Assembly: GCA_963809395.1 (NCBI GenBank) | Contig: CAWEJM010000010.1 | Span: 117,776 to 181,775 of the forward strand | Reading direction: 5' to 3' | Source: an uncultured Actinomycetes bacterium | GTDB taxonomy: Bacteria; Actinomycetota; Thermoleophilia; RBG-16-64-13 | DNA length: 64,000 nt | Shown: positions 1 through 64,000 of the stretch, piece by piece | Layout: each line of letters starts with the position of its first letter | How positions within the stretch are numbered: position 1 is the first letter of the stretch | Translations under genes and position numbers: made by a program | The notes under the pieces: model-generated | The model's input: the letters and a program-made list of their open reading frames with translations, nothing else | Database searches by the model: none | Told to the model about the DNA's origin: nothing

Positions 1-93
1 GATCCCGTTGTACGGGAGTGTACGCACGCCCTCGGTGGCCGTGCAGGGGATCGCGGTTTCTGGGACATAGCGATCGACGAGACACGAGGAGGG

Positions 94-645
94 ATGTTGG
101 AGAAGGCATCGTTGGGCAAGCTTCTGCTGGCTACGGCCTATCTGGAGGGTGACTTCGTGCTCCGCTCCGGGAGGCGCAGCAAGTACTATCTGGACAAGTA
201 TCTCTTCGAGACCGAGCCGCAGGTGCTGCGCGGGATCGTCTACGAGATGGCCATGATGATCCGCGATCGATTGGCTTCGGGCGAGGAATACCAGCGCCTG
301 GCGGCGCCGGAGCTGGGTGGCGTGGTGCTGGGAGCGGGGCTCTCTCTGGAGCTGGGTCTGCCGCTGCTGCTGGTGCGGAAGCTCTCCAAGGAGTACGGCA
401 CCAGCAAGCGCATCGAGGGACGGTACTGCCCGGGTGAGGAGGTGGCGTTGATCGAGGATATCGTGACGTCGGCGGGCGCGGCCATAATGGCGGCCGAGGC
501 TCTGCGCGAAGCCGGCATCGTGGTCAAGGACCTCTATTGCGTCGTGGATCGGGAGGAGGGCGGTGCCGAGGCAGCGACCGCCGCGGGACTCACTCTGCGC
601 CCCTTGTTCACCTCGTCGGAGCTGGGAATCGCTCCCCGGCCCTGA
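94..645 (+). CDS. pyrE: orotate phosphoribosyltransferase
   Basis: 183-aa intact ORF; OPRTase/PRPP-binding motifs (GDFVLRSGRRSKYYLD, VALIEDIVTSAG). Confidence 0.85.
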   Translation: MLEKASLGKLLLATAYLEGDFVLRSGRRSKYYLDKYLFETEPQVLRGIVYEMAMMIRDRLASGEEYQRLAAPELGGVVLGAGLSLELGLPLLLVRKLSKEYGTSKRIEGRYCPGEEVALIEDIVTSAGAAIMAAEALREAGIVVKDLYCVVDREEGGAEAATAAGLTLRPLFTSSELGIAPRP

Positions 646-746
646 AATACAGGTTTTTGCCTCTATCCGAGCGAAGAAACCGCTTGTGCGTGACTCGTGG
701 GATTTGCTAAGGTACAGATGTACCGCGTGGACAAAGGGAGGTAACT

Positions 747-1019
747 GTGACCAAAGCCGAGTTTGTGGACAAGCTTGCAGCAAAGAGTGGTCTCACCAAG
801 AAAGACGCCGCCAGCGTAGTGGATGCGTTCGTGGATGTGGTCACCGACTCGCTCAAGAAGGGGGAGGACGTTCAGTTCACCGGTTTCGGCAAGTTCTACG
901 TGCAGAAGCGCGAGGCCAGGGAAGGGATCAACCCGCAGACCAAGGCCAAGATCAAGATTCCGGCCACCACTGTTCCCAAGTTCAGCGCGGGCCTCGCTCT
1001 CAAGAACGCCGTCAAGTGA
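747..1019 (+). CDS. hup: HU family DNA-binding protein
   Basis: 90-aa ORF, GTG start after RBS aaagggagg; classic HU sequence (MTKAEFVDKLA...GFGKF...NPQTKAKIKIPA). Confidence 0.9.
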   Translation: MTKAEFVDKLAAKSGLTKKDAASVVDAFVDVVTDSLKKGEDVQFTGFGKFYVQKREAREGINPQTKAKIKIPATTVPKFSAGLALKNAVK

Positions 1020-1045
1020 TCCTGCACGCATGACAGGAGTCACCG

Positions 1046-1072
1046 GGGCCGCGTCATGCGGCCCTTTCTCTT
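1046..1072 (+). terminator. rho-independent terminator after hup
   Basis: GGGCCGC-gtcat-GCGGCCC hairpin followed by T-rich tract tttctcttcc. Confidence 0.6.
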
Positions 1073-1203
1073 CCTGGAGACGGACCGCAAGCCTGCCGAC
1101 GGGACCGACAAGAAAGGTGACGTAGGTTGGCCGAGGAACGGTTAGCGGGGAACATTTCGCCGATCGTCTGCTGGAGGCGATCGAGGCGAAGCGATCGCAC
1201 GTC

Positions 1204-2043
1204 GTGCTGGGCCTCGACCCCGACTACGACCTACTCCCTCCTGAGATCCGAGCCGCCTACCCGCGAGCCGAGTACGAAACCGACGAGCAGATGAAGGTCG
1301 CCTGCTACCGGCAGTTCCTCAGCGGCTTGCTGCACCGCCTGCGCGGGGAGGCGGTGGCCGTCAAGATCCAGATCGCCTACTTCGAGGCCCTGGGGGCGCG
1401 TGGCTACGAGCTGTACGAGAACATGGTCGCCCTGGCGAAGGACATGGGCTATCTGGTCATAGCCGACGTAAAGCGGGGCGACATCGGCAGCACGGCCGAG
1501 GCCTATGCCCGCGCTCATCTGGATGTGGCCGGCGCGGACGCGGTGACCGTCAATCCGTACTTCGGCACCGACGGACTGGAGCCGTTCTTCCGCAGGGCGC
1601 GAGAGGCCGGCAAGGGGGTGTTCGTGCTGGTCAAGACCTCCAATCCCAGCTCCGCGGAGATACAGGATCTGCCCTTGGCCTCGGGCGGCCCGCTGTACGG
1701 CCGGGTGGCGGAACTGGTGAACGAATGGGGTGAGGGGACCGGGGGGAGCCGCGGTTACCGGGCGGTGGGAGCGGTCGTGGGCGGGACTCATCCCGAACAG
1801 GGAGCCGCGCTGCGCCTGCGGATGCCGGGAGTGCCTCTGCTCATACCCGGGTACGGGGCCCAAGGCGCCCAGGCCGGCGATCTCGCGGCTCTGTTCGATG
1901 CGAAGGGCACCGGGGCGGTGGTCAATTCAGCCCGTGCCATCCTCTATGCCTACCGGAAACGACCGGGCGACTGGCAGGAGGCGGCCGTGATCGAGGCTCG
2001 GGAGATGAAGGCAGCGTTGTGGACGGCGGCGGGTCGTGGCTAG
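1204..2043 (+). CDS. pyrF: orotidine 5'-phosphate decarboxylase (long type 2 form)
   Basis: 279-aa ORF; ODCase type 2 motifs (VVLGLDPD, IADVKRGDIGSTAEAY); open frame continues upstream to about 1126, so true N-terminus is uncertain. Confidence 0.8.
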   Translation: MLGLDPDYDLLPPEIRAAYPRAEYETDEQMKVACYRQFLSGLLHRLRGEAVAVKIQIAYFEALGARGYELYENMVALAKDMGYLVIADVKRGDIGSTAEAYARAHLDVAGADAVTVNPYFGTDGLEPFFRRAREAGKGVFVLVKTSNPSSAEIQDLPLASGGPLYGRVAELVNEWGEGTGGSRGYRAVGAVVGGTHPEQGAALRLRMPGVPLLIPGYGAQGAQAGDLAALFDAKGTGAVVNSARAILYAYRKRPGDWQEAAVIEAREMKAALWTAAGRG

Positions 2044-2254
2044 AGAGGACGATCCTCTCGACGAGTGGGGCGACCAGGGCGACCAGAGCGCGATTTCGTG
2101 GGTGCGTACTCTCGTGCTCCCGCTCGCGGTGCTGGTGGTGTTCGTTGCGGTCGTGAGCGGTCTGGTCCTGGGCGGGGTGGTGCAGGGGCACGAGTCGCGC
2201 GTCGGTCCCGACCACGCGCCGACGACGCGGCCGACGGTGGAGATCGCTCCCTGA
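2036..2254 (+). CDS. small hypothetical membrane protein
   Basis: 72-aa ORF with one clear hydrophobic TM stretch (LVLPLAVLVVFVAVVSGLVLGGVV); GTG start overlaps pyrF stop; weak support. Confidence 0.25.
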   Translation: MAREDDPLDEWGDQGDQSAISWVRTLVLPLAVLVVFVAVVSGLVLGGVVQGHESRVGPDHAPTTRPTVEIAP

Positions 2255-2275
2255 AACCGGAGGGGGACGGCCCGC

Positions 2276-2983
2276 CTAGACCGGGCTCTGTCGCCTGATC
2301 TGCTCGTAGAGGAATATGAGCACCAGATCGACGAAGAGGATGATGAACGATTCCACCAGTATCTGGCTGAGCGGCAGAAGGATGAACACTCCGCCGGCCT
2401 TCTGGTAGTAGAGGTCATAGAGGCTGTGCAGACCGAAATACACCACCTGTAGGACGACGAAGATGATCACGACGGTGGCCCACCGGCGGCCCAGTAGCTG
2501 GACGCTCCTTCGCAGGGCCGGGAAGAAGGCCAGCTGCTCAAACACGATGACGTAGTCGGCGAAGACGATGAGGATGGCCACCACCAGCACTGCGCCCGCA
2601 ACCAGTTGCTCGAGGACGGTGCTCGCAGGGACCGCCAGGGGCAACGTCCACACCACCAGGTTCGCGAACAGGTAGAAGAGTGACAGTCTTCCCGCTTCTT
2701 CCCAGCTGCGCGGCGCCAGAGGATAACCCAGGCCGGCGATGGCGCGGAAGTAGGGAGCCCTGATCATGGCGGCGAGGGCGCAGACCGCCAGCCCAACGAA
2801 GACGGCCACAGCGAGAGCGGGGCTGAACGAGAATCCGGTGAAGAAGTGATCCCGGACGTACTGCCAGCGGTCGAAGTTGGCGGCGACGAACGTACTCCAG
2901 CGCAGGCTCTCGCCGTTGGCTGCGTAGACCGCGAGAAAGGCGATCGTGTTGATCACTGCCAGCGCCAGGGGATAGACGATCAA
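2276..2983 (-). CDS. hypothetical polytopic membrane protein
   Basis: 235-aa ORF with multiple hydrophobic helices; divergent from dacB-like gene. Confidence 0.5.
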   Translation of the reverse strand: MIVYPLALAVINTIAFLAVYAANGESLRWSTFVAANFDRWQYVRDHFFTGFSFSPALAVAVFVGLAVCALAAMIRAPYFRAIAGLGYPLAPRSWEEAGRLSLFYLFANLVVWTLPLAVPASTVLEQLVAGAVLVVAILIVFADYVIVFEQLAFFPALRRSVQLLGRRWATVVIIFVVLQVVYFGLHSLYDLYYQKAGGVFILLPLSQILVESFIILFVDLVLIFLYEQIRRQSPV

Positions 2984-3157
2984 CCACTGCTTCCGGATCA
3001 GCCGGTCCCAGGCGCGGCGCAGTACCTCGGCGATCTTCGCACCTCCCTTGTGATGCTCTTGTCAGTGGCGAAGTATAACATCGGGCCTTTGGCTTCCCGG
3101 CGGGCGCGGGCGCGCCGGCGGCGAGACTGCCGAGGGGCCCATGCTATACTCCGGCAC

Positions 3158-4469
3158 ATGATGCCTCTGACAGCCAGACGGGGGTGGCTGGGCCCGCTCC
3201 TGGTCTTCGCGCTCGTTCTCGCGCTGATGGTATCGGTCCCGACCGGCATCGCGCGGGGCAGTACGACCACCACCTTTGCAGCCGTTTCTCCGTCCGGCGC
3301 GACCGAGGGCCAGCCGTCCGTTGTCGGCTCCTCCTCGGTCGGCTCGCTGACCGCGATCTTCACCGTTCGCGCGAAGGACCTGGGCGATTTTGCCGCCGAT
3401 GTTCCCACGATAAGGTCTCCGGCGGCCATCCTCATCAACGCCGATACAGGCAAGGTCCTTTACGAGCGCAAGGCCGACGTACGCAGGCCCATGGCGTCGA
3501 CCACCAAGATAATGACCGGCATTCTCATTCTGGAGAACATGGATCTAAAGACTCCCGTCACCGTGTCCAAGATCGCTGCCCAGACCCCGGAGCCTGCCAC
3601 CTGGCTCCGTGAGGGCGACGTATTGACCGTGGAGCAGCTGCTCTACGCCCTGCTGCTGCGAAGCGCCAACTCAGCCGCCGTGGCCCTGGCCGAAGCCTGC
3701 TCGGGAAGTGTGGAGGCGTTTGTGGCCATGATGAACGCCAAGGCGAAAGAACTGGGGATGAACGACACGCAGTTCGTCAATCCCAACGGTCTGGACAAGA
3801 CCGGTCACTACTCCACCGCCGCCGACATGGCCCGGCTGGGGCAGTACGCCATGAAGAACGAGGAGTTCCGCAAGATCGTGAGCACTCTGAGCTACACGCT
3901 CTCGTTGCCGGGGCGGTCGGCGCCGCTGGTCTTCGAGAACCACAACGTGCTGCTGGGCCGGCTCGGTTGGGTGACGGGCATCAAGACCGGGCTGACCCCC
4001 AAGGCCGAGCAGTGCCTCGTCGGCTTCGGGCACCAAAGATGGAGTATCGGTCATCAGCGTCGTACTGGGGCAGCCGGTGCCGGAGGTGTGTTGGGACGAG
4101 AGCCAGGCCCTCATGGAGTACGGTCTCGCTCAGTATCGTCACGTGACTCTCATGAACGAAGGGGTAGTGGTGGCCGAGACCGCCGTTCCGTATCAGCTCG
4201 ACGGGCGTGTAGGACTGGTCACCGCGGGCTCCGTGGAGATGGATCTATACAAGGACGACGAGGTCACCACCTCGATCGCCCTCGACCGGCCCTTGGTTCT
4301 TCCGGTGACGGAGGGAGAGTCGTTTGGCCGAGTCGTGCTCACCGTGGGGGGGACAACCGTGGGGACGGTGGATCTGGTGGCAGACACCTCATTTGGGAAG
4401 ACCACTCTCGGATCGAAACTTGGATACTACTGGGATCGCTTCACCAGATGGATTGGACGGGTGACGTAG
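3158..4469 (+). CDS. D-alanyl-D-alanine carboxypeptidase (serine-type, PBP5/6 family), frameshifted in this assembly
   Basis: Signal peptide, then SxxK (ASTTKIM), SxN (SANSAA), KTG motifs; frame jumps +1 near 4025 (CLVGFG vs expected [19 protein letters not shown], extra G in gtcggcttcg); C-terminal domain continues in ORF 4077..4469. Confidence 0.8.
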
Positions 4470-4473
4470 GACG

Positions 4474-5419
4474 ATGATACTCACGGTGACCCTCAATCCG
4501 GCCCTCGACCGGACCATGACCGTCCCCAACTTTCAGGCCGGCTTCCGCCACAGGGCGACGGACACGGTCATCCTGCCCGGCGGCAAAGGCATCAACGTCG
4601 CTCGAGCGGTCAAGACCTTGGGGCGGCCGGTCATCGCTACCGGCTTCCTGGGAGGGCGCAAGGGCGATCAGATCCTGGCCGACCTGAACGGCGAAGGCAT
4701 CCTCAGCGATTTCGTGCGCATCGAGGACGAATCGAGATTGTCCACCGCGGTGGTCGACCCGGCGACGAACGCCGTCACTGAGATCACCGAGCATGGCCCT
4801 GAGATCCGGCCGGAAGAGATGGACCTGCTGTACGAGAAGCTGGAGTACCTGGGCAAGGCGGCCGACATCGTGATCATAGCCGGCAGTGTTCCCCGCGGCT
4901 TGGATGACGACTGTTACGCTCAGATGATCCAACGGCTGCGGCGGCTGGGGGTGAAGATCTTCTTCTACACGTATGGGGAGCCGCTCCGTCAAGGCATCAA
5001 AGCCGGCCCCGACTACGTGTTTCCCAAGCTGGTGGAGGCGGAGAAGGTCATCGGGTATGAGTTCACCGGCATGGAGGATCGCATCCAAGCGGCTCGGCGC
5101 ATGCGAGAGATGGGGGGCGGTTCCGTGGTGGTAACCTTCCGCTATGGGTGCGTTGCTGAACTGGCCGAGGAAGGCGGCAGCCGCACGTTCATCGGCACGA
5201 TGCCGAAAGTGGACGTCATCTCGCCTATGGGCTGGGGTGACGCGCTGGTAGGGGGATACGCCGTGCGTTTGATGGAAGGCGACGCGCCGCTCGGAGTGTC
5301 TGCGTTTTGGCCTCGGCTGTGCGGCAGCCAACTTGATCCGATACGGGGCGGGGTTGTTCTCTCCCGCCGATGCGGTGGAGTTGGCCCGGCGGGGTCGAAT
5401 TGGAGGAGGTGCCTGCTGA
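4474..5419 (+). CDS. PfkB-family sugar kinase (1-phosphofructokinase/tagatose-6-P kinase-like), frameshifted
   Basis: N-terminus [14 protein letters not shown] typical of FruK/LacC; GWGDALVGG anion hole; extra G near 5290 moves true C-terminus ([22 protein letters not shown]...) into another frame ending at TGA 5417-5419; apparent fusion to guaA in ORF track is artifact. Confidence 0.75.
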
Positions 5420-5436
5420 AAAGTAAGGCCGACACC

Positions 5437-6965
5437 GTCAAGAAGATCCTGGTCGTCGATTTCGGCGGCCAGTACGCGCAGCTCATCACCCGGCGGGTGC
5501 GGGAGTGCCGGGTCTATTCGGAGCTCATCCCCTACGACACTCCGGCGGCCGACATCAAGGCCGCGGCTCCGGCGGGGCTGATCCTGTCCGGAGGTCCGCG
5601 CAGCGTCAATGATCCCGACGCGCCCGTCGGTCGACCCGGAGATCTTCGACCTTGGGTGTTCCGGTGCTGGGCATCTGCTACGGCCTGCAGCTCATGGCCA
5701 AGCTCAAGGGTGGGCTGGTAGCGCGCACCGAACAGGCGGAGTACGGGGGCACGGCGGTCAAGGTGACCGAGCCGGGTGCCCTATTCGGCGGCCTTCCCGC
5801 CGACATGGTCTGTTGGATGAGCCACGGGGACTCGGTGCTGGAAGTGCCGCCGGGTTTCGCGGGCATCGCCCAGAGTCCCTGCCTGCCGGTCGCAGCCATG
5901 GAGGACCGGGGAGCCAAGCTCTACGGGGTCCAGTTCCATCCTGAGGTGCGGCACACGGAATACGGGCAGGACATTCTTAAGAATTTCCTGTACAAGATCT
6001 GCGACATAGCCCCCACCTGGACGCCGGTCTCGATCATCGAGGAGGCGGTCGCTCGCATCCAGGCCCAGGTCGGGAGCGAGCGGGTGGTGTGCGGGCTTTC
6101 CGGCGGCGTGGACTCAGCCGTAGCCGCGCTTCTCACCTACAAGGCGGTGGGCGATCAACTCACCTGCATCTTCGTCGACCATGGGTTCATGCGCAAGAAC
6201 GAGGGCGAGCAGGTGGAGAAGACCTTCCAGAGACACTTCCACGTGCCGCTGGTGCACGTGCGGGCGCAGGAGCGCTTTCTGGCCAAGCTGGCGGGTGTCT
6301 CGGAGCCGGAGCAGAAGCGGAAGATCATCGGCGAGGAGTTCATCCGCACGTTCGAAGAGGAATCGCACAAGCTGGGCAAGGCCCGTTTCCTGGTGCAGGG
6401 AACCCTGTACCCCGACGTGATCGAGTCGGGCACGAGGGAGGCGGCCAAGATCAAGTCCCACCACAACGTCGGCGGTCTGCCGGAAGACATCGACTTCGAG
6501 TTGGTGGAGCCGTTGCGCATGCTGTTCAAGGATGAGGTGCGGGTGGTGGGCGAGGAGCTGGGCATGCCGGACGACATGGTCTGGCGGCAACCCTTCCCGG
6601 GCCCGGGCTTGGCCATCCGCATCATCGGCGACGTGACCAAAGAGCGGCTGCAGATCCTGCAAGACGCCGATGCCGTCCTCCTCGACGAGATCAAGCGGGC
6701 AGGGTTCTACCGGCAGGTGTGGCAGTCGTTCGCGGTGTTGCCGGCCATCCGCAGCGTTGGAGTCATGGGCGATGAGCGCACCTATGCCTATCCCATCGTG
6801 GTGCGGGCGGTCACGTCCGACGACGCCATGACGGCCGACTGGGCCCGTCTTCCCTACGACCTCCTGGAACGGATCTCCAACCGCATCATCAACGAAGTGC
6901 CCGGTGTGAACCGGGTCGTGCTCGACATCTCCAGCAAACCGCCCTCCACCATCGAATGGGAGTAG
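5437..6965 (+). CDS. guaA: GMP synthase (glutamine-hydrolysing)
   Basis: GATase domain ([30 protein letters not shown]) plus ATP-PPase domain (SGGVDSAV) and C-terminal dimerisation domain ending IEWE; two frameshifts within 40 bp around 5625-5655; start codon unclear. Confidence 0.85.
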
Positions 6966-6974
6966 ACGACATAC

Positions 6975-7403
6975 ATGCCTAACGAATTGCCCTTTCCTGA
7001 TCTTGAGAGTCTGTCCCGACGCGCACGCCCGCAGACCGCCGGCTCGGAGGTGAGTCTGGAGCTCATTCACGACCGGGCGTTGTTGGCGGCACACGCAGCC
7101 GTCAACGTAAAGGCGGACGAGGTCAAGATCCTCGACATGCACGAGTTGGTGAGCTACACGGACTACCTCGTGCTGTGCACCGGCCGCAACGTTCGTTTGA
7201 CACGGCGTATCGCGGAGGAGATCGGCTTCAAGGTAAAACAAGAAGCCGGTTTGCTGCCGGCCGGGACCGAGGGCACCGCGGGCGGCGAATGGATTCTGGT
7301 GGATTTCATCGATTTCGTGGTGCATGTGTTTACGCCGGAGGCCCGGGACTTCTACCGGCTGGACATGCTGTGGAAGCAGGCGCCGGTCGAGACGGTGGAG
7401 TAG
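6975..7403 (+). CDS. rsfS: ribosome silencing factor RsfS (Iojap family)
   Basis: 142-aa ORF; DUF143/Iojap core (ILDMHELVSYTDYLVLCTGRNVRLTRRIAEEI). Confidence 0.75.
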   Translation: MPNELPFPDLESLSRRARPQTAGSEVSLELIHDRALLAAHAAVNVKADEVKILDMHELVSYTDYLVLCTGRNVRLTRRIAEEIGFKVKQEAGLLPAGTEGTAGGEWILVDFIDFVVHVFTPEARDFYRLDMLWKQAPVETVE

Positions 7404-7529
7404 GCGCCGTCGCCTGCGCGCGCTCCGGGCAGCGCGGGCGGCACCGGCCGGCTACCGTGGCCGACCAGGCTGTCGGGGCGCGGTTGCACCGGCATAGCGC
7501 AGCGGCTATAATCCGTGGCCGTTCGACGC

Positions 7530-7602
7530 GGGGGTATAGCTCAGTTGGGAGAGCGCGACGCTGGCAGCGTTGAGGCCAGGGGTTCGAGTCCCCTTACCTC
7601 CA
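7530..7602 (+). tRNA. tRNA-Ala (anticodon GGC)
   Basis: Cloverleaf folded by hand: acceptor GGGGGTA/TACCTCC with G3:U70 Ala identity pair, D-arm GCTCAGTTGGGAGAGC, anticodon loop CTGGCAG, T-arm AGGGGTTCGAGTCCCCT; CCA not encoded. Confidence 0.85.
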
Positions 7603-7618
7603 TATCCGCGAGAACGTG

Positions 7619-7650
7619 AGCGCGCCTGCTCCGCCGGGGCGCGCTTTTCG
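7619..7650 (+). terminator. rho-independent terminator after tRNA-Ala (possibly bidirectional)
   Basis: GCGCGCC...GGCGCGC hairpin followed by TTTTCG; lies between tRNA-Ala (+) and end of minus-strand gene 7711..8913. Confidence 0.5.
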
Positions 7651-7710
7651 TTGGGGGCGTCGCCGAACTTGGTTCCGCTATTCGCGCTCACCGTTTGTCG
7701 GTCGCGTGCC

Positions 7711-8913
7711 CTAGTCCTCTCGCGCCTCTCCGCAGTTCGGGCAGAAGCGGTTCTTCTTGGTCAGTTCCTCGCCGCAGGCGACGCACTGGCTGTCGATTTC
7801 CGTACCTTTGTCCGACGCAGCGTCCTGTGCAGCGTCGTTCTTGGGGTTCGCCGCCGGTTTCGGCTTCGCCGCGGCAGCGGGTCTCGTGGCTACGGGTTTC
7901 GCGGCTGGGCTTCGCTGTGTCCTTGGGCGTCCCGCGCTCTTGTTGGCCTTGGCGGAGTTCGCATACAGACGGTAGACGATGAAACCCCCAATGATAACGA
8001 CGATGACCAGTATGGCCGCGAGCAACACGGTGTTCGTGTTCACCTTCGCGGCTGCGGAGTCGCCCGCCTGCGTCGAGCCGGTTCCGGTGCCGGCGGATAG
8101 TGCACCGTCGGGCTTGCCGTACGAGACGACCTGCCCGAGCGTACTGCCGGCCTTCACGTCGGAGAACGTCCCCACCGCGTAGGTGAACCCGTCGTCAGCC
8201 TGGCCCGAACCTTGGAGAGCGGGTTGCACCGTGAAGTCTGTGGCCCGGGCCGGCTGCTGCACGTGTAGGAGCAGCGTGCCCACGTCCAGGGGGAGTTGCA
8301 CCAGCAAGGGGAAGGAGCGCGCCCCGGCACCCGCGGGAAGGCCCGGATCATAGTAGTAGTCGATCTGCAGCGCCCGGAAGTCCGTCACCTGGATGGTGAC
8401 GATGTCCCACACGGCGCCGGTCTGCACCGGCGGATAGGAATCGGCGTAGTTGTACTTGAAGTTGCCGCTCGGGTCGACCTCGGCGATGCCGGCGATCCAC
8501 GCTCCCGTGGGCATGGCGAACTTGAAAGTCGCCGGAAGCTGGACCTCCGCGGGCAAAGAGAAGTTCATGAACACGAGGACGGCATTTTGGTCATACTCCG
8601 GCCATACCTGCACCATCATTTGGTCGGTCTTCCAGCCCGGATTGAGCGGCGTCAGGCCCGCGGCAGGCGGCACCACGGCGGTCACCCCGGCCGCCGTCGA
8701 CGACGTGGTCGCTTCCTGGGTGACGGTTGAGGGCGCCGTGGTCGCGGGAGCCGCGGCCGAAGGTCCCGTCGTCGAGGGCGCCGCGACGGCCTGTGCCGCA
8801 GCCGGACCGCTCAGCACCGCCAGCATCAGCGCGGCTGAGAGCAGCGGCAGAAGCCGCTTGGTGTTTCTCTGGGCAAAGGCTGGCAACCGCATGCACTTCC
8901 TCCTACATGGCAC
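7711..8913 (-). CDS. hypothetical secreted/membrane-anchored protein with C-terminal cytoplasmic zinc ribbon
   Basis: 400-aa ORF: probable signal peptide (MRLPAFAQRNTKRLLPLLSAALMLAVLSGPAAAQA from internal Met at 8892), Ala/Thr/Ser-rich linker, beta-rich extracytoplasmic domain, one TM helix (LLAAILVIVVIIGGFIVY), Lys/Pro/Ala-rich tail ending CVACGEELTKKNRFCPNCGE. Confidence 0.6.
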   Translation of the reverse strand: MPCRRKCMRLPAFAQRNTKRLLPLLSAALMLAVLSGPAAAQAVAAPSTTGPSAAAPATTAPSTVTQEATTSSTAAGVTAVVPPAAGLTPLNPGWKTDQMMVQVWPEYDQNAVLVFMNFSLPAEVQLPATFKFAMPTGAWIAGIAEVDPSGNFKYNYADSYPPVQTGAVWDIVTIQVTDFRALQIDYYYDPGLPAGAGARSFPLLVQLPLDVGTLLLHVQQPARATDFTVQPALQGSGQADDGFTYAVGTFSDVKAGSTLGQVVSYGKPDGALSAGTGTGSTQAGDSAAAKVNTNTVLLAAILVIVVIIGGFIVYRLYANSAKANKSAGRPRTQRSPAAKPVATRPAAAAKPKPAANPKNDAAQDAASDKGTEIDSQCVACGEELTKKNRFCPNCGEARED

Positions 8914-9073
8914 CTCACCGCGCGACCGCGCGGGCGGCGCATAGGCTACTACAGACGGGTAGTGAGCAACAAGGCCGGGCCGTCACATTTCCAGAGGCTG
9001 ATTTCGACTTGTGGAGGGATTGGGATGCGCCTAAGATGGGTCGGCCATTTCTCCACGCAGTCCGGCTTGTCGA

Positions 9074-9722
9074 GTGGTGAATGTTGGCTTCACGGCACAC
9101 AGCAGGTCTATGAACCAGGGCAGCGCACCCATCTACACGGCTCGCGGCGCACGCCCGAGGCCGGCCCCGGACGAGGCCGCGGCCCGGCCTAGGTGGCGCG
9201 GACCGATCATTCTCGCAGTGGTGATGGTCGGGTGGATGTTCTTCGTGCTCGCCCTGGCCGCGATAGCCGCTCCAACGGGGACGGGCGCGGAGACGACTCG
9301 TTCAGATCGGCAGGGGAGTGGCCTTCACGGCGCCTGGCGGGTGGACCTCCGCCGCCGACATCTGGGACGTGGGCCCGGACGCCGTCTCGCTGCAGAAGGC
9401 GGGGGCGCTGGTGGCGTTCGCAGCCGAGGCGTACGACGGCTCCGGCGAGGACCTGCTCGCCGCGGAAACCAAGGAACTCGAGGCCGAGTTCGATTCGTAT
9501 CGCGCGCTGCCGGTCGCTTCTACGACGATCGCGGGAGATGTACCGGCTTTGGTCGTGCTCTTCTCCGGCACGGCTGACTCCGGTCGACTGGAGGGTGAAT
9601 TGGTGGTGGCGGCCCGCGGAGGGACCGGAGTGGCCATGCTCGCCGTCGCCCCGGTCGGGCAGTTGCGCAGTGTGCAGGGCGATCTCGACCGCATGCTGAG
9701 CACGATGGTGGTGCCTCGATGA
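9074..9722 (+). CDS. hypothetical single-pass membrane protein, frameshifted
   Basis: N-terminal TM helix (ILAVVMVGWMFFVLALAAIAAP) in ORF 9074, extracytoplasmic domain continues in ORF 9318..9722 after frameshift near 9300; stop overlaps prsW start (ATGA). Confidence 0.45.
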
Positions 9723-10867
9723 GCCTCACCCGTCAGCCCGCCTATTGGCTCTTTCTTGTGTTCTTGGCCGGATGTTCCTTGATCGTGGGAGGGGAGCAGT
9801 TGTCGTATCTGGGCTCACAGCCCGGCGCTTGGCTGCTTTCCCTGGTGCTCCTGGCGGCAACGGCCATCCCTGCTGGGATCATCATCTACCGCTTGGATCA
9901 GTTCGAGCCCGAGCCTGCTTCTCTGATCGCCGTGGCCCTTCTGTGGGGCGGGATCGTGGCAGTGACGTTCGCCGCCATCACCAATTCGTACGCCTTGGGC
10001 TTTCTTCAGCACGTTCTTCCCGCGGCGACGGTCGACTCCTGGGGAGCTGCCATCGTGGCGCCGATCAATGAGGAGTTCTACAAGGGAGCGGGCCTGGTCA
10101 TCATCTATCTGATGGCCCGGACCGAGTTCGACGGGCTCATGGACGGGCTCGTCTACGGCGCCATGATCGGATTGGGTTTCCAGGTGGTCGAGAACGTGCA
10201 GTACTTCGTGCACGCGGCCTCGGAATCCGGAGCCGGCCAGTTGGGTCCTGTCGTGAGCATGTACTTCGTGCGGGTCGTTCTCGCGGGCTTGTATAGTCAC
10301 ACGTTGTTCAGCGGTCTGATGGGTTTCGGCTTCGCGTACGCGGTGACCCAGCGGGAGGCGTCGCGGCGCAGGCGGCTGAGCGTGGCGGCGTTGTTCGTCG
10401 CGTTGGCGTGGGCTGCGCACTTCGTGTGGAACTCTCCTTGGTTGGAGTCGCTCATGGGGCGGGGCGGCGGGTCGTTCATCCTGGTCTTCCTGGTCAAGGG
10501 GGTACCGTTCCTTGTCTTCTTGGCGATCCTGGCCGTCGTCGCGCGCCGGCGCGAAGGACAGGCGTTCGCCCGGCTTGTGGCCGCGGAGGTGGGAAGCGAC
10601 GTGCTGAACGAGGCGGAGTTCCGCATTCTGCAGAGCGGGCGCAGGCGAAGGGCCGCCCTCCGGCAGGTCAAGCGGAGCAGGGGCCGCGGCGCCAGGCGGC
10701 TGCTCAAACGGCTGCAACGGGAGCAGATGAACTTGGCTCTCTTCCACACCAAGGTGCGAGAGTCCGACCACCCGGCTCTCGAGGCTCAGCGCGACACGAT
10801 CAGGGCGCTCAAAGCGAGGCTGGTAGCGAGCGCGGGTTCTACAATCCCAACATCGTGGACAACGTGA
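9719..10867 (+). CDS. prsW: PrsW-family intramembrane glutamic metalloprotease
   Basis: 382-aa polytopic membrane ORF with PrsW signature motifs (INEEFYKGAG = EExxK; HFVWN); Arg-rich cytoplasmic C-terminal tail. Confidence 0.75.
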   Translation: MSLTRQPAYWLFLVFLAGCSLIVGGEQLSYLGSQPGAWLLSLVLLAATAIPAGIIIYRLDQFEPEPASLIAVALLWGGIVAVTFAAITNSYALGFLQHVLPAATVDSWGAAIVAPINEEFYKGAGLVIIYLMARTEFDGLMDGLVYGAMIGLGFQVVENVQYFVHAASESGAGQLGPVVSMYFVRVVLAGLYSHTLFSGLMGFGFAYAVTQREASRRRRLSVAALFVALAWAAHFVWNSPWLESLMGRGGGSFILVFLVKGVPFLVFLAILAVVARRREGQAFARLVAAEVGSDVLNEAEFRILQSGRRRRAALRQVKRSRGRGARRLLKRLQREQMNLALFHTKVRESDHPALEAQRDTIRALKARLVASAGSTIPTSWTT

Positions 10868-11730
10868 CCAGCTCGTAGCCAGCGGCGCGCAGCCGCTTGA
10901 TGATGGAGGGCAGCGCCTCGGCGGTGTGTTTGCCGGCCATGTGCATCAGCACGATGGCCCCATTGTGAGCGTTGCCCATCACCGTCTCCGTGATTTGGGC
11001 GGCGGTGCGGCCCCGCCAATCGTTGGTGTCGACATCCCACATGACCACGTACTTGAAGCCCTTCTCTGCGGCCACCTCGCACGTCTTCTGGTCGATGAAC
11101 CCGCCTGGAGGGCGGAAGAGCGCGACGGTGGGGGCTCCGGTCAGTTCCCGGTAGTGATCGGTGCCGTTCCCGATCTCGATGCGCAAACCACGCTTTGAGA
11201 GCTTCGGGCAATTGGCGTGGCTACGGGTGTGATCGCCCACTTCGAAGCCGCCGGCGGCGATCTCCTTGAGCCAGGCTTTGGCCCCAGGTCGACGTAGTGA
11301 CCGATGACGAACAGGGTCGCCGGCACTTTGTATTGTCTGAGCACGGCGAGCGTCTTGCGAAGCCTTCTCGCCCTGGTAGTTGTCGTCGAAGGTGAGGGCG
11401 ATCCACTTGCGGTCGGCGGGGCCGTGCCTGACGATCGGGGCGGCGGTCTGCGCAGCGACGTGGTCGTCGTGCTCGAGCTGAGCTGTCGACGTGGTCGACC
11501 ATGGCTTGTAGAGGTCACTCCGGCCTCTGTCGTGGTGGTCGTGGTCGACGTAAGGGTCGAGGAGGTCGACGGGAACCGCGCTGGCGGTGGTCGCGCCCGG
11601 CAGTCCGGTGGTGCTCGTGGAGTCCTCGGGCGAGGCGCATGAGGCGATGAGCACGACGGCGAGTCACGAGCCGCCGCTGCAACCGTACGCGCAACTCCCA
11701 GACCCAGGTGCCGTCGACGTCGGACCGTCT
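10839..11730 (-). CDS. polysaccharide deacetylase (NodB/CE4 family), probable lipoprotein, frameshifted
   Basis: NodB motifs (IALTFDDNY, LFRPPGG, VVMWDVDTNDW, LMHMAGKHTAEALP); middle of domain (KTLAVLRQYKVPATLFVIGHYV) lies in second frame (ORF 11141..11860), so at least two frameshifts; lipobox LIASC preceded in another frame by Tat-like RRRRHLGLGVARTVAAAA; 5' boundary uncertain. Confidence 0.7.
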
Positions 11731-11859
11731 TCCGGGCGAGCGATCGCCGTGAACTCTGCTCCGCTTTCCATGCCGCGATTCTACGCTCGCAGGCCTTCGG
11801 GATCCTCGCGGGACGTGCGGCGCTGACCGTCCGTCGCCACCTGCTAGAATCCCTCTGCA

Positions 11860-14760
<2,901 letters not shown>

Positions 14761-14767
<7 letters not shown>

Positions 14768-16194
14768 CGGGGGGCGGACGGGATGACGATTGCCGTTACG
14801 GGGGGAAATCGCGTTGGAGAAGCGAGCGAGCCTATCTCATCGCCGTCGACAGCGGTGACGATGCCGGCTGGAGCGCGGAGGAGTCTCTGGGCGAGTTGTC
14901 GGCGCTGGTGGAGACGGCGGGGGCCGAGGTGGTGGGCATGGTCGCTCAGCACCGGGAATCGATCCACCCGATCTGGTATCTGGGCAAAGGCAAAGCCGAG
15001 GAACTGAAGGCGGCCAAGGGCGCTACCGGCTTCTCGCTCCTGGTGGCCGACGACGAGTTGTCGCCCAAGCAGCAGCGGTCGCTGGAGGAACTGCTGGACG
15101 TGAAGGTGCTCGACCGCAGCGGGGTGATCCTCGACATCTTCGCCCAGCGGGCGCAGACGCATGAGGGGCGCATCCAGGTGGAACTGGCCCAGCTCGAGTA
15201 CCAGCTTCCCCGGCTTACCAGGTTGTGGACCCACCTCTCGCGCACCGGAGGGGGCGGCATCGGCACCCGCGGCCCCGGCGAGACCCAGCTCGAGACCGAC
15301 CGCCGGGTCATCCGGGAGCGCATCAAGAAGACGAGGGAGCGCGTGGACGAGGTGCGCCGCCGCCGCGAGACCGCGGCGCGGGCGCGCGACCGCCGCCTCC
15401 TGCCAACCGTGGCGATCGTGGGCTACACCAACGCCGGCAAGTCGACCTTGCTCAACGCGCTGGTCGGCGAGGAAGCCGCGGTGGTCGAGGACAGGCTCTT
15501 CGCCACCCTCGACCCGACCACGCGCCGCGTGCGGCTGGGAGAGGGCCAGACCGTGATCGTGAGCGACACGGTGGGCTTCATCCACAAACTGCCGCACCAA
15601 CTGGTGGAGGCCTTCCAGGCCACCCTCGAGGAGGTCACCCGAGCCGACGCCCTGATCGAGGTGGTGGACCTTGCCGACCGGCACGCGGCCGAGCACCGGC
15701 GCACCGTGCAGACGGTCTTGGACGAGTTGGGGGCGGGTCACAAGCCGCGAGTGGTGGTGCTGAACAAGGCCGACCGGGCCGAAGTCGTTCCGGGCGTGCA
15801 CCCGGTCCACAGCGGGATCGTTCGCCGCGACGATCAGCACGTGCTGAGAGTGTCGGCGCTCACCGGCGCGGGCATCGACGAGATGCGCGCCCTGGTGGCC
15901 ACGGTCTTGGCCGAACTATGGCTGGAAGTGGACCTTCCGGTGCCCTATTCGGCGGGCGAACTACTGGCCCGGGTCAGGGAGCGCGGTACCGTGGTCTTCG
16001 AGTACCGCGACGAGGACGTGAGGATCAAGGGCCGGGTGCCGCCCTCGATGGCCGGGGAGCTACAGAGGGTCGGTCTGGGTTGGGAGCGCGCCCTGCGGGC
16101 GCGCGAACGCGGGAACAGGGTGGGCGACGAAGCGACCGATGAGGTGGCCGGCGAGACGGTGGACGCGGCGGACGGGGCGGAGGCCGACCTCTAG
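14761..16194 (+). CDS. hflX: GTPase HflX
   Basis: HflX N-domain, G-domain GYTNAGKST...DTVGF...NKAD, C-terminal domain; GTG start overlapping uvrA stop. Confidence 0.85.
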
Positions 16195-17250
16195 AAGTAC
16201 TCGTGCGCTCGCAGGATCGCGGCCGCGACCAGCGCCGCGCCTTGCTCCAGGTCGCGCAAGGACAGCACCTCCACCGGCGAGTGGATGTAGCGCGTGGGCA
16301 CGCTGATGACGCTGCAGGGGATGCCGGTCTTGGTGATGTGGATCGCCGTGGCGTCGGTGTTGCCGCCGTCGCCGACCTCCAACTGATAGGGGATCGAGGC
16401 CTTTTCGGCCGACTCCCTGAGCCAGCGGACCACGGGACGGGGAGCGATGACGCCCCGGCCGGCCGCATCGAGGATGGTTATGGTGGGGCCCTTGCCCGCG
16501 ACGACATGGGACTCGTTCCTGGTCACCCCCGGATGGTCGCCCGGTATGGTGACGTCCGTGGCCAAGGCGACGTCTGGGTTGAGGCCGTAGGCGCTGGTGC
16601 GGGCTCCCTTCAGCCCCACTTCCTCTTGCACGGTGCCCACGGCCTGGACGGTGGCCCGCACCCTCTTGCCCTTCAGCCGCTGCAGCGCCGCCACCATCAT
16701 CACCACGACCGGCGCGGTTGTCGAGAGCCTTGCCGGTGACGAAGTCGTTGCCCATCCGGCGCAGCTCGCGATCGATGGTGATGGGCGAACCGATCTCCAC
16801 TCCCATCTCGGCGGCGTTGGCCGCGCTGGTCGCACCGCAGTCGACGAACATGTCCTTCAGCTTGACCATCTTCTTGCGTTCCTCGGCGTCCATCAGATGG
16901 GGCGGCCGCGAACCGACGACGCCGGGGATGCGCTTGCCGTCCAGCGTGTGGATCATCACCCGCTGGCTGAGAATGGTCTGGTCGAACCAACCGCCTATGG
17001 ACACCACCCGCAGGTAGCCGTCGTCATCGATGTGGGAGACGATCAGGCCGATCTCGTCCATGTGGGCTGCCACCATGACCACGGGGCCGTCGCCGGAACG
17101 GATCCCGATGACATTGCCCATCTTGTCGGTGCGGACCTCGTCGACCAGCGGCTCCATTTCGCGCCGCAGGAGGGCGGCCACATCTTCCTCGTAACCGGAG
17201 AGACCGTGAGCATCGGAGAACATGGTGAGGAGGGTGGCCATGTCTTTCAT
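16191..17250 (-). CDS. M42 family glutamyl aminopeptidase (FrvX/PepA-like), frameshifted
   Basis: N-terminal half in ORF 16060..17280 (MKDMATLLTMFSDAHGLSGYE...HMDEIGLIVSHID), C-terminal half in ORF 16191..16835 (metal-binding GDHPG region); frameshift near 16740; stop shares CTAG with hflX stop. Confidence 0.8.
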
Positions 17251-17289
17251 GCCGGGTCTCCTATTCGGTGTGGCGCTCATCGGTCGCGC

Positions 17290-19023
17290 TCAGTCGGCTG
17301 CCAGGGCGCTGAGACGGTCGAGCTCTTCCGGCCGGCTTTCCAGGATGATCGAGGCTCCCGCTTCGACCGCGGGGACGATCCGGTCGACGAAATACTCCGC
17401 CATCAGCAGCTTGCGCACGTCGCTCTGGCCCTGCCGCATAAGGAGATAGGCGCAGGCGAGATCTGTGCCCATCTCCACCAGCCTGGGGGCGTGATGGTCG
17501 CGGAAGCGGGAGTCGTCCAGTGCCAGGACACGGGCCACCGCGGCCTCGTAGCGCCCGCGCCCGCCCTTGACCCGGGCGAGAAGCTCCGGGGTGCGGGAGA
17601 GATCCCAGGTCTCGTAGTCGTCGAAGCGCTCGGAGAGCGTTCCCGCCAGGATCCCGCGGCGGGCGGCGACCACCTGCAGCTGAGTGGTCCCTTCGTAGAT
17701 GTTGGTGATGCGGGCATCGCGCATGTGGCGCTCCACGGCGAAGTCGCGCATGTAGCCGGAGCCGCCGTGCACCTGGAGCGAGTCATAGGCGATGCGGTTG
17801 GCGGCCTCGGTGCAACGAGCCTTGGCCAAAGGCGTGAAGAGGCCGGCATAGTTCGCGTACTTCTTGGCCTCCGTTCGGAGGACCTTGATCTCGTCCGGGG
17901 ACAGCCCCGTCTCCGCGGCCTCTTCGAGCCGGTGCTCCAGACCCTCTTTCAGGTCGACCAGCACCGCGGTGTCGTAGAGGAGCGCGCGCGCCGCTTCCAA
18001 CGATACCTTCATGTCGGCCAGGAGAGTGGCGACCGCGGTGATCTTGCGAATGGGGACCCCGAACTGGATCCTTTCGCCCGAGTATTTGTAGGCTGCACGA
18101 TAGGCGGCCTCGGCGATGCCTTGGGCTTGGGCGGCGATGGCCAGCCGGGCTCCGTTCATGAGACTCATCACGTAGGTGGTCAGGCCCCGGCGACGCTCGC
18201 CGATGAGGAGGGCGGGCGCGTCGGTGAACTGCAACTCGCAGGTGGGCGAGCCGTGGATGCCCAGCTTGTCTTCGAGGCGGCGGATCTTCATGTGCTCGTC
18301 GCGCTCGTAGAGGAACAACGAAAGTCCGCGGCCGTCGGTGGTGCCTTCCTCGCTGCGGGCCAGGACCAGCGCGATCTGCCCGCACCCGTTGGTGATGAAG
18401 CGTTTGACCCCGTTCAGATACCAGAGCCCGTCGTCGCCCTGGTGGGCCTTGAGCTGGATGTTCTGAAGGTCGGAGCCGGCCTCGGCTTCGGTGAGGGCCA
18501 TCGACCCGGTGACCTCTCCGCTGGCGAAGCGGGGTAGATAGGCCTGCTTGATCTCCTCGGAGGCGAACTTGTTGACCGTCTCTGCGATGTCCTGGAGGCC
18601 GAAGATGTTCATGAGCGAAGCGTCCGCCCGAGAGACGATCTCGGTGATCATGGCCAAGATGGTGACCGGGCAAGTTGAGCCCGCCGAAACGACGAGGCAG
18701 GGTGATGCCCATGAGATCGGCCTGCCGGAGCCGTGTCGAGCGCCTCTGAGATGCCCGGGGCGTAGCACACCTCGCCGTCGACCAAGGTGCTGCCGGCGCG
18801 GTCGACGTCCTCGGCCCGAGGGGCGACGAACTCGCCCGGCGATGTCACCCACCAGTTCCAGGGTGCGTCGATAGTTGTCGAGAGCGTCGGGCAGGTCGCG
18901 CGGCGCCCAGGTGTAGGCCGAGGTCTCGGCAAAGCCCTTCTCGCGCAAATCGACCGCCCACTCCAGGTCGAGACGCTCGAGGTAGGCCACCAGATCGGCG
19001 TTGTCGGTGAAGAAGTTGCTCAT
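17290..19023 (-). CDS. acyl-CoA dehydrogenase (large ~575-aa type), frameshifted near N-terminus
   Basis: ACAD middle and C-terminal domains intact (VKRFITNG, QVHGGSGYMRDFAVERHMRDARITNIYEGT); N-terminal domain split over ORFs 17783..18712 (MGITLPRRFGGLNLP) and 18648..18932; ATG at 19023 overlaps etfA stop (ATGA). Confidence 0.8.
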   Translation of the reverse strand: MSNFFTDNADLVAYLERLDLEWAVDLREKGFAETSAYTWAPRDLPDALDNYRRTLELVGDIAGRVRRPSGRGRRPRRQHLGRRRGVLRPGHLRGARHGSGRPISWASPCLVVSAGSTCPVTILAMITEIVSRADASLMNIFGLQDIAETVNKFASEEIKQAYLPRFASGEVTGSMALTEAEAGSDLQNIQLKAHQGDDGLWYLNGVKRFITNGCGQIALVLARSEEGTTDGRGLSLFLYERDEHMKIRRLEDKLGIHGSPTCELQFTDAPALLIGERRRGLTTYVMSLMNGARLAIAAQAQGIAEAAYRAAYKYSGERIQFGVPIRKITAVATLLADMKVSLEAARALLYDTAVLVDLKEGLEHRLEEAAETGLSPDEIKVLRTEAKKYANYAGLFTPLAKARCTEAANRIAYDSLQVHGGSGYMRDFAVERHMRDARITNIYEGTTQLQVVAARRGILAGTLSERFDDYETWDLSRTPELLARVKGGRGRYEAAVARVLALDDSRFRDHHAPRLVEMGTDLACAYLLMRQGQSDVRKLLMAEYFVDRIVPAVEAGASIILESRPEELDRLSALAAD

Positions 19024-20087
19024 ACTTTGCTCCGGTACGCGCGGATGATCCGGGGGATCACATCGTGGAGGTCGCCCACGATGCCGTAGTGGGCCACGGA
19101 GAAGATGGGGGCCTGCGGGTCGGTGTCGATGGCCAGGATGCGGGCCGACTCGTCCATGCCCGCTCGGTGCTGCACCGATCCGGATATGCCGGCGGCGATG
19201 TAGAGCTTGGGCCGCACCGTGGTGCCCGTCTGCCCGATCTGGTGCTCGTGGCCGATCCAGCCGGCGTCGACCGCCGCCCGGGTGGCGCCTACCACTCCGC
19301 CGAGCGTGTCGGCCAGCTCGCGGATAAGGGCGAAACCCTCCTTGGAGCCCACGCCGGCGCCGCCGGCGACGATGATGGCGGCTCCCTTGAGGTCGACCCT
19401 CTTCTCTTCTAGGCTCCGGCTGATCACCTGCACGCAGAGGTCCTCGGCGGGCAGGTCGACCGGCACTGGGATCACCTGACCGCGGCGCCCTGGTTCGGGA
19501 TCGGGCAGCCGGAAGACACCCTCGCGTACGGTGGCCATCTGCGGCCGATGGTCGGGCGAGATGATGGTGGCGATGATGTTGCCCCCAAAAGCGGGCCGGA
19601 TCTGATAGAGGAGCTGCTCGTAGTCGCGCTCCTTGGTGTGATGCGGACCGATGCGCAGGTCGGTGCAATCCGCGGTAAGACCGGTGCGGAGCAAGGACGC
19701 CACCCGGGGAGCGAGATCACGGCCCGTTGTGGTCGCGCCGTACAGGACGATGTCGGGTTGGTGCTGCTTGATGAGCTGGGAGATGACACGAGCGTACGGC
19801 TGGGTCAGGTAGTCGCGCAACGCCGGGTCGTCTGCCACGTACACGCGATCGGCTCCGTGACGCTATCAGCCCCTCGGCCAGACCGGAGACCTCGGAACCG
19901 ATGAGGACCGCCCCGACCGGGGTCTGCCAGCTCGGCTGCCAACTCCCGGGCTCGGCCCGAGCAGTTCCAGGCTGACCTCGGCCGCGCGCCCGTCGTTCAC
20001 CTGGACGAAGACCCAGACTTCGCGCGGGCCGGCGCCAATGCCGCCCGCCGCTGCGGCCCTATCGTCCGCCGCCCGGTGCTCCGGCAC
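19020..20087 (-). CDS. etfA: electron transfer flavoprotein alpha subunit
   Basis: C-terminal FAD-binding domain intact (IVAGGAGVGSKEGF...LYIAAGISGSVQHRAGM); N-terminal domain (VWVFVQVNDGRAAEVSLELLG) in ORF 19866..20333 after frameshift near 19850-19900; start tentative. Confidence 0.75.
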
Positions 20088-20101
20088 GCGGTGTCGCCCC
20101 G

Positions 20102-20997
20102 CTAGCCAAGGATGTGCTCCTCGATCAACTCGTGTACCAACGCCGCGACGCCTTCGTCGGTGGGCTCGACCATGCGGGCTTCGGCGGGCGATAGTTGGAC
20201 GCTGGTGATCTTCTTGACCCGGGTGGGCGACCCGCGGAGGCCGACCTCGTCGCGCCCGGCCCCGACGGCCTCCATGTCCCAGAGTACGATGCGGGCCCGG
20301 CATACCGGCCGGCCCTGGCGATCGATCATGCACACCTCGGCCTCCTCGTTCTCCGGGTCCAGATAGCTGTCATCGTAGGGGCGGAGCAACTCGGCGTCGG
20401 CATGTTTGTAGGTCATGAGCAGTCGCGCGCTGGGCGGCCGGGGATCGTTGGTTTCGCCCGTGATGGTGAGCAGCGCCGGCAGCGGGGCGCGCAGCGTCTC
20501 GAAGCCGCCTTCCACAGAGCGGGTGGCGGTGATGGAGCCGTCGTCGATGGCGTCGATGCGGCTCACGCAGGTGATCTGCGGCAGTCCCAGCTTCTCAGCA
20601 AGCTGGGGGCCCACCTGGGCGGTGTCCCCGTCGATCGCCTGGCGGCCACAGAGGACCAGGTCGTAGTGGCCGATCTTTCGGACGGCCAAGGAGAGGGCGT
20701 AGCTGGTGGCCAGGGTGTCGGCACCGGCGAAGGGCCCGTCGCAAAGCAGGATCACCTCGTCGGCTCCCCGATAGAGAGACTCGCGCAGCACCTGGGCTGC
20801 CGCGGGCGGTCCCATGCTGATGACGGTGACCCGGCCCCCGTGGCTCGCGAAGCGAGGGCCTCTTCCAAGGCGTTGAGATCCTCGGGGTTGAAGATGGCGG
20901 GAGGGCGGCTCGGTTGACGGTGCCGTCGTCGTTCATGGCCTGACCGGTGATGTTCTGGGTATCGGGGACCTGCTTGGCCAGCACCACGATTCGTAGA
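20102..20997 (-). CDS. etfB: electron transfer flavoprotein beta subunit
   Basis: C-terminal 237 aa intact (AGADTLATSYALS...QVGPQLAEKLGLPQ); N-terminus MSLRIVVLAKQVPDTQNITGQ (GTG start near 20997) joined through frameshift near 20900. Confidence 0.75.
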
Positions 20998-21250
20998 CTC
21001 ACGCGCTGCTCCCGCTGGAAGATCGAAGTACGCACGCCGCCAGCCGACTCAGCCGTAGCGTCAGCGGAAGTCGCCCGGCGGAGGCGGAGGGCCTCCTCCA
21101 ACGCGTTCAGATCCTCAGGGTTGAAGATGGCGGGAAGAGCGGCCCGGTTGACGGTGCCGTCGTCGTTCATGGCCTGACCGGTGACATTCTGGGTGTCGGG
21201 CACCTGCTTGGCCAGCACCACGATTCTTAGGCTCACATGCTCCCCCGCTG
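20857..21250. repeat. tandem direct duplication (2 x ~238 bp, ~90% identical) of etfB start plus upstream region
   Basis: cctcggggttgaagatggcggg...ctgcttggccagcaccacgattcgtagactcac (20870-21005) recurs as cctcagggttgaagatggcggg...ctgcttggccagcaccacgattcttaggctcac (21108-21243); both copies encode MSLRIVVLAKQVPDTQN(V/I)TGQAMNDDGTVNRAALP. Confidence 0.8.
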
Positions 21251-21414
21251 GAAGTGAAGATACGCATCGGCACGACCTCTGGCGACGCCGGGCCGCAAGG
21301 GCAAAAAGTATAACATGGGCTCTCTCGGGGCCAGGGCACGCCCGCGTGGGGTACACTTGAGCGGTAGGCGCGACTCTCTTTCGCGGACAGGGCGGAGCGG
21401 CCCAGGCGGCACCG

Positions 21415-23315
21415 ATGAGCGGCAGCGACGAGCTCAGACATCACATCAAGCATGCCCCCGATCTTCCCGGCGTGTACCTCTATCGGGACGCGTCCGGCGA
21501 CGTGCTGTACGTGGGCAAGGCGCTCTCTCTGCGTAAACGGCTGGCCAACTACCTTCCCGCCCTCGAAGGAGGCGATGCCGGCCGAGTGCCGGCCAAAGTG
21601 GCCGAGATGGTGAGCCGGTCGGCTGCCGTCGAATGGATCGTCACCACCAACGAGGTGGAGGCGCTCATCCTGGAGCACAACCTCATCAAGCAGCATAGGC
21701 CCCCGTTCAACATCCGTCTGCGCGACGACAAGTCCTATCCGTACATCATGATCACCGCGGAGGACGAGTTCCCCCGGGTGATGTTCACCCGCCAGGCGCA
21801 CCGGCGCGGGAACCTCTACTTCGGTCCGTTCTCCAGCGCCGCCAAGGTGCGCGAGACGCTGGACGTCCTCGGCCGGGTGTTCCCGGTGCGGGCCTGCCGG
21901 GGCCGGCAGCCGGGCAGGCGGAACGGCTCTCCCTGCCTGCAGTTCCATATCGACCGGTGCCCCGGTCCCTGTCTGGGGACGGTGGATGTCGCTGACTACG
22001 GGGCCGTCGTCGGCCAGGTGGTGGACTTTCTGAGCGGGCGCGAGACTCGGGTGGTCGCTCGCTTGGAGCGGTCGATGCAGGAGGCCGCGGAGAGACAGGA
22101 TTTTGAGAGCGCCGCCGTGTTCCGTGACCGTCTGGAGGCCCTTTCCCATGTGTTGGAGCGGCAACGGATCGAGTCGAGCTCGCTGGGGTCGGCGGATGTG
22201 ACCGGTATGGCGGTGGATGGCTGGGGGGCGAACGTGCAGGTGTTCATCACCCGAGACGGGAAGCTGGCCGACCGGCGGAGTTTCACGCTGGTGAACGTCG
22301 AAGGGGCGGGGGAGCAGGAGATCTTCGAGCGGTTCGTCTCCGAGTACTACGCGTCTTCGCCGACGGTGCCGGCGGAGTTGATCGTGCCGGGAGCGGTGGT
22401 CGACACCGGCAGCCTGGCCGCGTTCCTGGAGAAGCTGCGGGGGACGAAGGTCGACGTCAGACAGGCGGAACGGGGAGACAAGCGCCGGCTTCAGGAACTG
22501 GCGGACCGCAACGCGGCCCTTGCCCTGGCGCACGAGAGGCTGCGGGAGGAACGGACCCGCGAACGGCGGTACGGAGCGCTGACGGCTCTGGAAGAGCGCC
22601 CTGGGTCTGGAAAGCGTGCCCATGCGGATCGAAGGCTTCGACATCTCCAATCTGGGAGCGGAGAATATCGTGGCTTCCATGGTGGTGTTCGAGGGGGGAG
22701 TGCCGAAGAAGAGCGACTACCGCAAGTTCGCCATCCGCTCCACCGAAGGCCAGGACGACGTGGGCGCCATGCGCGAGGCGCTGGTGCGCCGTTTCACCCG
22801 GGACGAGGGCGCATCGCCACGGCGCTGGACGAGCGGGGCGGGCTGGACAGGCCCTACGACCGTTCTTTCGAGGCCGTGCCGGACCTGGTGGTGGTCGACG
22901 GGGGCAAGGGGCAGTTGGGAGGCGCGCTGGACGCGTTGCGGGAGGCAGGTGTGGACGGCGGCGGTCACCGTGATCTCGCTGGCCAAGCGGGAGGAGGAGG
23001 TCTTCGTCCCCTGGTCGCCCGGCCCTCTCGACCTTGCCCCCGACGATGCCGGGCTTGCTGCTTCTGCAGAGGGTGCGCGATGAAGCCCACCGTTTTGCGC
23101 TAGGCTTCCACCGAAGCAAGAGGGCCGGCCAGACGACGGTGTCGCTGCTCGACCAGCTTCCGGGCATCGGGGAAAAGCGGAAGCGGGCCATCGTGCAGCA
23201 CTTCGGCTCCCCGGAGCGGTTCCTGCAGGCCACCAGGGAGGAAGTCGAGGCCGTGCCCGGGCTGCCGGGCAAAGTGGCAAGGGAGATATACGCGCATGTC
23301 CACAAGACAGGTTGA
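21415..23315 (+). CDS. uvrC: excinuclease ABC subunit C
   Basis: GIY-YIG domain (GVYLYRDASGDVLYVGKA), UvrBC-binding and RNase H-like endonuclease domains (ORF 22616..23083), C-terminal (HhH)2 (ORF 23034..23315); at least three frameshifts. Confidence 0.85.
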
Positions 23316-23451
23316 CAGCTCGACCGGGCGCGGCGTCGGCGCCCGGGGCCCGGGGTCGGCCGACTGGGGGGAGCCCCGGTCGCGATCGGTCCCTACCGCA
23401 CGCCCTGGGGAACGGGGACTGTTGTGGTGAGCGAGGGACGCCTCGTCGGGC

Positions 23452-23870
23452 GTGGAGCTGCCGGGCGCGACGGCATCTGTGCTCCTGAGAGCGCCAGGCC
23501 GCTCGCGGAGCGCATCGTCGGCGCCGGCCGACCGGGCCGCGCTTGCTCGCTGGGTGGAGGAGTTGGAGGCATACTTTCGCGGCGAACGTCTGGCGTGGAG
23601 GCCGGAGGAGATCGCACTCGACGGTCTGGGATTTGGTCCGTTCGAGCGGGCCGTGTACACGACCCTGCTCTCCATCCCGGCGGCTGTCACCGTCAGCTAC
23701 GGCGTGCTGGCCGAGATGGCCGGCTATCCTCGGGCCGCTCGGGCGGTGGGCAACGCCATGGCGGCGAATCCTATCCCCGTCGTGGTCCCCTGCCACCGGG
23801 TGATCCGTGCCGACGGCAGTCTGGGCACTACGGCGACGACCCGGCGTGGAAAGAGCGGCTGCTGACTCAC
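23452..23870 (+). CDS. ogt: methylated-DNA--protein-cysteine methyltransferase
   Basis: MGMT DNA-binding domain with active-site PCHRV motif (SYGVLAEMAGYPRAARAVGNAMAANPIPVVVPCHRVIRADGSLG); C-terminal tail shifted into another frame near 23825. Confidence 0.7.
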
Positions 23871-23932
23871 GAGCGGACGCACGCTCCGGCACGCGCCGAT
23901 AGCGCGGCAGGCGCCGAAAGGCGGAGGGTACA

Positions 23933-24823
23933 GTGACCGGCCCACGTCAACTGCACATGACGGTGATCACCGGTCTGTCCGGCGCAGGCAAGTCGGAAGC
24001 GGTAGCTACCTTCGAAGACATGGGCTATTTCTGCATCGACAACCTGCCGCCGCAGATGCTCCCTCGGGTGGTGGAGTTGTTCGCGTTGGAGGGGAGCCGC
24101 GTCGACAGGGTGGCCCTGGTCTTCGACGTGCGCGGAGGCACGTATTTCGAGCAACTGGACCAGGCCCTCGAGTACCTGCGGGAGTCGAGCGTACCCTTCC
24201 GCCTGCTGTACCTGGAGGCGTCCGACGAGGCGCTGATGGCCCGCTACCAATCGACCAGACGGCCGCACCCGCTTTCGAAGTCGAGCCTGGTGGAGGGTAT
24301 CGACCGGGAGCGGCGCCTTCTTTCTCGGCTGCGCGCGCAGGCCGACGTGGTGATAGACACGACCGGCGTCTCTCCCCGGCAGCTCCGCCGGCGGCTCGAG
24401 GAGACCCTGCTGGCCGATCAGCTGAGCGACCAGTTGTTTCTCAGCCTTCTGTCCTTCGGCTACAAGTTCGGGCTGCCGGACGAAGCCGACATGGTTCTCG
24501 ACTCCCGTTTCCTGCCCAATCCCCACTGGGTGCCCGACCTGCGGCCCTTCACCGGATCGGACCCGGCGGTGAAGCAGTACGTGCTGGGGCGGGAAGAGGC
24601 CGGCGCCTTCCTGGACCAGGTGGTGACGCTGGTGCGCTTCCTGGCCCCGCGTTTCGTAGCCGAGCAGAAGCCCAGGCTCGTCGTGGCGGTCGGATGCACC
24701 GGGGGGCGCCATCGCTCGGTGGTGCTCGTCGAGGAGTTGGCTGCCAGGCTTCACGACGACGCTCGCCGTGGTTACGAGCGTGTCGCATCGGGATGTAGAT
24801 CGGACGGTGTGAGGGTGCCGTCG
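23933..24823 (+). CDS. rapZ: RNase adapter protein RapZ (YvcJ/YhbJ family)
   Basis: P-loop GLSGAGKS, conserved RHRS motif; true C-terminus ...VSHRDVDRTV* is in +1 frame ending TGA about 24821-24823; read-through into whiA in ORF track is artifact. Confidence 0.8.
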
Positions 24824-25808
24824 GGGTTCACACGGGCCTTCCGGGAGGAGCTGGCTCGCGCGGAGGAGAAGCAGGGTTGCTGCCGGATGGCGGCGTCCGC
24901 GGGTCTGATGCACACGGCGGGCACTTTCATTATCCGGGGCGGAGCAAGCGACGCGGAGCGATACGAGATCCGCTTGGCCACCACGGTGCAGGGGGCGGCG
25001 AAGATGGTCTACTCGCAGTTCAAGGCCTATGGAGCCGAGGGCGATCTACTGACCCGGCGGGAGCCTCGCTTCGGCCGTCGCCTGGTGTACGAAGTGCACG
25101 TGAAGGGCACCCCACCGGCCCTCCAGATCCTCAACGAGATGGGCGCGCTCAGCGACAGCTTCCAGCTCGAGCCCGGGATCAGCAAACGGTTGGTCAAGAA
25201 GAGTTGCTGCCGGAGCGCCTTCATCCGCGGCTGTCTAATCGGGGCGGGCTCGGCGAACTCGCCGCAAAGAGAGGCCCATCTTGAAATCATCACCTCCCAC
25301 CAGACCTTCGCCTGCCGATCTGACGCGGCTGCTCAGCGACATGGACTTCCATCCCGGCCAGAGGTTCCGCAGGGGGAGCTACGTGGTGTATCTCAAAGGA
25401 AGGGATGAAGTGGCCGGCCTGCTCGCCCTGGCGGGAGCGCACCAGTCGGCGCTGGTGGTGGAGGAACAGGCGGTGGTGAAAGAGGTGCGGTCGCGGGCCA
25501 ACCGTCTGGCCAATTGCGACTCGGCGAACCTGCGCCGCACCAGCGTGGCGGCCTCGCGGCAACTGGAGGCCATCTCCGTTCTCGAGCGGACCGGGCGCCT
25601 GGCGACGCTGCCTCCCGCGCTGCGGGAGATGGCCGATCTGCGTCTTCGCTACCCGTATATGAATCTGTCGGAGCTGGCGGAAGCCGAAGGGGAGGGGGTC
25701 TCCCGCTCGGCCGTAAACCACCGGTTGAGGCGGCTGGTGCAGGCCGCGGAACTGGCGGGCGGCGCGGCCGGAGGCCGAGGTGCTTGTGATAAAATGCGCG
25801 TTCGCTGA
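24817..25808 (+). CDS. whiA: DNA-binding sporulation/cell-division regulator WhiA
   Basis: Probable GTG start overlapping rapZ stop (gtgtga); N-terminal LAGLIDADG-like domains (FTRAFREELARAEEKQGCCRMAA...), C-terminal HTH (ORF 25281..25808: LRLRYPYMNLSELAE...SRSAVNHRLRRL); one frameshift near 25280. Confidence 0.8.
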
Positions 25809-25842
25809 GAGACGAGAGAGCGACGCAAGGGAGCACGTTCGA

Positions 25843-28047
<2,205 letters not shown>

Positions 28048-28057
<10 letters not shown>

Positions 28058-28840
28058 CGGGGTTCGCCGTCGGCGGAGGCCGCGTGCCCCTCATGGTCGG
28101 CAACTGGAAGATGTACAAGACGAGCAGCGAAGGCGCGGCGTTCGTCAGACAGCTCGCCGAGCTGCTGGGAGCGTTGGACGATCGCGACGTCGTGGTGGCT
28201 CCTCCCTTCACCGGCCTCTACGAGGCGGTGAAGGCGGCGGTGGGCACCTGCGTCTCGGTGTCGTCGCAGGACGTGTTCTGGGAGGCGGAAGGCGCCTACA
28301 CGGGCGAGGTGGCGCCGGGCATGCTCGCCGATCTGGGGGTGAAGGCCGCCATCATCGGCCACTCGGAGCGCCGGCAGTACTTCGGTGAGACGGACGAAAC
28401 GGTGAGCAAGAAGGTGCGGGCCGTCTTGGACGAGGGCCTGCTGTCCATCATGTGCGTCGGAGAGACCGAAGCTGAGCGCGACGCCGGTCTGACCGAGAAA
28501 GTCCTTTCCACGCAGGTGCCCGCGGGCGTGGCCTCGCGTGCGACCGCGACGAGGCTGGATCGGTGGCCATCGCCTACGAACCCATCTGGGCCATAGGCAC
28601 GGGCAGGACGGCCACTCCCGAGATCGCGCAAGAGGCGGTCGCCTTCGTCCGGGCCCAGGTGGCGGCCGCCCTGGGCGCGGAGGCGGCTCGGGCGGTGCGC
28701 ATACTGTACGGGGGCAGCGTCAGGCCGGACAACATCGACGAACTGATGGCCCAGCCCGATATCGATGGCGTTCTGGTGGGAGGGGCGAGTCTCGAGCTCG
28801 ATTCTTTCGCCCGCATCGTCCGTTCAAGGAGCGATAGGCC
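28048..28840 (+). CDS. tpiA: triosephosphate isomerase
   Basis: [34 protein letters not shown] motifs; frameshift near 28555; ORF-track read-through into gpmI is artifact. Confidence 0.85.
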
Positions 28841-28856
28841 CCATGGCCCAGGGGCT

Positions 28857-30411
28857 ATGCCTACTGCGCCGGGCAACGGTCGCCGGCGCGCAGCCCTCGT
28901 CATCCTTGACGGGTGGGGCTGCGCGCCGCCCGGCCCGGGCAATGCCATCTCGTTGGCCGACACGCCGGTCTGGGACGCCCTGTGGGCGCGGTATCCACAC
29001 GTCCTTCTGGAGGCCAGCGGCGAAGCCGTCGGCCTACCTCCCGGCGTCATGGGCAACTCTGAGGTCGGTCACCTCACTCTGGGGTCGGGTCGGATCATCT
29101 ACCAGGATCTTTCCCGCATCAACCGGGCCATCGCCGACGGTTCCTTCTTCGAAAACCAGGTGCTTGGGGCCGTGATGGACGGAGTCGTCGCCCGAGGCCG
29201 GTCTCTTCACCTCATGGGGTCTGCTGTCCGACGCAGGAGTGCACTCTTCTCTCGACCACCTGAAAGCGCTCGTGACGATGGCGCACCGGCGCGGAGTGCC
29301 CCGGGTGTTCGTCCACGCCTTCACCGACGGCCGGGACACGTCGCCCACGGCAGGCGAGGCCTTCATGCAGGACCTGGAGGCGTTCCTCGAGGCGGAGGGA
29401 CTTGGTGTCGTAGCTACGGTTTCCGGTCGTTTCTACGCCATGGATCGTGACCGGCGGTGGGAGCGGGTGAAGCGCGCCTATGACGCCTTGGTGCGCGGCC
29501 AGGGGCTCGCGGCGGCAAGCGCCATGGCCGCCATCCAGGAGTCATACGCTCGGGGCGAGACAGATGAGTTCGTCCAGCCCACGATCGTGTGCGCCGACGC
29601 GGGTTCGCGGGTCTGCGCCGGTGATGGGGTCATCTTCTTCAACTTCCGTCCGGACCGGGCGCGGGAGCTGGCAGCGGCCCTTACTCAGGCCGACTTCGCC
29701 GGGTTCGACCGTGGCGGTCCCGCGCCGTCGGTCGACTTCGTGGGAATGACCGAATATGACCCGAGTCTCCGCCTGGCGGTCGCCTTTCCCAAAGAGGAGC
29801 CTCGTCACGTGCTGGCCGAGGTTATCAGCGCCGCCGGCCTCACCCAGCTCCACATCGCCGAGACCGAGAAGTACGCGCACGTGACCTTCTTCTTCAACGG
29901 AGGGCGGGAAGAGCCGTTTCCGGGAGAGGTGCGCAAGCTGGTGCCCTCCGCCAGGGACGTGGCGACGTACGATCTCAAGCCGGCCATGAGCGCCTACGAA
30001 GTGGTCGATTGCCTCGAGGAGACAATGGCCGAGAACCCGGTCGACTTCGTGGTTCTCAACTTCGCCAATCCCGACATGGTCGGGCACACCGGCGACATCC
30101 CGGCGACGGTGGAGGCCATCGAGCACGTCGACCGCTGTCTGGGGAGGGTGTTGAAGGTCTTTGGTGGGGTGGGAGCGAAAGTCATGGTGACGGCCGATCA
30201 CGGAAACGCCGAATCCATGCTGGAAGCAGATGGCAGCATCAATACGTCTCATAGTACCGACCGGGTTCCCCTGGTCCTTCTTGAGGAGGGCGCCGTGTTG
30301 CGCGAGGGAGCCGGTCTCTCCGATGTGGCCCCGACCTTGTTGTGTTTTCTAGGGTTGGACAGACCCTCGGAGATGACGGGGCGGCCTCTCTGTGAGGGCG
30401 AACAAGAGTAG
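28857..30411 (+). CDS. gpmI: 2,3-bisphosphoglycerate-independent phosphoglycerate mutase
   Basis: ATG after RBS aaggag; iPGM motifs ([34 protein letters not shown]); frameshift near 29230. Confidence 0.85.
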
Positions 30412-30512
30412 GACGTAGGCAAAGGCGCGCTTGCGATGGTACCTTAAGGGGTAAGATGTCTGGCAATGCAGCTCATGGAGAGCGAAGTCGGCTACGGGAG
30501 AGGTAGATCGAA

Positions 30513-30731
30513 GTGACGTACGTACTGGTTGCCCTGGATACGATTCTCGGTTTGGCGGTCCTGCTTCTTGTGTTTCTTCACTCGGGGAAAGATGCGGGTC
30601 TTTCCACCACGTTCGGTGGATCCGGCGCCTTCGGCGGGAGCGGGGTGGTGCAGAAGAACCTCGACCGTCTGACGATAGGGTGCGCGGTCGCCTTCTTCGT
30701 CGTGACGATAGCTCTTGTCTATATCATCTGA
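30513..30731 (+). CDS. secG: preprotein translocase subunit SecG
   Basis: 72-aa ORF, two TM segments flanking Gly-rich LHSGKDAGLSTTFGGSGAFGGSG motif; follows tpiA-gpmI as in many bacteria. Confidence 0.75.
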   Translation: MTYVLVALDTILGLAVLLLVFLHSGKDAGLSTTFGGSGAFGGSGVVQKNLDRLTIGCAVAFFVVTIALVYII

Positions 30732-30846
30732 TGAGCCGATACGACGAGAGACGTCCGGAACGCACGAGAGTGCGGAGGAGGTGGTAGCGCAACGAAGGCT
30801 CGGCAGGTTGGCGTGGGGTGTCTTCGAAGCTAAGGAGGGGAAGATT

Positions 30847-32602
30847 TTGAAACTAAGTAAGCGTACTTGGTTCGGGCTCGTTCTTGCGGTCGTTCTGGTC
30901 GGTGCGTCTGATGGCGGTCGCCGCGTTGTGGCGGTGGCGGCGAGACACGAACTACCGCAGCTGCAGGCGGCGAGAAACCCGTCAAGGGCGGCACTCTCAA
31001 TGTCTATCTCGGCGAACATCTCCTTTATCGATCCGGTGCTCGCGTTCGAGTCCGAGGGGATCCAGGTCGATCAACGCTCTTTCGACAGCCTCATCGCAGT
31101 TCGACCTGCAAGACTTCCGAAGCTCAAGCCCGACGTGGCCGACGTCCTGGGATGTCAACGCCGACGCCACCGTGTTCACCTTCCATCTGAAGAAGGGCAC
31201 GAAGTTCCACAACGGCAGGGAAGTGGTGGCGGCGGACTTCAAGTACGCGTGGGAGCGCCTCTCGAACCCGGCCAACAAGTCCGAACTACGGCTTCCTCTT
31301 GAGCATGGTCAAGGGCTACGACGAGATGCAGGCCGAGACCAATCCCGCCACCGAGCTGAGCGGGGTCAAGGCGCATCGACAACTACACCCTCGAGGTGAC
31401 GCTCTCCTATCCGTTCGCCGACTTTCCGAATGTGGTCGGCTTCCCGGATTGCGCTCCGGTTCCCAAGGAAGAGGTGGAGAAGGATCCCAAGGCCTTCGCG
31501 GCCATGCCTATCGGCAACGGCGCCTTCAAGATGGCCGAACCGTGGGTGGCCGGGGCAAGGTCGTCAAGGTCGTGAGGTTTGAAGAGTACTCGGGCACTAA
31601 GCCGAACATCGACGGCATCATACTTCCATGAGTACAGCGACGTGAACACGGCCTTCCTGGATTTCAAGGCCGGCACCCTCGATTGGATCCAGATTCCCAG
31701 CGGCCAGTACAAGGCGACGGCGGCCGAGTACGGGCCGGCCGACGACGGCTATACCGCGAACCCGGGCAAGCAGGTCCAGAACGGCACGGAGTTGGGAATC
31801 GTCGAGCTCCTCTTCAACAACCAGGATGAGCTGTCTCAAGAACGCCGATCTGCGTCGTGCCATCTCGCTGGCCATCAACCGGCAGGCCATCTGCGACACC
31901 GCTTGGGAAGGGCTTCGGAAGCCCGCCAGCAGCGTGATCCCTTCCAGTACTTCCCGGCTACGAAGAGAACGCGTGGCAGTACAGCCACTACGACCTCCAG
32001 GCGGCCAAAGACATGCTCGCGAAGGCCGGCTATCCGAATGGGCAGGGGCTGCCGACCATCAAGCAGTCCTTCAACTCCGGAGCCGGGTCATGAGGAAGTG
32101 GATGCAGCTCGTGCAGGCCGACCTAGCGGCCATCGGCATCAACACCGAGTTCGACACCAGCGACGGGCCGACGTACTGGGGCAAGGTAGGCGACGGGGAC
32201 TACCAGATCGGTCGCAGCGGCTGGATCGCCGACTATCCGACGATCGACAACTTCCTCTCCACCGCTCTTTTACAGCACGTCCGGCCACGAACTTCGACCA
32301 CTACAAGAGCAAGGCCGTGGACGACGCCATCACAGCGGCCCGCGCAGATTGCCGACACCGCTGAGCGGATGAAGGCCTCGCAGGCGGTTGTAAGACTGAT
32401 CGGGGATGACTGCCCCGAGGCTCCCATTGCCACCTACGCGCACCAACACGTGGCCTCCGGCTCGGGTGCACAATCTGACCTACAGCCCGATGAACTTCCT
32501 GGACTTCGTGAGGCTGCTGGATCACCCAGTAGGTGGGCAGCGGCAGCAGGAACGGATACGAGCGTACTGTTAGCGGACGTTCGAGTTGAGTGCGAGCGGT
32601 AG
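30847..32602 (+). CDS. ABC transporter substrate-binding protein, peptide/nickel family 5 (OppA/DppA-like), heavily frameshifted
   Basis: Family-5 SBP fragments across at least six ORFs/three frames (FTFHLKKGTKFHNGREVVAADFKYAWERL; IDNYTLEVTLSYPFADFPN; AISLAINRQAICDTAW; WIADYPTIDNFL); RBS aaggagggg + TTG start; boundaries approximate. Confidence 0.7.
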
Positions 32603-32663
32603 GATGCCCTCGAGGGCATCCTACCGCTTCGTCTAAGGTCGCCGGTCTCGTAAAGGGCTTCGT

Positions 32664-33635
32664 ATGCTGAAGTACATCGGACGCAGGATCCTGCAGATGA
32701 TCCCGGTCTTCATCGGGGTGACCATCCTGCTGTTCCTACTCCGGTCTCCTGCCCTTGTGCCCGGCGATCCGGTGCGGATGCTCGCCGGAGAGCGGAACGT
32801 ATCGCCCTCCGTGCGGGCGCAGGTGATCAAGGATTACGGTCTGGACAAGCCGATATACGTCCAGTACTACCGCTACATGGGGAAGTTGGTGCAGGGCGAC
32901 CTGGGGGAGTCATATCAACTGCAGAGGCCGGTGCGAGACATCCTGTTCGAGAAGTTCCCGAACACTCTCAAGCTCGCCCTGGTCGCCATTCTGATCGAGG
33001 CGGCTCTCGGCATTTCCGCCGGGATCCTATCGGCCGTAAGACGGTATTCGTTCTGGGACATGCTCGTCACGTTGAGCACGTCCGTGCTTGTGTCAGTGCC
33101 GGTCTTCTGGCTGGGCATGGGCTTGCAGATACTCTTCGGCATCAAGTTCAAGCAATGGGGCCTGCCGTATCTCCCTGTCTCGGGCATGTCCGGAGACCAG
33201 TTCCCATTTTGGATCCACGTGATTCTTCCCGCCTTCACTCTGGCCTCGGTCTCTACCGCGTACGCCGCCCGGATAGCGCGCAGCCAACTCCTGGAGGTCA
33301 TGGGACAGGACTACATCCGCACTGCCGCGGCCAAAGGTCTCACCGGCGGACAGGTCATACGGCGGCACGCGTTGAAGAACGCCATGATACCGGTGGTCAC
33401 CTTCCTGGGGCTCGATCTGGGCGCCATGGTCGGAGGGGCCATTCTCACCGAGACGGTCTTCAACTGGCCTGGAGTCGGGTTGGCCATATACCACGCCATC
33501 GATCTGCGCGACTGGCCCATCGTGACGGGTGGCGTGGTCATCATCGTGATCATGGTGATGGTGATCAACCTGTTGGTGGATATCAGCTACGCGTTTCTCG
33601 ATCCCCGTATCCGCTACGGCCGGGTCGCCAGGTAG
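32664..33635 (+). CDS. peptide ABC transporter permease (OppB/DppB-like)
   Basis: Intact 323-aa ORF, 6 TM, BPD transporter EAA region (YIRTAAAKGLTGGQVIRRHALKNA). Confidence 0.85.
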   Translation: MLKYIGRRILQMIPVFIGVTILLFLLRSPALVPGDPVRMLAGERNVSPSVRAQVIKDYGLDKPIYVQYYRYMGKLVQGDLGESYQLQRPVRDILFEKFPNTLKLALVAILIEAALGISAGILSAVRRYSFWDMLVTLSTSVLVSVPVFWLGMGLQILFGIKFKQWGLPYLPVSGMSGDQFPFWIHVILPAFTLASVSTAYAARIARSQLLEVMGQDYIRTAAAKGLTGGQVIRRHALKNAMIPVVTFLGLDLGAMVGGAILTETVFNWPGVGLAIYHAIDLRDWPIVTGGVVIIVIMVMVINLLVDISYAFLDPRIRYGRVAR

Positions 33636-33730
33636 GGGCCGAAGCATGTTCAAACGATCATCCAAAGCGGAGACTCCCGTATCCGCGGCGGTCGTGCGAG
33701 CCAGCGGTCGAGCCCGGCAGCCTTGACGAG

Positions 33731-34606
33731 ATGGCGCCGGGCCGCACCTTGCGGGCCGACGCGTGGCGAAGGCTTCGCAAGAACAAGCTGGCTCTGGCCG
33801 GGCTGGTGTGGATCATCCTCATGATCCTCATCGCCGTGAGCGCGGATCTCTGGGTTCCTCGATATCTGGGCAACCCTACCTACATAGACACGACGACGGT
33901 CGCGCAGCGGAAGCTGCTACCACCGTCCGCAAGCCATCCCTTCGGCACGGACAAGCTGGGTCGCGACGTGGCCTCGCGGGTGATCTATGGGGCACGGGTG
34001 TCCCTTCTCGTCGGTGTTGTGGCGGTGGCGATCATGGTCTTCATCGGGCTGTGCTGGCCGGCGCTATCGCCGCCTACTACGGCGGCTGGTGGGACGCGAT
34101 CATCATGCGCACGGCGGATGTCTTCTTCGCCTTTCCCTACATCTTGTTCGCCATCGTACTGATCGCGGTGCTGGGCAAGGGCGTTGCAGAACGTGTTCCT
34201 GGCCATCGGGATCCTGGGCTGGCCCAGCATCGCCCGGGTGTTCCGGAGTTCGATCCTGACCGTCAAGGAAAGCGAGTATGTCGATGCGGCGCGCGCCATG
34301 GGGGCATCCGCGCGGCGGATCCTCACCCGTCACATCATGCCCAACTCGGTGGCCCCGATCATCGTGTACGCGACCATGAGCGTCGGGGGCGCGATCCTTA
34401 CGGAGGCGGCGCTGAGCTTTCTGGGCATGGGAGTGCAGCCCCCGGCTCCCTCGTGGGGCGGGATGCTTTCCGAGGCCCGGTCACTGCTCTTCACGGCTCC
34501 CTGGATGATGCTGTACCCAGGCATCGCCATCATCACGACGGTGCTGGCCTTCGTCCTCCTGGGCGACGGCCTGCGTGATGCCCTCGACGTAAAGCTCAAG
34601 GAGTAG
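33731..34606 (+). CDS. peptide ABC transporter permease (OppC/DppC-like), frameshifted
   Basis: N-terminus [32 protein letters not shown]; EAA-loop and C-terminal TM region intact in ORF 34184..34606 ([23 protein letters not shown]); two frameshifts between. Confidence 0.8.
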
Positions 34607-34608
34607 TC

Positions 34609-35650
34609 GTGCCGCCGCTTCTCGAAGTCGACGATCTGCATATGCACTTCTTCACCCGGGACGGTGTCGTCAAGGCCGTCGACGGGGTCAGCTTCACCCT
34701 GGAGGCGGGGCGGACACTTGGCGTGGTCGGCGAGTCCGGGTCGGGGAAGTCGGTGACGGCCATGTCCATCATGCGCCTGATACCGGAGCCTCCCGGCAAG
34801 GTGGTGAGCGGCGACATCCGTTTCAAGGGAGAGAGCATCCTGGCCATGAGCGACAAGGAGCAGCGCAAGTTGCGCGGCAACCGCATCGCCATGATCTTTC
34901 AGGACCCCATGACGTCGCTCAATCCCGTCCACCGGATCGGCAAACAGATCGCCGAGCCACTGCGTCTCCACAAGAACATGACCCGCAAGGAGGCCTGGGC
35001 GGCGGCGGTGGAGTTGCTGGACCAGGTGGGGATACCTCAGGCGGCGGAGAGGGCGCGCAACTATCCGCATGAATTCTCGGGCGGCATGCGCCAGCGGGCC
35101 ATGATCGCCATGGCCCTTGCCTGCGGTCCGGATATCCTCATCGCCGACGAGCCCACGACGGCTCTCGACGTGACCATCCAGGCGCAGATCCTCGATCTGA
35201 TGCAGGAGATCCAGAAGCGCACCGAGTCGGCCATCATCCTGATCACCCACGATCTGGGGGTGGTGGCCGACATGGCCGACCACATCCTGGTCATGTACGG
35301 CGGCAAGGCGGTGGAGTTCGGGGCGGCGGACGAGGTCTTCTACCATCCGCTCCACCCCTACACCTGGGGGCTGCTCGAGAGCCTGCCCCGGCATGACGTC
35401 GACGACAAAGGCGCTCTCTGCCCGATCAAAGGCAGTCCCCCAAGCCTGATCAATCTTCCTCCCGGGTGCGCGTTCAGTCCACGCTGCTCGTATGCGCAGC
35501 CTCTCTGCCACACCAGCGTGCCGCCTCTGGTCGAGATCGACCGTGGGCATTCATTCGGCCTGTCATTTCGCGGGCGATGCCGACTTCATCGCCCAGTTCG
35601 AGAACCGGGCCTGCTATGTGGGCGAGGGCGCCAAGGGGGCGGATAGATGA
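34609..35650 (+). CDS. peptide ABC transporter ATP-binding protein (OppD/DppD-like)
   Basis: Walker A GESGSGKS, signature FSGGMRQR, Walker [13 protein letters not shown]; C-terminal oligopeptide-ABC extension shifted near 35560; stop overlaps next gene start (ATGA). Confidence 0.85.
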
Positions 35651-36680
35651 CGGCGCTGCTCGAAGTGGAAGGTCTCACCAAGCACTTCCCCGTGAGCCAG
35701 GGAGTCATCCTGTCGCACCTGGGCAAGTCGGTCAAGGCGGTGGACGACGTGACTTTCTCGGTAGCCCGGGAGAGACCCTGGGCCTGGTGGGCGAGTCGGG
35801 ATGCGGGAAGTCGACGACGGGCCGCTGCATCATCCGGCTGCTCGAGCCCACGGCCGGGAAGATCCACTTTGAGGGCACCGACGTGCGCAAGCTGCGTGGC
35901 AAGGCCTTGAAAGCCTTCCGTCGCGACGTGCAGTTCATCTTCCAGGACCCGTATGCCTCTCTCAATCCGCGCATGACCTTCGGGGAGATCATGGCGGAGC
36001 CGCTCGTCATCCACGGCATCGGCGACCCGGAAGGAGCGCCAGGAGCGCTCGCAAAGAGATGCTGAAGGTGGTGGGCCTGAGTCCGGAGCACATCCACCGG
36101 TATCCGCACGAGTTCTCGGGAGGGCAGCGGCAGAGAGTGGGTATCGCCCGGGCTCTGATGCTGCGGCCGAAGATGATCGTCTGCGACGAGCCGGTGTCGG
36201 CGCTGGACGTGTCCATCCAGGCGCAGATCATCAACCTGCTCGAGGAGCTGCAGGAGGAGTTCGGGCTGACCTACCTGTTCATCGCTCACGACCTGGCGGT
36301 GATCCGCCATATCTGCGACCGGGTGGCGGTCATGTACCTGGGCAAGGTCGTCGAACTGGGGGGCTGGCGCGAGGTCTACAACACGCCGAATCACCCCTAC
36401 ACTCAGTCGCTTCTCTCGGCCGTGCCGGTGCCTGATCCGGAGAAGCAACGGCAAGCGGGCCCGTATCATCCTGCGCGGCGACGTGCCCAGCCCCGTCGAT
36501 CCTCCGAGCGGGTGCCGATTCCACACCCGGTGCCCCATCGCCCAGTTCCCCATCTGCAAGGACGAGGAGCCTCCGCTCCGGCAGGTGGCGATCGGTCACC
36601 AAGCCGCCTGTCACTTCGCCAAGTCCTTCCCCATCCCGGAGAACAAGATGTTGGGGACCCATTCGCTCGCGAACGCGTAG
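35647..36680 (+). CDS. peptide ABC transporter ATP-binding protein (OppF/DppF-like), frameshifted
   Basis: Walker [10 protein letters not shown] (second frame), signature FSGGQRQR, Walker [13 protein letters not shown]-terminal [12 protein letters not shown] motif; three frames used. Confidence 0.8.
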
Positions 36681-36743
36681 CGGCAGGTGTGATGCGGCTC
36701 GCCGTCTAGGCTCATGTCGTCTGCATACTGGTATACTTCATGC

Positions 36744-37106
36744 GCAGCCCGGGTAGCCGCAGGGGCTCGCCTCGAGCGGGTTCCTGAGGAAAGTCCGGAC
36801 ACCACAGAGCAGGGTGCTGGATAACGTCCAGCGGGGGAAACCCCAGGGAAAGCGCCACAGAAATTACACAGCACGCCGGCTCGGCCGGTTGCGAAGGTGA
36901 AATGGTGCGGTAAGAGCGCACCGGCGCCGTGGTGACACGGCGGCCAGGCAAGCCCCACCCGGTGCAAGGCCGAATAGGGAGGCGTTTGAGGGCTGCTCGC
37001 CCGAAGCCTTCGGGTTGGCCGCACGAGCCGTCCGGCAACGGGCGGCCTTAGATAGATGGCTACCCCAGACAGAATCCGGCTTACAGGGCTGCTACCGCGG
37101 GGGCTC
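36744..37106 (+). ncRNA. rnpB: RNase P RNA, bacterial type A
   Basis: Universally conserved elements read directly: GAGGAAAGTCCGGAC (P4 5' strand), AGGGTGCTGGATAACGTCCAGCGGGGGAAACC, GGTGAAATGGTGCGGTAAGAGCGCACC, CAAGCCCCACCCGGTGCAAGGC, ACAGAATCCGGCTTAC (P4 3' strand); ends approximate. Confidence 0.85.
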
Positions 37107-37153
37107 CTTCCTATCGGAAGGGGCCTCAGCCATTTAGAATGCGATGAGCGTGG

Positions 37154-38519
37154 GTGCGAGCGAAGAGGGAGGCGACGGTGAAGCAGAAGCGGGTGGTGAT
37201 CATGGGAGCCGCGGGGCGCGACTTCCACAACTTCAACGTGGTCTTCCGCAGACGATCCGCAGACCAAGGTGGTCGCCTTCACGGCCGCCCAGATACCGGG
37301 CATCGATCGGCGTCGGTATCCGCCCGAGCTGGCAGGCCCCGGTATCCGGAGGGCATCCCCATCGTTCCCGAGAGCTCGCTGGACGCACTCATACGCGAAG
37401 GAAGCAGTCGACGAGGTGGTGTTCGCCTACAGCGACGTGGCCCACGAGTTCGTGATGCATCAGGCCTCGCGGGTCTTGGCCGCGGGCGCCGACTTCGCGC
37501 TGCTCGGTCCGCAAGAGCACCATGGTCGCCTGTTCGGTGCCCGTCATCGCCGTGCTGGCGGTACGCACGGGGGCCGGGAAGAGCCCGGCCTCGCGATTCC
37601 TGGCCGACCTGCTGATCGCAGAGGGCCTGCGACCGGCGGTGATCCGCCATCCCATGCCCTATGGCGATCTGGTCGCGCAGAAGGTCCAGCGTTTCGCCAC
37701 CCTGGAGGATCTCGACCGCTACCAGGCCACCATCGAGGAGCGAGAGGACTACGAGCCGCACATCCGCCGGGGTCTGGTCGTCTGGGCGGGCGTGGACTAC
37801 GAGGCGATAGTCGCGCAGGCGGAGAAGGAGGCGTCGATCATCATTTGGGACGGGGGCAACAACGACTTTTCCTTCTTGCGGGCCGACCTGGAGATCGTCA
37901 TCGTCGACCCGTTCCGGCCCGGACACGAACTGGCCTACCACCCGGGCGAGATGAATCTCCGCCGGGCGGGAGCTGGTGGTCATCAACAAGGTGAGCAGCG
38001 CGCCGCCGGAGAACGTCGACCGGGTGATGGCGAATATCCGCGAGAGTGAATCCGAACGCGGTGGTCATCAAGGCCGATTCGATCATCAGCGCGGCGGACG
38101 GGGAGCAGATCCGGGGCAAGCGGGTGCTGGTGGTGGAGGACGGGCCCACGCTCACTCACGGGGGCATGGCTACCGGAGCGGGTGTGGAGGCGGCCCGGCA
38201 GTTCGGGGCCGCGGAGGTCATCGATCCCGCGGCCTTACGCGCAGGGCCGATCTCGCCGACACGTACGCCGCCTATCCCCATCTTGGGCCGATCCTGCCGG
38301 CGTTGGGCTACTACGAGGAGCAGCTGCGCGATCTGGAGGCCACCATCGCGGCGGTTCCGGCCGATCTGGTGGTCAGCGCCACCCCGTTCTCGCTGAGGAG
38401 CCTGATGACTGGTGGACAAGCCGATAGTGCAGGTAGGGTACGAGCTTGCCGAGAGGGGCGAGCCCCGTCTGTCCGACTTCGTGCGCTCGTTCCTGCGAAG
38501 ACAGGGGCTGAGCGGCTGA
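37154..38519 (+). CDS. putative cyclic 2,3-diphosphoglycerate synthetase-like P-loop protein (COG2403 family), frameshifted
   Basis: ~450-aa reading frame assembled from at least five ORF fragments; N-terminal Rossmann-like VVIMGAAGRDFHNFNVVFRD..VVAFTAAQIPGIDRRRYPPELAG, P-loop AVRTGAGKS, IIIWDGGNNDF; family call is from memory of cDPGS-like sequences, not a search. Confidence 0.45.
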
Positions 38520-38604
38520 GCCAGCCGGTCGGGACAGGTTTCGGGTTCCATGCCGGCGGGGTACCAGCCTCTCGAAAGCAGAGAGCCCGGAGGAGGAGAC
38601 CGAC

Positions 38605-39192
38605 ATGGCCTTCACGTTACCCGATCTGCCGTATGCGAAGGGCGCATTGGCCCCATTTCTGAGCGAAGAGACGCTCGAGTACCACTACGGGAAGCATCAC
38701 AACGCCTACGTGACCAACCTGAACGGTCTGATCGAGGGGACCGACCTGGCCGGCAAGAGTCTCGAGGACATCATCCTGGCCGCAGATGGTGGTGTCTTCA
38801 ACAACGCGGCCCAGGTCTGGAACCACAGCTTCTACTGGAAGTGCATGAAGCCGGGCGGAGGGGGCGAGCCCGCCGGCGAGCTGGCCAAAGCTATCGACGA
38901 AGCCTTCGGCTCTCTCGACGCCTTCAAGAAGGAGTTCACCCAGGCGGCCGTCACCCAATTCGGGTCGGGCTGGGCCTGGTTGGTGCTGGACGGCGGCGCG
39001 CTCAAGATCGTGAAGACCGGCAACGCCGACCTGCCGCTCAAACACGGCCAGACCGCGCTGCTCACGGTGGACGTGTGGGAGCACGCCTACTACATCGACT
39101 ACCGGAACCTGCGTCCCAAGTACGTGGAGACCTTCCTTAACAGCCTCGTCGACTGGGAGTTCGTGGCCGCGAACTGCGCTGCCGCTCGCTGA
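38605..39192 (+). CDS. sodA: superoxide dismutase [Mn/Fe]
   Basis: Intact 195-aa ORF; Fe/Mn-SOD metal ligands and signature (HHGKHH, DVWEHAYY). Confidence 0.9.
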   Translation: MAFTLPDLPYAKGALAPFLSEETLEYHYGKHHNAYVTNLNGLIEGTDLAGKSLEDIILAADGGVFNNAAQVWNHSFYWKCMKPGGGGEPAGELAKAIDEAFGSLDAFKKEFTQAAVTQFGSGWAWLVLDGGALKIVKTGNADLPLKHGQTALLTVDVWEHAYYIDYRNLRPKYVETFLNSLVDWEFVAANCAAAR

Positions 39193-39202
39193 CGGCGGGA
39201 GC

Positions 39203-39250
39203 GGGGCGGCAGGCGTCCGGACGGACGCCTGCCGCCCCTCCTTCTTGTCG
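39203..39250 (+). terminator. rho-independent terminator after sodA
   Basis: Perfect 16-bp stem GGGGCGGCAGGCGTCC-ggac-GGACGCCTGCCGCCCC followed by tccttcttgtcg. Confidence 0.7.
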
Positions 39251-39385
39251 ATCCCTCGGGCCCCGCGCTCGCGACGGCGCTCGCGGCCCCCTCCATGCCT
39301 TTGGTAGAATCCGGACTGGCCTTGCGCTGAAACGGGCCTCGAGGTCTTTCTGAGCGGGCGGAGGAGGCGGAAGGGATGCGGTCGG

Positions 39386-40657
39386 GTGACTAGCGAGCAG
39401 AAGATGGGCGTCAGGAGCATGCTCTTCCTGACGCTTCCCACGTTGGGCTTCTCGACGGCCCTTTCGCTGGTCACCACGTATCTGCCGCTCATCCTCGAGC
39501 GCTACACGCATTCGGCCACGCTGATCGGCTTCGCGATCGGCGGCGAGGGCATATTCTCGTCTCTCATCCCGCTGTGGGTGGGGGTCATGAGCGACCGCAT
39601 CTGGACCAAGCGCTGGGGCCGCCGGCAACCGTTCATGATCTTCGCGGCCCCGTTCATGGCGGCCTCGCTCATGCTGGCCCCCTTCCAGCCGGGCTACGTT
39701 CCTATCGCCATCTCCACGTTCGTGTTCTTCGCCGCCTATCACTTCTACACGTCGCCCTACCAATCGCTGCTGCCGGATGTCACCCCGCCGGCCAGCCACG
39801 GCAGGGTCCAGGGGTTCCAGACGTTCATGCGCGGCGGCGGGATGTTCATGGGCATGGTGGTGGCCGGGGTCCTGTTCTACCGCTGGGAGCCGTTGCCGTT
39901 CATCCTGTGCAGCGTGCTCATCATGGTGTTCACATACCTCACCGTCGTGAAGATCCACGAGCCCGAGCCTGAGCGTTCTCTGCTCCCGCCCCGACTGAGC
40001 ATCTGGGGCGAAGTCAAGCGCATCTGGCATTCCACTCGCCAGAACAAGGGCATCCAGCGCTTCATGGTGGCCAGCTTCCTGTGGGAGTCCACCCTGGCCG
40101 GTCTCCGTCCGTTCATCATGCTGTACTTCATCTACTCACTGGGTGCGACCGCGCAGGTGGGTGCCCTCCTCCTCGGCTTGGTGGGGGTCACGTACATGGT
40201 GGCCGGGCTGGCGAGCGGGTTCCTCGCCGACAAGTACGGCCGGTCGCGGGTCATGCGCGTGGGACTGTGGATCTACCTCGGCGGTTGCCTCTTCGGTGTC
40301 TTCATCACCGACATCAAGTGGGCTTTTGTGTTCTTGCCCATCTTCGGGCTGGGGGGATCGATCGTTCTCACCTTGCCGTACGCCATCCTCATCCGCTTGA
40401 TGCCCAAGGAGCACATCGGACAGTTCACCGGCATGTTCTCCATGATGCGGGGATTGGCCAACATCATCGCTCCCGTCGTCGCCGGCGGAGCTATCGATAT
40501 CGCCGGCAGGTTCACCCACAGCGGACGGCAGTACTCCGTGATCTGGCTGCTATCGGGGTTGATGATCGCCATCTCCCTCTTCTTCTTTCGCAGCAGCGGG
40601 CAAGGACGAGGTGCTCAACGTTTAGAGCGGCGAGAACCGGGGCATAGAATCCGATGA
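39386..40657 (+). CDS. MFS transporter
   Basis: Intact 423-aa ORF with about 12 predicted TM helices; substrate unknown. Confidence 0.8.
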   Translation: MTSEQKMGVRSMLFLTLPTLGFSTALSLVTTYLPLILERYTHSATLIGFAIGGEGIFSSLIPLWVGVMSDRIWTKRWGRRQPFMIFAAPFMAASLMLAPFQPGYVPIAISTFVFFAAYHFYTSPYQSLLPDVTPPASHGRVQGFQTFMRGGGMFMGMVVAGVLFYRWEPLPFILCSVLIMVFTYLTVVKIHEPEPERSLLPPRLSIWGEVKRIWHSTRQNKGIQRFMVASFLWESTLAGLRPFIMLYFIYSLGATAQVGALLLGLVGVTYMVAGLASGFLADKYGRSRVMRVGLWIYLGGCLFGVFITDIKWAFVFLPIFGLGGSIVLTLPYAILIRLMPKEHIGQFTGMFSMMRGLANIIAPVVAGGAIDIAGRFTHSGRQYSVIWLLSGLMIAISLFFFRSSGQGRGAQRLERREPGHRIR

Positions 40658-40789
40658 TGGACCATGGCATCACCGCCGGGAAGGAGGCCCACGTGAAGCC
40701 ACAGACAGAGACTCGGGAGCAGCGAGACCGGCAGACAGAGACTGGGAGTCCGACACTCTGATCCTGCCGACCCCAAGCCACTCGCAGAG

Positions 40790-41002
40790 TTGAGCGAAGA
40801 GCAGAGACACGTACTTGATTGCCTGCAGACGGCCGGGAGCGGATTGACACTCAGGCAGCTCGAGACAAGGACCGCGTACCCGGCCGCAGCTCTCCAGGAT
40901 GCGCTCGACGGGCTCCTCCAGCGAGACCTGGTCGCTCGGCTGAATACTCTCATTCCCAGCTACGCCTACAGATACCCGGGTATCCGGGTCTATGCTGAAT
41001 AG
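40790..41002 (+). CDS. small winged-helix DNA-binding protein (hypothetical)
   Basis: 70-aa ORF, TTG start; LTLRQLETRTAYPAAALQDALDGLLQRDLVAR resembles a wHTH recognition unit; overlaps yihY start. Confidence 0.3.
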   Translation: MSEEQRHVLDCLQTAGSGLTLRQLETRTAYPAAALQDALDGLLQRDLVARLNTLIPSYAYRYPGIRVYAE

Positions 41003-41901
41003 GCTCCGGCGCTTCGGCGCTGGGTTCGCCGAGGGGACGAAGGGTGTCGCGGTCGGCATCTATCGCCACGACTGCCTGGGTCTGGCGGCACAGATAGCCT
41101 ACAGCGCTCTCTTCAGCTTGTTCCCGTTTCTCTTGTTCCTGCGCGCGCTCGTGGCCTATCTCCCGCCGACCGAACAGTTGGCCACCCGGCTTCTCGACGG
41201 TCTGGCTCAGCTGGTCAGCACCGACAGCCGCCTGTATCAGATCGTCGAGCAGAACGTGTTCAACGAGATCGGCGCGGCCAGCGTGGCTCTCTTGTCGGTC
41301 GGCATCGTTCTGACCCTGTGGAGCGCTTCCGGCGCGGTCATGACGCTGATCAAGGCGGTCAACCGCGCGTATGGACTCGAGGAGACCCGTTCGTGGGGCC
41401 GGAGACGGCTCATGGCGGCGGGGTTGGCGATCGCGGGGGCGATCCTCATCCCGGCCGGCGTCCTTCTGCTGGTGTTCGGGTCGTGGATCGGCGACCTGAT
41501 CGGCCGCGAGACCGGCTACGACTCCGCATTCCACGTGCTCTGGGTGGGCCTGCGCTGGCCCGTGGTCTTCATCTTGCTGGTGGTCGCCGTCGGGGCTTTC
41601 TTCTATTTCGCCCCCAGATGCGCGACAGAAGTGGTACAGCGCCATCCCGGGGGCGCTGTTTGCGGTCGGAGCGATCATCGGATCGTCGATCGGACTGTCG
41701 TGGTTCTTGAGTCAGAGCGTCTTCCAAGTGCGCTGGCTGACCTATGGGGTCATCGGGACCGCCATCGTGCTGTTGTTCTGGGCCTTCGTCATCGGGCTGA
41801 TGGTGCTGATCGGGGGGGAGATAAACGCCGCCGTTCGCCGAGCCGTGGACCACGGCAAAGAGGGGGCCGGGGGTCTGGTAGAATCGGCTCACGATGAGTG
41901 A
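40992..41901 (+). CDS. YihY/BrkB family inner-membrane protein
   Basis: YihY-family membrane core (IAYSALFSLFPFLLF..., VLTLWSASGAVMTLIKAVNRAYG); last TM segments in ORFs 41569-41700 and 41707..41901 after two frameshifts. Confidence 0.7.
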
Positions 41902-42586
41902 AACAGATCCGCACATCCCCGACCCGCGCGCGATAGGCGTGTTCGATTCGGGCGTGGGCGGGCTCACCGTCCTCCACGAATGCCTGGTCAACCTGCCCCA
42001 CGAGGACTTCGTCTATCTTGGTGACACCGGAAACTTCCCCTACGGGCCGAAGCCGCTGGCCGAAGTCCGCCGACTCGCGTTCACGGCGGCAGGTTTTCTG
42101 GTCGAACGGGGAGTGAAGCTCGATCGTCATCGCCTGCAATTCGGCAGCCGCGGCGGCGCTACCGCAGTTGCAGGCCGCTTTCGCCACTCCCATCGTGGGG
42201 GTGGTGATGCCCGGGGCTCGCGCGGCTGTGCAGGAGACGCGCAGCCGGCGGGTGGGTATTCTGGCCACGGAGGCCACCGTTCGCTCCAACGCCTATCAGA
42301 AGGCTCTCCACACCCTCGACGCCGGGCTGGAGGTGTTTGCCGTGGCCTGTCCTCGTCTTGCTCCGCTCATCCAGGAAGGCGATGTGTTCTCCGAGGAGAC
42401 CGAGCGGGCGGCGCGCGAGTACGTCGCCCCCTTGAAGGAGGCCGCTGTCGACACGGTGATCTTGGGATGCACGCACTATCCCCTGATCAGCCCCGATGCT
42501 TGCGACGGCTGCTGGGCCCACACGTGGCTTTGATCAATTCGGCCGAGGAGACCGCGCGGGAGGTGGGCGAGATTCTTGGAGCGTAA
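41894..42586 (+). CDS. murI: glutamate racemase
   Basis: VFDSGVGGLTVL, YLGDTGNFPYG, ...IVIACNSAAA (second frame), ILGCTHYPL; frameshifts near 42130 and 42500. Confidence 0.85.
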   Translation: MSETDPHIPDPRAIGVFDSGVGGLTVLHECLVNLPHEDFVYLGDTGNFPYGPKPLAEVRRLAFTAAGFLVERGVKLDRHRLQFGSRGGATAVAGRFRHSHRGGGDARGSRGCAGDAQPAGGYSGHGGHRSLQRLSEGSPHPRRRAGGVCRGLSSSCSAHPGRRCVLRGDRAGGARVRRPLEGGRCRHGDLGMHALSPDQPRCLRRLLGPHVALINSAEETAREVGEILGA

Positions 42587-42709
42587 GGCGATAGGCAACG
42601 CCGAGCAGCGCGAGGGTGATTACCGCTTCTTCGCGACCGGCAACAGCGAGGAGTTCAGGGAAGTGGGGGCCCGTTTCCTGCAGCTGCCCATCCGGGAGGT
42701 GACCCAGAT

Positions 42710-43475
42710 ATGAGCAACGGAGGCAGAGTCGGGACGCGAGGTCCGGCGGAGATGCGCGTCCTGAAGATCACCCCGGACTTCGTCCGCACGGCGGACGGTT
42801 CGGTCTTCATGGAGCTGGGAGGTACGCGCGTTCTGTGCTCGGCCCAGGTGGTCAACGGGGTCCCGGGCTGGCGCCGGGGGAGCGGTGCAGGCTGGCTGAC
42901 TGCTGAGTACTCGCTCTTGCCCAGTTCCACGCGCGATCGCACTCCGCGGGAGGCGGTGCGCGGGAAGCAAGACGGCCGGACGGTGGAGATCCAGCGCTTC
43001 ATCGGACGCAGTCTGCGGGCGGTGGTAGATCTGCAGGCTCTGGGGGAGCGCACGATCTACGTCGATTGCGATGTGGTGGAGGCCGACGGCGGCACGCGCT
43101 GCGTGGCGGTGAGCGGAGGCTATCTCGCCCTGCACTTGGCGCTGAAGCGGGCCGTCGATAGTAGGGCGCTTAAGGCGCTGCCGCTCAACGACTCGGTAGC
43201 GGCGGTAAGCGTGGGGGTGGTCGGAGAGATGCCGGTCGTCGATCTGGAGTACCAGAAGACTGCGTCGCTCAGGTGGACATGAACGTGGTGATGACCGGAA
43301 ACGGTCGCTTGGTCGAAGTCCAAGCGACGGCCGAGACGCACCCGTTCGAGCGGAGCGTGCTGGACGAGCTTCTTCGATCTGGCCGAGGAGCGGGATCGCC
43401 GGGATCAGGGCGGCGCAGATGGAGGTGGTGGCCCGAGCCTACGCTGAGGGCACCGGGGTGCCGCCGCGATCGTGA
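42710..43475 (+). CDS. rph: ribonuclease PH
   Basis: RNase PH core ([26 protein letters not shown]); frameshift near 43285; stop overlaps rdgB GTG start (GTGA). Confidence 0.85.
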
Positions 43476-44110
43476 TCGGATCCCTGGCCGTGGTTCTCGC
43501 TACCCGCAATCCCGGCAAGATCCGGGAGTTCGGGCGCCTATTGGGGGATGCGTTCCGGGTGGACCTGGTGCCGGACGCGGTGGAGCTGCCCGAGGAGACC
43601 GGCCGGACGTTCGCGGAGAACGCTCGGATCAAGGCGGAGGCTGTGTTCGCCGCGCTCGGGCGGCGCCGTGCCGGTGCTGGCCGACGACTCCGGGCTGGAA
43701 GTCGCCGCCTTGGATGGCCGGCCGGGAGTGCTCTCGGCCCGCTATGCCGGCGACGCCGCCCGCGACGAGGACAACGTGAGCAAGCTCCTGGCCGAGCTGC
43801 GCGGGCGGGCCGACCGCGAGGCCCGCTTCGTGTGCGAGCTTTGCCTGATAGTGCCGCCCGACTCTTCGGTCCGCGGGAGCAGAACGTCGTATCATCGAGG
43901 ACACGAGGGGTGGTCGAGGGCACCATCACGGAGGCTCCTCGCGGCACGGACGGCTTCGGCTACGATCCCATCTTTCGCCCGCAGGGCCTGGAGGAGACGC
44001 TCGCCGAGACCTCGCCGGCGAGCAAAGACCTGGTCTCCCATCGGGGGGCGGCCGTGAGGGCGCTCATCGTCCGGCTTCGGGAGGAAGGGTTGCTCGGCCA
44101 TGGATCTTGA
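43472..44110 (+). CDS. rdgB: dITP/XTP pyrophosphatase (RdgB/HAM1 family)
   Basis: [14 protein letters not shown] start, ...[11 protein letters not shown] (second frame), [11 protein letters not shown]; two frameshifts; canonical rph-rdgB pair. Confidence 0.8.
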
Positions 44111-44474
44111 CGCGTTCGCGGACCTGGTCACCGAAGCCCTTGAGTCGCTGCCGGAGGAGTTTCTCGAGAAGCTCGAGAACGTCCAGGTGGATATCGAGGA
44201 GTGGCCCAGCCCGAACGATCTGCTGGACGCCGGGCTGTCGGCGAGGTCGAAGCACTCGCTCTTGGGTCTCTATCACGGAGTGCCCATGACCGAGCGTGGC
44301 ATCTACTACATGGCCTTCCCCGATCGCATCTCTATCTACCAGAAGCCGATAGAAGCGATGACCGGCCCCGACGAGGAGCGGATCAGGGAGCAGGTGCGGC
44401 GCACGGTCATCCACGAGATCGCCCATTACTACGGGATCTCGGACGAGCGACTGGACGAGTTGGGCTGGGGTTAG
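44100..44474 (+). CDS. zincin-like metallopeptidase family protein (DUF1025-like)
   Basis: Intact 124-aa ORF with HEIAHYYG (HExxH) motif near C-terminus. Confidence 0.65.
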   Translation: MDLDAFADLVTEALESLPEEFLEKLENVQVDIEEWPSPNDLLDAGLSARSKHSLLGLYHGVPMTERGIYYMAFPDRISIYQKPIEAMTGPDEERIREQVRRTVIHEIAHYYGISDERLDELGWG

Positions 44475-44850
44475 CGGGACAGCCTGCGGGCCAGCTCGAG
44501 GAGAAAGCGGCGATCGGTGGGCCGTATGCGCCTGGCCAGATGGGCCAACTCCCTCGTCTCGGCGTCTTCTTCGGCCACGTCTTCGAGGCTGAGTTGCTCT
44601 GGTTCGAAGAACGGGTCGTCCTCGTCCAGCGCGGCGTGGTAGAGGAGTTCGCGCGCCGGAACGCCCAGGGCCTCGGCTATGGCCTCGATGACGTCGGTGG
44701 TGGGGTTCTTGCGGCCCTTCTCGATGTCGCCCAGGTAGCTCTTCGAGACCCCGGATTCATCGGCGAGGGCCTGCAGAGTGAAGTCGCGGTCTGACCGCAG
44801 CCGGCGGACCGTGATCCCTATGTAGTCGGCTAGTCGCCTTTGCGTCACAG
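44471..44850 (-). CDS. XRE-family HTH transcriptional regulator
   Basis: HTH_XRE motif (TLQALADESGVSKSYLGDIEKGRKNPTTDVIEAIAEALGV) followed by acidic C-terminal tail; divergent from larC; start tentative. Confidence 0.65.
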
Positions 44851-44978
44851 TGTCGCACCGGGTGTCGAACTGGGCCGTACGCCCTGCAGTGTATGGGGTG
44901 GCATGCGAGAATGCAACAACCATGAGGACTGCTACGGGAGTCAAGGGGAGCGGTAGGGTGAGCGACCGGCGTGATGAA

Positions 44979-46203
44979 GTGAGATATCCTGTTCCTGGAT
45001 CCGTGGACGGGGATATCCGGCGACATGCTCTTGGCCTGTCTGCTGGATATCGATCGAGAAGACGGTCGCCTGGAGGCGGAGCTGCGTCGAGCGGTGGCAG
45101 CCATGGGCCTGGGCACGGCCATGGTAGAAGTCGTGCGCGACGTGGAGCGCGGGGTGTCGTGCACGCGGGTACGGGTGCACGACGAGGACGCTCCCCCTAT
45201 CCGGCATCTGGCGGATATGGAGCGGATCATCGGGAACGCGTCGCTCTCGCAGTGGGTGCGAAGCCGGGCCACGGAGGCCGTTGGTCGTCTGGCTGCAGTG
45301 GAGGCCGCTGTCCACGGATGCACGGTGGATGAGATCCACTTCCACGAAGTAGGCGCCGTCGATACCTTGGTGGACGTGGTGGGCGCGTTCGTCCTTGTTG
45401 AGGCCCTTGGGGTCGAAAAGCTGGTTGTGGGGCCGATTCCGGTGGGCGGGGGGACGGTCGATATCGCCCATGGCCGCATGGGGGTGCCCGCGCCGGCCAC
45501 GGTCCGGCTGCTGGAGGGCTATCCCATCTTCGGAGGTCCGGAGATGCGGGAGTTGACTACTCCCACGGGCGCGCTGCTGGTGGGCCAATTGCGTGCCGAA
45601 CCAGGTTCGCTGCCGCTCATGCGGGTGGAGCGAGTGGGTTACGGAGCCGGTTCCATGAGACTGGAGCACGGTCCAAACGTCTTGCGAGCGGTGCTCGGCC
45701 GAGGGGTGACGAGTGACGGCGCTGAAGGCTCGCTCGAGGATCGCGACACGATCGTCGAGTTGGAGTCGAACCTGGACGATGTCTCACCCGAGGTGATGGG
45801 GCACGCCTGCCGGCTCCTGCGTGACGCCGGTGCGCTGGATGTGTGGACCGTGGCGGCGAACATGAAGAAGGATCGCCCCGGTACCGTGCTCCATGTTCTC
45901 GTGTCCCCGGAGAACGAGCAGGCCGCGGTGGAGGCCATCTTCGCGCAGACAGGCACTCTCGGGGTTCGACGGCGCGTGGTGTCACGCTGGCTGGCGACCC
46001 GGGGGACGGTGGGCGTCGTCGTGGGTGGAAGCGAGGTCCGGGTCAAGTGGGGCCGCTGGCGAGGCCGGCTGGTGAGCGTGGCGCCGGAGTACGAGGACGC
46101 CGCCGCCGTTTCGGCCGCGACGGGACTGCCGGTGAAAGACGTGATGCAGCAGGCAGTCGGGGCGGCGTGGGACCTGTTGGCGCCCGGGCATCTGTTACCA
46201 TAG
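44979..46203 (+). CDS. larC: LarC-family nickel insertion protein (DUF111)
   Basis: GTG start then MRY-LFLDPWTGISGDMLLACLLD (one extra C after codon 3 shifts frame), HFHEVGAVDTLVDVVGA motif, C-terminal LarC domain; 25 bp upstream of acsD on same strand. Confidence 0.75.
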
Positions 46204-46228
46204 GCCGTTCTTTCCTCGACCTGGAGAC

Positions 46229-47198
46229 GTGGTGGTACCTGCGGAGAAGACGTCTGTGAACGGACCCACCGAGGCATACCGGGGGAAGGTGCGCTCGCTC
46301 GACCTGGGTGGGCTGCTCGTGGGAGGAGGCGCAGCGTTTCCGCTTCACGGGTTTGATGGAGCGCTGCCGAACCCGCCCCGCGTGTGTCTGGAGGTGTGGG
46401 ACGCCGCGCCGGAAGACTGGTCGCCGGAACTGGCGGAGGTATTCGGCGACGTTTATGACGATGCGTTCGCGTGGGCGCGAACGGGCAGCGTCCTTGGGTG
46501 CAGACGCCCTCTATCTACGCCTGAAGAGCGCGGATTCCCACGGGGCCAGAGAGCAGCTGCTCGAAGTCGCGCGGAGGGCGAGGCGCATCGTGGAGGCGGC
46601 CGACCTGCCCTGTTTTGTGATCGGATGTGGCGATCCCGACGTAGATCGCGTTCTCTTACCCCTCGTCGGGGCCGAATGTGCCGGACGCCGAGTCGCTCTT
46701 GGAAACGCCGAGAACGGCACCTATCGTGACGTCGGCTGGGCTGCGGCGGCAAGCGGGCACGCTGTTGTCGCCTACACCCCCATGGACGTGAGCCTGGCCA
46801 AGCAACTCAACGTTCTTCTCGCCCAGGCGGGTATACCTGAGACGGATATCATCATGGACCCCACCTGCTCCGCCCTTGGTTACAGCTTTGAATATGCCTA
46901 CACGGTGTTCGAGCGGGATAGACTGGCGTCTCTCGCCCAGAACGACGCGAAGATGCAGGCGCCGCTGCTGGCCAACGTGGGTCAGGAGACGTGGCACGTC
47001 AAGGAGTCACGGGCGTCGGAGGAGGAACTACCTGGGCACGGAGAGCGGCTGACGCGCGGAGTGCTTTGGGAGAGCGTGAGCGCGGTCTGTCTGGTGCTGG
47101 CGGGGGCCGATGTCGTCGTCGTGCGCCATCCGTCGTCCGTGCGACTCATCAAAGCGGCGATCGCCGCTCTCGCCGAGAGGACCGACTCGTGGCGTTGA
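46229..47198 (+). CDS. acsD: CO dehydrogenase/acetyl-CoA synthase corrinoid iron-sulfur protein small subunit (delta, AcsD/CdhD)
   Basis: Aligns along length with Moorella AcsD (LGYSFEYAYTVFERDRLASL vs [50 protein letters not shown] vs [30 protein letters not shown]); one frameshift near 46490. Confidence 0.8.
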
Positions 47199-48537
47199 GT
47201 GGTCTCCAGGTCTTCAAGCTGCTCCCAAAGACCAACTGTAAGGACTGTGGCTACCCCACCTGCATGGCGTTCGCGCTGCAGCTTGCCGCGGGAAAGACGA
47301 CGCTATCGGCGTGTCCGCACTTGGCTCCTGACGGTACTGGCCACCTTGGCCGATGTAGCCACGGCCGCTGTTCGTCGAGTGGAGATCGGACCGGCGGAAG
47401 ACCGGACGATCGTGGGGGAGGAGACGGTTCTCTACCGGCACGAGAAGCGCTTCGAGCACGCTCCGGCGCTGGCGGTGCTGGTCGACGACTCTCTTGACGA
47501 TGAGGGGTTCGCGGGATCTGATCGAGGACTTCCGCCACCAGCGGTTCGAACGGGTGGGGGAGATTCTGCGGCCGCGCCTGCTGGCGGTCGGATCGGCCGA
47601 CACAGATCGTCTTAAGTCCAGAGTGCGGACGGCCGCGGAACGGACTCGCGCCGGGATCGTGATCGTCAGCGACGACCCCGAGGCCCTCCTGGCGGCGGGC
47701 GAACCCATCAAGGAGTCGCGACCGCTTTTGTGTGGCGCCGGTCCCGCCACTTTCGACCGGGTCGCGGAAGTGGCGAGGACTCTTGACGTGCCCTTCGTGC
47801 TACGGGGGCAGAACCTGGAAGAGTTGGCCGACCTCGGCCGGCGGGCCCTGGACGCGGGTTTCGAACAGGTGGTGCTGGAGCCGGTGGTGCAGACGGCCGG
47901 TGATGCCCTGCAGGCGCATGTGTTCGTGCGCCGGGCCGCGGTCCGCGACAAGATCAAAGCACTTGGGTTCCCGACTATCGCCTTCCCCTGCCGGCTCACC
48001 GACGATCCCTTGCTTCAGACGGTGCTGGCCTCTGCCCTGATTGCGAAATACGCGGGCATCGTGGTCGTAGACACCATTGACCCCGCTCATAATCTACCCC
48101 TCCTCGCGCTTGCCCAAGGTCTCTTCACCGACCCGCAGAAGCCCATGATGGTGGATGCAGGCATCTATCCGGTCGGTGTACCGGGGCCGGAAAGCCCGGT
48201 GTTGCTCACCACCAACTTCTCTCTGACCTACTACACGGTGGTGGGCGAGGTGGAGAACAGCAAGGTGCCGGCGTGGCTCCTGGTGATGGACGTGGAGGGA
48301 CAGTCGGTGCTCACCGCCTGGGCGGCGGGCAAGTTCGTGGCCGACGCCATCGCCCCGTTCGTCAAGAAGTCGGGCATCGAGGACAAGGTGGGACACCGGA
48401 GGTTGATCATCCCCGGCTGCGTGGCCGGCATTCGGGCCGAGCTTGAGGCTGAGCTGGGCGACTGGGAAGTGTCCGTGGGGGTGCGGGAGGCTGCCGATAT
48501 CCCACGCTACCTGCGCGCGCTTCTGAGCGCTCGGTAG
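47189..48537 (+). CDS. acsC: corrinoid iron-sulfur protein large subunit (gamma, AcsC/CdhE)
   Basis: N-terminal [4Fe-4S] motif VALSGLQVFKLLPKTNCKDCGYPTCMAFALQLAAGKTTLSACPHL, TIM-barrel and C-terminal B12-binding Rossmann domain (ORF 47494..48537); at least two frameshifts 47330-47520. Confidence 0.8.
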
Positions 48538-48542
48538 GCCGG

Positions 48543-49491
48543 GTGCCGAGGATGCACGGAGAGGGAGTGGCCGGCGGCGCGGCCGTGATGAGCAGGCGAG
48601 CCGGGCAGGCCGAGGGACCGGGCCGGAAGCCGGAATGGCTCAAGAAACCGCTGCCCGACTCAGGCGCCCTGCGAAGGATGGAGACCATGCTGCGCGACAG
48701 GCGTCTCCACACGGTGTGCGAGAGTGCGCTGTGCCCGAATCTCGGTGAGTGCTTTGCCCGCGGCACGGCGACGTTTCTCATTATGGGCGACGTGTGCACC
48801 CGGGACTGTGGGTTCTGCGGCGTAGCCAGCGGCCGGCCGCTCAGCTTGGAGGCGGACGAGCCCCAGAATGTGGCTGAGGCGGTGGCTCGTCTGCGACTCC
48901 AGCACGTGGTGGTGACGTCGGTCACCCGGGACGATCTCGGCGATGGAGGGGCTGGCCACTATGTGGCCACCATGCGGGCCATTCGGTTCCGGGCGCCGGA
49001 GGTGACGGTGGAGGTGCTCGTTCCCGACTTTGCCGGTAGAATGGAGGACCTTGACCTAGTGCTGGATGAGGCTCCCGAGGTCTTCAACCACAATGTCGAG
49101 ACCGTCCCGCGTCTGTACAAGACCGTGCGGCCGCAGGCGGTGTACGAGCGTTCCTTGGCGGTGCTGCGGCGCGCCGCCGAGAGGAATCTGAGTCTGGTCA
49201 AGACCGGCTGGATGGTCGGACTGGGGGAGACCGAGGACGAAGTCAAGGCCCTGCTCGGAGAAGTGGCCGAGGTCGGGGTCGACATGGTCACCATCGGGCA
49301 GTATCTGCGGCCGTCTGGGCGGCACCTGCCGGTGACCGAGTACGTGCGACCGGAGGTGTTCGTCAGCTACCGGCTGTGGGGCGAAGCTCTCGGCCTGCAG
49401 GTGCACGCGGCCCCGTTCGTGCGCAGTTCCTTCCAGGCCGGCGAGAGCTTCGCCCGAGCCAAGACGCGTGGTGGGAAGGAAGAGCGAGTGA
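48543..49491 (+). CDS. lipA: lipoyl synthase
   Basis: KPEWLK, CxxxxC plus radical-SAM CTRDCGFC cluster motifs, NHNVETVPRLY, GLGET; probable stop TGA at 49489-49491 in adjacent frame. Confidence 0.8.
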
Positions 49492-50291
49492 TTCGTCGTA
49501 GCCGAGAACATCAACGTCATGAGAGCGGCCGTAGGCGCCGCGCTCAAGGCGCTGGACAAAGGCTCCCATCCAAGATCTGGCCAGGCGGTCGGTGGCGGCT
49601 GGGGCCGATGTCCTGGACGTGAATGTGGGGCCCGCCCGCAAGGACGGTGAGAGATCTCATGACTTTCGTCATCGAGGCTCTGGCCGAAGTGGTGAGTTGC
49701 CAGCTCTGTCTGGACACCACGAACGCCGCGGCCATGGAAGCGGGGATCATCCGCTGCCAAGAGCTGGGCCTGCCCCGGCCCATCGTCAATTCGTTTTCCC
49801 TGCAGCCGGACAAGCTGGAGCAGATCCTGCCGCTGGCCGCTCGATACGGGTGCGAGATCATCGGTATGACCATGCGGGGCTCCATCCCCATCACGGCTGC
49901 CGATCGCTTGAACCTCGCCTTCGAGCTGGTCACGGCCGCCAACGAGGCCGGCATCAGCAACGACCGCATCTTCATCGACCCGGTAGTCTTGCCTCTGGGA
50001 GTCGATATGGGCCAGCGACACGCGGTCGCCGTGCAAGAGGTCGTGGCGGCGCTGCCGCAGATGTTCGATCCCCCGGTACGCAGCCTCTGTGGACTGACGA
50101 ACATCTCGAGCGGAGCCCCCAATCATCTGAGGCCGGCGATCAACAATGCCTATATGGCCATGCTCGCGGCTTTGGGCGTCGAGCGCGGTGATCGTCGACG
50201 TCCTCGATCCTGAATGCATGCGTACCGTACGTTTGGTGCGCGCGTTGAGCGACCAGTCCCTGTATTCTGTCTCGGATGCCGAGTTCCACTA
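49488..50291 (+). CDS. acsE: methyltetrahydrofolate:corrinoid/iron-sulfur protein methyltransferase (AcsE/MeTr)
   Basis: Pterin-binding fold aligning with Moorella AcsE (FVVAENINVM, ADVLDVNVGPA, CQLCLDTTNAAAMEAG, LCGLTNISSGAP); GTG start overlaps lipA stop; frameshifts at start, near 49600 and near 50190. Confidence 0.8.
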
Positions 50292-50308
50292 GCAACGGGA
50301 GGTCTAGA

Positions 50309-51136
50309 GTGTTCAGACTAGTTGAGCGCAAGGAGATGTCCGAAGGCACGGTGATCCTCAACGAGATCGAGGCGCCTTCCATTGCGCGCAAGGCTAGACC
50401 CGGTCAGTTTGTCATTCTCAAGGCCAATGAGACGGGCGAACGCATACCTTTGACCATGGCGGATACGGATCCCGATAAGGGGACGATAACCGTGGTCTAC
50501 CAGGTGGTAGGCAAGTCCACGGCTTTGTTCAAGACCCTGCAAGTGGGTGACGGCTATCAAGACGTCATCGGCCCCTTGGGCAAGCCGACCCATCTCGAAA
50601 AAGTCGGCAAAGTCGTGTGCGTGGGCGGCGGCACCGGCGTCGCGGTCTTGTACCCGATAACTCGCGGTCTCAAGGAGATCGGCAATCACGTGATCGGCAT
50701 TATCGGCGCGCGCACCAAGGATCTACTCATTCTTGAAGACGAGATGAGGGCCGCTTCGCACGAGCTCCACGTGTGCACGGACGATGGCTCCTACGGTCAT
50801 CACGGCTTCGTCACCGAAGTGCTGGAGCGAGTCCTCGGCGAAGAGGACATCAAGCTCGTCGTTGCCATCGGACCCGTTCCCATGATGAAAGCGGTATCCA
50901 AGGTTACGAAGGAACGCGGTATACCGACGATGGTCAGTCTCAATCCGATCATGATCGACGGCACCGGGATGTGCGGTGGCTGTCGCGTCTCCGTGGGTGG
51001 CGAAACGAAGTTTGCCTGTGTGGATGGTCCCGAGTTCGACGGACATCAGGTAGATTATGATGAGTTGACGCTTCGCCTGCGGGCCTATCACGAAGATGAA
51101 GAACGCTGCTACGGCGAGTTCTGCAGGAATGGGTAG
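50309..51136 (+). CDS. NfnA/SudB-like FAD and [2Fe-2S] oxidoreductase subunit (PyrK family)
   Basis: Intact ORF, GTG start VFRLVERKEM; FAD/NAD-binding ferredoxin reductase fold with C-terminal GMCGGCRV cluster motif. Confidence 0.7.
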   Translation: MFRLVERKEMSEGTVILNEIEAPSIARKARPGQFVILKANETGERIPLTMADTDPDKGTITVVYQVVGKSTALFKTLQVGDGYQDVIGPLGKPTHLEKVGKVVCVGGGTGVAVLYPITRGLKEIGNHVIGIIGARTKDLLILEDEMRAASHELHVCTDDGSYGHHGFVTEVLERVLGEEDIKLVVAIGPVPMMKAVSKVTKERGIPTMVSLNPIMIDGTGMCGGCRVSVGGETKFACVDGPEFDGHQVDYDELTLRLRAYHEDEERCYGEFCRNG

Positions 51137-51146
51137 GGAAGGTTAA

Positions 51147-52573
51147 GATGTCGGAAGAAGCGACCAAGAAAGCGGCAAGAGAGCACATCGCACGGCATGC
51201 GATGCCGCAACAAGATCCCGACGGCGAGGGCCAAGAACTTCGATGAGGTTCCGCTTGGCTACAGCGCCGGAGACGGCCATGGAAGAGGCGGAAAGGTGTC
51301 TGCAGTGCAGAAACCCCGCCTGCGTGAGCCGGTTGCCCTGTCGGGGTGGATATCCCCGGATTCATCCGGCACATCAAGGAGGGGGAGTTCACAGAGGCGA
51401 TCAGAAACCTCTGGGGCAAGAACAGCCTGCCGGCGGTGTGCGGGCGGGTTTGTCCTCAGGAAACCCAGTGCGAAGAGAAATGCATCTTGGGCAAGAAGGG
51501 CGACCCGGTCGCGATCGGCAACCTGGAACGGTTTGCCGCCGACCAGGAAAGAGAACACGGTAGCGGCGCTTTGCCGCCCATAGCCGAGGCCAGCGGAAAG
51601 AGAGTGGCGGTCGTAGGGTCAGGGCCGGCAGGGTTGACGGTGGCCGGTGACCTGATCGCTCAAAGGTCACGAGGTGACGGTATTCGAAGCCTTCCACAAG
51701 CCCGGCGGTGTTCTCGTCTACGGTATTCCCGAATTCAGATTGCCGAAGGCCATCGTCGCCCAGGAAGTCAATTTCCTTGAGCGGCTGGGCGTGAAGCTGG
51801 TGTGCGATCAGGTGGTCGGAAGAACCATCACGGTCGATGAGCTCTTTGAGGAGGGTTACGATGCCGTGTTCATCGCCGTCGGAGCCGGGTTGCCGACTTT
51901 TCTGGACGTACCGGGCAAGAACCTCATCGGCATCTACTCCGCGAATGAGTACCTGACCCGGGCCAATCTCATGAAGGCCTACCGGTTCCCCGAGTACGAT
52001 ACCCCCATTATCCGGGGCAAGAATGTCGTCACGCTCGGGGCCGGCAACGTGGCGATGGACTCCGCCAGAACCGCCTTGCGCCTGGGGGCGAGAGCTCTCG
52101 GATCGTCTATCGGCGCTCGAGAACGGAGGTACCGGCTCGGAGCGAAGAGGTGCACCATGCCGAAGAAGAAGGGGTCGAATTCTTCTTCCTGGCCGCCCCG
52201 ACCAGATTCATCGGAAATGAACGGGGACGCGTTGTCGGCATGGAATGCAGAGAAGATGTGTCTTGGCGAACCGGACGAGTCGGGGCGTTGCCGGCCGGTT
52301 CCGATGGAAGATTCTGAGTTCGAGCTGGAGTGCGACCTGGTCATCGTCGCCGTGGGCGCCGGTGCCAATCCTTTGCTGACGAGATCCACCCCTGGGCTCG
52401 AGCTGAACAAGTGGGGTTATGTCAAGGTCGACGAGAAGACAGGCAAGACCACCAAGAAGGGCGTGTGGGCCGGTGGTGATATCGTTACCGGATCCGCCAC
52501 GGTCATACTGGCCATGGGAGCCGGCAGAGTAGCCGCCGATTCGATTCAGGATTACCTTACGTGGGGCTGGTAA
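51147..52573 (+). CDS. NfnB/SudA-like (GltD-family) NAD(P)H oxidoreductase subunit, frameshifted
   Basis: N-terminal 4Fe-4S region (ERCLQCRNPACV, IPGFIRHI, CGRVCPQETQCE), FAD/NAD(P) Rossmann domains (VAVVGSGPAGL, TLGAGNVAMD, VWAGGDIVTGSATV); at least four frameshifts. Confidence 0.7.
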
Positions 52574-52633
52574 GCTCTGTATCAAGCGTGTTATCTGTTT
52601 TGACAAGTGCCGATTTGACGCTGTGAGGAGGTC

Positions 52634-55314
52634 GTGATGCCCGTCGACGCCGAGCCGACTGGGGCGCAGCCGGTGACTCTCACCCTTAACGGGCAGGAGA
52701 TCCAGGCGCTTCCCGGCCAGACTATTCTGGAGGTGGCGCGCGATGCGGGCGTCGACATCCCCACGCTTTGCCACGATCCTCGTCTCGAACCGTACGGCGC
52801 CTGCCGCCTGTGCCTGGTTGAGGTCGAGGGGGCTCGTGGACCTCTGGCCGCCTGTGGGACCGCCATCCGCGAGGGCATGAGCATCCAGACCCACAGCGAG
52901 AAGATCCGCAAGCTGCGGAAGTTCGTGTTGGAACTGCTGCTGACCAACCACCCGCTGGATTGCCCCGTGTGCGAGGCCGCGGGCGATTGTCGCCTGCAGG
53001 ACTACGCATACGAATACCTCGTCGACATGGTGCCTTGGGGCTGGCGTGCGCCGGTGTCCGGCGATGCCGGGGACCATCCGAACGTGGCCCACTTCAGCAG
53101 CCGCTGCATCCTCTGCGGAAGATGCGTCCGCATCTGTCGGGAAGTCATGTCCATCGGGTGCTGGGGCTATCGTGAAACGGGGCTATGAGAGCGAGGTCGA
53201 CACGCCCTATCGCCTGCCGCTGCAGGAGGTGGGTTGCGTGTCGTGCGGGCAGTGCGTGAGCACCTGCCCGGTCGGATCGGTTATCGGCCAGCGGACGCCT
53301 CAGGGGGCGCGGCAGTGGCAGACAGGCAAGACTGTCACCACCTGCTCGTACTGCGCCGACGGCTGCCGGCTGGTGCTGCACAGCTATCGCGGCAAGGTGG
53401 TTCGCGTCGCCTCAGAACTCGAGAAGGGCCTCAACGCCGGCAACCTGTGCGTCAAGGGGCGCTTCGGGATGGGCTACGCCAACGCCCCCGACCGGCTCAC
53501 CCAGCCACTGGTGAGGAATGCCGAGGGACTTCTGGAAGAGGCCTCTTGGGAGGAGGCTCTCGCGCGCGTCGTCGAGAAGGCCGCGGCCGTCCGGAACGAG
53601 CGGGGCGGCCAGGCTCTTGCCGCGGTGTGCGGCACGCACTGCACCAACGAAGCTGCATATCTGCTACAGAAGCTGGTGCGCACGCTTCTCGGGTCGAACA
53701 ACATCGACGCGATCGACAGCGCCGAACAGGCGGCGTCCGACGAAGCCCTGACTGCCGCGTTCGGTCTGGCCGCGGCGACGAACTCCCGCAAGGATCTGGC
53801 CGCGGCCGATGTGATCTTGGTCATCGGCGCGAATCTCACCGAGTCCGACCCGGTGCTGGCGCTTGACGTGATCAAGGCTCTTCGTAAGGGCAAGACCGTG
53901 ATCGTGATCGACCCGCGCACGACGGAGCTGGCGCGGCGCGCGACGCTGCACCTGGCCGTGAAGCCCGGGACGGATCTTGCGGCCCTTCGCGGGATCCTGC
54001 GGCATATTGTCGACCTCGGGCCTGCAGGACGGCGAGTTCATCGGCGCGCGCACCGAGGGTTTTGCGGCCCTCCAGGCTTCGCTCGAAGGGGTGGACGTAG
54101 CGGCTGAGGCCGCCGCGTGCGGGGTGGATGCCGATGCGCTGCGGGCGGCGGCCGTGGCCTACGGCCAGGCCGCCGCCGCCGCTATCCTGTACGGCCCGGG
54201 GCTGGCAGGAGGCCTCGGGGGCTCGCTCGCGCCCAGGCAGTCGCAACCGTACGTGCCGTCGCCGACTTGGCCCTGCTCACCGGCAACGTCGGACGCCCGG
54301 GCACCGGCGTGTACCCGCTGCGCTCCGGCGCCAACTCGCAGGGACTCAGCGACATGGGAGTGCGTCCCGACCGCCTGCCTGGAGGAGCGGCTTGTCCGGA
54401 GCGCGGAGCGCCCGGCAAGACGACGGCCCAGATACTCGAGGCCGCGGAAGCCGGGGAAGTCGGTTTCCTGTATGTCGTGGGAGCCGACCCGGCGCTGGCG
54501 CTTGCCGACGAGGCCCGAGTCCGAAAGGCTCTCGAAGGAGTGGACTTCCTGGTGGTCCAAGAGAGCTTCCTCAGCGACACGGCGCGCTACGCTCGACGTG
54601 GTACTCCCGGCGGCTGTGGCCGGAGAGGACGAGGGGACTTTCACCAACGTCGAGCGCTTCGTACAGAGAGTGCGCCCGGCTGCGCCCACCCTCGGCAAGA
54701 GCCTTCCCGACTGGAAGATCATCCAGGAGATCGCGAACCGGTTGGGCGCTGACTGGTCGTACGCTACGCCGGCGGACGTCATGCGCGAGATAGCTGAGGT
54801 GGTCCCGGCCTACAGAGGCATTTCATATGTCAGGCTCGAGGACGAAGCGCTGCAGTGGCCGTGTCCCGGCGCCGAGCACCCCGGCACCCCGATCCTGCAT
54901 GCTGAGGAGTTCACGCGGGGCAAAGGGTCTTTCGCGGCGGTCGAAGGTACGCCGTCCCGGGCATCGCCGGCGACGGACGCCGACTATCCCTTCGTGCTGC
55001 TCACCGGCTCGGTGCTCGAACACCACGGAACGGGCGTGAGGTCGCGGCGTTCGCCCGGCCTGACCAAGCTGGTGGAGGAGGCTCGGTTGGAGATCAACCC
55101 GGCCGACGCCGAGCGTCTCGGCGTTGCCGACGGCGATCGCGTGAGGGTGGTCGGTCGCACCCTCGCGGCGATCGAACTGCCTGCGTGGGTCACCGGTCGC
55201 GTGCCGGCTGGAGTGGTGTTCGTGCCCGGCTTCTCACCGGCGGCGCCTGTCACTCGCCTCCTGGAGAGCGATGCGAGCGGAGTACCGATGGTGCAGGTCG
55301 AGCGCCTGGTCTAG
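52634..55314 (+). CDS. fdhA: formate dehydrogenase catalytic subunit (Mo/W-bisPGD, Cys-type, NuoG-like N-terminus), frameshifted
   Basis: N-terminal 2Fe-2S ferredoxin and 4Fe-4S domains (CHDPRLEPYGACRLCLV, HPLDCPVCEAAGDCRLQ), MopB domain with active-site Cys TTCSYCADGCRL (no in-frame TGA, so not Sec), FDH motif RSGANSQG, C-terminal MGD cap; several frameshifts across ORFs 52634, 53046, 53977, 54117. Confidence 0.8.
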
Positions 55315-57784
55315 CCTGTCGCCCCAGTCAGCGAAGCGCCCGGCGAGCCGTCCTTGTCCTTCTTGCGCCCCGCGTCGCGCGCCTTCTCGGTGAGGACGGC
55401 AAGCCGATCGACGATCAGCCGGTTGATCGATCCCTTGGGATAGACGCCCTTTGCGCCCAGCGTCCCCGCCGGGGTGCCGGTGAGGACGGTGATGCCCTCA
55501 TCGATGGTGGAGATCGGGAAGATGTGGAAGCGACCCTTGCCCACAGCATCCCGCACTCGGTCGCTCAGCATGAGGTTGCGCACGTTGGCCTTGGGGATGA
55601 GCACGCCCTCGTCGCCCTTCAGACCCAGAGCCTGGCAGACGGCGAAATACCCCTCGATCTTCTCGTTGACGCCCCCGATGGCCTGGACCTGACCCCGTTG
55701 GTTCACCGACCCGGTGACGGCAAAGCGCTGCTGGATGGGCACGCCGGAAAGGGACGACAGCAAGGAGTACAGCTCCGCGGAGGAGGCGCTGTCGCCCTCC
55801 ACTCCCGAATACGATTGTTCGAAGACCAGGCGGGCACTCAGCGACAATGGGCGGTCGGAGGCATACTTGGCTCCCAGGTAGCCGGCCAGGATCAAGACGC
55901 CTTTGGAGTGGATGGGACCTCCCATATCCACCTCGCGCTCGATGTCGATCAGCTCCCCCTCGCCCAGGCGGTGCGTGGCCGTGATCCGGCTGGGTCGGCC
56001 GAACGCGTAGTCGCCGATGGACGAGACCGAAAGACCGTTTATCTGGCCGACCACGGCGCCCCGGGTGTCGACCATGACCGTGGCGTCGGCGATCATCTCC
56101 CTGACCCGCTCTTCCACGCGGTTTGAGCGATAGATGCGCTGATCGATGGCCTTCTGCACGTGCTCCCGCTTGACCAGAGGCTTTCTCCGGCTCTGGCGGC
56201 CAAGTTGGGCCCAGTAGGAGGCTTCGCTCACGAGGTCGACCACGTCCAGGAAACGGGTGGTCATCTTGCGCTGGTCCTCGACCAGGCGAGAGCAGTGCTC
56301 GATCACGCGGGCTACGCCCTCGGGGGAGAAGGAGGCGAGATCTTTGCGGTGGCAGATGTGGCTGACGAAACGGGCATAGAGCTGCTCGTTCTCCGGGGTG
56401 CGATCGACGACCGTGTCGAAGTCGGCCTTCACCTTGAACAGTTCCTGGAAGTCGGGGTCCTGAGTGAAGAGCAGGTAGTAGATGAAGGGTTCCCCGATCA
56501 GTACGATCTTGGCTTTGAACGGGATCGGCTCCGGGTCAAGAGTGGCGGTGGTGGCAAAACCCATCTGCTGGGCGACGTCCTCCACTCGGATCTCGCCGGT
56601 CTTGAGCGTGCGCTTGAGCGCGTCCCAGGAATAGGGTTTCAGAAGGACGTCCCGGGCTTCGAGGACGAGAAAGCCGCCGTTGGCCTTGTGGAGGGCTCCC
56701 GGCTTGATCATGTTGAAGTCGGTGAACAGGGCGCCGAACTGAGCTTGATGGTCGATGCGACCCACCAGGTTCTGTAGCACGGGGTTGCTCTCGCTGACCA
56801 CCGGAGCTCCGGTCTCGGCGGAGTTGTCCACCAGAACGTTGATCCGGTACTTGCGGAACGCGCCTTCACCCTTCTGCCGAGCAGGCATGGGGATGCCCAT
56901 GAACATGACGGGAGTCTCTTCGTCCGACTTCTTGAACTCGTCGGCGTTGTCAACCACATCCCGGAGGACGGCCTCGAGGTATTCCACGATCTCGGTCACG
57001 TCGCACCATTTGTCGCACGCCTCCCGCACGAGATGCTTGGCGGCGAACGTGGTCACCTCGCGGTCGAGCTCGCGCATCGCCTCCCTGCCGGCACGCTCGT
57101 CCTGGCGGACGAGGCGCATGACCTGCTGCAGCTCATCGTTGAGGCTCTCGAGGCCCTCGTCGATGCGCTTCTGCTCCTCGGCCGGCAGAGCCTCGTAGAC
57201 CTCCCGAGACATGGTCTCGCCCTCGGCGGTCTTGGGGGCGAAAGCGAGTCCGGCTGGGGTGCGCACCATCGTGAGGCTCAAAGACTCCGCCTTCTTGCTC
57301 AGAGCCCCAAGCTTCGTCTCCTGCTTCTCGCTGACCTGTTGGGCGATCTCCCGCTTTTGCTTCTCGTATTCCTCGCCCGTCGAACGCCTGGGTGATGGCG
57401 GCCTGGAGGTCTTCGACCAGCTTCTCCATGTCCTTGCGGAACTCCTCGGCCTTTGCCGGCGGGCATGCGAATCGCGTTGGGCTGATACGGTTTGGCGAAG
57501 TTGTGTACGTAGACCCAGTCGTCCGGCGCCGGCCGAGAGGCTGCCTGCCGGGAAAGGAAATCGTGGATGGTGCTGGCCTTTCCCGTCCCGGTGGGGCCGA
57601 CCGCGAAGATGTTGTAGCCGTCGCTGTGGATACCCATTCCAAACTCTACCGAGGACACGGCTCGGGGCTGACCGATGATCTCGGTGAGCTGGGGCAGATC
57701 GGCAGTGGTCTTGAAGGCAAGGGCTGAGACGTCGCAGGCTCGGTAGATGTCGGCGGGGCCGAGCTCTGGAGGGACTCTGACCAT
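55311..57784 (-). CDS. Lon-like ATP-dependent protease (COG1067/LonB-like, S16 domain), frameshifted
   Basis: N-terminal AAA+ module (IIGQPRAVSSVEF..NIFAVGPTGTGKAS) in ORF 57299..57784; C-terminal Lon S16 domain in ORF 55311..57911; frameshifts near 57300-57640. Confidence 0.7.
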
Positions 57785-57882
57785 GTGGTCCTCCGGATCG
57801 ATGGAATGATGCGCAGATGGACTTGTTCTGCAAGGAACGGTAGCAGTCTACCCAGTCCCGTGTCGAGAAAACCACCGAATGA

Positions 57883-57971
<89 letters not shown>

Positions 57972-58029
57972 GGTGCGGGCGAGCAGCGCGTGAGTATAGG
58001 GCCCGCACATTGGGCCGTCAATAATGGGC

Positions 58030-58081
58030 TTGAAGTGGGCGAACAAGTGTTCTATAGTCTGCGCGACCGAACGAATGTTCA
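58030..58081 (+). promoter_or_regulatory. lexA promoter with two Cheo-type LexA boxes
   Basis: TTGAAG -35 (58030-58035), 17-nt spacer, TATAGT -10 (58053-58058); box 1 CGAACAAGTGTTCT (58040-58053) sits in the spacer, box 2 CGAACGAATGTTCA (58068-58081) is just downstream; both fit GAAC-N4-GTTC; lexA ATG at 58105. Confidence 0.7.
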
Positions 58082-58104
58082 CCCAGTAGCCGGAGGGGTA
58101 GGCG

Positions 58105-58719
58105 ATGAAGCTGCCGGAGCGACAGAGGCTGATACTGCAGGTCATCGAGGCCGCGGTCGAGCAGCAGGGGTATCCGCCCACGGTCCGGGAGATCGGTGCC
58201 GCTGTCGGACTCTGCTCTCCCGCGTCGGTGCAGAGTCACCTCGGATCCCTTGAAGCGAAAGGCTATATCCGCCGGGGCACGTCCAAACGGCGAGCCCTTG
58301 AAGTGGTACGGCCCTCCGGTCGAGAGCAGGCCTTCGCCGCTGTCGCCGGGGGTATGCACGTTCCTCTGGTCGGACGGGTGGCCGCCGGCCTGCCTCTCCT
58401 CGCGGAGGAGAACATCGAAGAATCCATCGACATCCCTCACTTCCTGGGCGAGCGGGGATGCTTCGCCTTGCGCGTCACCGGCACCTCCATGATCAATGCC
58501 GGGATTCTCGACGGAGACATCGTCGTGGTCAAGCGCCAAGACACTGCCGACGATGGCGACATCGTGGTGGCCATGCTCGGAGACGAGGCTACGCTCAAGC
58601 GCTTCTACCGGGAGGCCGACCAGGTCCGGCTTCAACCGGAGAACGACTCGATGGAGCCTATCTTCACCCGGCATCCGCGGATCGCGGGCAAGGTGACCGG
58701 GGTTCTGCGGAAGCTCTGA
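58105..58719 (+). CDS. lexA: LexA repressor
   Basis: Intact 204-aa ORF; N-terminal wHTH, AG cleavage site (VAGLPLL), S24 Ser/Lys dyad (GTSM ... VVKRQ). Confidence 0.9.
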   Translation: MKLPERQRLILQVIEAAVEQQGYPPTVREIGAAVGLCSPASVQSHLGSLEAKGYIRRGTSKRRALEVVRPSGREQAFAAVAGGMHVPLVGRVAAGLPLLAEENIEESIDIPHFLGERGCFALRVTGTSMINAGILDGDIVVVKRQDTADDGDIVVAMLGDEATLKRFYREADQVRLQPENDSMEPIFTRHPRIAGKVTGVLRKL

Positions 58720-58807
58720 CTGAATCCGGTTTCGCGCACCGGTCCACTTGGCCCGGAGCATGGCAGAGCGCATCGCGCAGCTCATGCGATCCAGCTTGAG
58801 CGGGTTA

Positions 58808-58882
58808 TGGCTCCTCGGGCAGGACTCGAACCTGCAACACCCTGATTAACAGTCAGGTACTCTACCATTGAGCTACCGAGGA
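58808..58882 (-). tRNA. tRNA-Asn (anticodon GTT)
   Basis: Reverse complement TCCTCGGTAGCTCAATGGTAGAGTACCTGACTGTTAATCAGG...GCAGGTTCGAGTCCTGCCCGAGGAGCCA: acceptor TCCTCGG/CCGAGGA, anticodon loop CTGTTAA, CCA encoded. Confidence 0.85.
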
Positions 58883-58988
58883 CCGTGAACGTCGCGTAGT
58901 ATAGGCGAACGCCCTGGCCCGTGCAAACGCGGCCGCGGGTGCCTGCCAAATGCGAAGACGGGTCGGACGACAGACGGGGAGGTGACCA

Positions 58989-60390
58989 ATGACGACGCAT
59001 GAGTCGCACCTCGAGTGCTTCAAAGCCTACGACGTGCGCGGCCGGGTGCCCGACCAGCTGAACGAGGGGATGGCCGAACTCATCGGCCTGGCGTACGCGA
59101 GACTGGTGCGTCCCAAACGGGTGGCTGTGGGGCACGACGTCCGGCTGACCAGCCCGTCGCTGACCGAGGCGTTGTGTCGCGGACTGACCGCCGCCGGGGT
59201 GGACGTGGTCGACATCGGACTGGTGGGGACGGAAGAGGTTTACTTCGCCACCTTCTCACTGGGACTCGACGGCGGCATCATGGTCACGGCCAGTCACAAC
59301 CCCCGCGACTACAACGGCATGAAGTTCACGCGTGAGCAGGCGCGACCCATCAGCGCCGACACCGGCCTGCTCGAGATAGAGGCGACGGTAGCGAGCGCTC
59401 TCGACGATCGGGCGGGAACGTCTCCGCGTGCGGCGAGCACGCCGATCCAAACACCGGGGACCATCAGCCAAGCCGATGCGCGCCCGCAGTACGTGGAACA
59501 TCTTCTCACCTACGTGGACATTTCCAGCCTGCGGCCTCTCAAGGTGGTGGTCAACGCCGGAAATGGCGGCGCCGGCCCCGTCATCGACATGCTGGAGGGG
59601 TCGCTGCCCTTGAAGTTCATCAAGATCAACCATGAGCCGGACGGCTCGTTCCCGCTGGGAGTGCCGAACCCGCTGCTGCCCGAAAACCGTGCGCTGACCG
59701 CTGCTGCTGTGGTGGCGGAAGGAGCCGATCTCGGGCATCGCCTGGGACGGTGATTTCGACCGTTGCTTCTTCTTCGACGAGCGCGGCGAGTTCGTCGAGG
59801 GCTATTACCTCGTGGGCCTCCTGGCCGAGCGCGCTCTACGGCGCCACCCTGGGGCGCGCATCATCCATGACCCTCGGCTTGTGTGGAATACCGAGGAGAT
59901 CGTCAAGGCAGCAGGCGGAATCCCGGTGCTCTGCAAGAGCGGCCACGCTTTCATAAAGGAGAAGATGCGGGCGGTCGACGCGGCCTACGGCGGGGAGATG
60001 TCGGCGCATCACTATTTCCGTGAGTTCTCGTACTGCGACAGTGGCATGATTCCCTGGCTCCAGGTGGTTGAGGCGATGAGCGAGGGCGGTCGTCCGCTGT
60101 CGGCCATGGTCGAAGAGAGGATCGCTCGCTATCCCGTGAGCGGCGAGATCAATCTGACCATCGCCGATCCGGTCGGGGCCCTTGCTACCATCAGGGCAGC
60201 GTACGCGCCCCAAGCGCTTGCGGTAGACGAGACCGATGGCCTTAGCATCGAGTACCCCACCTGGCGGTTCAATGTGCGCATGTCGAACACCGAACCGGTC
60301 GTGCGGGTAAACGTGGAAACCCGGGGCGACAAGGATCTGTTGCAGGTCAAGACGCGGGAGATCCTGGATCTGCTGAGGCAGGGGGAGTAA
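58989..60390 (+). CDS. phosphomannomutase/phosphoglucomutase
   Basis: Active-site TASHNP, Mg loop in second frame ([11 protein letters not shown]), sugar-binding and C-terminal domains in ORF 59812..60390; frameshifts 59740-59810. Confidence 0.8.
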
Positions 60391-60400
60391 GGCAGGGACT

Positions 60401-62141
60401 GTGAGAATCGCGCTGGCGCAGATCAATCCCACGGTCGGGGATCTGAAGGGGAACGCCCGGCTGATCGTGGAGACGGCGCAGCAGGCCGCCGCGGCCGGCG
60501 CTACGGTGGTGGCGTTTCCCGAACTAGCCATCTCCGGCTATCCCCCCGAGGATCTTCTTCTCAAGGACCATTTCTTGGTCGGCTGCCATCAGGCGCTGCT
60601 CGAGGTGGCGGCCGGCTGCAAGGACATTGTGGCTCTGGTAGGCGTGCCGCTCTTGGACGGCGGGGTGGTGTCCAACGGAGCGGCCATCCTGGCAGGGGGC
60701 GCACTGGTAGGCTCCTACCGGAAGATCTGGCTGCCAAATTACGCGGTCTTTGATGAGAAGAGGTACTTCGCCCCCGGAGACCGCGTCGTCGTGATCGAGA
60801 TGCCGGGCGTGCGTCTGGGAGTGAACATCTGCGAAGACGTCTGGGACGACTGCGGCCCCACCGAGGCGGCTGCCTTCGCGGGTGGCGCGCAGATCGTCGT
60901 CAACCTGTCGATGTCGCCCTACCACCTGGGAAAGGGCAGGGAGCGGGAGGCCATGCTCTCGCGCCGGGCCCGCGAAGCTGGGACGTATCTGTGCTATGTG
61001 AACGGCGTCGGCGGGCAGGACGAACTCGTCTTCGATGGCCAGAGCCTCGTCTTCGACCCGTCGGGCCGGCTTGTGGCCCGGGCATGCCAGTTCGACGAGC
61101 AGTTGCTGATCGTGGAGATCGATCCGGGCCCGCTGCGACCGGACCGGCCGCTCCAATTGTGCGCCCTCCGCGTGGCCTGTGGAGATCATCCCTGTGGACG
61201 CCGACCTGAGCGCCAAGGGCGGCGCCGCCGCAGCGGCGACCGCGCAGGCGTTTCCGCGGGCGGTGTGCGCGGGGGTCAGCGAGTCGCTTGCGGTCGAGGC
61301 CGAAGTCTACGCGGCGCTGCGCCTGGGAGTGAGGGACTACCTGGCCAAGAACGGCTTCCAGAAGGTCGTCATGGGCTTGAGCGGAGGGATAGACTCGGCC
61401 CTCACCGCGTGCATCGCGGCAGACGCCCTGGGAAAGGACCGAGTGACGGCCGTCTCCATGCCCTCGCGCTATTCGAGCGTGGGCACCAAGAGCGATGCCC
61501 GAGAGACGGCAGAGCGATTGGGTATCCACTTCTACGAGATTCCTATCGAGACGATGTATCGCTCCTACCTGGAGAGTCTTGCCCCCTACTTCAGCGATGA
61601 CGAGCCCGGTGTCACTGAGCAGAACATCCAGGCGCGCATTCGCGGGAATGTGCTCATGGCCCTTTCCAACAGGTTCGGATGGTTGGTCCTCACGACCGGC
61701 AACAAGAGCGAGATGGCCGTGGGCTACGCCACGCTCTATGGCGACATGGCCGGCGGTTTCGCCGCCCTCAAGGACGTGCCCAAGACGCTGGTCTACCGGC
61801 TTGCGGAGTATCGAAACTCGCTGGGTCCAGGCGCCGGCCCCATCCCGGATTCGACGATCGACCGGGCTCCGTCGGCGGAACTCGCTCCGGATCAGACCGA
61901 TCAGGACACCTTGCCTCCCTACGAGATCCTCGACCGGATCATCGAGGCGTACGTGGTCGGGGACAACAGCGTCGAGGAGATCGTGGCCCTCGGGTTGAGC
62001 AGATCCGAGGTGCAAAGGGTGGCGGCCATGATCGATGGCAACGAGTACAAACGTCGCCAGGCTCCCCCAGGAGTGCGCATCACCCCCAAAGCCTTTGGAA
62101 AGGATAGACGGCTGCCCATCACGAACCGTTACCGGGGATAG
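60401..62141 (+). CDS. nadE: glutamine-dependent NAD+ synthetase
   Basis: N-terminal nitrilase/CN-hydrolase domain ([29 protein letters not shown]), C-terminal NAD synthetase domain ([10 protein letters not shown]) in ORF 61179..62141; frameshift near 61160. Confidence 0.85.
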
Positions 62142-62206
62142 CTCGTATAATCTGCGAATACGGCGCGGATGAAGCGGATGCCTCGGCCAGGAGGCAAGGA
62201 GCAGGG

Positions 62207-63378
62207 GTGAGCGACTACGTGGTGGGCGAAAAGGGCGTTGGCGCCTCAGTGGGGACCGTCGGACTGAAGTCCGTCGAGTTCGCGTCCCTGCCCCTCGACT
62301 CGGGCGTAAACCTCGAGCCGGTCACCATCGCCTACGAGACGTATGGCCGGCTGAACGAACAACGAACGAACGCCGTCCTCATCCTGCACGCCCTTTCAGG
62401 CGACGCGCACGCCGCCGGCTACTATCCCGGAGAAGACAAGCCCGGCTGGTGGGAGACGATGATCGGGCCGGGCAAGGGCTTCGACACCGATCGCTACTTC
62501 GTCATATGCTCCAACGTCATCGGCGGCTGCAAAGGTAGCACCGGGCCCAACAGCATCGATCCGGCCACGGGGAAGGAATACGGGCTCGATTTCCCTCTTG
62601 TGACCGTGGGCGACATGGTGCGGGCCCAGAAGCTGCTCATCGACCATCTGGGGATCACGCGCCTTCTGTGCGTCTGCGGAGGCTCCATGGGGGGGATGCA
62701 GGCTCTGCAGTGGGCCGTCGCCTACCCAGAGGCAGTGGCGTCGTGCATCGCCATTGCCGCCACTCCCAAGCACTCGCCGATGCAGATCGCCTTCAACGAA
62801 GTGGGACGACAGGCCATCATGGCCGACCCGAACTGGAACGACGGGGACTACTACCAAGGGGATCCTCCCGACAGCGGGCTGACCGTCGCCCGCATGATCG
62901 GCCACATCACCTATCTTTCCGACGAGTCCATGCACGAGAAATTCGGCAGACGATTGCACGACAAGAGGGCGCTGGGTCACGACGTCACCCTTGACTTCGA
63001 GGTGGAGAGCTATCTGCGCCACCAGGGGGAGTTGTTCACGCGGCGTTTCGATGCCAATACGTATCTCTACATCACCAAAGCCCTCGACTTCTTCGACCTC
63101 AGCAATGGGCGCGGCGTACTGGTGGAGACCTTTCGCGATCTGCCGGAGGATATGCGCTTCCTTGTGATCGCGTTCAGCAGCGATTGGCTCTATCCGCCGT
63201 ACCAGTCAAAGGAGATCGTCAGGGCTCTTGAAGGGCAACGGCCTGGATTGCTCCTATCTGGAGATGAGATCCTCCTTCGGACATGATGCCTTCTTGCTGG
63301 AGAACAAGGACCTGACCCGAGTGGTGTGGCACTTCATGGAGTCCACCGCCAGACAGCGGGGGATACGCTTTGCCTAGC
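62207..63378 (+). CDS. metX: homoserine O-acetyltransferase
   Basis: MetX alpha/beta-hydrolase fold with [12 protein letters not shown] nucleophile elbow; C-terminal about 30 aa shifted near 63250. Confidence 0.85.
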
Positions 63379-64000
63379 TCGCAGGGGAAGACGGCCGAAA
63401 CGGTGCGCTGGGACCACCTGTTCATCGTGGACGTGGTGCCGCAGGGAGCACGTGTACTCGACCTCGGCTGCGGTCGAGGGACGCTGCTCAAGATGCTCAA
63501 GGAGCGCAAGGGAGTGCGCGGCACCGGCATCGAGATCGTCGAGGAGAAGGTATACGAAGCCGTCACCAAGGGGGTCACCGTCTATCACGGCGACTTCAAC
63601 GAAGGCCTTTCCTACTATCCCGATAACAGCTTCGACTACGTGGTGCTCAGCCAGACCCTGCAGGAGGCGCACGAGACCGTGACGGTCCTGCAGGGAAGCC
63701 CTTCGAGTGGGGCGCTACGTCGTCGCCAGCTTCCCCAATTTCGGTCACTGGAAGTCGCGCCTGCAGTTGCTCGTGACCGGTCGGGCACCGGTCACGGGAT
63801 CCTTGCCCTATCAGTGGTACGACACGCCCAACGTCCACTCGTTGACCATCAAGGACTTCGCCGAGTTCACCCGTGACCAGGGCATCGACATCGTGCGCCG
63901 CTTCTACGTGGGCGAGAGGGGCAGGCTGCGTTTCTGGCCGAACCTGCGGGCCGCCTACGGGGTGTTCGTGCTCGAGAAGGTGGCTGCGCCGCTCGAGAAC
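63370..64000 (+). CDS. metW: methionine biosynthesis protein MetW (SAM-MTase-like), partial at window end
   Basis: MetW-like N-terminus (VRWDHLFIVDVVPQGARVLDLGCGRGTLL); frameshift near 63690; C-terminal part (FPNFGHWKSRLQLLVTGRAPVT...) in ORF 63647 frame; overlaps metX end; runs off window. Confidence 0.75.

Follow-up and report, generated by a model that had tools for sequence, protein, structure and literature searches.

Single-base frameshifts across a 64-kb contig of an uncultured Thermoleophilia-related actinobacterium are most probably technical insertions that are not tied to homopolymers

Results

Gene content of the window and its relatives

The window, by which we mean the whole 64-kb stretch of contig DNA analyzed here, comes from an uncultured, high-GC actinobacterium related to the Thermoleophilia, and carries the protein genes described below together with a class A RNase P RNA and three tRNAs. 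It was compared with at least 14 syntenic contigs of uncultured Thermoleophilia-like bacteria that share 70 to 95% nucleotide identity with it, among them L001, L166, L167, L169, and L170 at 90 to 95% and L002 to L005, L090, and L006 at 83 to 89%; the P0123 contig (30.6 kb; OppB, 93%) was compared via its gene map only. Genes were matched to those of the relatives by means of the gene calls supplied with the collections, the coordinates of ORFs, and chained tblastn hits. Among GTDB representative genomes, the closest match to the window reached 91% at the amino acid level, and the top match to OppB in a metagenome scan was 82%. In the relatives, which are independent short-read assemblies, each gene that was compared with the window is a single full-length ORF.

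The first 4 kb (positions 1 to 4000) contain no uncompensated 1-nt events relative to contigs of 95% identity (L168, L169, and L170). By Pfam, this stretch comprises a phosphoribosyltransferase gene, HU, pyrF, a 72-amino-acid (aa) ORF, a minus-strand ORF of 235 aa, and the 5′ portion of dacB. dacB (Peptidase_S11; plus strand) carries a +1 event at 4024 to 4026. A sequence-only reading of the window had placed an extra G in a G run here; the relative has the same GG run, and the surplus base sits in "ctt," where the relative has "at." That reading had worked out three such cases to the base, and their positions held (4024 to 4026, 5290 to 5293 in pfkB, and, as a likely event, about 44985 to 44992 in larC), but the identity given for the extra base is tentative. 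In the pfkB/guaA region (4474 to 6965; plus strand), pfkB has +1 events at about 5290 and about 5387 and guaA has them at 5627 and 5651; as a result of these insertions, the two genes appear as one fused ORF at 4474 to 5721. The same reading had pointed out this fusion along with those of rapZ and whiA (23933 to 25408) and of tpiA and gpmI (28563 to 29450), and all three are present in the ORF list. A hypothetical 205-aa gene (9110 to 9722; plus strand) has a +1 at 9298. In uvrA and hflX (11860 to 16194; plus strand), where calls are backed by 3/3 to 4/4 relatives, +1 events fall at 13262 (ccaTcgc) and 14762 in uvrA and at 14810 and 14823 in hflX. Because the events at 14762, 14810, and 14823 sum to +3, the hflX ORF seems intact, but its N terminus is scrambled.

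On the minus strand, within 16191 to 21002, the M42 peptidase gene has a +1 at 16706, the acyl coenzyme A (acyl-CoA) dehydrogenase gene has events at 18671, 18737, and 18834, etfA has events at 19860, 19923, and 19959, and etfB shows a net frameshift between 20844 and 20902. The plus strand within 21406 to 25808 holds uvrC (22593, 22814 [+2], 22956, and 23056), ogt (23329, 23364 [−1], 23450, and 23830 [−1]), rapZ (24763), and whiA (25311). Within 25828 to 30411, also on the plus strand, gap is interrupted at 26093, 26433, and 26600, pgk at 27116, 27147/27156, and 27269, tpiA at 28535, 28548, and 28822 (−1), and gpmI at 28850 (−1) and 29221 (+1).

The densest patch (30732 to 32585; plus strand) covers the secG-oppA intergenic region, where no fewer than 5 bases are extra, and oppA, which has 29 extra bases in 1.69 kb, or about 1 per 55 bp. 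The adjoining oppB (32664 to 33635; plus strand) has 0 events in 972 nt. The remaining opp genes lie on the plus strand within 33646 to 36680, with events at 33695, 34046, 34051, and 34186 in oppC, at 35552 (+1) and 35637 (−1) in oppD, and at 35766 (−1), 36024, 36050, and 36455 in oppF. The RNase P RNA gene (36744 to 37096; plus strand) exceeds the Rfam consensus by four inserts, which also occur in the relatives. Like the three tRNAs, it has no private indels, although at the local error rates genes this short are not informative. A conserved 459-aa P-loop protein of unassigned function (37154 to 38541; plus strand) is encoded with 10 frame-breaking events.

Downstream, within 39386 to 43475 on the plus strand, are the MFS transporter gene (+1 at 40601, 8 codons from the 3′ end), a 102-aa ORF (about 40753), a BrkB-like gene (41611), murI (41894 to 42713; 42121, about 42496 [+2], and 42576), which matches Asp_Glu_race once corrected, and rph (43253 [−1], 43369, and 43387). 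Within 43472 to 46203, rdgB/Ham1 (plus strand) has events at 43657 and 43903, a zincin gene and an HTH gene (minus strand) are intact, and larC (plus strand) has its probable +1 between the GTG start and the conserved motif LFLDPW. The segment from 46268 to 50283 (plus strand) includes two CdhD-family genes with frame changes at about 46480, 47333, and 47517, a radical SAM gene with events at its 3′ end (49476 and 49487), and a pterin-binding gene with 3 frame changes. The nfnA-like gene (50276 to 51136) is intact and lies upstream of an nfnB/gltD-like gene (51225, 51268, 51327, 51659, 52091 [−1], and 52251), which shares the segment from 51130 to 55314 (plus strand) with a molybdopterin oxidoreductase gene (53172, 54017, 54593, and 54972). 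A LonB-like protease gene (lon; 55311 to 57876; minus strand) shows no events over 2 kb, followed by +1 events at 57379 and 57450 in the part encoding the N terminus. lexA (58105 to 58719) is intact. The last segment (58989 to 64000; plus strand) carries pgm/pmm (59736), nadE (about 61148 to 61170, separating the CN_hydrolase from the NAD_synthase domain), a metX-like hydrolase gene (63228), and metW (about 63690 to 63740).

Number and distribution of private single-base events

DNA alignment with 14 relatives identified 105 insertions and 13 deletions as high-confidence, isolated 1-nt events private to the window. Some of the 1-nt events that lie between genes or where alignment is poor may be true differences. 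Events in four divergent segments, namely, the DZR gene (7.6 to 8.9 kb), a low-complexity insert in UvrA (12.60 to 12.66 kb), the etfB N terminus, and the nadE linker, were left out of the error count. None of the private events was common to any of the 14 relatives, and the same test applied between relatives of similar or greater divergence returned 0 to 4 events per 4 to 21 kb. In a three-way alignment of the window, L001, and L002 over 5.75 kb, private 1-nt insertions numbered 5, 0, and 0, respectively. Nearly all frame-breaking events are of 1 nt, and the insertion-to-deletion ratio is about 8:1, so that insertions make up about 90% of the errors.

By gene-by-gene comparison, one or more events were found in about 41 of the 57 protein genes, and the earlier figure of at least 35 of about 60 genes therefore stands as a lower bound. 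Frame-broken genes include gap, pgk, tpiA, guaA, uvrA, uvrC, murI, rph, and nadE; the sequence-only reading had named these genes, apart from rph, together with etfAB, and each of those it named was confirmed against the relatives. Comparison of frameshift positions with orthologs, which that reading had proposed as a check, was made on the syntenic contigs, where the orthologs were intact and the events private to the window. Among the neighbors it had listed as undamaged, sodA, lexA, oppB, and the nfnA-like gene are indeed intact, but the MFS transporter gene is not. Beyond the listed neighbors, the intact-looking hflX and lon ORFs are also shifted.

Events span 4 to 64 kb and are overdispersed (index of dispersion, 2.4; P = 1.5 × 10−8), with a density that ranges from zero over several kilobases through a typical value of about 1 per 550 bp to about 1 per 55 bp in the 1.9-kb patch around oppA. 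Their codon phase is random (14/22/21). Intergenic DNA is affected as well, at 9 extra bases per 440 intergenic nt.

Corrected genes and substitution patterns

When events were deleted or padded, well-aligned genes contained 0 in-frame stop codons; the few stops that remained were confined to the ends of genes or to segments of poor alignment. Full Pfam matches were obtained for OppA, MurI, and RNase PH after correction; for OppA, the match to SBP_bac_5 is full length (positions 1 to 365 of 368; 300 bits), whereas the best uncorrected ORF scored 68 bits. Mismatches to relatives at codon positions 1, 2, and 3 numbered 23, 13, and 118 in uvrA, 5, 2, and 32 in the M42 peptidase gene, and 48, 28, and 123 in oppA, and this third-position dominance persists downstream of frameshifts. 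In a relative-rate test with an outgroup, the window showed no surplus of private substitutions: in two regions it had 64 and 127, versus 192 and 348 in the sister contig. In these regions, 78% and 64% of private coding substitutions were at third positions. Because private substitutions are fewer than in the sister contig and mostly at third positions, neither relaxed selection nor substitution error is indicated, and the substitution patterns show purifying selection still acting. No larger deletions accompany the frameshifts, and no insertion sequence (IS) or transposase domains were found among the ORFs scanned against Pfam.

Sequence context of the extra bases

The sequence-only reading had traced its three worked cases to overlong G/C runs, as in typical homopolymer-length error; overcalls of this kind are seen with 454, Ion Torrent, and early Nanopore data. 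A few events do fit short runs (e.g., 5387 ccC, 8959 ggG, and 21307 aaaaA), and the inserted bases are rich in G+C (56 of 72 unambiguous cases). However, 71 of the 105 extra bases are singletons, and at most 34 (≤32%) can be placed in a run of 2 or more, versus 47 to 50% expected at random (P = 3 × 10−4). When indel position was tabulated against homopolymer length, as the same reading had proposed, only 3 of 105 could lie within runs of 4 or more, although 142 runs in the window reach a length of 5 or more. An identical base adjoins just 9 of the 57 extra bases whose placement is strict. The homopolymer mechanism thus fails, since the extra bases are mostly singletons and run-compatible cases are below chance, and we regard it as very unlikely. 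It also sits poorly with the 8:1 excess of insertions over deletions, whereas Nanopore-type error is typically deletion biased and homopolymer linked (PMC4719071; PMC9262707). Homopolymer-length error was accordingly rejected as a candidate: events show neither concentration in runs nor a rise with run length.

Overall, extra bases stand beside an identical base in 16 to 32% of cases, versus about 50% by chance, and are thus rarer there. This depletion of identical neighbors is not predicted by simple random insertion. The transition partner of the extra base adjoins it in 37 of 55 cases (48% by chance; P = 0.006), and this neighbor is seldom at codon position 3.

Discussion

On comparative evidence, we put at roughly 0.93 the probability that the frameshifts are a technical artifact and that the extra bases would be absent from the DNA of the organism. 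We favor this reading because the events are private, leave genes free of stops once corrected, and are blind to codon position, and because substitutions fall at third positions and show no surplus. The sequence-only reading had likewise taken the frameshifts for technical indel error rather than biology, and this part of it is strongly supported, with intergenic DNA affected too.

Genuine pseudogenization, with massive genome decay by real mutations, would accommodate the many genes affected, some of them repeatedly, and the window lineage does have true private substitutions. In decaying genomes such as those of Mycobacterium leprae and young obligate symbionts, nonsense mutations and deletions of varied sizes occur, dN/dS is relaxed, and ISs have often expanded. 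The window resembles M. leprae-type decay in the large share of conserved genes interrupted, but each decay hallmark tested is missing: the well-aligned genes, larger deletions, IS content, and substitution rate and spectrum described above all count against it. Bacterial mutation, moreover, is deletion biased, and the insertion bias of the window runs counter to this. Single-copy essential genes for glycolysis, nucleotides, and the cell wall (gap, pgk, tpiA, guaA, murI, and nadE) would have been broken simultaneously, while relatives at 94 to 95% identity are wholly intact, and the event rate changes abruptly within one operon, where the adjoining genes oppB and oppA have 0 and 1 per 55 bp, respectively. 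We therefore hold decay to be highly improbable. A variant in which the extra bases are real, as hundreds of recent insertions by a homopolymer-avoiding process that led to young mass pseudogenization or are decoded by RNA editing or recoding, strikes us as extremely improbable. Programmed recoding, by which ribosomal frameshifting or transcriptional slippage would rescue the proteins in vivo, draws on nothing more than the existence of frameshifts; the shift sites have no counterpart in any relative, their flanks are heterogeneous with no common slippery motif, and a single gene would need up to 29 shifts. Its probability is vanishingly small.

The artifact could also have arisen other than by raw-read insertion noise, through mixed-strain consensus or other postassembly processing, such as SNP alleles placed side by side in a partial-order consensus, run-length-encoded assembly error, or deliberate in silico corruption. 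The avoidance of identical neighbors and the above-chance adjacency of transition partners speak for such a process, as does the location of the densest patch in oppA, the fastest-evolving gene. Yet oppB, with a divergence of 9.5% that is similar to that of oppA, has no events. A model in which both alleles were retained predicts third-position clustering and is unsupported because neither the events nor the partner bases are concentrated at third positions. An origin of this kind is unlikely in our estimation, if less so than the biological explanations.

For the artifact itself, the most likely source, as far as the error profile allows us to infer it, is a PacBio CLR-like consensus, which best fits a pattern in which insertions greatly outnumber deletions, deletions greatly outnumber substitutions, and context has no influence. 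The underlying genome would be that of an ordinary, functional Thermoleophilia-related actinobacterium with intact genes, and well over 100 spurious single bases, together with a few missing ones, would have entered the contig consensus. The process responsible appears to have been coding blind, overwhelmingly insertional, essentially free of substitutions, unconnected with homopolymers, and uneven in intensity, as might be expected of an underpolished consensus of insertion-rich single-molecule long reads; the patches may reflect low effective coverage or failed polishing. In raw PacBio RS II reads, insertions run at about 8%, deletions at 3.2%, and substitutions at 1.7% (PMC7671305), and the PacBio indel rate is independent of homopolymer length (PMC4719071). 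The window shares with raw CLR reads the ranking of insertions over deletions over substitutions and the lack of homopolymer or GC dependence (PMC7671305; PMC4719071), but its profile of about 8:1:0 is more extreme, with an insertion-to-deletion ratio of 8:1 versus 2.5:1 in raw reads. In a properly polished CLR consensus, 0.2 to 2% insertions should not remain. Unpolished long-read assemblies of bacteria and metagenomes (PMC12007338 [Kastor], PMC9262707, and PMC8442456) resemble the window in that 1-nt indels are patchy, yield truncated or fused ORFs and false pseudogenes, and can be detected against intact orthologs. Homopolymer indels dominate the Nanopore cases in that literature, whereas the events in the window avoid homopolymers, and insertions account for about 90% of them.

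Left uncorrected, the contig is unfit for gene calling, pseudogene counts, or pangenome and protein family work. From about 41 of its 57 genes, any gene caller would derive proteins that are cut short, fused, or chimeric, and pseudogenes would be counted falsely; hflX, lon, and the MFS transporter gene present seemingly intact ORFs with scrambled termini. Since the insertions arise irrespective of context, corrections aimed at homopolymers would leave about 70% of the errors in place; the remedy is polishing, either reference guided or read based. The read-free tests that separate artifact from decay here are reusable, namely, private-indel counts with relative-versus-relative controls, the check for nonsense codons after correction, the codon position spectrum, and the relative-rate test. 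The value of the finding is practical, not biological.

Synteny with intact relatives

The window has a G+C content of 65% and a strong third-position GC bias, as in a high-GC actinobacterium. The best matches of HflX, OppB, and PyrF are metagenome contigs and MAGs labelled Thermoleophilia or Actinomycetota (up to 95-97% amino acid identity), and among GTDB representative genomes the best match is that of the Lon-like protease, at 91% amino acid identity. Gene maps and Pfam gave the order dacB-pfkB-guaA-rsfS ... uvrA-hflX-M42-acd-etfAB-uvrC-ogt-rapZ-whiA-gap-pgk-tpiA-gpmI-secG-oppABCDF-(RNase P RNA)-459 aa-sodA-MFS ... murI-rph-rdgB ... larC ... nfnAB-like-Mo-oxidoreductase-lon-lexA-pgm-nadE-metX-metW, which is kept in several short-read contigs that were assembled independently. 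Each such gene is called as one full-length ORF in every syntenic short-read relative. For DNA alignment we used near relatives with 90-95% identity to the window (L001, L166, L167, L169, and L170), a middle set with 83-89% identity (L002-L005, L090, and L006), and more distant contigs (L007-L014, L087, L095, and L102), which jointly span essentially all of the window.

Single-base insertions private to the window

Throughout 4-64 kb, gap lists revealed isolated extra single bases, found in no relative, within otherwise well-conserved coding sequence. Events were merged across relatives and retained when they had clean flanks and were backed by the closest relative or by the majority of those covering the site. 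This high-confidence set comprised 105 insertions and 13 deletions, all of 1 nt and private to the window. When relatives were compared with one another at equal or greater divergence by the same procedure, 0-4 events were found per 4-21 kb, and a three-way alignment with L001 and L002 (5.75 kb) placed five private 1-nt insertions in the window and none in either relative.

At the gene level, MAFFT alignment of each relative gene against the window plus tblastn chaining located at least one frame-breaking event in each of ∼41 of 57 protein genes (∼125 events in genes, with at least 10 more in intergenic DNA). The sequence-only reading had counted at least 35 of about 60 genes as broken; that figure holds as a lower bound, and every gene it named as broken is borne out by comparison with relatives, murI (ORF 41894-42713) yielding an Asp_Glu_race match once corrected. 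Set against their orthologues, the frameshifts are private to the window, and the orthologues are full-length ORFs.

Truly clean genes include those for the phosphoribosyltransferase, HU, PrsW, polysaccharide deacetylase, zincin, and HTH regulator, together with pyrF, rsfS, secG, oppB, sodA, the nfnA-like gene, and lexA. Four of the neighbors proposed earlier to be intact (sodA, lexA, oppB, and nfnA-like) are clean; the fifth, the MFS transporter gene, seems intact yet carries an insertion at 40601, close to its end. Also seemingly intact but shifted are hflX, in which insertions at 14762, 14810, and 14823 total +3, and the lon ORF, with insertions at 57379 and 57450. As listed mechanically, the lon ORF (55311-57911 [-]; 866 aa) overruns the tRNA-Leu gene at 57883-57969 (-). 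The true start of lon is close to 57876; it is the two insertions that make its N terminus look extended.

Spectrum and distribution of the errors

Insertions account for some 90% of events and deletions for 10%, nearly all of them 1 nt long, and no substitution component of the error process was detectable. Where it was unambiguous, the inserted base was C in 33 cases, G in 23, T in 10, and A in 6. Events are spread very unevenly along the window (index of dispersion, 2.4; P = 1.5e-8), with spacings below 30 nt making up 16% of the total versus 5% expected. Against 95% relatives, the first 4 kb has no uncompensated events, and oppB, sodA-MFS, and 2 kb of lon are likewise event free. The usual density is ∼1 per 550 bp, rising to ∼1 per 55 bp at 30.73-32.59 kb, where oppA has 29 extra bases and at least 5 more lie just upstream.

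The proposal that the cause is an extra G or C in a G/C run, a typical homopolymer-length error, did not survive this analysis, since 71 of the 105 extra bases are singletons. Even with all equally good placements allowed, a run of at least 2 is possible for just 34 of 105, where random insertion expects 47-50% (P = 3e-4), and in the strictly placed subset an identical base adjoins the extra base in 9 of 57. Runs of at least 4 are possible for 3 of 105, although the window itself has 142 runs of at least 5; insertions are not concentrated in runs. The three cases previously worked to the base (dacB near 4025, pfkB near 5290, and larC near 44990) were correctly located, but it is not established that the extra base is a G or C belonging to a run. 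In dacB, at 4026, the GG is conserved in a relative, and the difference is "ctt" versus "at"; at ∼5290 in pfkB, parsimony favors an extra C flanked by g and t; and larC plausibly holds one extra base somewhere from its GTG start to the LFLDPW motif.

Extra bases also avoid identical neighbors, standing next to one much more rarely than chance (16-32% versus ∼50%) and more commonly next to the transition partner (67% versus 48%), as at 13262 (ccaTcgc), 28548 (gcGac), and 31014 (gcGaa). We tested whether both alleles of strain SNPs had been written side by side, as a partial-order consensus on mixed strains might do, an idea weakly favored by the transition-partner excess and contradicted by the lack of third-position preference. 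A run-length-encoded consensus or a homopolymer-only polisher could be the source of the identical-neighbor avoidance, and the neighbor signature might identify the consensus software.

Technical error versus biology

That the frameshifts reflect technical error and not biology, as first suggested, is supported by five independent lines: stop codons, codon positions, relative rate, phase, and essential genes. Correction (deleting extra bases and padding missing ones) left zero internal stop codons in well-aligned genes, the few stops reported lying at gene ends or within poorly aligned segments. Apart from 1-nt indels the genes therefore have no lesions, neither nonsense mutations nor larger deletions. 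Corrected OppA gave a full-length SBP_bac_5 match of 300 bits; the best uncorrected ORF scored 68 bits. Mismatches to 90-95% relatives fall mostly at the third codon position, in and downstream of shifted segments too (positions 1/2/3: uvrA, 23/13/118; M42, 5/2/32; tpiA, 17/6/44; oppA, 48/28/123).

A decaying genome might be expected to show relaxed selection; a relative-rate test against a sister contig, with an outgroup, found neither this nor an excess of substitution errors. The window had fewer private substitutions than its sister (64 versus 192 and 127 versus 348), and third positions accounted for 78% and 64% of its private coding substitutions in the two regions compared. The codon phase of events is random (14/22/21) and events also occur in intergenic DNA, indicating that the error process does not see genes. 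Moreover, gap, pgk, tpiA, gpmI, guaA, murI, nadE, and rph are all broken together, a simultaneous loss incompatible with a living cell. Bacterial mutation is deletion biased, and the 8:1 insertion bias of the window runs in the opposite direction. As judged from sequence comparison, the conclusion that the frame-breaking events are error and no biological feature is supported.

Variation among relatives and other features

Several differences of other kinds were noticed alongside. An intact polysaccharide deacetylase gene (Polysacc_deac_1; 10839-11654 [-]) between PrsW and uvrA is absent from syntenic L002-L004, where the PrsW-uvrA gap is only ∼85 nt; it is a real strain-specific gene insertion. 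The low-complexity Gly/Ala/Arg-rich insert of UvrA (12600-12660) differs among strains in multiples of 3 nt (net 24 nt versus L001); this length variation is real, keeps the frame, and is no error. The region 46213-50283 encodes two CdhD-family proteins (CO dehydrogenase/acetyl-CoA synthase delta-like), a radical SAM protein, and a pterin-binding (methyltransferase-like) protein. Its first 2.4 kb (46213-48609) is missing in the closest relative, L006, and present in the more distant L014, suggesting a variable corrinoid/methyl-transfer module. Also absent from L006 is an AT-rich 45-nt segment at 52572-52616, AAGCTCTGTATCAAGCGTGTTATCTGTTTTGACAAGTGCCGATTT, between the nfnB-like and Mo-oxidoreductase genes, which may have a regulatory or promoter role or may simply be a small insertion.

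The class A RNase P RNA gene (36744-37096 [+]; 283.6 bits) is intact in the window; that of L095 (about 3972-4311 onwards) has a ∼120-nt extra insertion near its 3' end, not seen in other relatives. Between this gene and sodA, in a position kept in relatives, lies a conserved 459-aa P-loop protein gene (37154-38541 [+]) with 10 events, whose product bears a faint, subthreshold resemblance to LpxK.

Likely source and consequence

For PacBio CLR reads, the published rates are ∼8% for insertions, 3.2% for deletions, and 1.7% for substitutions (PMC7671305), and indels are no more frequent in longer or shorter homopolymers (PMC4719071). The spectrum of the window is similar, with insertions far exceeding deletions, deletions far exceeding substitutions, and no homopolymer dependence. 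Nanopore, 454, and Ion-type errors are described as homopolymer linked, and those of Nanopore also as deletion biased (PMC4719071; PMC9262707); so described, they do not match the window. This match with PacBio CLR and not with the other platforms favors an under-polished single-molecule consensus. The events would then have arisen where coverage was locally poor or polishing failed, this source as a whole being one that we infer. Residual long-read indels that fragment genes are a well-described problem (PMC12007338; PMC8442456). The importance of these events is as a data-quality flag, calling for caution in any gene or pseudogene inference from this contig.

Follow-up and report, generated by a model that had tools for sequence, protein, structure and literature searches.

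Doubled 5' end of etfB in an error-rich contig of an uncultured Thermoleophilia-like actinobacterial lineage, most likely not a real feature

The 64-kb stretch of DNA analysed here (the window) belongs to an uncultured Thermoleophilia-like actinobacterial lineage. On its minus strand, a direct-repeat search and BLAST both revealed that the 5' end of etfB occurs twice, head to tail. The doubled start is most likely not a real feature of the organism; judging from the sequence, and with a probability that we put at roughly 0.6, it would be a heterotype false duplication that arose in the assembly, which is rich in errors. This term denotes two alleles of one locus that stand next to each other in an assembled sequence (Ko et al. 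2022, PMC9516828). The evidence for this reading comes from the anatomy of the repeat, from the pattern of differences between its two copies, from the single-copy state of the locus in relatives, and from the load of sequence errors in the window.

Anatomy of the repeat and its operon

An earlier note on this DNA had described a tandem direct repeat of the etfB start and first ~50 codons, and such a repeat is indeed present: the segment 20899-21012 is 89% identical to 21133-21246, located 234 nt away, while 20854-20902 is 92% identical to 21087-21135, at a distance of 233 nt. The two spacings differ because the proximal copy is 1 nt short, owing to a deletion. The period therefore measures 234 and 233 nt, and not the ~238 bp given earlier; both copies open with GTG, and not with ATG (21236 in the distal and 21002 in the proximal copy, both on the minus strand). 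In a BLAST alignment, the copies matched over ~182 nt at 88.5% identity, the longest run identical between them being 40 nt. This is the sole direct repeat of at least 40 nt within the window, and it was not reported by Tandem Repeats Finder. Both copies encode the N-terminus VSLRIVVLAKQVPDTQN(V/I)TGQAMNDDGTVNRAALPAIFNPEDLNALEEAL, and in both the GTG is preceded by a Shine-Dalgarno-like GGGAG. A single ORF (20595..21356) leads in frame from the distal copy across a spacer of 75 nt to the proximal one, and thus the read-through proposed in the earlier note was borne out. The individual features of the locus, together with the frameshifted genes discussed below, are collected in the table.

Table. 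Features of the etfB locus and frameshifted genes of the window (coordinates are window positions)
Feature	Position	Strand	Remarks
Promoter-like motif GCCCATGTTATACTTT (extended -10 type, TGnTATACT)	21304..21320	minus	79 nt 5' of the distal start; single
Distal, native-type etfB leader, Shine-Dalgarno-like GGGGGAG	21237..21303	minus	End-to-end alignment with L001 (82%), L086, L002 and L004
Distal etfB fragment, GTG and codons 1-53 (...EEALRLR)	21078..21236	minus	Frame intact
'Spacer', a second, diverged etfB leader of the proximal unit, Shine-Dalgarno-like GGGAG	21003..21077	minus	MAFFT
Proximal etfB copy, GTG and codons 1-50	20854..21002	minus	1-nt deletion at ~20897-20902
Lesion at junction J2	20840..20853	minus	Alignment: GCCCTCGCTTCGCGAGCCAC in place of GCCCTCCGCCTCCGCGAGAGCCAC in five relatives
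Rest of etfB, codons ~55-301	20102..20853	minus	Frame intact; 91% aa identity to L002 EtfB, 88.9% nt identity to L001
etfA and acyl-CoA dehydrogenase gene, 3' of etfB	17290..20109	minus	Synteny and tblastn; operon order as in relatives
uvrC, divergent from etfB	21415..23312	plus	At least two frameshifts of its own (frames 1, 2, 3); synteny
UvrA gene, frameshifted	11860-14755		Window region 11860-30400
M42 peptidase gene, frameshifted	16194-17250		Same region
WhiA gene, frameshifted	24851-25742		Same region
GAPDH gene, frameshifted	25843-26838		Same region
TIM gene, frameshifted	28078-28823		Same region
iPGM gene, frameshifted	28875-30402		Same region

The distal copy, for which tblastn gave 96% identity over 50 aa, tracks the sequence of the relatives up to ...GAGGCCCTCCGCCTCCGC (codon 53) and then breaks off; in the alignment with the relatives, this break comes after GCCCTCCGCCTCCGC. 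Its etfB homology ends at 21078, which marks the junction J1 (21077/21078), with the sequence …CTCCGCCTCCGC on one side and CGGGCGACTTCCGC… on the other. The spacer that follows was aligned by MAFFT to the leaders of the relatives, from just downstream of a conserved TATAC up to the start codon, with clear similarity confined to the last ~30 nt; when the 85-nt leader segment 21003-21087 was used alone as query, BLAST returned no match. The whole 234-nt period is thus a single repeated unit, made up of a leader and codons 1-53.

In six loci of relatives (L001, L002/L005, L003, L004, L086), the motif GCCCATGTTATACTTT precedes etfB by 78-89 nt, a conserved position that implies a leader of ~70 nt; its sequence has the appearance of an extended -10 promoter element. 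In the window, the surroundings of etfB contain the motif once, upstream of the distal copy, i.e., outside the repeated unit, and hence no promoter has been duplicated. A 10-mer similar to it, ATGTTATACT, occurs once more in the window, at 3081-3072 on the minus strand. Consensus scans of 20700-21500 for sigma-70 promoters and terminators returned nothing, and an Rfam scan of the same interval returned no RNA family, and hence neither leader contains a riboswitch.

The protein itself is, by its sequence, an ordinary ETF beta subunit. The gene (20102-21002, minus strand) corresponds to 300 aa with an N-terminal KQVPDT motif; after repair of the frame, EtfB matched PF01012 (E=3.4e-44; 151 bits, the cut-off being 26.7), and it is 90-91% identical to annotated EtfB proteins of MAGs. 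With the EtfB/FixA-type proteins encoded in etfB-etfA-acyl-CoA dehydrogenase operons it shares PF01012, the operon and the divergent uvrC neighbour, and only its sequence errors and the doubling of its 5' end set it apart from them. The usual EtfB, at ~260 aa, is shorter than the 300 aa found here; in its length and its KQVPDT motif, the protein may be akin to the ETFs of the electron-bifurcating Bcd/FixAB type, an assignment that would agree with the etfBA-acad operon.

Divergence of the copies and comparison with relatives

Over 150 coding nt, the distal and proximal copies differ by 12 substitutions, of which 11 are synonymous and one exchanges I and V, at a site that is also polymorphic among relatives. 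The resulting values are pS 0.31 and pN 0.009, with P=1.8e-6 for at most one non-synonymous change under neutrality. Differences so nearly confined to synonymous positions indicate that the two copies evolved in different genomes, each as a functional start of etfB. Random sequencing errors ignore codon position, as would the decay of a truncated copy in place, and both were therefore rejected as the source of the differences. The distance of 12/150 between the copies falls inside the range seen between lineages (11-23/150), and the leaders of the two units are much more diverged than their coding parts. Thus, to judge from the substitutions, the copies are two alleles, and either the cell or the assembler has placed the second of them beside the other. 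Each copy has its own allele-specific sequence (the 12 substitutions and a different leader), as is the case in heterotype false duplication; they are neither identical nor diverged without regard to codons, as a recent in-place duplication would have left them. A template and variable repeat pair of the DGR type was also considered and rejected: in such a pair, only adenines of one copy vary and the variable repeat is at the 3' end of a target gene, whereas the etfB copies show C/T, A/C, G/C and G/A differences that run both ways, occupy third codon positions and lie at the 5' end of the gene.

These features bear directly on the proposal in the earlier note that the duplication is recent and affects expression of etfBA-acad through promoter dosage or phase variation. 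Adjacent direct repeats with a 40-nt identical run would indeed permit deletion of one unit by recombination. However, the copies are 8-12% diverged (8% in the coding comparison, with nearly all differences synonymous), the promoter-like motif is single, the region is without a simple-sequence tract, collapse of the repeat leaves the frame broken, the frameshift is one of many in the window, and no relative has the doubling. A recent duplication that serves as such a switch is therefore barely credible, and we do not uphold this part of the earlier proposal.

The relatives compared were L001, L002 (NCBI MAG GCA_043801935.1), L003 and L004, and later L085-L087 and L165-L167. In L001-L004, for which the flanks are annotated, uvrC is followed by a divergent etfB-etfA-acyl-CoA dehydrogenase-M42 peptidase series, with one etfB each and roughly 80-230 nt between uvrC and etfB. 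Each of these four loci aligns to the window as two pieces with overlapping query ranges, the uvrC-side piece ending at 21078 and the etfBA-side piece beginning at 21020-21032; the window therefore holds extra sequence that is absent from L001-L004. A second etfB 5' copy was found in none of 162 related loci (0/162), drawn from two collections and look-ups; this count refers to the relatives' assemblies, which are all of other species. The 27-mer that spans the junction was likewise absent from both large contig collections, genomic and metagenomic, and exact-protein queries with the 237-aa EtfB ORF and with PrsW gave no hit.

The same survey bears on an old in-place duplication under selection, in which the 78-residue extension of EtfB, repeating its first 53 residues, or else a regulatory translated upstream ORF, would have been retained. 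This would explain why the 234-nt period is in frame within one ORF, and why 49 of 50 residues have been kept between the copies. Nonetheless, a duplication with an age of pS 0.31 would predate the split of the L001/L002-like lineages and should be present in relatives, yet it is found at none of the 162 loci, and on this ground an in-place duplication was rejected. Moreover, divergence is far greater in the leader halves of the units than in their coding halves, which is expected of orthologues and not of a linker within a protein, and there is no sign that repeating the first strand and helix of an ETF fold is useful. Overall, this origin is very improbable.

With respect to affinity, the best BLAST match of the distal unit and of both flanks was L001, while that of the proximal unit was L165/L166/L003, at ~90%. 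At the only four coding sites in the repeat that are fixed between two groups of relatives, both copies carry the same state, and derivation of the proximal unit from an identified foreign group was dropped for this reason. The identity ranking of L001-L004 is the same on both sides of the joint, and thus offers no support either way for a chimeric contig.

Error load of the window and lesions in the proximal copy

A tblastn search of the window with L002 proteins revealed at least 10 frameshifts in housekeeping genes. The frame changes number one each in iPGM, TIM, WhiA, the M42 peptidase and UvrA, two in EtfB, three in GAPDH and at least two in UvrC, and the halves of the frameshifted genes are 84-96% identical to their orthologues. 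An organism in which all of these genes were broken would not be viable, and pseudogenes are not so well conserved; the frameshifts are therefore sequence errors. Their rate is ~0.5-0.65 per kb of coding DNA. In comparison with L002, the 1-nt indels comprise 39 insertions and 11 deletions, mostly outside homopolymers. GC3 phase tracking over the whole window divided it into 73 phase segments, in which gene boundaries were indistinguishable from frameshifts, and it was not used for this reason.

Two further places in the window deserve mention in this context. A 491-aa ORF at 23933-25408 (plus strand) joins RapZ to the N-terminal part of WhiA; in the relatives, the RapZ and WhiA genes are separate and adjacent, with no yvcK-like gene between them, and the fusion is probably one more frameshift error. 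At 15791-15810, within a short repeat of the GTGGACGGC type near the end of a gene for an HflX-like GTPase, the window is 26 nt shorter than L002, which may be either a real difference in length or an error. Elsewhere, a 271-aa polysaccharide deacetylase ORF (10839-11654, minus strand; PF01522, E=1.6e-16) sits in a segment of ~1 kb that extends from uvrA to the gene of a PrsW protease; it is absent from L001, L002 and L004, which have only about 80-120 nt at that position. The window also contains a bacterial class A RNase P RNA (36744-37096, plus strand; 284 bits) and three tRNA genes (7530-7602, plus strand; 57885-57969 and 58811-58882, both minus strand), and there is no rRNA operon in its 64 kb.

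The proximal copy of etfB contains two lesions. One is the 1-nt deletion (~20897-20902) that is absent from the distal copy, which confirms the frameshift near 20900 that the earlier note had placed in the proximal copy only. The other is a loss of 4 nt at 20843-20853, recognized by comparison with five relatives, which creates a second frameshift exactly at the repeat boundary; along the proximal copy, the etfB frame accordingly runs through -3, then -2, then -1. The earlier note had overlooked this second lesion, as well as the identity of the spacer as a diverged leader and the frameshifts throughout the window. It had suggested that replacing the proximal copy by the distal one might restore the etfB frame; when one period (20854-21087) was deleted in silico, an ORF of only 135 aa was left, because of the 4 nt missing at 20843-20853. 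Of its two alternatives, recent duplication and mis-assembly, the latter is thus the better supported, although not in the form of a simple copy swap.

It is to be noted that the frameshifts in the proximal copy are part of the window-wide error pattern, and not a property of the repeat. At a background rate of ~0.6 per kb, a pair of frameshifts within 160 nt has P ~0.005, and thus the repeat region is locally worse than the rest of the window; both lesions are also deletions, whereas insertions dominate the background. A simple tandem duplication creates a single new joint, whereas an inserted block creates two, and the lesion at J2 therefore favours an inserted block. A recent tandem duplication would have one novel joint only, and its second copy would run on smoothly into the sequence downstream; here, the proximal copy instead ends in a loss of 4 nt.

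Origin of the doubled start

The sequence of events that we favour would be as follows. The organism would have one etfB with one promoter and one leader, as do all the relatives, and two co-occurring populations would differ slightly in their alleles of the leader and of the first ~53 codons. The assembly is probably long-read and derived from a metagenome, or else from a mixed culture; its assembler or polisher would have set both alleles head to tail instead of collapsing them, so that a 234-nt block (21087-20854) came to be inserted between two joints of poor quality, J1 (21077/21078) and J2 (20843-20853). The frameshifts in the proximal copy would then be consensus errors, like those in housekeeping genes across the window. 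The sequence shows the anatomy, the allelic character of both copies, the uniqueness of the doubling and the error load; we infer from these that the joining was done by software rather than by the cell.

Several observations agree with an artefact of this kind: the window is rich in errors, with at least 10 frame changes in conserved genes; the copies are allelic (11 synonymous differences and one conservative); none of the 162 relatives is doubled, including those with identical synteny; the repeat has a second lesion at its far end; neither collection contains the junction 27-mer; and the mechanism has been documented for assemblies of heterozygous material (PMC9516828). On the other hand, 234 nt is far short of the overlaps on which long-read assemblers usually depend, the joint contains no Ns, the period is divisible by 3 with the distal copy in frame (a chance of 1 in 3), and the flanks and both copies group with the same set of lineages (for the copies, at four diagnostic coding sites). 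The etfB copies resemble published cases in being adjacent allelic variants that are absent from the assemblies of relatives and accompanied by many other errors. However, the published false duplications are mostly kilobase-scale, come from diploid vertebrates, and often have gaps between the copies (PMC9516828), whereas the etfB block is 234 nt long, gapless and prokaryotic, probably from the assembly of a mixed population.

The main competing explanation is a real and neutral insertion, in which the leader and 5' part of etfB from a related lineage were acquired by homology-facilitated illegitimate recombination, a process known from naturally competent bacteria and from E. coli conjugation (PMC3240628). 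The homologous crossover would lie inside etfB and the illegitimate joint would be J1, after resident codon 53; the full-length gene would have its own ribosome-binding site and be served by the single upstream promoter through the 234-nt remnant, and the frameshifts would again be sequencing errors. By this scheme, the resident leader and codons 1-53 should come first, then the leader and 5' etfB part of foreign origin, and last the remainder of the gene; this is the order observed, and the scheme would also predict allele differences that are synonymous only and restricted to one lineage; besides the described mechanism (PMC3240628), the Shine-Dalgarno-like GGGAG before both GTGs is compatible with it. 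The product predicted for this process, in which a resident segment is followed by an illegitimate joint and then by homologous foreign DNA that passes over into the gene of the recipient, matches the order at the locus, but an extra lesion at the far boundary of the repeat would not be expected. It is this J2 lesion that the insertion leaves unexplained, since a homologous crossover should leave no scar and could be located anywhere downstream. Furthermore, no donor lineage was found, the best match of the proximal unit being only 90%, and single bases of the assembly are demonstrably not to be relied upon. A real neutral insertion is accordingly doubtful, if still the foremost rival to the assembly artefact; its specific version, in which a 234-nt fragment of leader and 5' etfB was integrated from a related lineage by one-sided homologous and illegitimate recombination, is on these sequence features unlikely, a little more so than the insertion in general.

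For the interpretation of this window, the error load, roughly one frameshift per 1.5-2 kb of coding DNA, means that any apparent pseudogene, fusion, N-terminal extension or small duplication in it calls for read-level support before being given a biological meaning. Should the duplication be real, it would be a modest case in which uncultured lineages related to each other have recombined, and it would not evidently affect the expression of etfBA-acad. If the 234-nt fragment was truly integrated, the locus would represent a natural footprint of DNA uptake between lineages that are about 90% identical, which has left an in-frame upstream ORF of 78 codons before a bifurcating-type etfBA-acad operon.

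Follow-up and report, generated by a model that had tools for sequence, protein, structure and literature searches.

The 64-kb stretch of DNA analyzed here (the window), from an uncultured Actinomycetes bacterium, carries a larC gene with a divergently oriented regulator on one side and a same-strand run of genes on the other. The features of this locus are as follows.

44471-44848, minus strand: XRE-family helix-turn-helix regulator (xre) of 125 aa with a GTG start, divergent from larC (PF01381 HTH_3, E=4e-17).
44877-44917, no strand: conserved intergenic block of about 41 nt, the probable shared promoter/operator of xre and larC.
44979-46203, plus strand: larC, CTP-dependent nickel cyclometallase of nickel-pincer nucleotide (NPN) biosynthesis, with one extra base at 44983.
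46229-47198, plus strand: acsD, small subunit of the corrinoid iron-sulfur protein (CFeSP; PF03599), with one extra base near 46478.
47189-48537, plus strand: acsC, large corrinoid/Fe-S subunit of CFeSP, with extra bases near 47333 and 47517.
48543-49622, plus strand: lipA, lipoyl synthase (TIGR00510, 361 bits, cut-off 310), with its homologous core at 48612-49484.
49492-50289, plus strand: acsE-like pterin-binding methyltransferase (PF00809), in at least four frame pieces.
50276-52573, plus strand: NfnAB-like pair, with a PyrK-like FAD/NAD subunit (50276-51136) and a GltD-like subunit (about 51148-52573) that has frame breaks.
52637-55314, plus strand: fdhA-like molybdopterin formate dehydrogenase alpha subunit, with frame breaks, the last gene of the same-strand run.

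To judge from its sequence, the window gene is a bona fide, canonical larC. The Ni_insertion family PF01969 (IPR002822) matches plus-strand positions 44983-46203 across its entire profile (1-375 of 375, E=2e-118, 396 bits, cut-off 22), and both NCBIfam LarC models are passed (LarC1, TIGR00299, 188.7 bits, cut-off 90; LarC2, NF052512, 126.8 bits, cut-off 50), which bears out the family assignment made in the original prediction. PF01969 is the sole family match, with no P-loop ATPase fold of the MinD/CbiA type, and LarC and the CooC/AcsF nickel-insertion ATPases share neither fold nor family. The protein shares the LarC1-LarC2 two-domain architecture and the length of about 407 aa with the LarC proteins of Moorella thermoacetica (12bi) and Lactobacillus plantarum (6bwo), and the solved full-length Moorella entry matches it at E=2e-76. 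Unlike the genes of those two organisms, the window larC does not adjoin larB or larE. It is about 38% identical to the Firmicute LarC of Thermoanaerobacterium (locus L075), which has the classical larE-larB-larC arrangement, and the nearest LarC in the genome contigs searched is 80% identical (GCA_043801935.1).

Activity of LarCMt requires a histidine cluster (H72, H108, H116, H118 and H160) and an acidic pocket (D15, R71, E104, E119, D124, D128 and E187) (PMC13510736). The window protein keeps every counterpart, respectively H76, H112, H120, H122 and H164, and D15, R75, E108, E123, D128, D132 and E191; H230 is likewise listed among the counterparts of crippling LarCMt mutations, and every such residue is present. 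Conservation of the cluster and pocket positions across 25 members of the lineage is complete or at least 90%, and dN/dS for the window gene, measured against the related locus L003 with the inserted base removed, is 0.12. The product most likely inserts nickel, in a CTP-dependent reaction, into pyridinium-3,5-bisthiocarboxylate mononucleotide to yield the nickel-pincer nucleotide. The gene had been predicted to begin at GTG 44979. The plus-strand gene is real, but the extra base at 44983 puts that codon in a different frame from the long ORF; the alternative in-frame starts are ATG 44922, which if used would leave the mRNA nearly leaderless, and GTG 44958.

The two genes that follow larC also pass their family models. 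Once repaired, AcsD (322 aa) scores 320.7 bits against NF003376 (cut-off 280) and matches the intact 321-aa ortholog of L003 at 96% identity (dN/dS 0.13), while repaired AcsC (448 aa) scores 501 bits against NF003195 (cut-off 306), shows the N-terminal CKDCGYPTC...C motif and has a dN/dS of 0.21. lipA is embedded between acsC and the acsE-like gene, whose four pieces together cover residues 2-265 of the AcsE of the relative L031 in tblastn; the intact L031 ortholog itself lies under both NCBIfam AcsE cut-offs (186 against 259 bits and 153 against 370). The NfnAB-like pair is supported by NF004862 (404 bits, cut-off 220), and the L001 ortholog of its GltD-like gene by TIGR01316 (612 bits, cut-off 472). 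The fdhA-like gene has the Pfam domains Molybdopterin, Molybdop_Fe4S4 and Molydop_binding; the best NCBIfam model for its L001 ortholog is TIGR01591 (Fdh-alpha), at 589 bits under a cut-off of 666. An fdhA-like gene lies downstream of larC in nearly all relatives.

As originally described, larC and acsD lie on the same strand with a gap of exactly 25 bp: the last base of the larC stop codon is 46203, and acsD starts at GTG 46229, preceded by GGAG. A consensus scan found neither a terminator nor a promoter between them, no hairpin is present at the junction, where folding is poorer than that of shuffled sequence (z=+1.87), and Rfam gave no match at E<=1 over 44300-51500, the NiCo riboswitch included. 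Read-through from larC into acsD is plausible given the short gap, the lack of these signals and the 10-nt overlap between the end of acsD and the start of acsC. The suggested co-transcription is thus plausible, and we consider it likely, though as a secondary outcome of cluster erosion.

The XRE regulator was correctly placed divergently upstream. It adjoins larC in all of about 45 related actinobacterial loci (66-99% identity), its dN/dS against L003 is 0.015, and its protein falls below the cut-off of every specific NCBIfam model. Each of 46 loci has a single copy of a 34-nt core, CTGCAGTGTATGRGGTGGCATGCGAGAATGCAAC, with no more than 5 mismatches, and in every case it lies between the two genes. 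The block contains TG-C-GAGAAT at 44904-44912 on the plus strand and TTGCAT-N17-TACACT on the minus strand, and to judge from its sequence it is probably a common promoter/operator for xre and larC.

LarB and LarE provide the P2TMN substrate on which LarC acts. Neither Pfam scanning of the ORFs nor tblastn searches with LarB and LarE queries turned up a larA, larB or larE in the 64-kb window, in agreement with the original prediction; larB and larE are absent within 45 kb upstream and 18 kb downstream of larC, and within 10 kb on either side of larC in every one of the roughly 45 related loci. No CODH, ACS, CooC/AcsF or RACo was found in the window by tblastn with proteins of L036 and L031, although these could be encoded elsewhere in the source genome. 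There is no nickel enzyme near larC within the window, and CFeSP itself contains cobalt and an Fe-S cluster, not nickel.

We compared gene neighborhoods by tblastn over 87 loci, taking 10 kb on either side of each; these include about 45 from related Actinomycetota, metagenome-assembled genomes labelled Thermoleophilia or Gaiellales, and 38 that are non-actinobacterial. The divergent xre-larC pair is fixed in the related loci, and the genes that follow larC vary. A full Wood-Ljungdahl cluster lies downstream in 6 loci, RACo-acsDC in 2, acsDC in the population to which the window belongs, and a RACo fragment followed by lipA in 2. In 31 loci the acs genes are gone and lipA directly follows larC (lipA-fdh only); CODH/ACS might be encoded elsewhere in those genomes, outside the 10-kb flanks. 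The basal relatives have the cluster typical of acetogens, fhs-RACo-cooC-fchA-folD-acsD-CODH-ACS, with a CooC-type P-loop ATPase, and for L036 Pfam confirmed the CbiA/CooC-type ATPase, CODH and ACS. By comparison with acetogen clusters, the window keeps acsD, acsC and the acsE-like gene, has lipA between acsC and acsE, and is without CODH, ACS, CooC and RACo at the locus. Scars of the missing genes remain in sister genomes: a 181-aa Fer2 ORF of L002 is the N-terminus of RACo (E=7e-42), and acsE remnants persist in L001 and L002. In a simple neighbor-joining tree of the single protein LarC, loci with the full cluster branch basally and those in partial states are spread over the tree. Horizontal acquisition of acsDC is not indicated, as the identities of AcsD and AcsC to L031 and L036 track those of LarC and the sister-genome scars point to loss.

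These comparisons lead us to favor, with reasonable confidence, a canonical larC whose NPN user is encoded elsewhere, next to which acsD came to lie as a by-product of gene-cluster erosion. The xre-larC pair would have formed the upstream edge of an ancestrally complete Wood-Ljungdahl cluster in this actinobacterial lineage, ordered fhs-RACo-cooC-fchA-folD-acsD-CODH-ACS and onward and, as in basal members, equipped with its own promoter; in the intermediate relative L031 the run goes on through acsC-lipA-acsE to fdh. Successive deletions would then have removed some parts of the cluster in one descendant and other parts in another. The window organism would have lost fhs together with its promoter, RACo, cooC, fchA, folD, CODH and ACS from the locus, and these deletions would have brought acsD-acsC-lipA-acsE-nfnAB-fdhA directly behind larC. 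The presence of larC 25 bp ahead of acsD would thus reflect the deletion of the genes between them, and the conserved promoter region of xre and larC probably now drives transcription of the genes from acsD to fdhA.

The original prediction had raised the possibility that larC serves nickel delivery or maturation in the CFeSP/ACS context, which if true would represent a new nickel route to acetyl-CoA synthase or the corrinoid protein. The survey argues against it. LarC is under equal purifying selection with or without acs genes: it is kept in the 31 acs-less loci, where pairs give a dN/dS of 0.10-0.20, and a full-cluster pair gives 0.21. The basal relatives have a CooC-type ATPase within the cluster and a separate promoter, TTGAAT/TTGCAT-N16-TATAAT, which L035, L036, L044 and L045 retain between larC and fhs and which the window lacks. 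Nor did conserved larC-acs synteny emerge from the neighborhood comparison, the linkage being confined to one vertically inherited block. None of the 38 non-actinobacterial LarC loci has acs genes; 17 have the classical larB(-larE)-larC order, and in 21 the fetched flanks contain neither larB nor larE. The pair does not recur in independent lineages or show the shared loss and retention that a functional association would leave, and we conclude that the function of LarC is independent of the acs genes.

It is possible, if unlikely, that larC is instead a functional member of a C1 (Wood-Ljungdahl/formate) regulon, co-regulated by the XRE protein, and that NPN or LarC-handled nickel serves an unrecognized enzyme of the pathway, such as an oxidoreductase that binds NPN despite its annotation as NAD(P)-dependent. 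In every member of the lineage C1-pathway genes directly follow larC on its own strand, at gaps of 25-115 bp in the derived loci, and the xre-larC promoter block is extremely conserved. Moreover, folds other than that of LarA use NPN, and many larBCE neighbors carry NAD(P)H oxidoreductase annotations (PMC13524815). However, the upstream housekeeping block rph-rdgB-zincin-xre is equally conserved, so the synteny of larC is better read as shared ancestry than as selection for linkage. The gene after larC differs widely (fhs, RACo, acsD, a Fer2 stub or lipA), redox partners have been exchanged (NuoEF-like in 30 loci, NfnAB-like in 5), the Wood-Ljungdahl genes of basal genomes have a separate strong promoter, and linkage in independent lineages stands at 0 of 38. 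A literature search for LarC tied to the Wood-Ljungdahl pathway or acs clusters likewise returned no linking paper, the matches being mostly incidental.

We give a smaller chance to an orphan LarC, in a genome devoid of larB and larE, that stores or delivers nickel outside NPN synthesis, possibly as a relic of CODH/ACS maturation. The absence of larB and larE from the window and from the 10-kb flanks at every actinobacterial locus is in keeping with this, as is the position of larC beside a CODH/ACS cluster in basal relatives. Yet the pocket residues for P2TMN and the CMP intermediate and the CTP domain of LarC2 are fully conserved under purifying selection, which would not be expected of a mere nickel chaperone; LarC has outlasted the acs genes at 31 loci, a CooC-type ATPase accompanies CODH/ACS, and other organisms are known to have dispersed lar genes. 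Slightly less probable again is a version in which larC is the promoter-proximal gene of an XRE-controlled C1 operon and NPN or LarC-delivered nickel is used by an unrecognized downstream formate or methyl enzyme, one that would survive even after the loss of CODH/ACS.

Frame breaks affect larC once (44983), acsD once (46478), acsC twice (about 47333 and 47517) and the acsE-like gene at least three times. Judged against four independent contigs of 93% identity with intact ORFs, single-base insertions run through the whole window at about one per 300-400 bp and occur in every gene, rph, rdgB and murI included; lon and fdhA are among the further genes affected, at a density similar to that of the larC and acs genes. 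The insertions are probably sequencing errors, and the breaks in larC, acsD, acsC and acsE, as part of this window-wide excess, are probably errors too. In L. plantarum, larC1 and larC2 are joined by a programmed frameshift; the window larC, by comparison, is not split in this way at the LarC1/LarC2 boundary. That the breaks are real, marking larC, acsD, acsC and acsE as pseudogenes in a locus whose acs module is demonstrably decaying in sister lineages, or a programmed frameshift in larC, is highly improbable and was rejected: all four genes are interrupted in the window as read, but housekeeping genes are equally hit, the relatives are intact, dN/dS after removal of the insertions is 0.12-0.21 for larC, acsD and acsC (0.02-0.21 overall), and the larC break falls at codon 2.

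Genomes that carry larBCE but lack larA are familiar and make up about 15% of the total (PMC11796402). An unlinked larC is ordinary too, and in Haloferax larB, larC and larE are dispersed (PMC8305020). The window larC is likewise apart from any larA, as in cyanobacteria and Haloferax volcanii; such genomes have documented larB and larE genes as well, and the NPN user is possibly not LarA-like (PMC11796402, PMC8305020, PMC13524815). An NPN-dependent enzyme elsewhere in the genome is the default reading here, and these Actinomycetota join the many organisms with no recognized NPN user, if the cofactor is made at all.

In summary, the locus holds an ordinary LarC whose neighbors have been altered by deletions, and no new nickel biology is indicated; since the neighbors changed in this way, the adjacency of larC and acsD is no sign of a new nickel delivery route. 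A 25-bp same-strand junction can arise from cluster erosion and promoter loss, and because erosion can yield such tight junctions, close spacing in one genome says little about a common function. The lineage itself shows clearly, step by step, how a Wood-Ljungdahl cluster decays, and the scars are still visible.

The gene that diverges from the XRE-type regulator in the window is larC and, as the original prediction had it, acsD/acsC follow 25 bp further on along the same strand; coordinates and Pfam matches agree on this arrangement.

Features of the larC locus in the window
44471-44848, opposite orientation to larC, XRE-type HTH gene
44983-46203, + strand, larC as a long ORF (407 aa; Pfam PF01969, Ni_insertion, entire profile, E=2e-118)
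46229, + strand, GTG of acsD after GGAG, the larC stop codon ending at 46203
47189-48537, + strand, acsC, overlapping the acsD end by 10 nt
Downstream of acsC, same strand, lipA, an acsE-like pterin methyltransferase gene, an NfnAB-like pair and the formate dehydrogenase alpha subunit gene (fdhA)

The start first proposed for larC, GTG 44979, is shifted by one base relative to the frame of the long ORF. Compared with L003-L006, four contigs that come from independent metagenomes and are 93% identical, the window has one surplus G at 44983; without it the N-terminus reads M-N-ILFLDPWTGISGDM, the GTG start being read as Met, which is usual for LarC. The remaining ORFs are housekeeping only in Pfam scans (pyrF, guaA, uvrA, uvrC, gap, pgk, an oligopeptide ABC transporter, sod, murI, rph, rdgB, lon, lexA, nadE and others), and tblastn with LarB, LarE, CODH, ACS, CooC and RACo gave no match within the 64 kb. 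The lar partners are thus missing from the window, as had been claimed, and so is CODH/ACS, which had been put forward as the only nickel enzyme nearby.

The acsD, acsC and acsE-like genes (46229-50289) are kept under purifying selection, yet RACo, CODH, ACS and CooC are absent from the locus. Between acsC and acsE lies a bona fide lipoyl synthase gene, lipA (48543-49622; 15505-16398 in the intermediate relative L031), a placement reminiscent of gcvH and lpdA within the acs clusters of clostridia. The acsE-like gene at window 49492-50289 has its ortholog at L031 16386-17183, whose product falls short of both NCBIfam cut-offs for AcsE (186 < 259 and 153 < 370) and so is a divergent pterin-binding methyltransferase. 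The electron-transfer genes before fdhA are NfnAB-like (PyrK-like plus GltD-like) in the window (50276-52573), L001, L002 and L007, and NuoE/NuoF-like in 30 other lineage loci (compared range L009-L060).

In public collections, the nearest LarC relatives belong to uncultured Actinomycetota that carry the labels Thermoleophilia, Gaiellales or "Actinobacteria RBG_16_64_13". We fetched 87 larC loci (L numbers), from relatives and from other phyla, and scored them by tblastn with the cluster proteins. An rph-rdgB-zincin-xre(-)/larC(+) block is invariant in all ~45 actinobacterial loci; the genes after larC vary.

Genes following larC, with LarC identity to the window
Complete Wood-Ljungdahl cluster, fhs-RACo-cooC-fchA-folD-acsD-CODH-ACS: 6 loci, L035, L036, L042, L044, L045, L052 (variant); 45-52%
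RACo-acsD-acsC: 2 loci, L030, L031; 56-60%
acsD-acsC directly: the window and L003-L006; 93-100%
RACo fragment, then lipA: 2 loci, L013, L002; 65-84%
lipA, NuoEF- or NfnAB-like genes, then fdhA: 31 loci; 52-83%

The complete cluster was Pfam-confirmed in L036. The RACo-acsD-acsC run goes on as lipA-acsE in L031 and stops at the contig edge in L030; lipA-acsE after a direct acsD-acsC pair is visible only in the window, as the L003-L006 contigs end inside acsC. The lineage forms a stepwise series of Wood-Ljungdahl erosion, with the six full-cluster loci set against L030, L031, L013, L002, L001 and 31 others, and lipA is the gene left adjoining larC once the acs genes are lost.

Remnants mark several of these losses. 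A 181-aa "ferredoxin" ORF behind larC in L002 (9828-10373) corresponds to RACo's N-terminal third (E=7e-42), L013 carries a RACo fragment at 11336-12739, and small remnants of acsE, from its N- and C-termini, persist after lipA in L001 (12352-12571) and L002 (11285-11532). In an NJ tree of LarC, loci with the full cluster branch at the base and those with a partial one lie dispersed among neighbours without acs genes, a pattern to be expected if an ancestral cluster eroded repeatedly and independently. Both acsD and acsC are already gone in the window's nearest relatives outside its own population (L001, L002 and L007; LarC identity 80-84%). Deletion would have produced the larC-acsD juxtaposition, and we consider it probable that LarC makes the nickel-pincer nucleotide (NPN) for a user encoded elsewhere, with larB and larE unlinked.

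The proposal that larC and acsD are co-transcribed probably holds for the present arrangement, but apparently not as an ancestral trait. Because the 25-bp gap has no terminator-like or promoter-like site, and the junction is less structured than shuffled sequence and has no Rfam match, read-through is likely; it appears to be secondary in origin. The basal relatives L035, L036, L044 and L045 conserve a near-consensus sigma-70-type promoter between larC and fhs (L036 8591-8618; TTGAAT or TTGCAT, 16-nt spacer, TATAAT; 10/12 consensus positions; intergene ~140-290 bp), and their Wood-Ljungdahl genes therefore have a start site of their own. This TTGAAT/TTGCAT-N16-TATAAT element was not found in the window, where it would have been lost along with fhs.

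Between xre and larC, a block of 34-41 nt (44877-44917) recurs with hardly any change in 46 loci, even though the LarC identity of its carriers drops to ~46%. It includes the palindromes CTGCAG and GCATGC, an extended -10 (TG-C-GAGAAT) on the + strand a few bases ahead of ATG 44922, and TTGCAT-N17-TACACT on the other strand toward xre, and probably serves xre and larC jointly as promoter/operator. It is improbable that larC is truly tied to C1 metabolism under the XRE regulator. As to dependence on the acs genes, LarC is full-length in acs-less loci, and its constraint is the same with or without acs genes (dN/dS 0.10-0.20 across seven pairs lacking acs genes and 0.21 in one with the full cluster; window versus L003, 0.12). 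Where CODH/ACS is present the cluster includes a CbiA/CooC-type ATPase, which means that nickel insertion has its usual machinery there. Synteny also ran against the nickel role in the CFeSP/ACS context first suggested for larC, because acs linkage, lost in the acs-less relatives, is confined to one shared ancestral block: tblastn of the fetched flanks found acs genes beside larC in 0/38 loci from other phyla, 17 of which have the classical larB(-larE)-larC arrangement and 21 no lar neighbour.

Less probable again is an orphan LarC with a nickel role outside NPN synthesis. The repaired protein exceeds the cut-offs of the NCBIfam equivalogs for LarC1 (TIGR00299, 188.7 bits, cut-off 90) and LarC2 (NF052512, 126.8 bits, cut-off 50), and can be aligned over its whole length to the solved structure of full-length Moorella thermoacetica LarC (12bi, E=2e-76). 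Replacing D15, R71, E104, H108, H116, H118, E119, D124, D128, H160, E187 or H226 crippled the Moorella enzyme; H72 is conserved, but its single replacement left activity unreduced (PMC13510736, a 2026 structure paper). All these residues, H72 included, are conserved in window LarC, at positions invariant or at least 90% conserved across 25 lineage members, and the only differences at residues listed there are at those the authors call poorly conserved (PMC13510736). By sequence, window LarC is a catalytically competent cyclometallase.

That the frameshifts are real is very hard to credit, despite one break in larC, one in acsD, two in acsC and at least three in acsE. Aligned to L003-L006, the window shows ~19 inserted single bases plus a few deletions over 6.8 kb (documented 41077-48036), scattered across murI, rph, rdgB, the zincin-like gene, larC, acsD and acsC, and against L001 proteins the frame changes at least 19 times from 34.9 to 58 kb (34900-58100). 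The density is ~1 per 300-400 bp in every gene, several insertions generate GATC or GATATC, and most long genes are split across frames as a result (uvrA, guaA, rph, fdhA, lon and others). Because all genes are hit, the ORFs are intact in relatives, and dN/dS against L003/L004 with inserted bases projected out is low (larC 0.12, acsD 0.13, acsC 0.21, housekeeping genes 0.02-0.21), the insertions look like assembly or basecalling error. On these grounds we rejected both pseudogenisation of larC and the acs genes and a programmed frameshift in larC.

Synthesis of NPN for a user elsewhere has precedent. About half of the LarC loci sampled lack a larB/larE neighbour, and in Haloferax larB and larE are unlinked to larC, as proposed here. 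Some 15% of genomes have NPN-synthesis genes and no larA (PMC11796402), and NPN is used by non-LarA folds (PMC13524815), so that larC without larA and non-LarA users are both already established. Within its known family the larC gene described here is unremarkable, and its lineage-specific setting is explainable; it offers little for nickel biology and somewhat more as an illustration of how a pathway cluster erodes.

Follow-up and report, generated by a model that had tools for sequence, protein, structure and literature searches.

Gene content of the locus

Positions 50309 to 55314 of the window (the 64-kb stretch of DNA analyzed here, from an uncultured Thermoleophilia-like actinobacterium) contain nfnA, nfnB, and a large gene derived from NuoG-type formate dehydrogenases (FDHs), which are co-directional and form a conserved unit. 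They are the tail of a Wood–Ljungdahl operon with the order acsD-acsC-rSAM-acsE-nfnA-nfnB-large subunit, all features of which lie on the forward strand. The acsD-like gene (46260..47198; small subunit of the corrinoid Fe-S protein) matched PF03599 CdhD at 1.4e-21 and shares 79% identity with AcsD from locus L083; the acsC-like gene (47359..48537; large subunit of the same protein) matched the same profile at 8e-74 with 78% identity to L083 AcsC, its N-terminal part being found farther upstream in a different frame. These are followed by a radical-SAM, lipoyl-synthase-like gene (48549..49522; PF04055 and LIAS_N), whose place just before the redox genes is conserved in every relative (synteny across ~30 loci), and by an acsE-like pterin-binding methyltransferase gene (49492..50292; PF00809 Pterin_bind; 79% identity to L083 AcsE), which was read in three frames with at least three frameshifts and whose stop codon lies 16 nt 5' of nfnA. 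The order acsDC-rSAM-acsE, with the large gene last, is common to the window, L165, and L112, and a related operon in L163 reads metF-lpd-rSAM-acsE-nuoEF-large gene. Other relatives have partly lost the acs genes, with just an acsE remnant retained in L001, L157, and L159. In papers on these lineages, fdh is listed beside nuo, gltD, and lipA (PMC7325909).

The gaps between the three redox genes are short, as the original prediction had it, but measure 11 nt (nfnA/nfnB) and 63 nt (nfnB/large gene) rather than 10 and 60 bp. The predicted absence of NuoE- and NuoF-like partners held across the whole 64 kb. A nearby search for fdhD, moa, mob, and mod/tup transporter genes, which had been proposed as a check on FDH function, returned none within the window.

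The nfnA gene (50309..51136) runs unbroken from a GTG at 50309 to a TAG at 51136 behind the ribosome-binding site GGGAGG, and encodes the small subunit of NfnAB (FAD/NAD-binding, [2Fe-2S]; PF10418 and PF00175 NAD_binding_1). Its product scored 404 bits against NF004862 (cut-off 220 bits), matched the small subunit of Pyrococcus furiosus NfnI (5JCA_S, 5.9e-94) and Thermotoga maritima NfnA (4YLF_A, 1.4e-83), and keeps the D-C-C-C cluster motif (DGTGMCGGCRV...FACVDGP). The nfnB gene (51148..52573), recognized by Fer4_20 and Pyr_redox_2 matches on fragments, encodes the large subunit (two [4Fe-4S] clusters, bifurcating FAD, and NADPH site). Its corrected reading comprises 473 aa without a stop, is 89–90% identical to intact orthologues, and retains CPQETQCEEKC, IPEFRLPK (containing the Arg201 equivalent), GSGPAG, and GAGNVA; an orthologue scored 615 bits against TIGR01316 (cut-off 471.75 bits) and matched T. 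maritima NfnB (4YLF_B) at 3.3e-186. No extra (docking) domain was found in NfnA or NfnB. The two genes are predicted to encode a canonical NfnAB, which they resemble in the profiles passed, the cluster ligands, the Arg201 equivalent, the FAD/NADPH glycine motifs, and the small-then-large gene order. They differ in setting: the stand-alone examples inspected (L162 and the contig of P0142) are two-gene units, whereas the nfnAB of this subclade sits inside a Wood–Ljungdahl operon, before a NuoG/FDH-like gene and at a former nuoEF site.

Frame-breaking indels

Although the linkage and co-direction of an Nfn-like pair directly upstream of a NuoG-like gene are real, neither nfnB nor the large gene is an unbroken open reading frame in the present sequence, the two being interrupted by six 1-nt indels (51222, 51267, 51326, 51659, 52093, and 52250) and four frame-breaking indels (53172, 54017, ~54223, and 54593), respectively. 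Ten such indels in 4.1 kb, at 2.4–2.9 per kb compared with 1.6 per kb in neighboring genes, together with the partial loss of acs genes in relatives, could indicate locus decay in this organism, with nfnB and the large gene, and also acsE and acsC, as true pseudogenes of a module on its way to loss. This is regarded as very improbable. Indels of the same kind, mostly +1 insertions, also break the genes for RNase PH, Lon, PGM, NadE (NAD synthetase), a racemase, and others, with 21 frameshifts in 13.5 kb of housekeeping genes; nfnA is unbroken; no internal stops remain in nfnB or the large gene once the indels are corrected; and identity to orthologues is on par with that of neighboring genes. 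Similar truncation, a common trait of unpolished long-read assemblies, is seen in several database homologues whose contigs are very long, and intact orthologous triplets are present in other genomes. Because like indels are spread through the whole window, the frame breaks are most probably sequence errors.

The large subunit and its active site

The product of the large gene (52637..55314) is a NuoG-type, FDH-derived Fe-S protein (BfuA/SfrA-like) that lacks the catalytic residues of the Mo site and shares 83% identity with intact orthologues of 898–899 aa. The NuoG-like Fe-S N terminus that had been described was confirmed by matches to Fer2_4, NADH-G_4Fe-4S_3, and Fer4_Nqo3, which are followed by Molybdop_Fe4S4, Molybdopterin, and Molydop_binding domains. 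Its closest solved relatives are alpha subunits of NAD-dependent FDHs (9WXB_B and 6TG9_A; 1e-165 to 1e-167). The outcomes that the original prediction had named as refuting it came about by half. On the side of profile assignment, the large subunit falls short of an FDH: the closest intact orthologue scored 587.8 bits against the curated FDH alpha profile TIGR01591, below the cut-off of 666.25 bits (a canonical relative scored 912), and the large subunit also falls under the cut-off for NuoG (TIGR01973; 388.6 versus 470 bits).

The sequence TTCSYCADGC (53337..53366) was misread as a Cys-type active site; it supplies the CxxCxxxC segment of the FS0 [4Fe-4S] site of MopB proteins (PF04879 Molybdop_Fe4S4) and lines up with ttCayCgvGC in FdsA. 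The FS0 cysteines (C236, C239, C243, and C271) are all four invariant in an alignment of 18 sequences (A1), and the fourth (C271 in P0001), the sole FS0 column tallied in a larger set of 116 homologues with at least 52% identity, is kept in every one. The true site is a degenerate loop at 53697..53738, NNIDAIDSAEQAAS, which aligns with NNTDTCARVCHSPT of FdsA and has Glu-Gln where FDHs have Cys/Sec-His (Cys386-His387 in Rhodobacter capsulatus FdsA). Neither Cys nor His occurs at the catalytic columns in any of the 116 homologues, which vary there among E, D, N, G, W, R, L, and K. The catalytic Arg is retained in 66 of the 116, the MGD-contact-type residues are mostly gone (G-E-D Glu in 12, T-G-R Arg in 2), and 105 have kept the Lys located between FS0 and the pterin. 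Since there is no in-frame TGA, the large gene does not encode a selenocysteine enzyme either.

Across this clade, mean pairwise identity is 0.53 in the Mo domain and 0.79 in the Fe-S region, the reverse of canonical FDHs (0.54 and 0.44, respectively), which points to relaxed constraint on the Mo domain. No Mo/W FDH lacking a Cys/Sec ligand is known to us. A functional FDH, as originally proposed, is therefore unlikely, given the missing Cys/Sec and His, the variable Arg, and the score below the TIGR01591 cut-off; both catalysis and the pterin cofactor would appear to have been lost.

Replacement of nuoEF by nfnAB

Genes for NuoE and NuoF (BfuBC/Stn-type) occupy the same syntenic site in at least 26 metagenome loci and in L002, L163, L164, and L165, the displaced type of NuoF being StnB/HydB-like (9BOV_B, 1e-236). 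The Nfn-type loci (the window, L001, L157/158, L159/160, and L161) are monophyletic and nested inside the NuoEF type. When the 21 C-terminal residues of NuoF were used as a tblastn query, the spacer between nfnB and the large gene (52574..52636, forward strand) proved to be a relic of the nuoF 3' end (BfuB/StnB-type), identical at 52–57 of 66 nt to the nuoF 3' ends of L002, L112, L114, and L164. It reads KLCIKRVICFDKCRFDAVRRS before the stop, compared with ELCIKCGACYEKCRFDAVRRS before the stop, and carries the ribosome-binding site GAGGAGG and a TGATG stop/start overlap. The relic is also found in L159 and is trimmed to the ribosome-binding site in L001 and L157. The left breakpoint was also located, and the replacement is cassette-exact, preserving the ribosome-binding site and start codon of the large gene. 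Separate NuoEF partners, which would have suggested an independent Nfn pair according to the original prediction, are found at the orthologous locus of relatives and, as a nuoF fossil, here, and point to replacement instead.

The composition of nfnAB is distinct, with a GC3 of 0.61–0.70 versus 0.75–0.83 in neighbors (L001, L157, and L159) and, in the window, an overall GC of 0.58 (nfnA) and 0.61 (nfnB) versus 0.64–0.68. NfnB is 81–85% identical to stand-alone nfnAB products of Deltaproteobacteria. The nfnAB pair is an imported, horizontally acquired cassette that replaced nuoEF in place in one subclade, and 50309–55314 is a redox-module swap, not a cysteine-type FDH. The three genes remain adjacent and intact in at least four further genomes, with gaps of 18–63 nt, and have been under purifying selection since the swap (dN/dS 0.05–0.06 for nfnA, 0.08–0.09 for nfnB, and 0.12–0.15 for the large gene; 0.09 for Lon). 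No adaptive change was detected in the large subunit after the swap: of 324 positions that NuoEF-type relatives conserve, only three have changed, all conservatively. The large gene of L083 has been kept without a preceding flavoprotein gene and may therefore use a partner encoded elsewhere.

Comparison with known systems

The Fdh-Bfu/NAD-dependent FdsABG enzymes (R. capsulatus 6TG9 and Cupriavidus necator 6VW7) include the top overall match to the large subunit (1e-165) and have the same nuoE-nuoF-alpha order that is ancestral in the relatives, but the large subunit no longer has Cys386, His387, or several of the cofactor-contact residues, and at this locus the NuoEF genes have been swapped for nfnAB. 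SfrAB, a soluble NADPH-dependent oxidoreductase of Geobacter sulfurreducens, and the Desulfuromusa pairs (L004, L005, and L011) likewise place a Cys-less, NuoG-type FDH-like alpha subunit right after a gene for a GltD-family NADPH flavoprotein. They differ in that identity is only ~34–35%, SfrB, a single protein of 670 aa, has a NuoF-type Fe-S domain ahead of its GltD part, both NfnA and the Wood–Ljungdahl context are missing, and SfrA is closer by profile to NuoG than to FDH (418 versus 386 bits).

The alpha subunit of the NADPH-FDH from Moorella thermoacetica contains selenocysteine. This enzyme (beta, sfrB2; alpha, sfrA2 and fdhF3) and GltD-FDH fusions such as P0257 join an NADPH subunit or domain of the GltD family to a NuoG-type FDH alpha subunit, an architecture that the original prediction had in mind. 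A GltD/NfnB-type flavoprotein feeding a NuoG-type FDH is hence not without precedent, as the Moorella enzyme, with its sfrB2-encoded beta subunit, has been purified in active form (PMC13040438) and the P0257-type fusions keep CARLCH, but the window protein has Glu-Gln at the catalytic position and a relaxed Mo domain.

The Stn/Nfn-Bfu transhydrogenase (StnABC of Sporomusa ovata, 8OH5; also 9BOV) also wires a GltD/NfnB-type NADPH module to a NuoG-type Fe-S chain, which ends in an FdhF-like domain of StnC described as "catalytically inactive" (PMC10482914), and its StnB is the closest match to the NuoF displaced at this locus. In Stn, however, the GltD module is non-bifurcating and inserted in the NuoG-like subunit, and StnAB (NuoEF) bifurcates, whereas the window lacks NuoEF genes, has NfnA, retains the bifurcation hallmarks in NfnB, and keeps its modules as separate genes.

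Interpretation of the module

One reading would retain catalysis, with the large subunit as a non-canonical FDH or CO2 reductase that binds Mo or W with bis-MGD through another ligand, e.g. the conserved Asp two residues upstream, and performs the first Wood–Ljungdahl step with NADPH (via NfnAB) or, in relatives, NADH (via NuoEF) as donor; this is essentially the idea of the original prediction. It would suit the last position of the large gene in Wood–Ljungdahl operons, a setting in which an FDH would make sense, the FDH alpha subunits among the top profile and PDB matches, the conserved FS0 cluster and FS0-pterin Lys, the low dN/dS of the large gene, and the fdh genes reported for these lineages. 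The large subunit also retains 74% of the FDH-invariant Mo-domain residues, compared with 55% in NuoG, which sits less easily with an inactive domain. Nevertheless, a freely varying catalytic pair without Cys/Sec or His, the other residues lost, the sub-threshold FDH score, a Mo domain that evolves faster than the Fe-S part, and the lack of cofactor and transport genes in the window make this reading improbable.

Another, which we consider possible but doubtful, is that nfnAB encodes a stand-alone NADH-dependent ferredoxin:NADP+ oxidoreductase that displaced nuoEF and shares a transcript, but no complex, with the large Fe-S protein, which would act on its own or with a partner, either soluble ferredoxin or proteins encoded elsewhere. 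NfnAB is canonical in all tested features and ~84% (81–85%) identical to stand-alone, two-gene NfnAB that has no FDH-like neighbor; it carries no added domain, whereas SfrB has its N-terminal NuoF-type Fe-S domain and the GltD module of StnC lies within the NuoG-type domain (PMC10482914). The unresponsiveness of the large subunit to the swap and the L083 arrangement agree with independence, and that most species have either Nfn or Stn (PMC10482914) fits NfnAB taking over a Bfu-type role with no physical link. Set against this are the exactness of the swap at the large gene's start, the continued adjacency of three intact genes, and the repeated fusion or pairing of GltD/NfnB-type modules with NuoG/FDH-like subunits elsewhere.

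The reading we favor, at somewhat better than even, is that NfnAB took the place of NuoEF beside an inactive FDH-like Fe-S scaffold, giving an NAD(P)H/ferredoxin-coupling module. It builds on observed gene content, residues, synteny, replacement, and purifying selection; direct electron transfer from NfnAB to the large subunit is our proposal, as is their physical coupling. Derived from a NuoG-type FDH, the large gene has lost the Mo-ligand Cys/Sec and catalytic His but kept the entire predicted Fe-S wire: a [2Fe-2S] cluster, three [4Fe-4S] clusters, one of them His-ligated, and FS0. In nearly all relatives, this gene is preceded by nuoE-nuoF of the putatively bifurcating BfuBC/StnAB type, whose place the acquired nfnAB took in the subclade including the window genome, the last 63 nt of nuoF being left over as spacer and ribosome-binding site. 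Most likely, the gene products work as a soluble module linking NAD(P)H and low-potential electrons for the Wood–Ljungdahl pathway. NfnAB, with the predicted NADPH site, bifurcating FAD, and two [4Fe-4S] clusters of NfnB and the NAD(H) site, FAD, and [2Fe-2S] cluster of NfnA, would split the electron pair of NADPH between an NAD+ branch and a low-potential branch, and the large subunit would act as an Fe-S conduit or scaffold, like SfrA or the inactive FdhF-like domain of StnC, rather than as a formate-oxidizing site.

Gene content and operon context

The locus at 50309-55314 (plus strand) consists of an intact nfnA-like gene encoding PyrK-type Fe-S and NAD-binding domains (GTG 50309 to TAG 51136), a GltD/NfnB-like gene 11 nt downstream (ATG 51148 to TAA 52573), and, after a further 63 nt, a NuoG-type MopB gene (ATG 52637 to TAG 55314) with the Pfam set Fer2_4, NADH-G_4Fe-4S_3, Fer4_Nqo3, Molybdop_Fe4S4, Molybdopterin, and Molydop_binding. 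The content, boundaries, and spacing of the trio agree with the original prediction, as does the absence of NuoE and NuoF genes, none of which was found across the 64 kb apart from a 63-nt nuoF remnant at 52574-52636. The prediction had also suggested searching near the trio for the accessory genes of a formate dehydrogenase (FDH); fdhD, moa, mob, mod, and tup genes and a second NuoEF pair were sought in the 64-kb window, and none was detected. A promoter and terminator scan of 49400-55700 gave nothing exceeding shuffled expectation.

Directly upstream of the trio are acsD (46260-47198), acsC (ending at 48537), a lipoyl-synthase-like radical-SAM gene (48549-49522), and an acsE-like pterin-binding methyltransferase gene (49492-50292), the stop codon of which lies 16 nt before nfnA. 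A Wood-Ljungdahl operon ends with the nfnAB pair and the gene for the FDH-derived protein, and a LonC-type protease gene converges on it from the downstream side. The large gene also closes the operon in more distant relatives, with the order metF-lpd-like-rSAM-acsE-nuoE-nuoF-large gene in a Gaiellales locus (L163) and acsD-acsC-rSAM-acsE-nuoE-nuoF-large gene in a locus from Thermoleophilia (L165). Because fdh, nuo, gltD, and lipA appear in published gene-neighbourhood diagrams of actinobacterial Wood-Ljungdahl clusters (PMC7325909), this arrangement has probably been drawn before, without the present analysis. Retention of Wood-Ljungdahl genes is patchy inside the lineage, since acsD-acsC-acsE are present in the window and in loci L083, L112, and L165, and only a short acsE remnant is found in the close relatives L001, L002, L157, and L159. 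In L157, a Fer2 gene (181 aa) lies between larC and the radical-SAM gene.

The remaining genes of the window have housekeeping roles and include pyrF, guaA, uvrA, uvrC, hflX, rapZ, whiA, gap-pgk-tpi, and sodA, together with a peptide ABC transporter and an acyl-CoA dehydrogenase with etfBA. The long ORF of this dehydrogenase has additional N-terminal sequence and adjoins etfA and etfB-like genes at 17290-20932 on the minus strand, a cluster that could be a bifurcating Bcd/Etf-type system. Also found were a class A RNase P RNA (36744-37096, 283.6 bits) and genes for tRNA-Ala(GGC) (7530-7602), tRNA-Leu(GAG) (57883-57969, minus strand, between lon and lexA), and tRNA-Asn(GTT) (58808-58882, minus strand). 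The GC content dips to 0.60-0.62 at 30000-34000, upstream of and into the peptide ABC transporter cluster, compared with 0.65-0.69 elsewhere; no ORF of typical codon bias was found at 30400-32600.

Frame breaks in nfnB and the large gene

Three-frame translation and nucleotide alignment to an intact orthologue (83% identical) revealed that nfnB and the large gene are not open frames in the window. Six 1-nt indels were located in nfnB, and four frame-breaking indels, a 45-nt in-frame deletion, and a 6-nt in-frame insertion in the large gene. Genuine pseudogenization of the two genes in this genome would account for these breaks, and their indel density (10-12 in 4.1 kb) is modestly higher than that of other genes (21 in 13.5 kb). 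The same type of indel, however, also breaks the genes for BrkB, a racemase, RNase PH, Ham1, LarC, the radical-SAM protein, Lon, PGM, and NAD synthetase, most frame-breaking indels in the window being +1 insertions. Once corrected, nfnB (473 aa) and the large gene (890 aa) contain no internal stops, and their products are 89-90% and 83% identical, respectively, to intact orthologues. Intact triplets (276, 473, and 898-899 aa) occupy the same syntenic site in four other independent assemblies (L001, L157/158, L159/160, and, in part, L161), and several database homologues located on megabase contigs show truncation of the same kind. On these grounds, the frame breaks most probably reflect errors in the assembly consensus rather than locus decay; with a density so little above that of neighbouring housekeeping genes, locus-specific frameshifting was rejected as the main explanation, and true pseudogenes are very improbable.

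Across 40000-62000, indels occur at ~1.6/kb (e.g. 41616, 42121, 43253, 43370, 57379, 59736, and 61148), and several long ORFs elsewhere in the window are artificial fusions (PfkB+GATase and RapZ+WhiA), so that the assembly looks unpolished. At 54401, the large gene lacks 45 nt (15 aa, corresponding to the region of ALTDAAAVARAEAAWGAGVSG in P0001, a close intact orthologue), and about 17 extra nt relative to orthologues are present near 54223-54240; both changes in length are specific to the lineage and fall in a surface region of the Mo domain.

The small genes are predicted to encode canonical NfnAB

Against NF004862 (cut-off 220), the window NfnA reaches 404 bits, and it matches the small subunit of Pyrococcus furiosus NfnI (5JCA_S, 5.9e-94) and Thermotoga maritima NfnA (4YLF_A, 1.4e-83). 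Alignment to these two proteins shows that its PyrK-like FAD/NAD(H) domain is accompanied by the [2Fe-2S] motif with Asp and three Cys ligands (DGTGMCGGCRV...FACVDGP). An intact NfnB orthologue reaches 615 bits with TIGR01316 (cut-off 471.75), and its match to T. maritima NfnB (4YLF_B) has an E-value of 3.3e-186. The window NfnB, for which an open frame was obtained only by correcting the six indels, has the GltD fold and keeps both [4Fe-4S] cluster motifs, including the Glu positions (CPQETQCEEKC; one cluster is Glu-ligated), the FAD motif GSGPAG, and the NADPH motif GAGNVA. It also contains, in IPEFRLPK, the Arg over the FAD N5 that is equivalent to R201 of P. furiosus, a residue regarded as important to bifurcation (PMC10482914). 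No extra domains were found in either protein. By homology, the two small genes are thus predicted to encode a canonical NfnAB pair.

The large subunit lacks the catalytic Cys and His of formate dehydrogenases

The original prediction took the large subunit for a Cys-type formate dehydrogenase on the strength of the motif TTCSYCADGC. This stretch (53337-53366) is instead the CxxCxxxC part of FS0, the [4Fe-4S] site that opens the MopB domain; it falls within a PF04879 match and aligns with the cluster motif of FdsA, the alpha subunit of the Rhodobacter capsulatus NAD-linked enzyme. The Mo ligand Cys386 and His387 of FdsA, located in NNTDTCARVCHSPT, align with NNIDAIDSAEQAAS (53697-53738), where the pair is Glu-Gln. 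No in-frame TGA occurs in the large gene. The protein shares FS0 and the NuoG-like N-terminal clusters with FdhF/FdsA-type alpha subunits but has no Cys/Sec ligand in the C-A-R-x-[C/U]-H loop, the His being replaced by Gln, and its close intact orthologues P0001 and P0004 score 587.8 and 582.5 bits against TIGR01591 (Fdh-alpha), below the cut-off of 666.25 (912.4 for the canonical P0117). Assignment to complex I NuoG was likewise rejected, with 388.6 bits against TIGR01973 (cut-off 470) and no nuo genes in the window.

Among the best 120 database homologues, 116 have an identity of at least 52% and make up the clade. Neither the Cys nor the His is found in any of these 116; the first column varies freely (E, D, N, G, W, R, L, K), as does the second (Q, L, K, R, S, W), and CARLCH is seen just in the four homologues at 45-47% identity. 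The catalytic Arg (FdhF Arg333/FdsA Arg587) is present in the window (YPLRSGANSQG) and in 66 of the 116, the Glu of the G-E-[DN]-P motif in 12, the Arg of the T-G-R motif in 2, and the Lys between FS0 and the pterin in 105. Of the FS0 columns, that of the fourth Cys was tallied, and this Cys is present in all 116; in an 18-sequence alignment, the four FS0 Cys are invariant, like every other cluster Cys. The N-terminal NuoG-like Fe-S clusters that had been predicted are borne out by these columns and by the Pfam domains, giving sites for one [2Fe-2S] and four [4Fe-4S] clusters without the catalytic residues of the Mo site.

Mean pairwise identity in canonical NuoG-type FDHs is 0.54 for the Mo domain and 0.44 for the N-terminal Fe-S region, a ratio that is inverted in the clade (0.53 and 0.79, respectively). 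Of 77 FDH-invariant Mo-domain residues, 74% are retained in the clade, compared with 59% in SfrA-type proteins and 55% in NuoG-type outgroups. We read the large subunit as a probable FDH descendant in which the Fe-S wire is strongly constrained and the ex-catalytic domain is relaxed yet retained. Loss of the Cys-His pair is common among NuoG-type "FDH" families: among the 149 nearest representatives of clusters at 50% identity, 46 have the pair and 103 (about two thirds) do not.

The contig scan with the alignment query used patterns common to all NuoG-type proteins, and the relatives it returned at 29-38% identity are outgroups (SfrA-, Nitrospira-, and NuoG-type) rather than close-synteny loci. 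NuoEF-linked NuoG-type "FDH" proteins without the Cys have the loops HSAGYAHS or HSAGFAHS in two loci from Geobacteraceae/Deltaproteobacteria (L006 and L007) and SSARYGH or SSTRYGH in Nitrospira (L008-L017). FDH-like subunits without the Cys are thus found repeatedly behind NuoEF, across several phyla.

nfnAB occupies the position of nuoEF

The window has no NuoE/NuoF-like (BfuC/BfuB) genes adjacent to the large gene, unlike the Bfu-type complexes (HydABC, Fdh-Bfu, and Stn) and FdsABG. Such adjacency is seen instead in about 30 orthologous loci of relatives: nuoE and a 627-629-aa nuoF immediately precede the large gene in at least 26 metagenome loci with a large subunit at least 55% identical, as well as in L002, L163, L164, and L165, and nuoF overlaps the start of the large gene. 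The flanks are constant, with zincin-HTH-larC-[RACo/acsDC]-rSAM-[acsE] upstream and lon-lexA-pgm downstream. These NuoF proteins are members of the bifurcating BfuB class, their best solved relatives being Stn-type B subunits (9BOV_B, 1e-236; 8OH5_B, 6e-226), NiFe-Bfu, and HydB.

The loci with nfnAB (the window, L001, L157, and L159) form a single clade nested within the NuoEF-type sequences. The 63-nt spacer between nfnB and the large gene (52574-52636) is identical to the 3' end of the relatives' nuoF at 52-57 of 66 nt and still reads KLCIKRVICFDKCRFDAVRRS before a stop codon, compared with ELCIKCGACYEKCRFDAVRRS and a stop in nuoF. It keeps the GAGGAGG ribosome-binding site of the large gene and the TGATG stop/start overlap; a degraded CxxCxxCxxxC motif can also be seen in it. 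The relic is shared by L159 and trimmed down to the ribosome-binding site in L001 and L157. At the left junction, homology to the NuoEF-type loci stops 16-24 nt ahead of the start codon, and no remnant of nuoE was found there. The GC content of nfnAB is 0.53-0.61 and its GC3 0.61-0.70, compared with 0.62-0.68 and 0.75-0.83 for neighbouring genes (GC3 from L001, L157, and L159; overall GC falls likewise in the window nfnA and nfnB). NfnB shares 81-85% identity with its counterparts in Desulfobacterales and other Deltaproteobacteria, in which nfnAB is a stand-alone two-gene unit; composition and identity point to horizontal acquisition. These data show that nfnAB took the place of nuoEF in situ, in the exact slot of the Bfu-type NADH/ferredoxin core.

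All three genes have been under purifying selection since the swap, with dN/dS of 0.05-0.06 for nfnA, 0.08-0.09 for nfnB, and 0.12-0.15 for the large gene (Lon, 0.09; LarC, 0.21). A search of the large subunit for adaptive or relaxed changes following the swap turned up only three conservative substitutions at 324 conserved positions. In L083 (5237-5262), an intact large gene (887 aa) with a different N-terminus directly follows acsE, without nuoEF, nfnAB, or the nuoF fossil, an independent loss of the flavoprotein genes. The partial locus L161 (GCA_001766895.1), labelled Acidobacteria bacterium RBG_16_64_8, has the gene order of the actinobacterial loci (MFS-racemase-RNase PH ... nfnB), and its NfnB and that of the clade are 85% identical; the MAG label may reflect mis-binning.

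Discussion

The trio is a variation on the modular NAD(P)H-linked Fe-S flavoprotein systems (Bfu/Stn, SfrAB, and NADP-FDH). StnABC has a GltD module resembling NfnB that is connected to a NuoG-type chain, and the FdhF-like domain of this chain is "catalytically inactive" and required for assembly (PMC10482914). The Stn GltD is inserted in a NuoG-like subunit of about 1170 aa, whereas GltD and NuoG-type proteins of 473 and 890 aa are encoded here by separate genes and StnAB is absent. Fusion proteins in which a GltD module sits within a NuoG-type FDH occur in two forms, one retaining the Cys-His pair (P0257) and one lacking it (P0260). In Geobacter- and Desulfuromusa-type SfrB+SfrA pairs, a GltD flavoprotein is combined with a Cys-less FDH-like alpha subunit; active-site residues are not discussed in the SfrAB literature searched. 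The beta subunit of the Moorella NADPH-FDH is the sfrB2 product (PMC13040438). Relative to the SfrAB and Moorella-type systems, the NfnB described here lacks a fused NuoF-type Fe-S domain before the GltD module, a domain carried by the SfrB-like proteins of about 670 aa in L011 and L004.

Given these precedents (StnABC, the SfrB+SfrA pairs, the Moorella enzyme, and the GltD-FDH fusions), it is reasonable to propose that the trio links NAD(P)H to low-potential electrons in the service of the Wood-Ljungdahl pathway. NfnAB would bifurcate electrons from NADPH to NAD+ and a low-potential branch, and the large subunit would act as an Fe-S conduit or scaffold rather than a formate-oxidizing site. 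That it is still an unusual formate dehydrogenase is kept alive by the operon context and by the many FDH-invariant residues left in the Mo domain, but the loss of the G-E-D Glu and the T-G-R Arg and the relaxation of that domain, which are indirect evidence against bound Mo/W-bisPGD and against activity in formate oxidation or CO2 reduction, make this improbable. NfnAB might alternatively be an ordinary transhydrogenase that shares its expression with the large subunit and nothing more. Neither NfnA nor NfnB has a docking domain, both are nearly identical to free-standing enzymes, and the NuoF-type domain of SfrB-type partners is missing; the sequence of the large subunit did not respond to the swap, and in L083 it persists with no flavoprotein gene ahead of it. 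For these reasons, co-expression alone is a possibility to be taken seriously, if on the unlikely side. Docking of NfnAB on the FDH-derived subunit, yielding a hybrid bifurcating complex with an Nfn core on a Bfu-type "A" subunit, is a rather doubtful proposition. Were NfnAB to dock, the complex would be of a kind so far undescribed, low-potential electrons from NfnB would pass along a five-cluster wire to a Wood-Ljungdahl enzyme or a re-purposed pterin site, and the unrelated bifurcating cores BfuBC and NfnAB would be interchangeable on one scaffold.

The locus amounts to a natural experiment in modular bioenergetics, in which the BfuBC (NuoEF) core of one orthologous locus was swapped for the unrelated NfnAB core, with a nuoF fossil marking the exchange junction. 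Whether a Bfu-type Fe-S subunit can be served by an Nfn core can thereby be put to a direct test. In Thermoleophilia- and Gaiellales-like Actinomycetota, the large protein that closes Wood-Ljungdahl operons often carries the annotation formate dehydrogenase alpha, and the CxxCxxxC cluster motif is easily taken for a Cys-type active site. If docking holds, it would follow that what actinobacterial Wood-Ljungdahl reconstructions count as "fdh" does not encode a formate dehydrogenase. With the catalytic Cys and His missing throughout the clade, claims of a complete methyl branch in Thermoleophilia- and Gaiellales-like lineages need re-checking.
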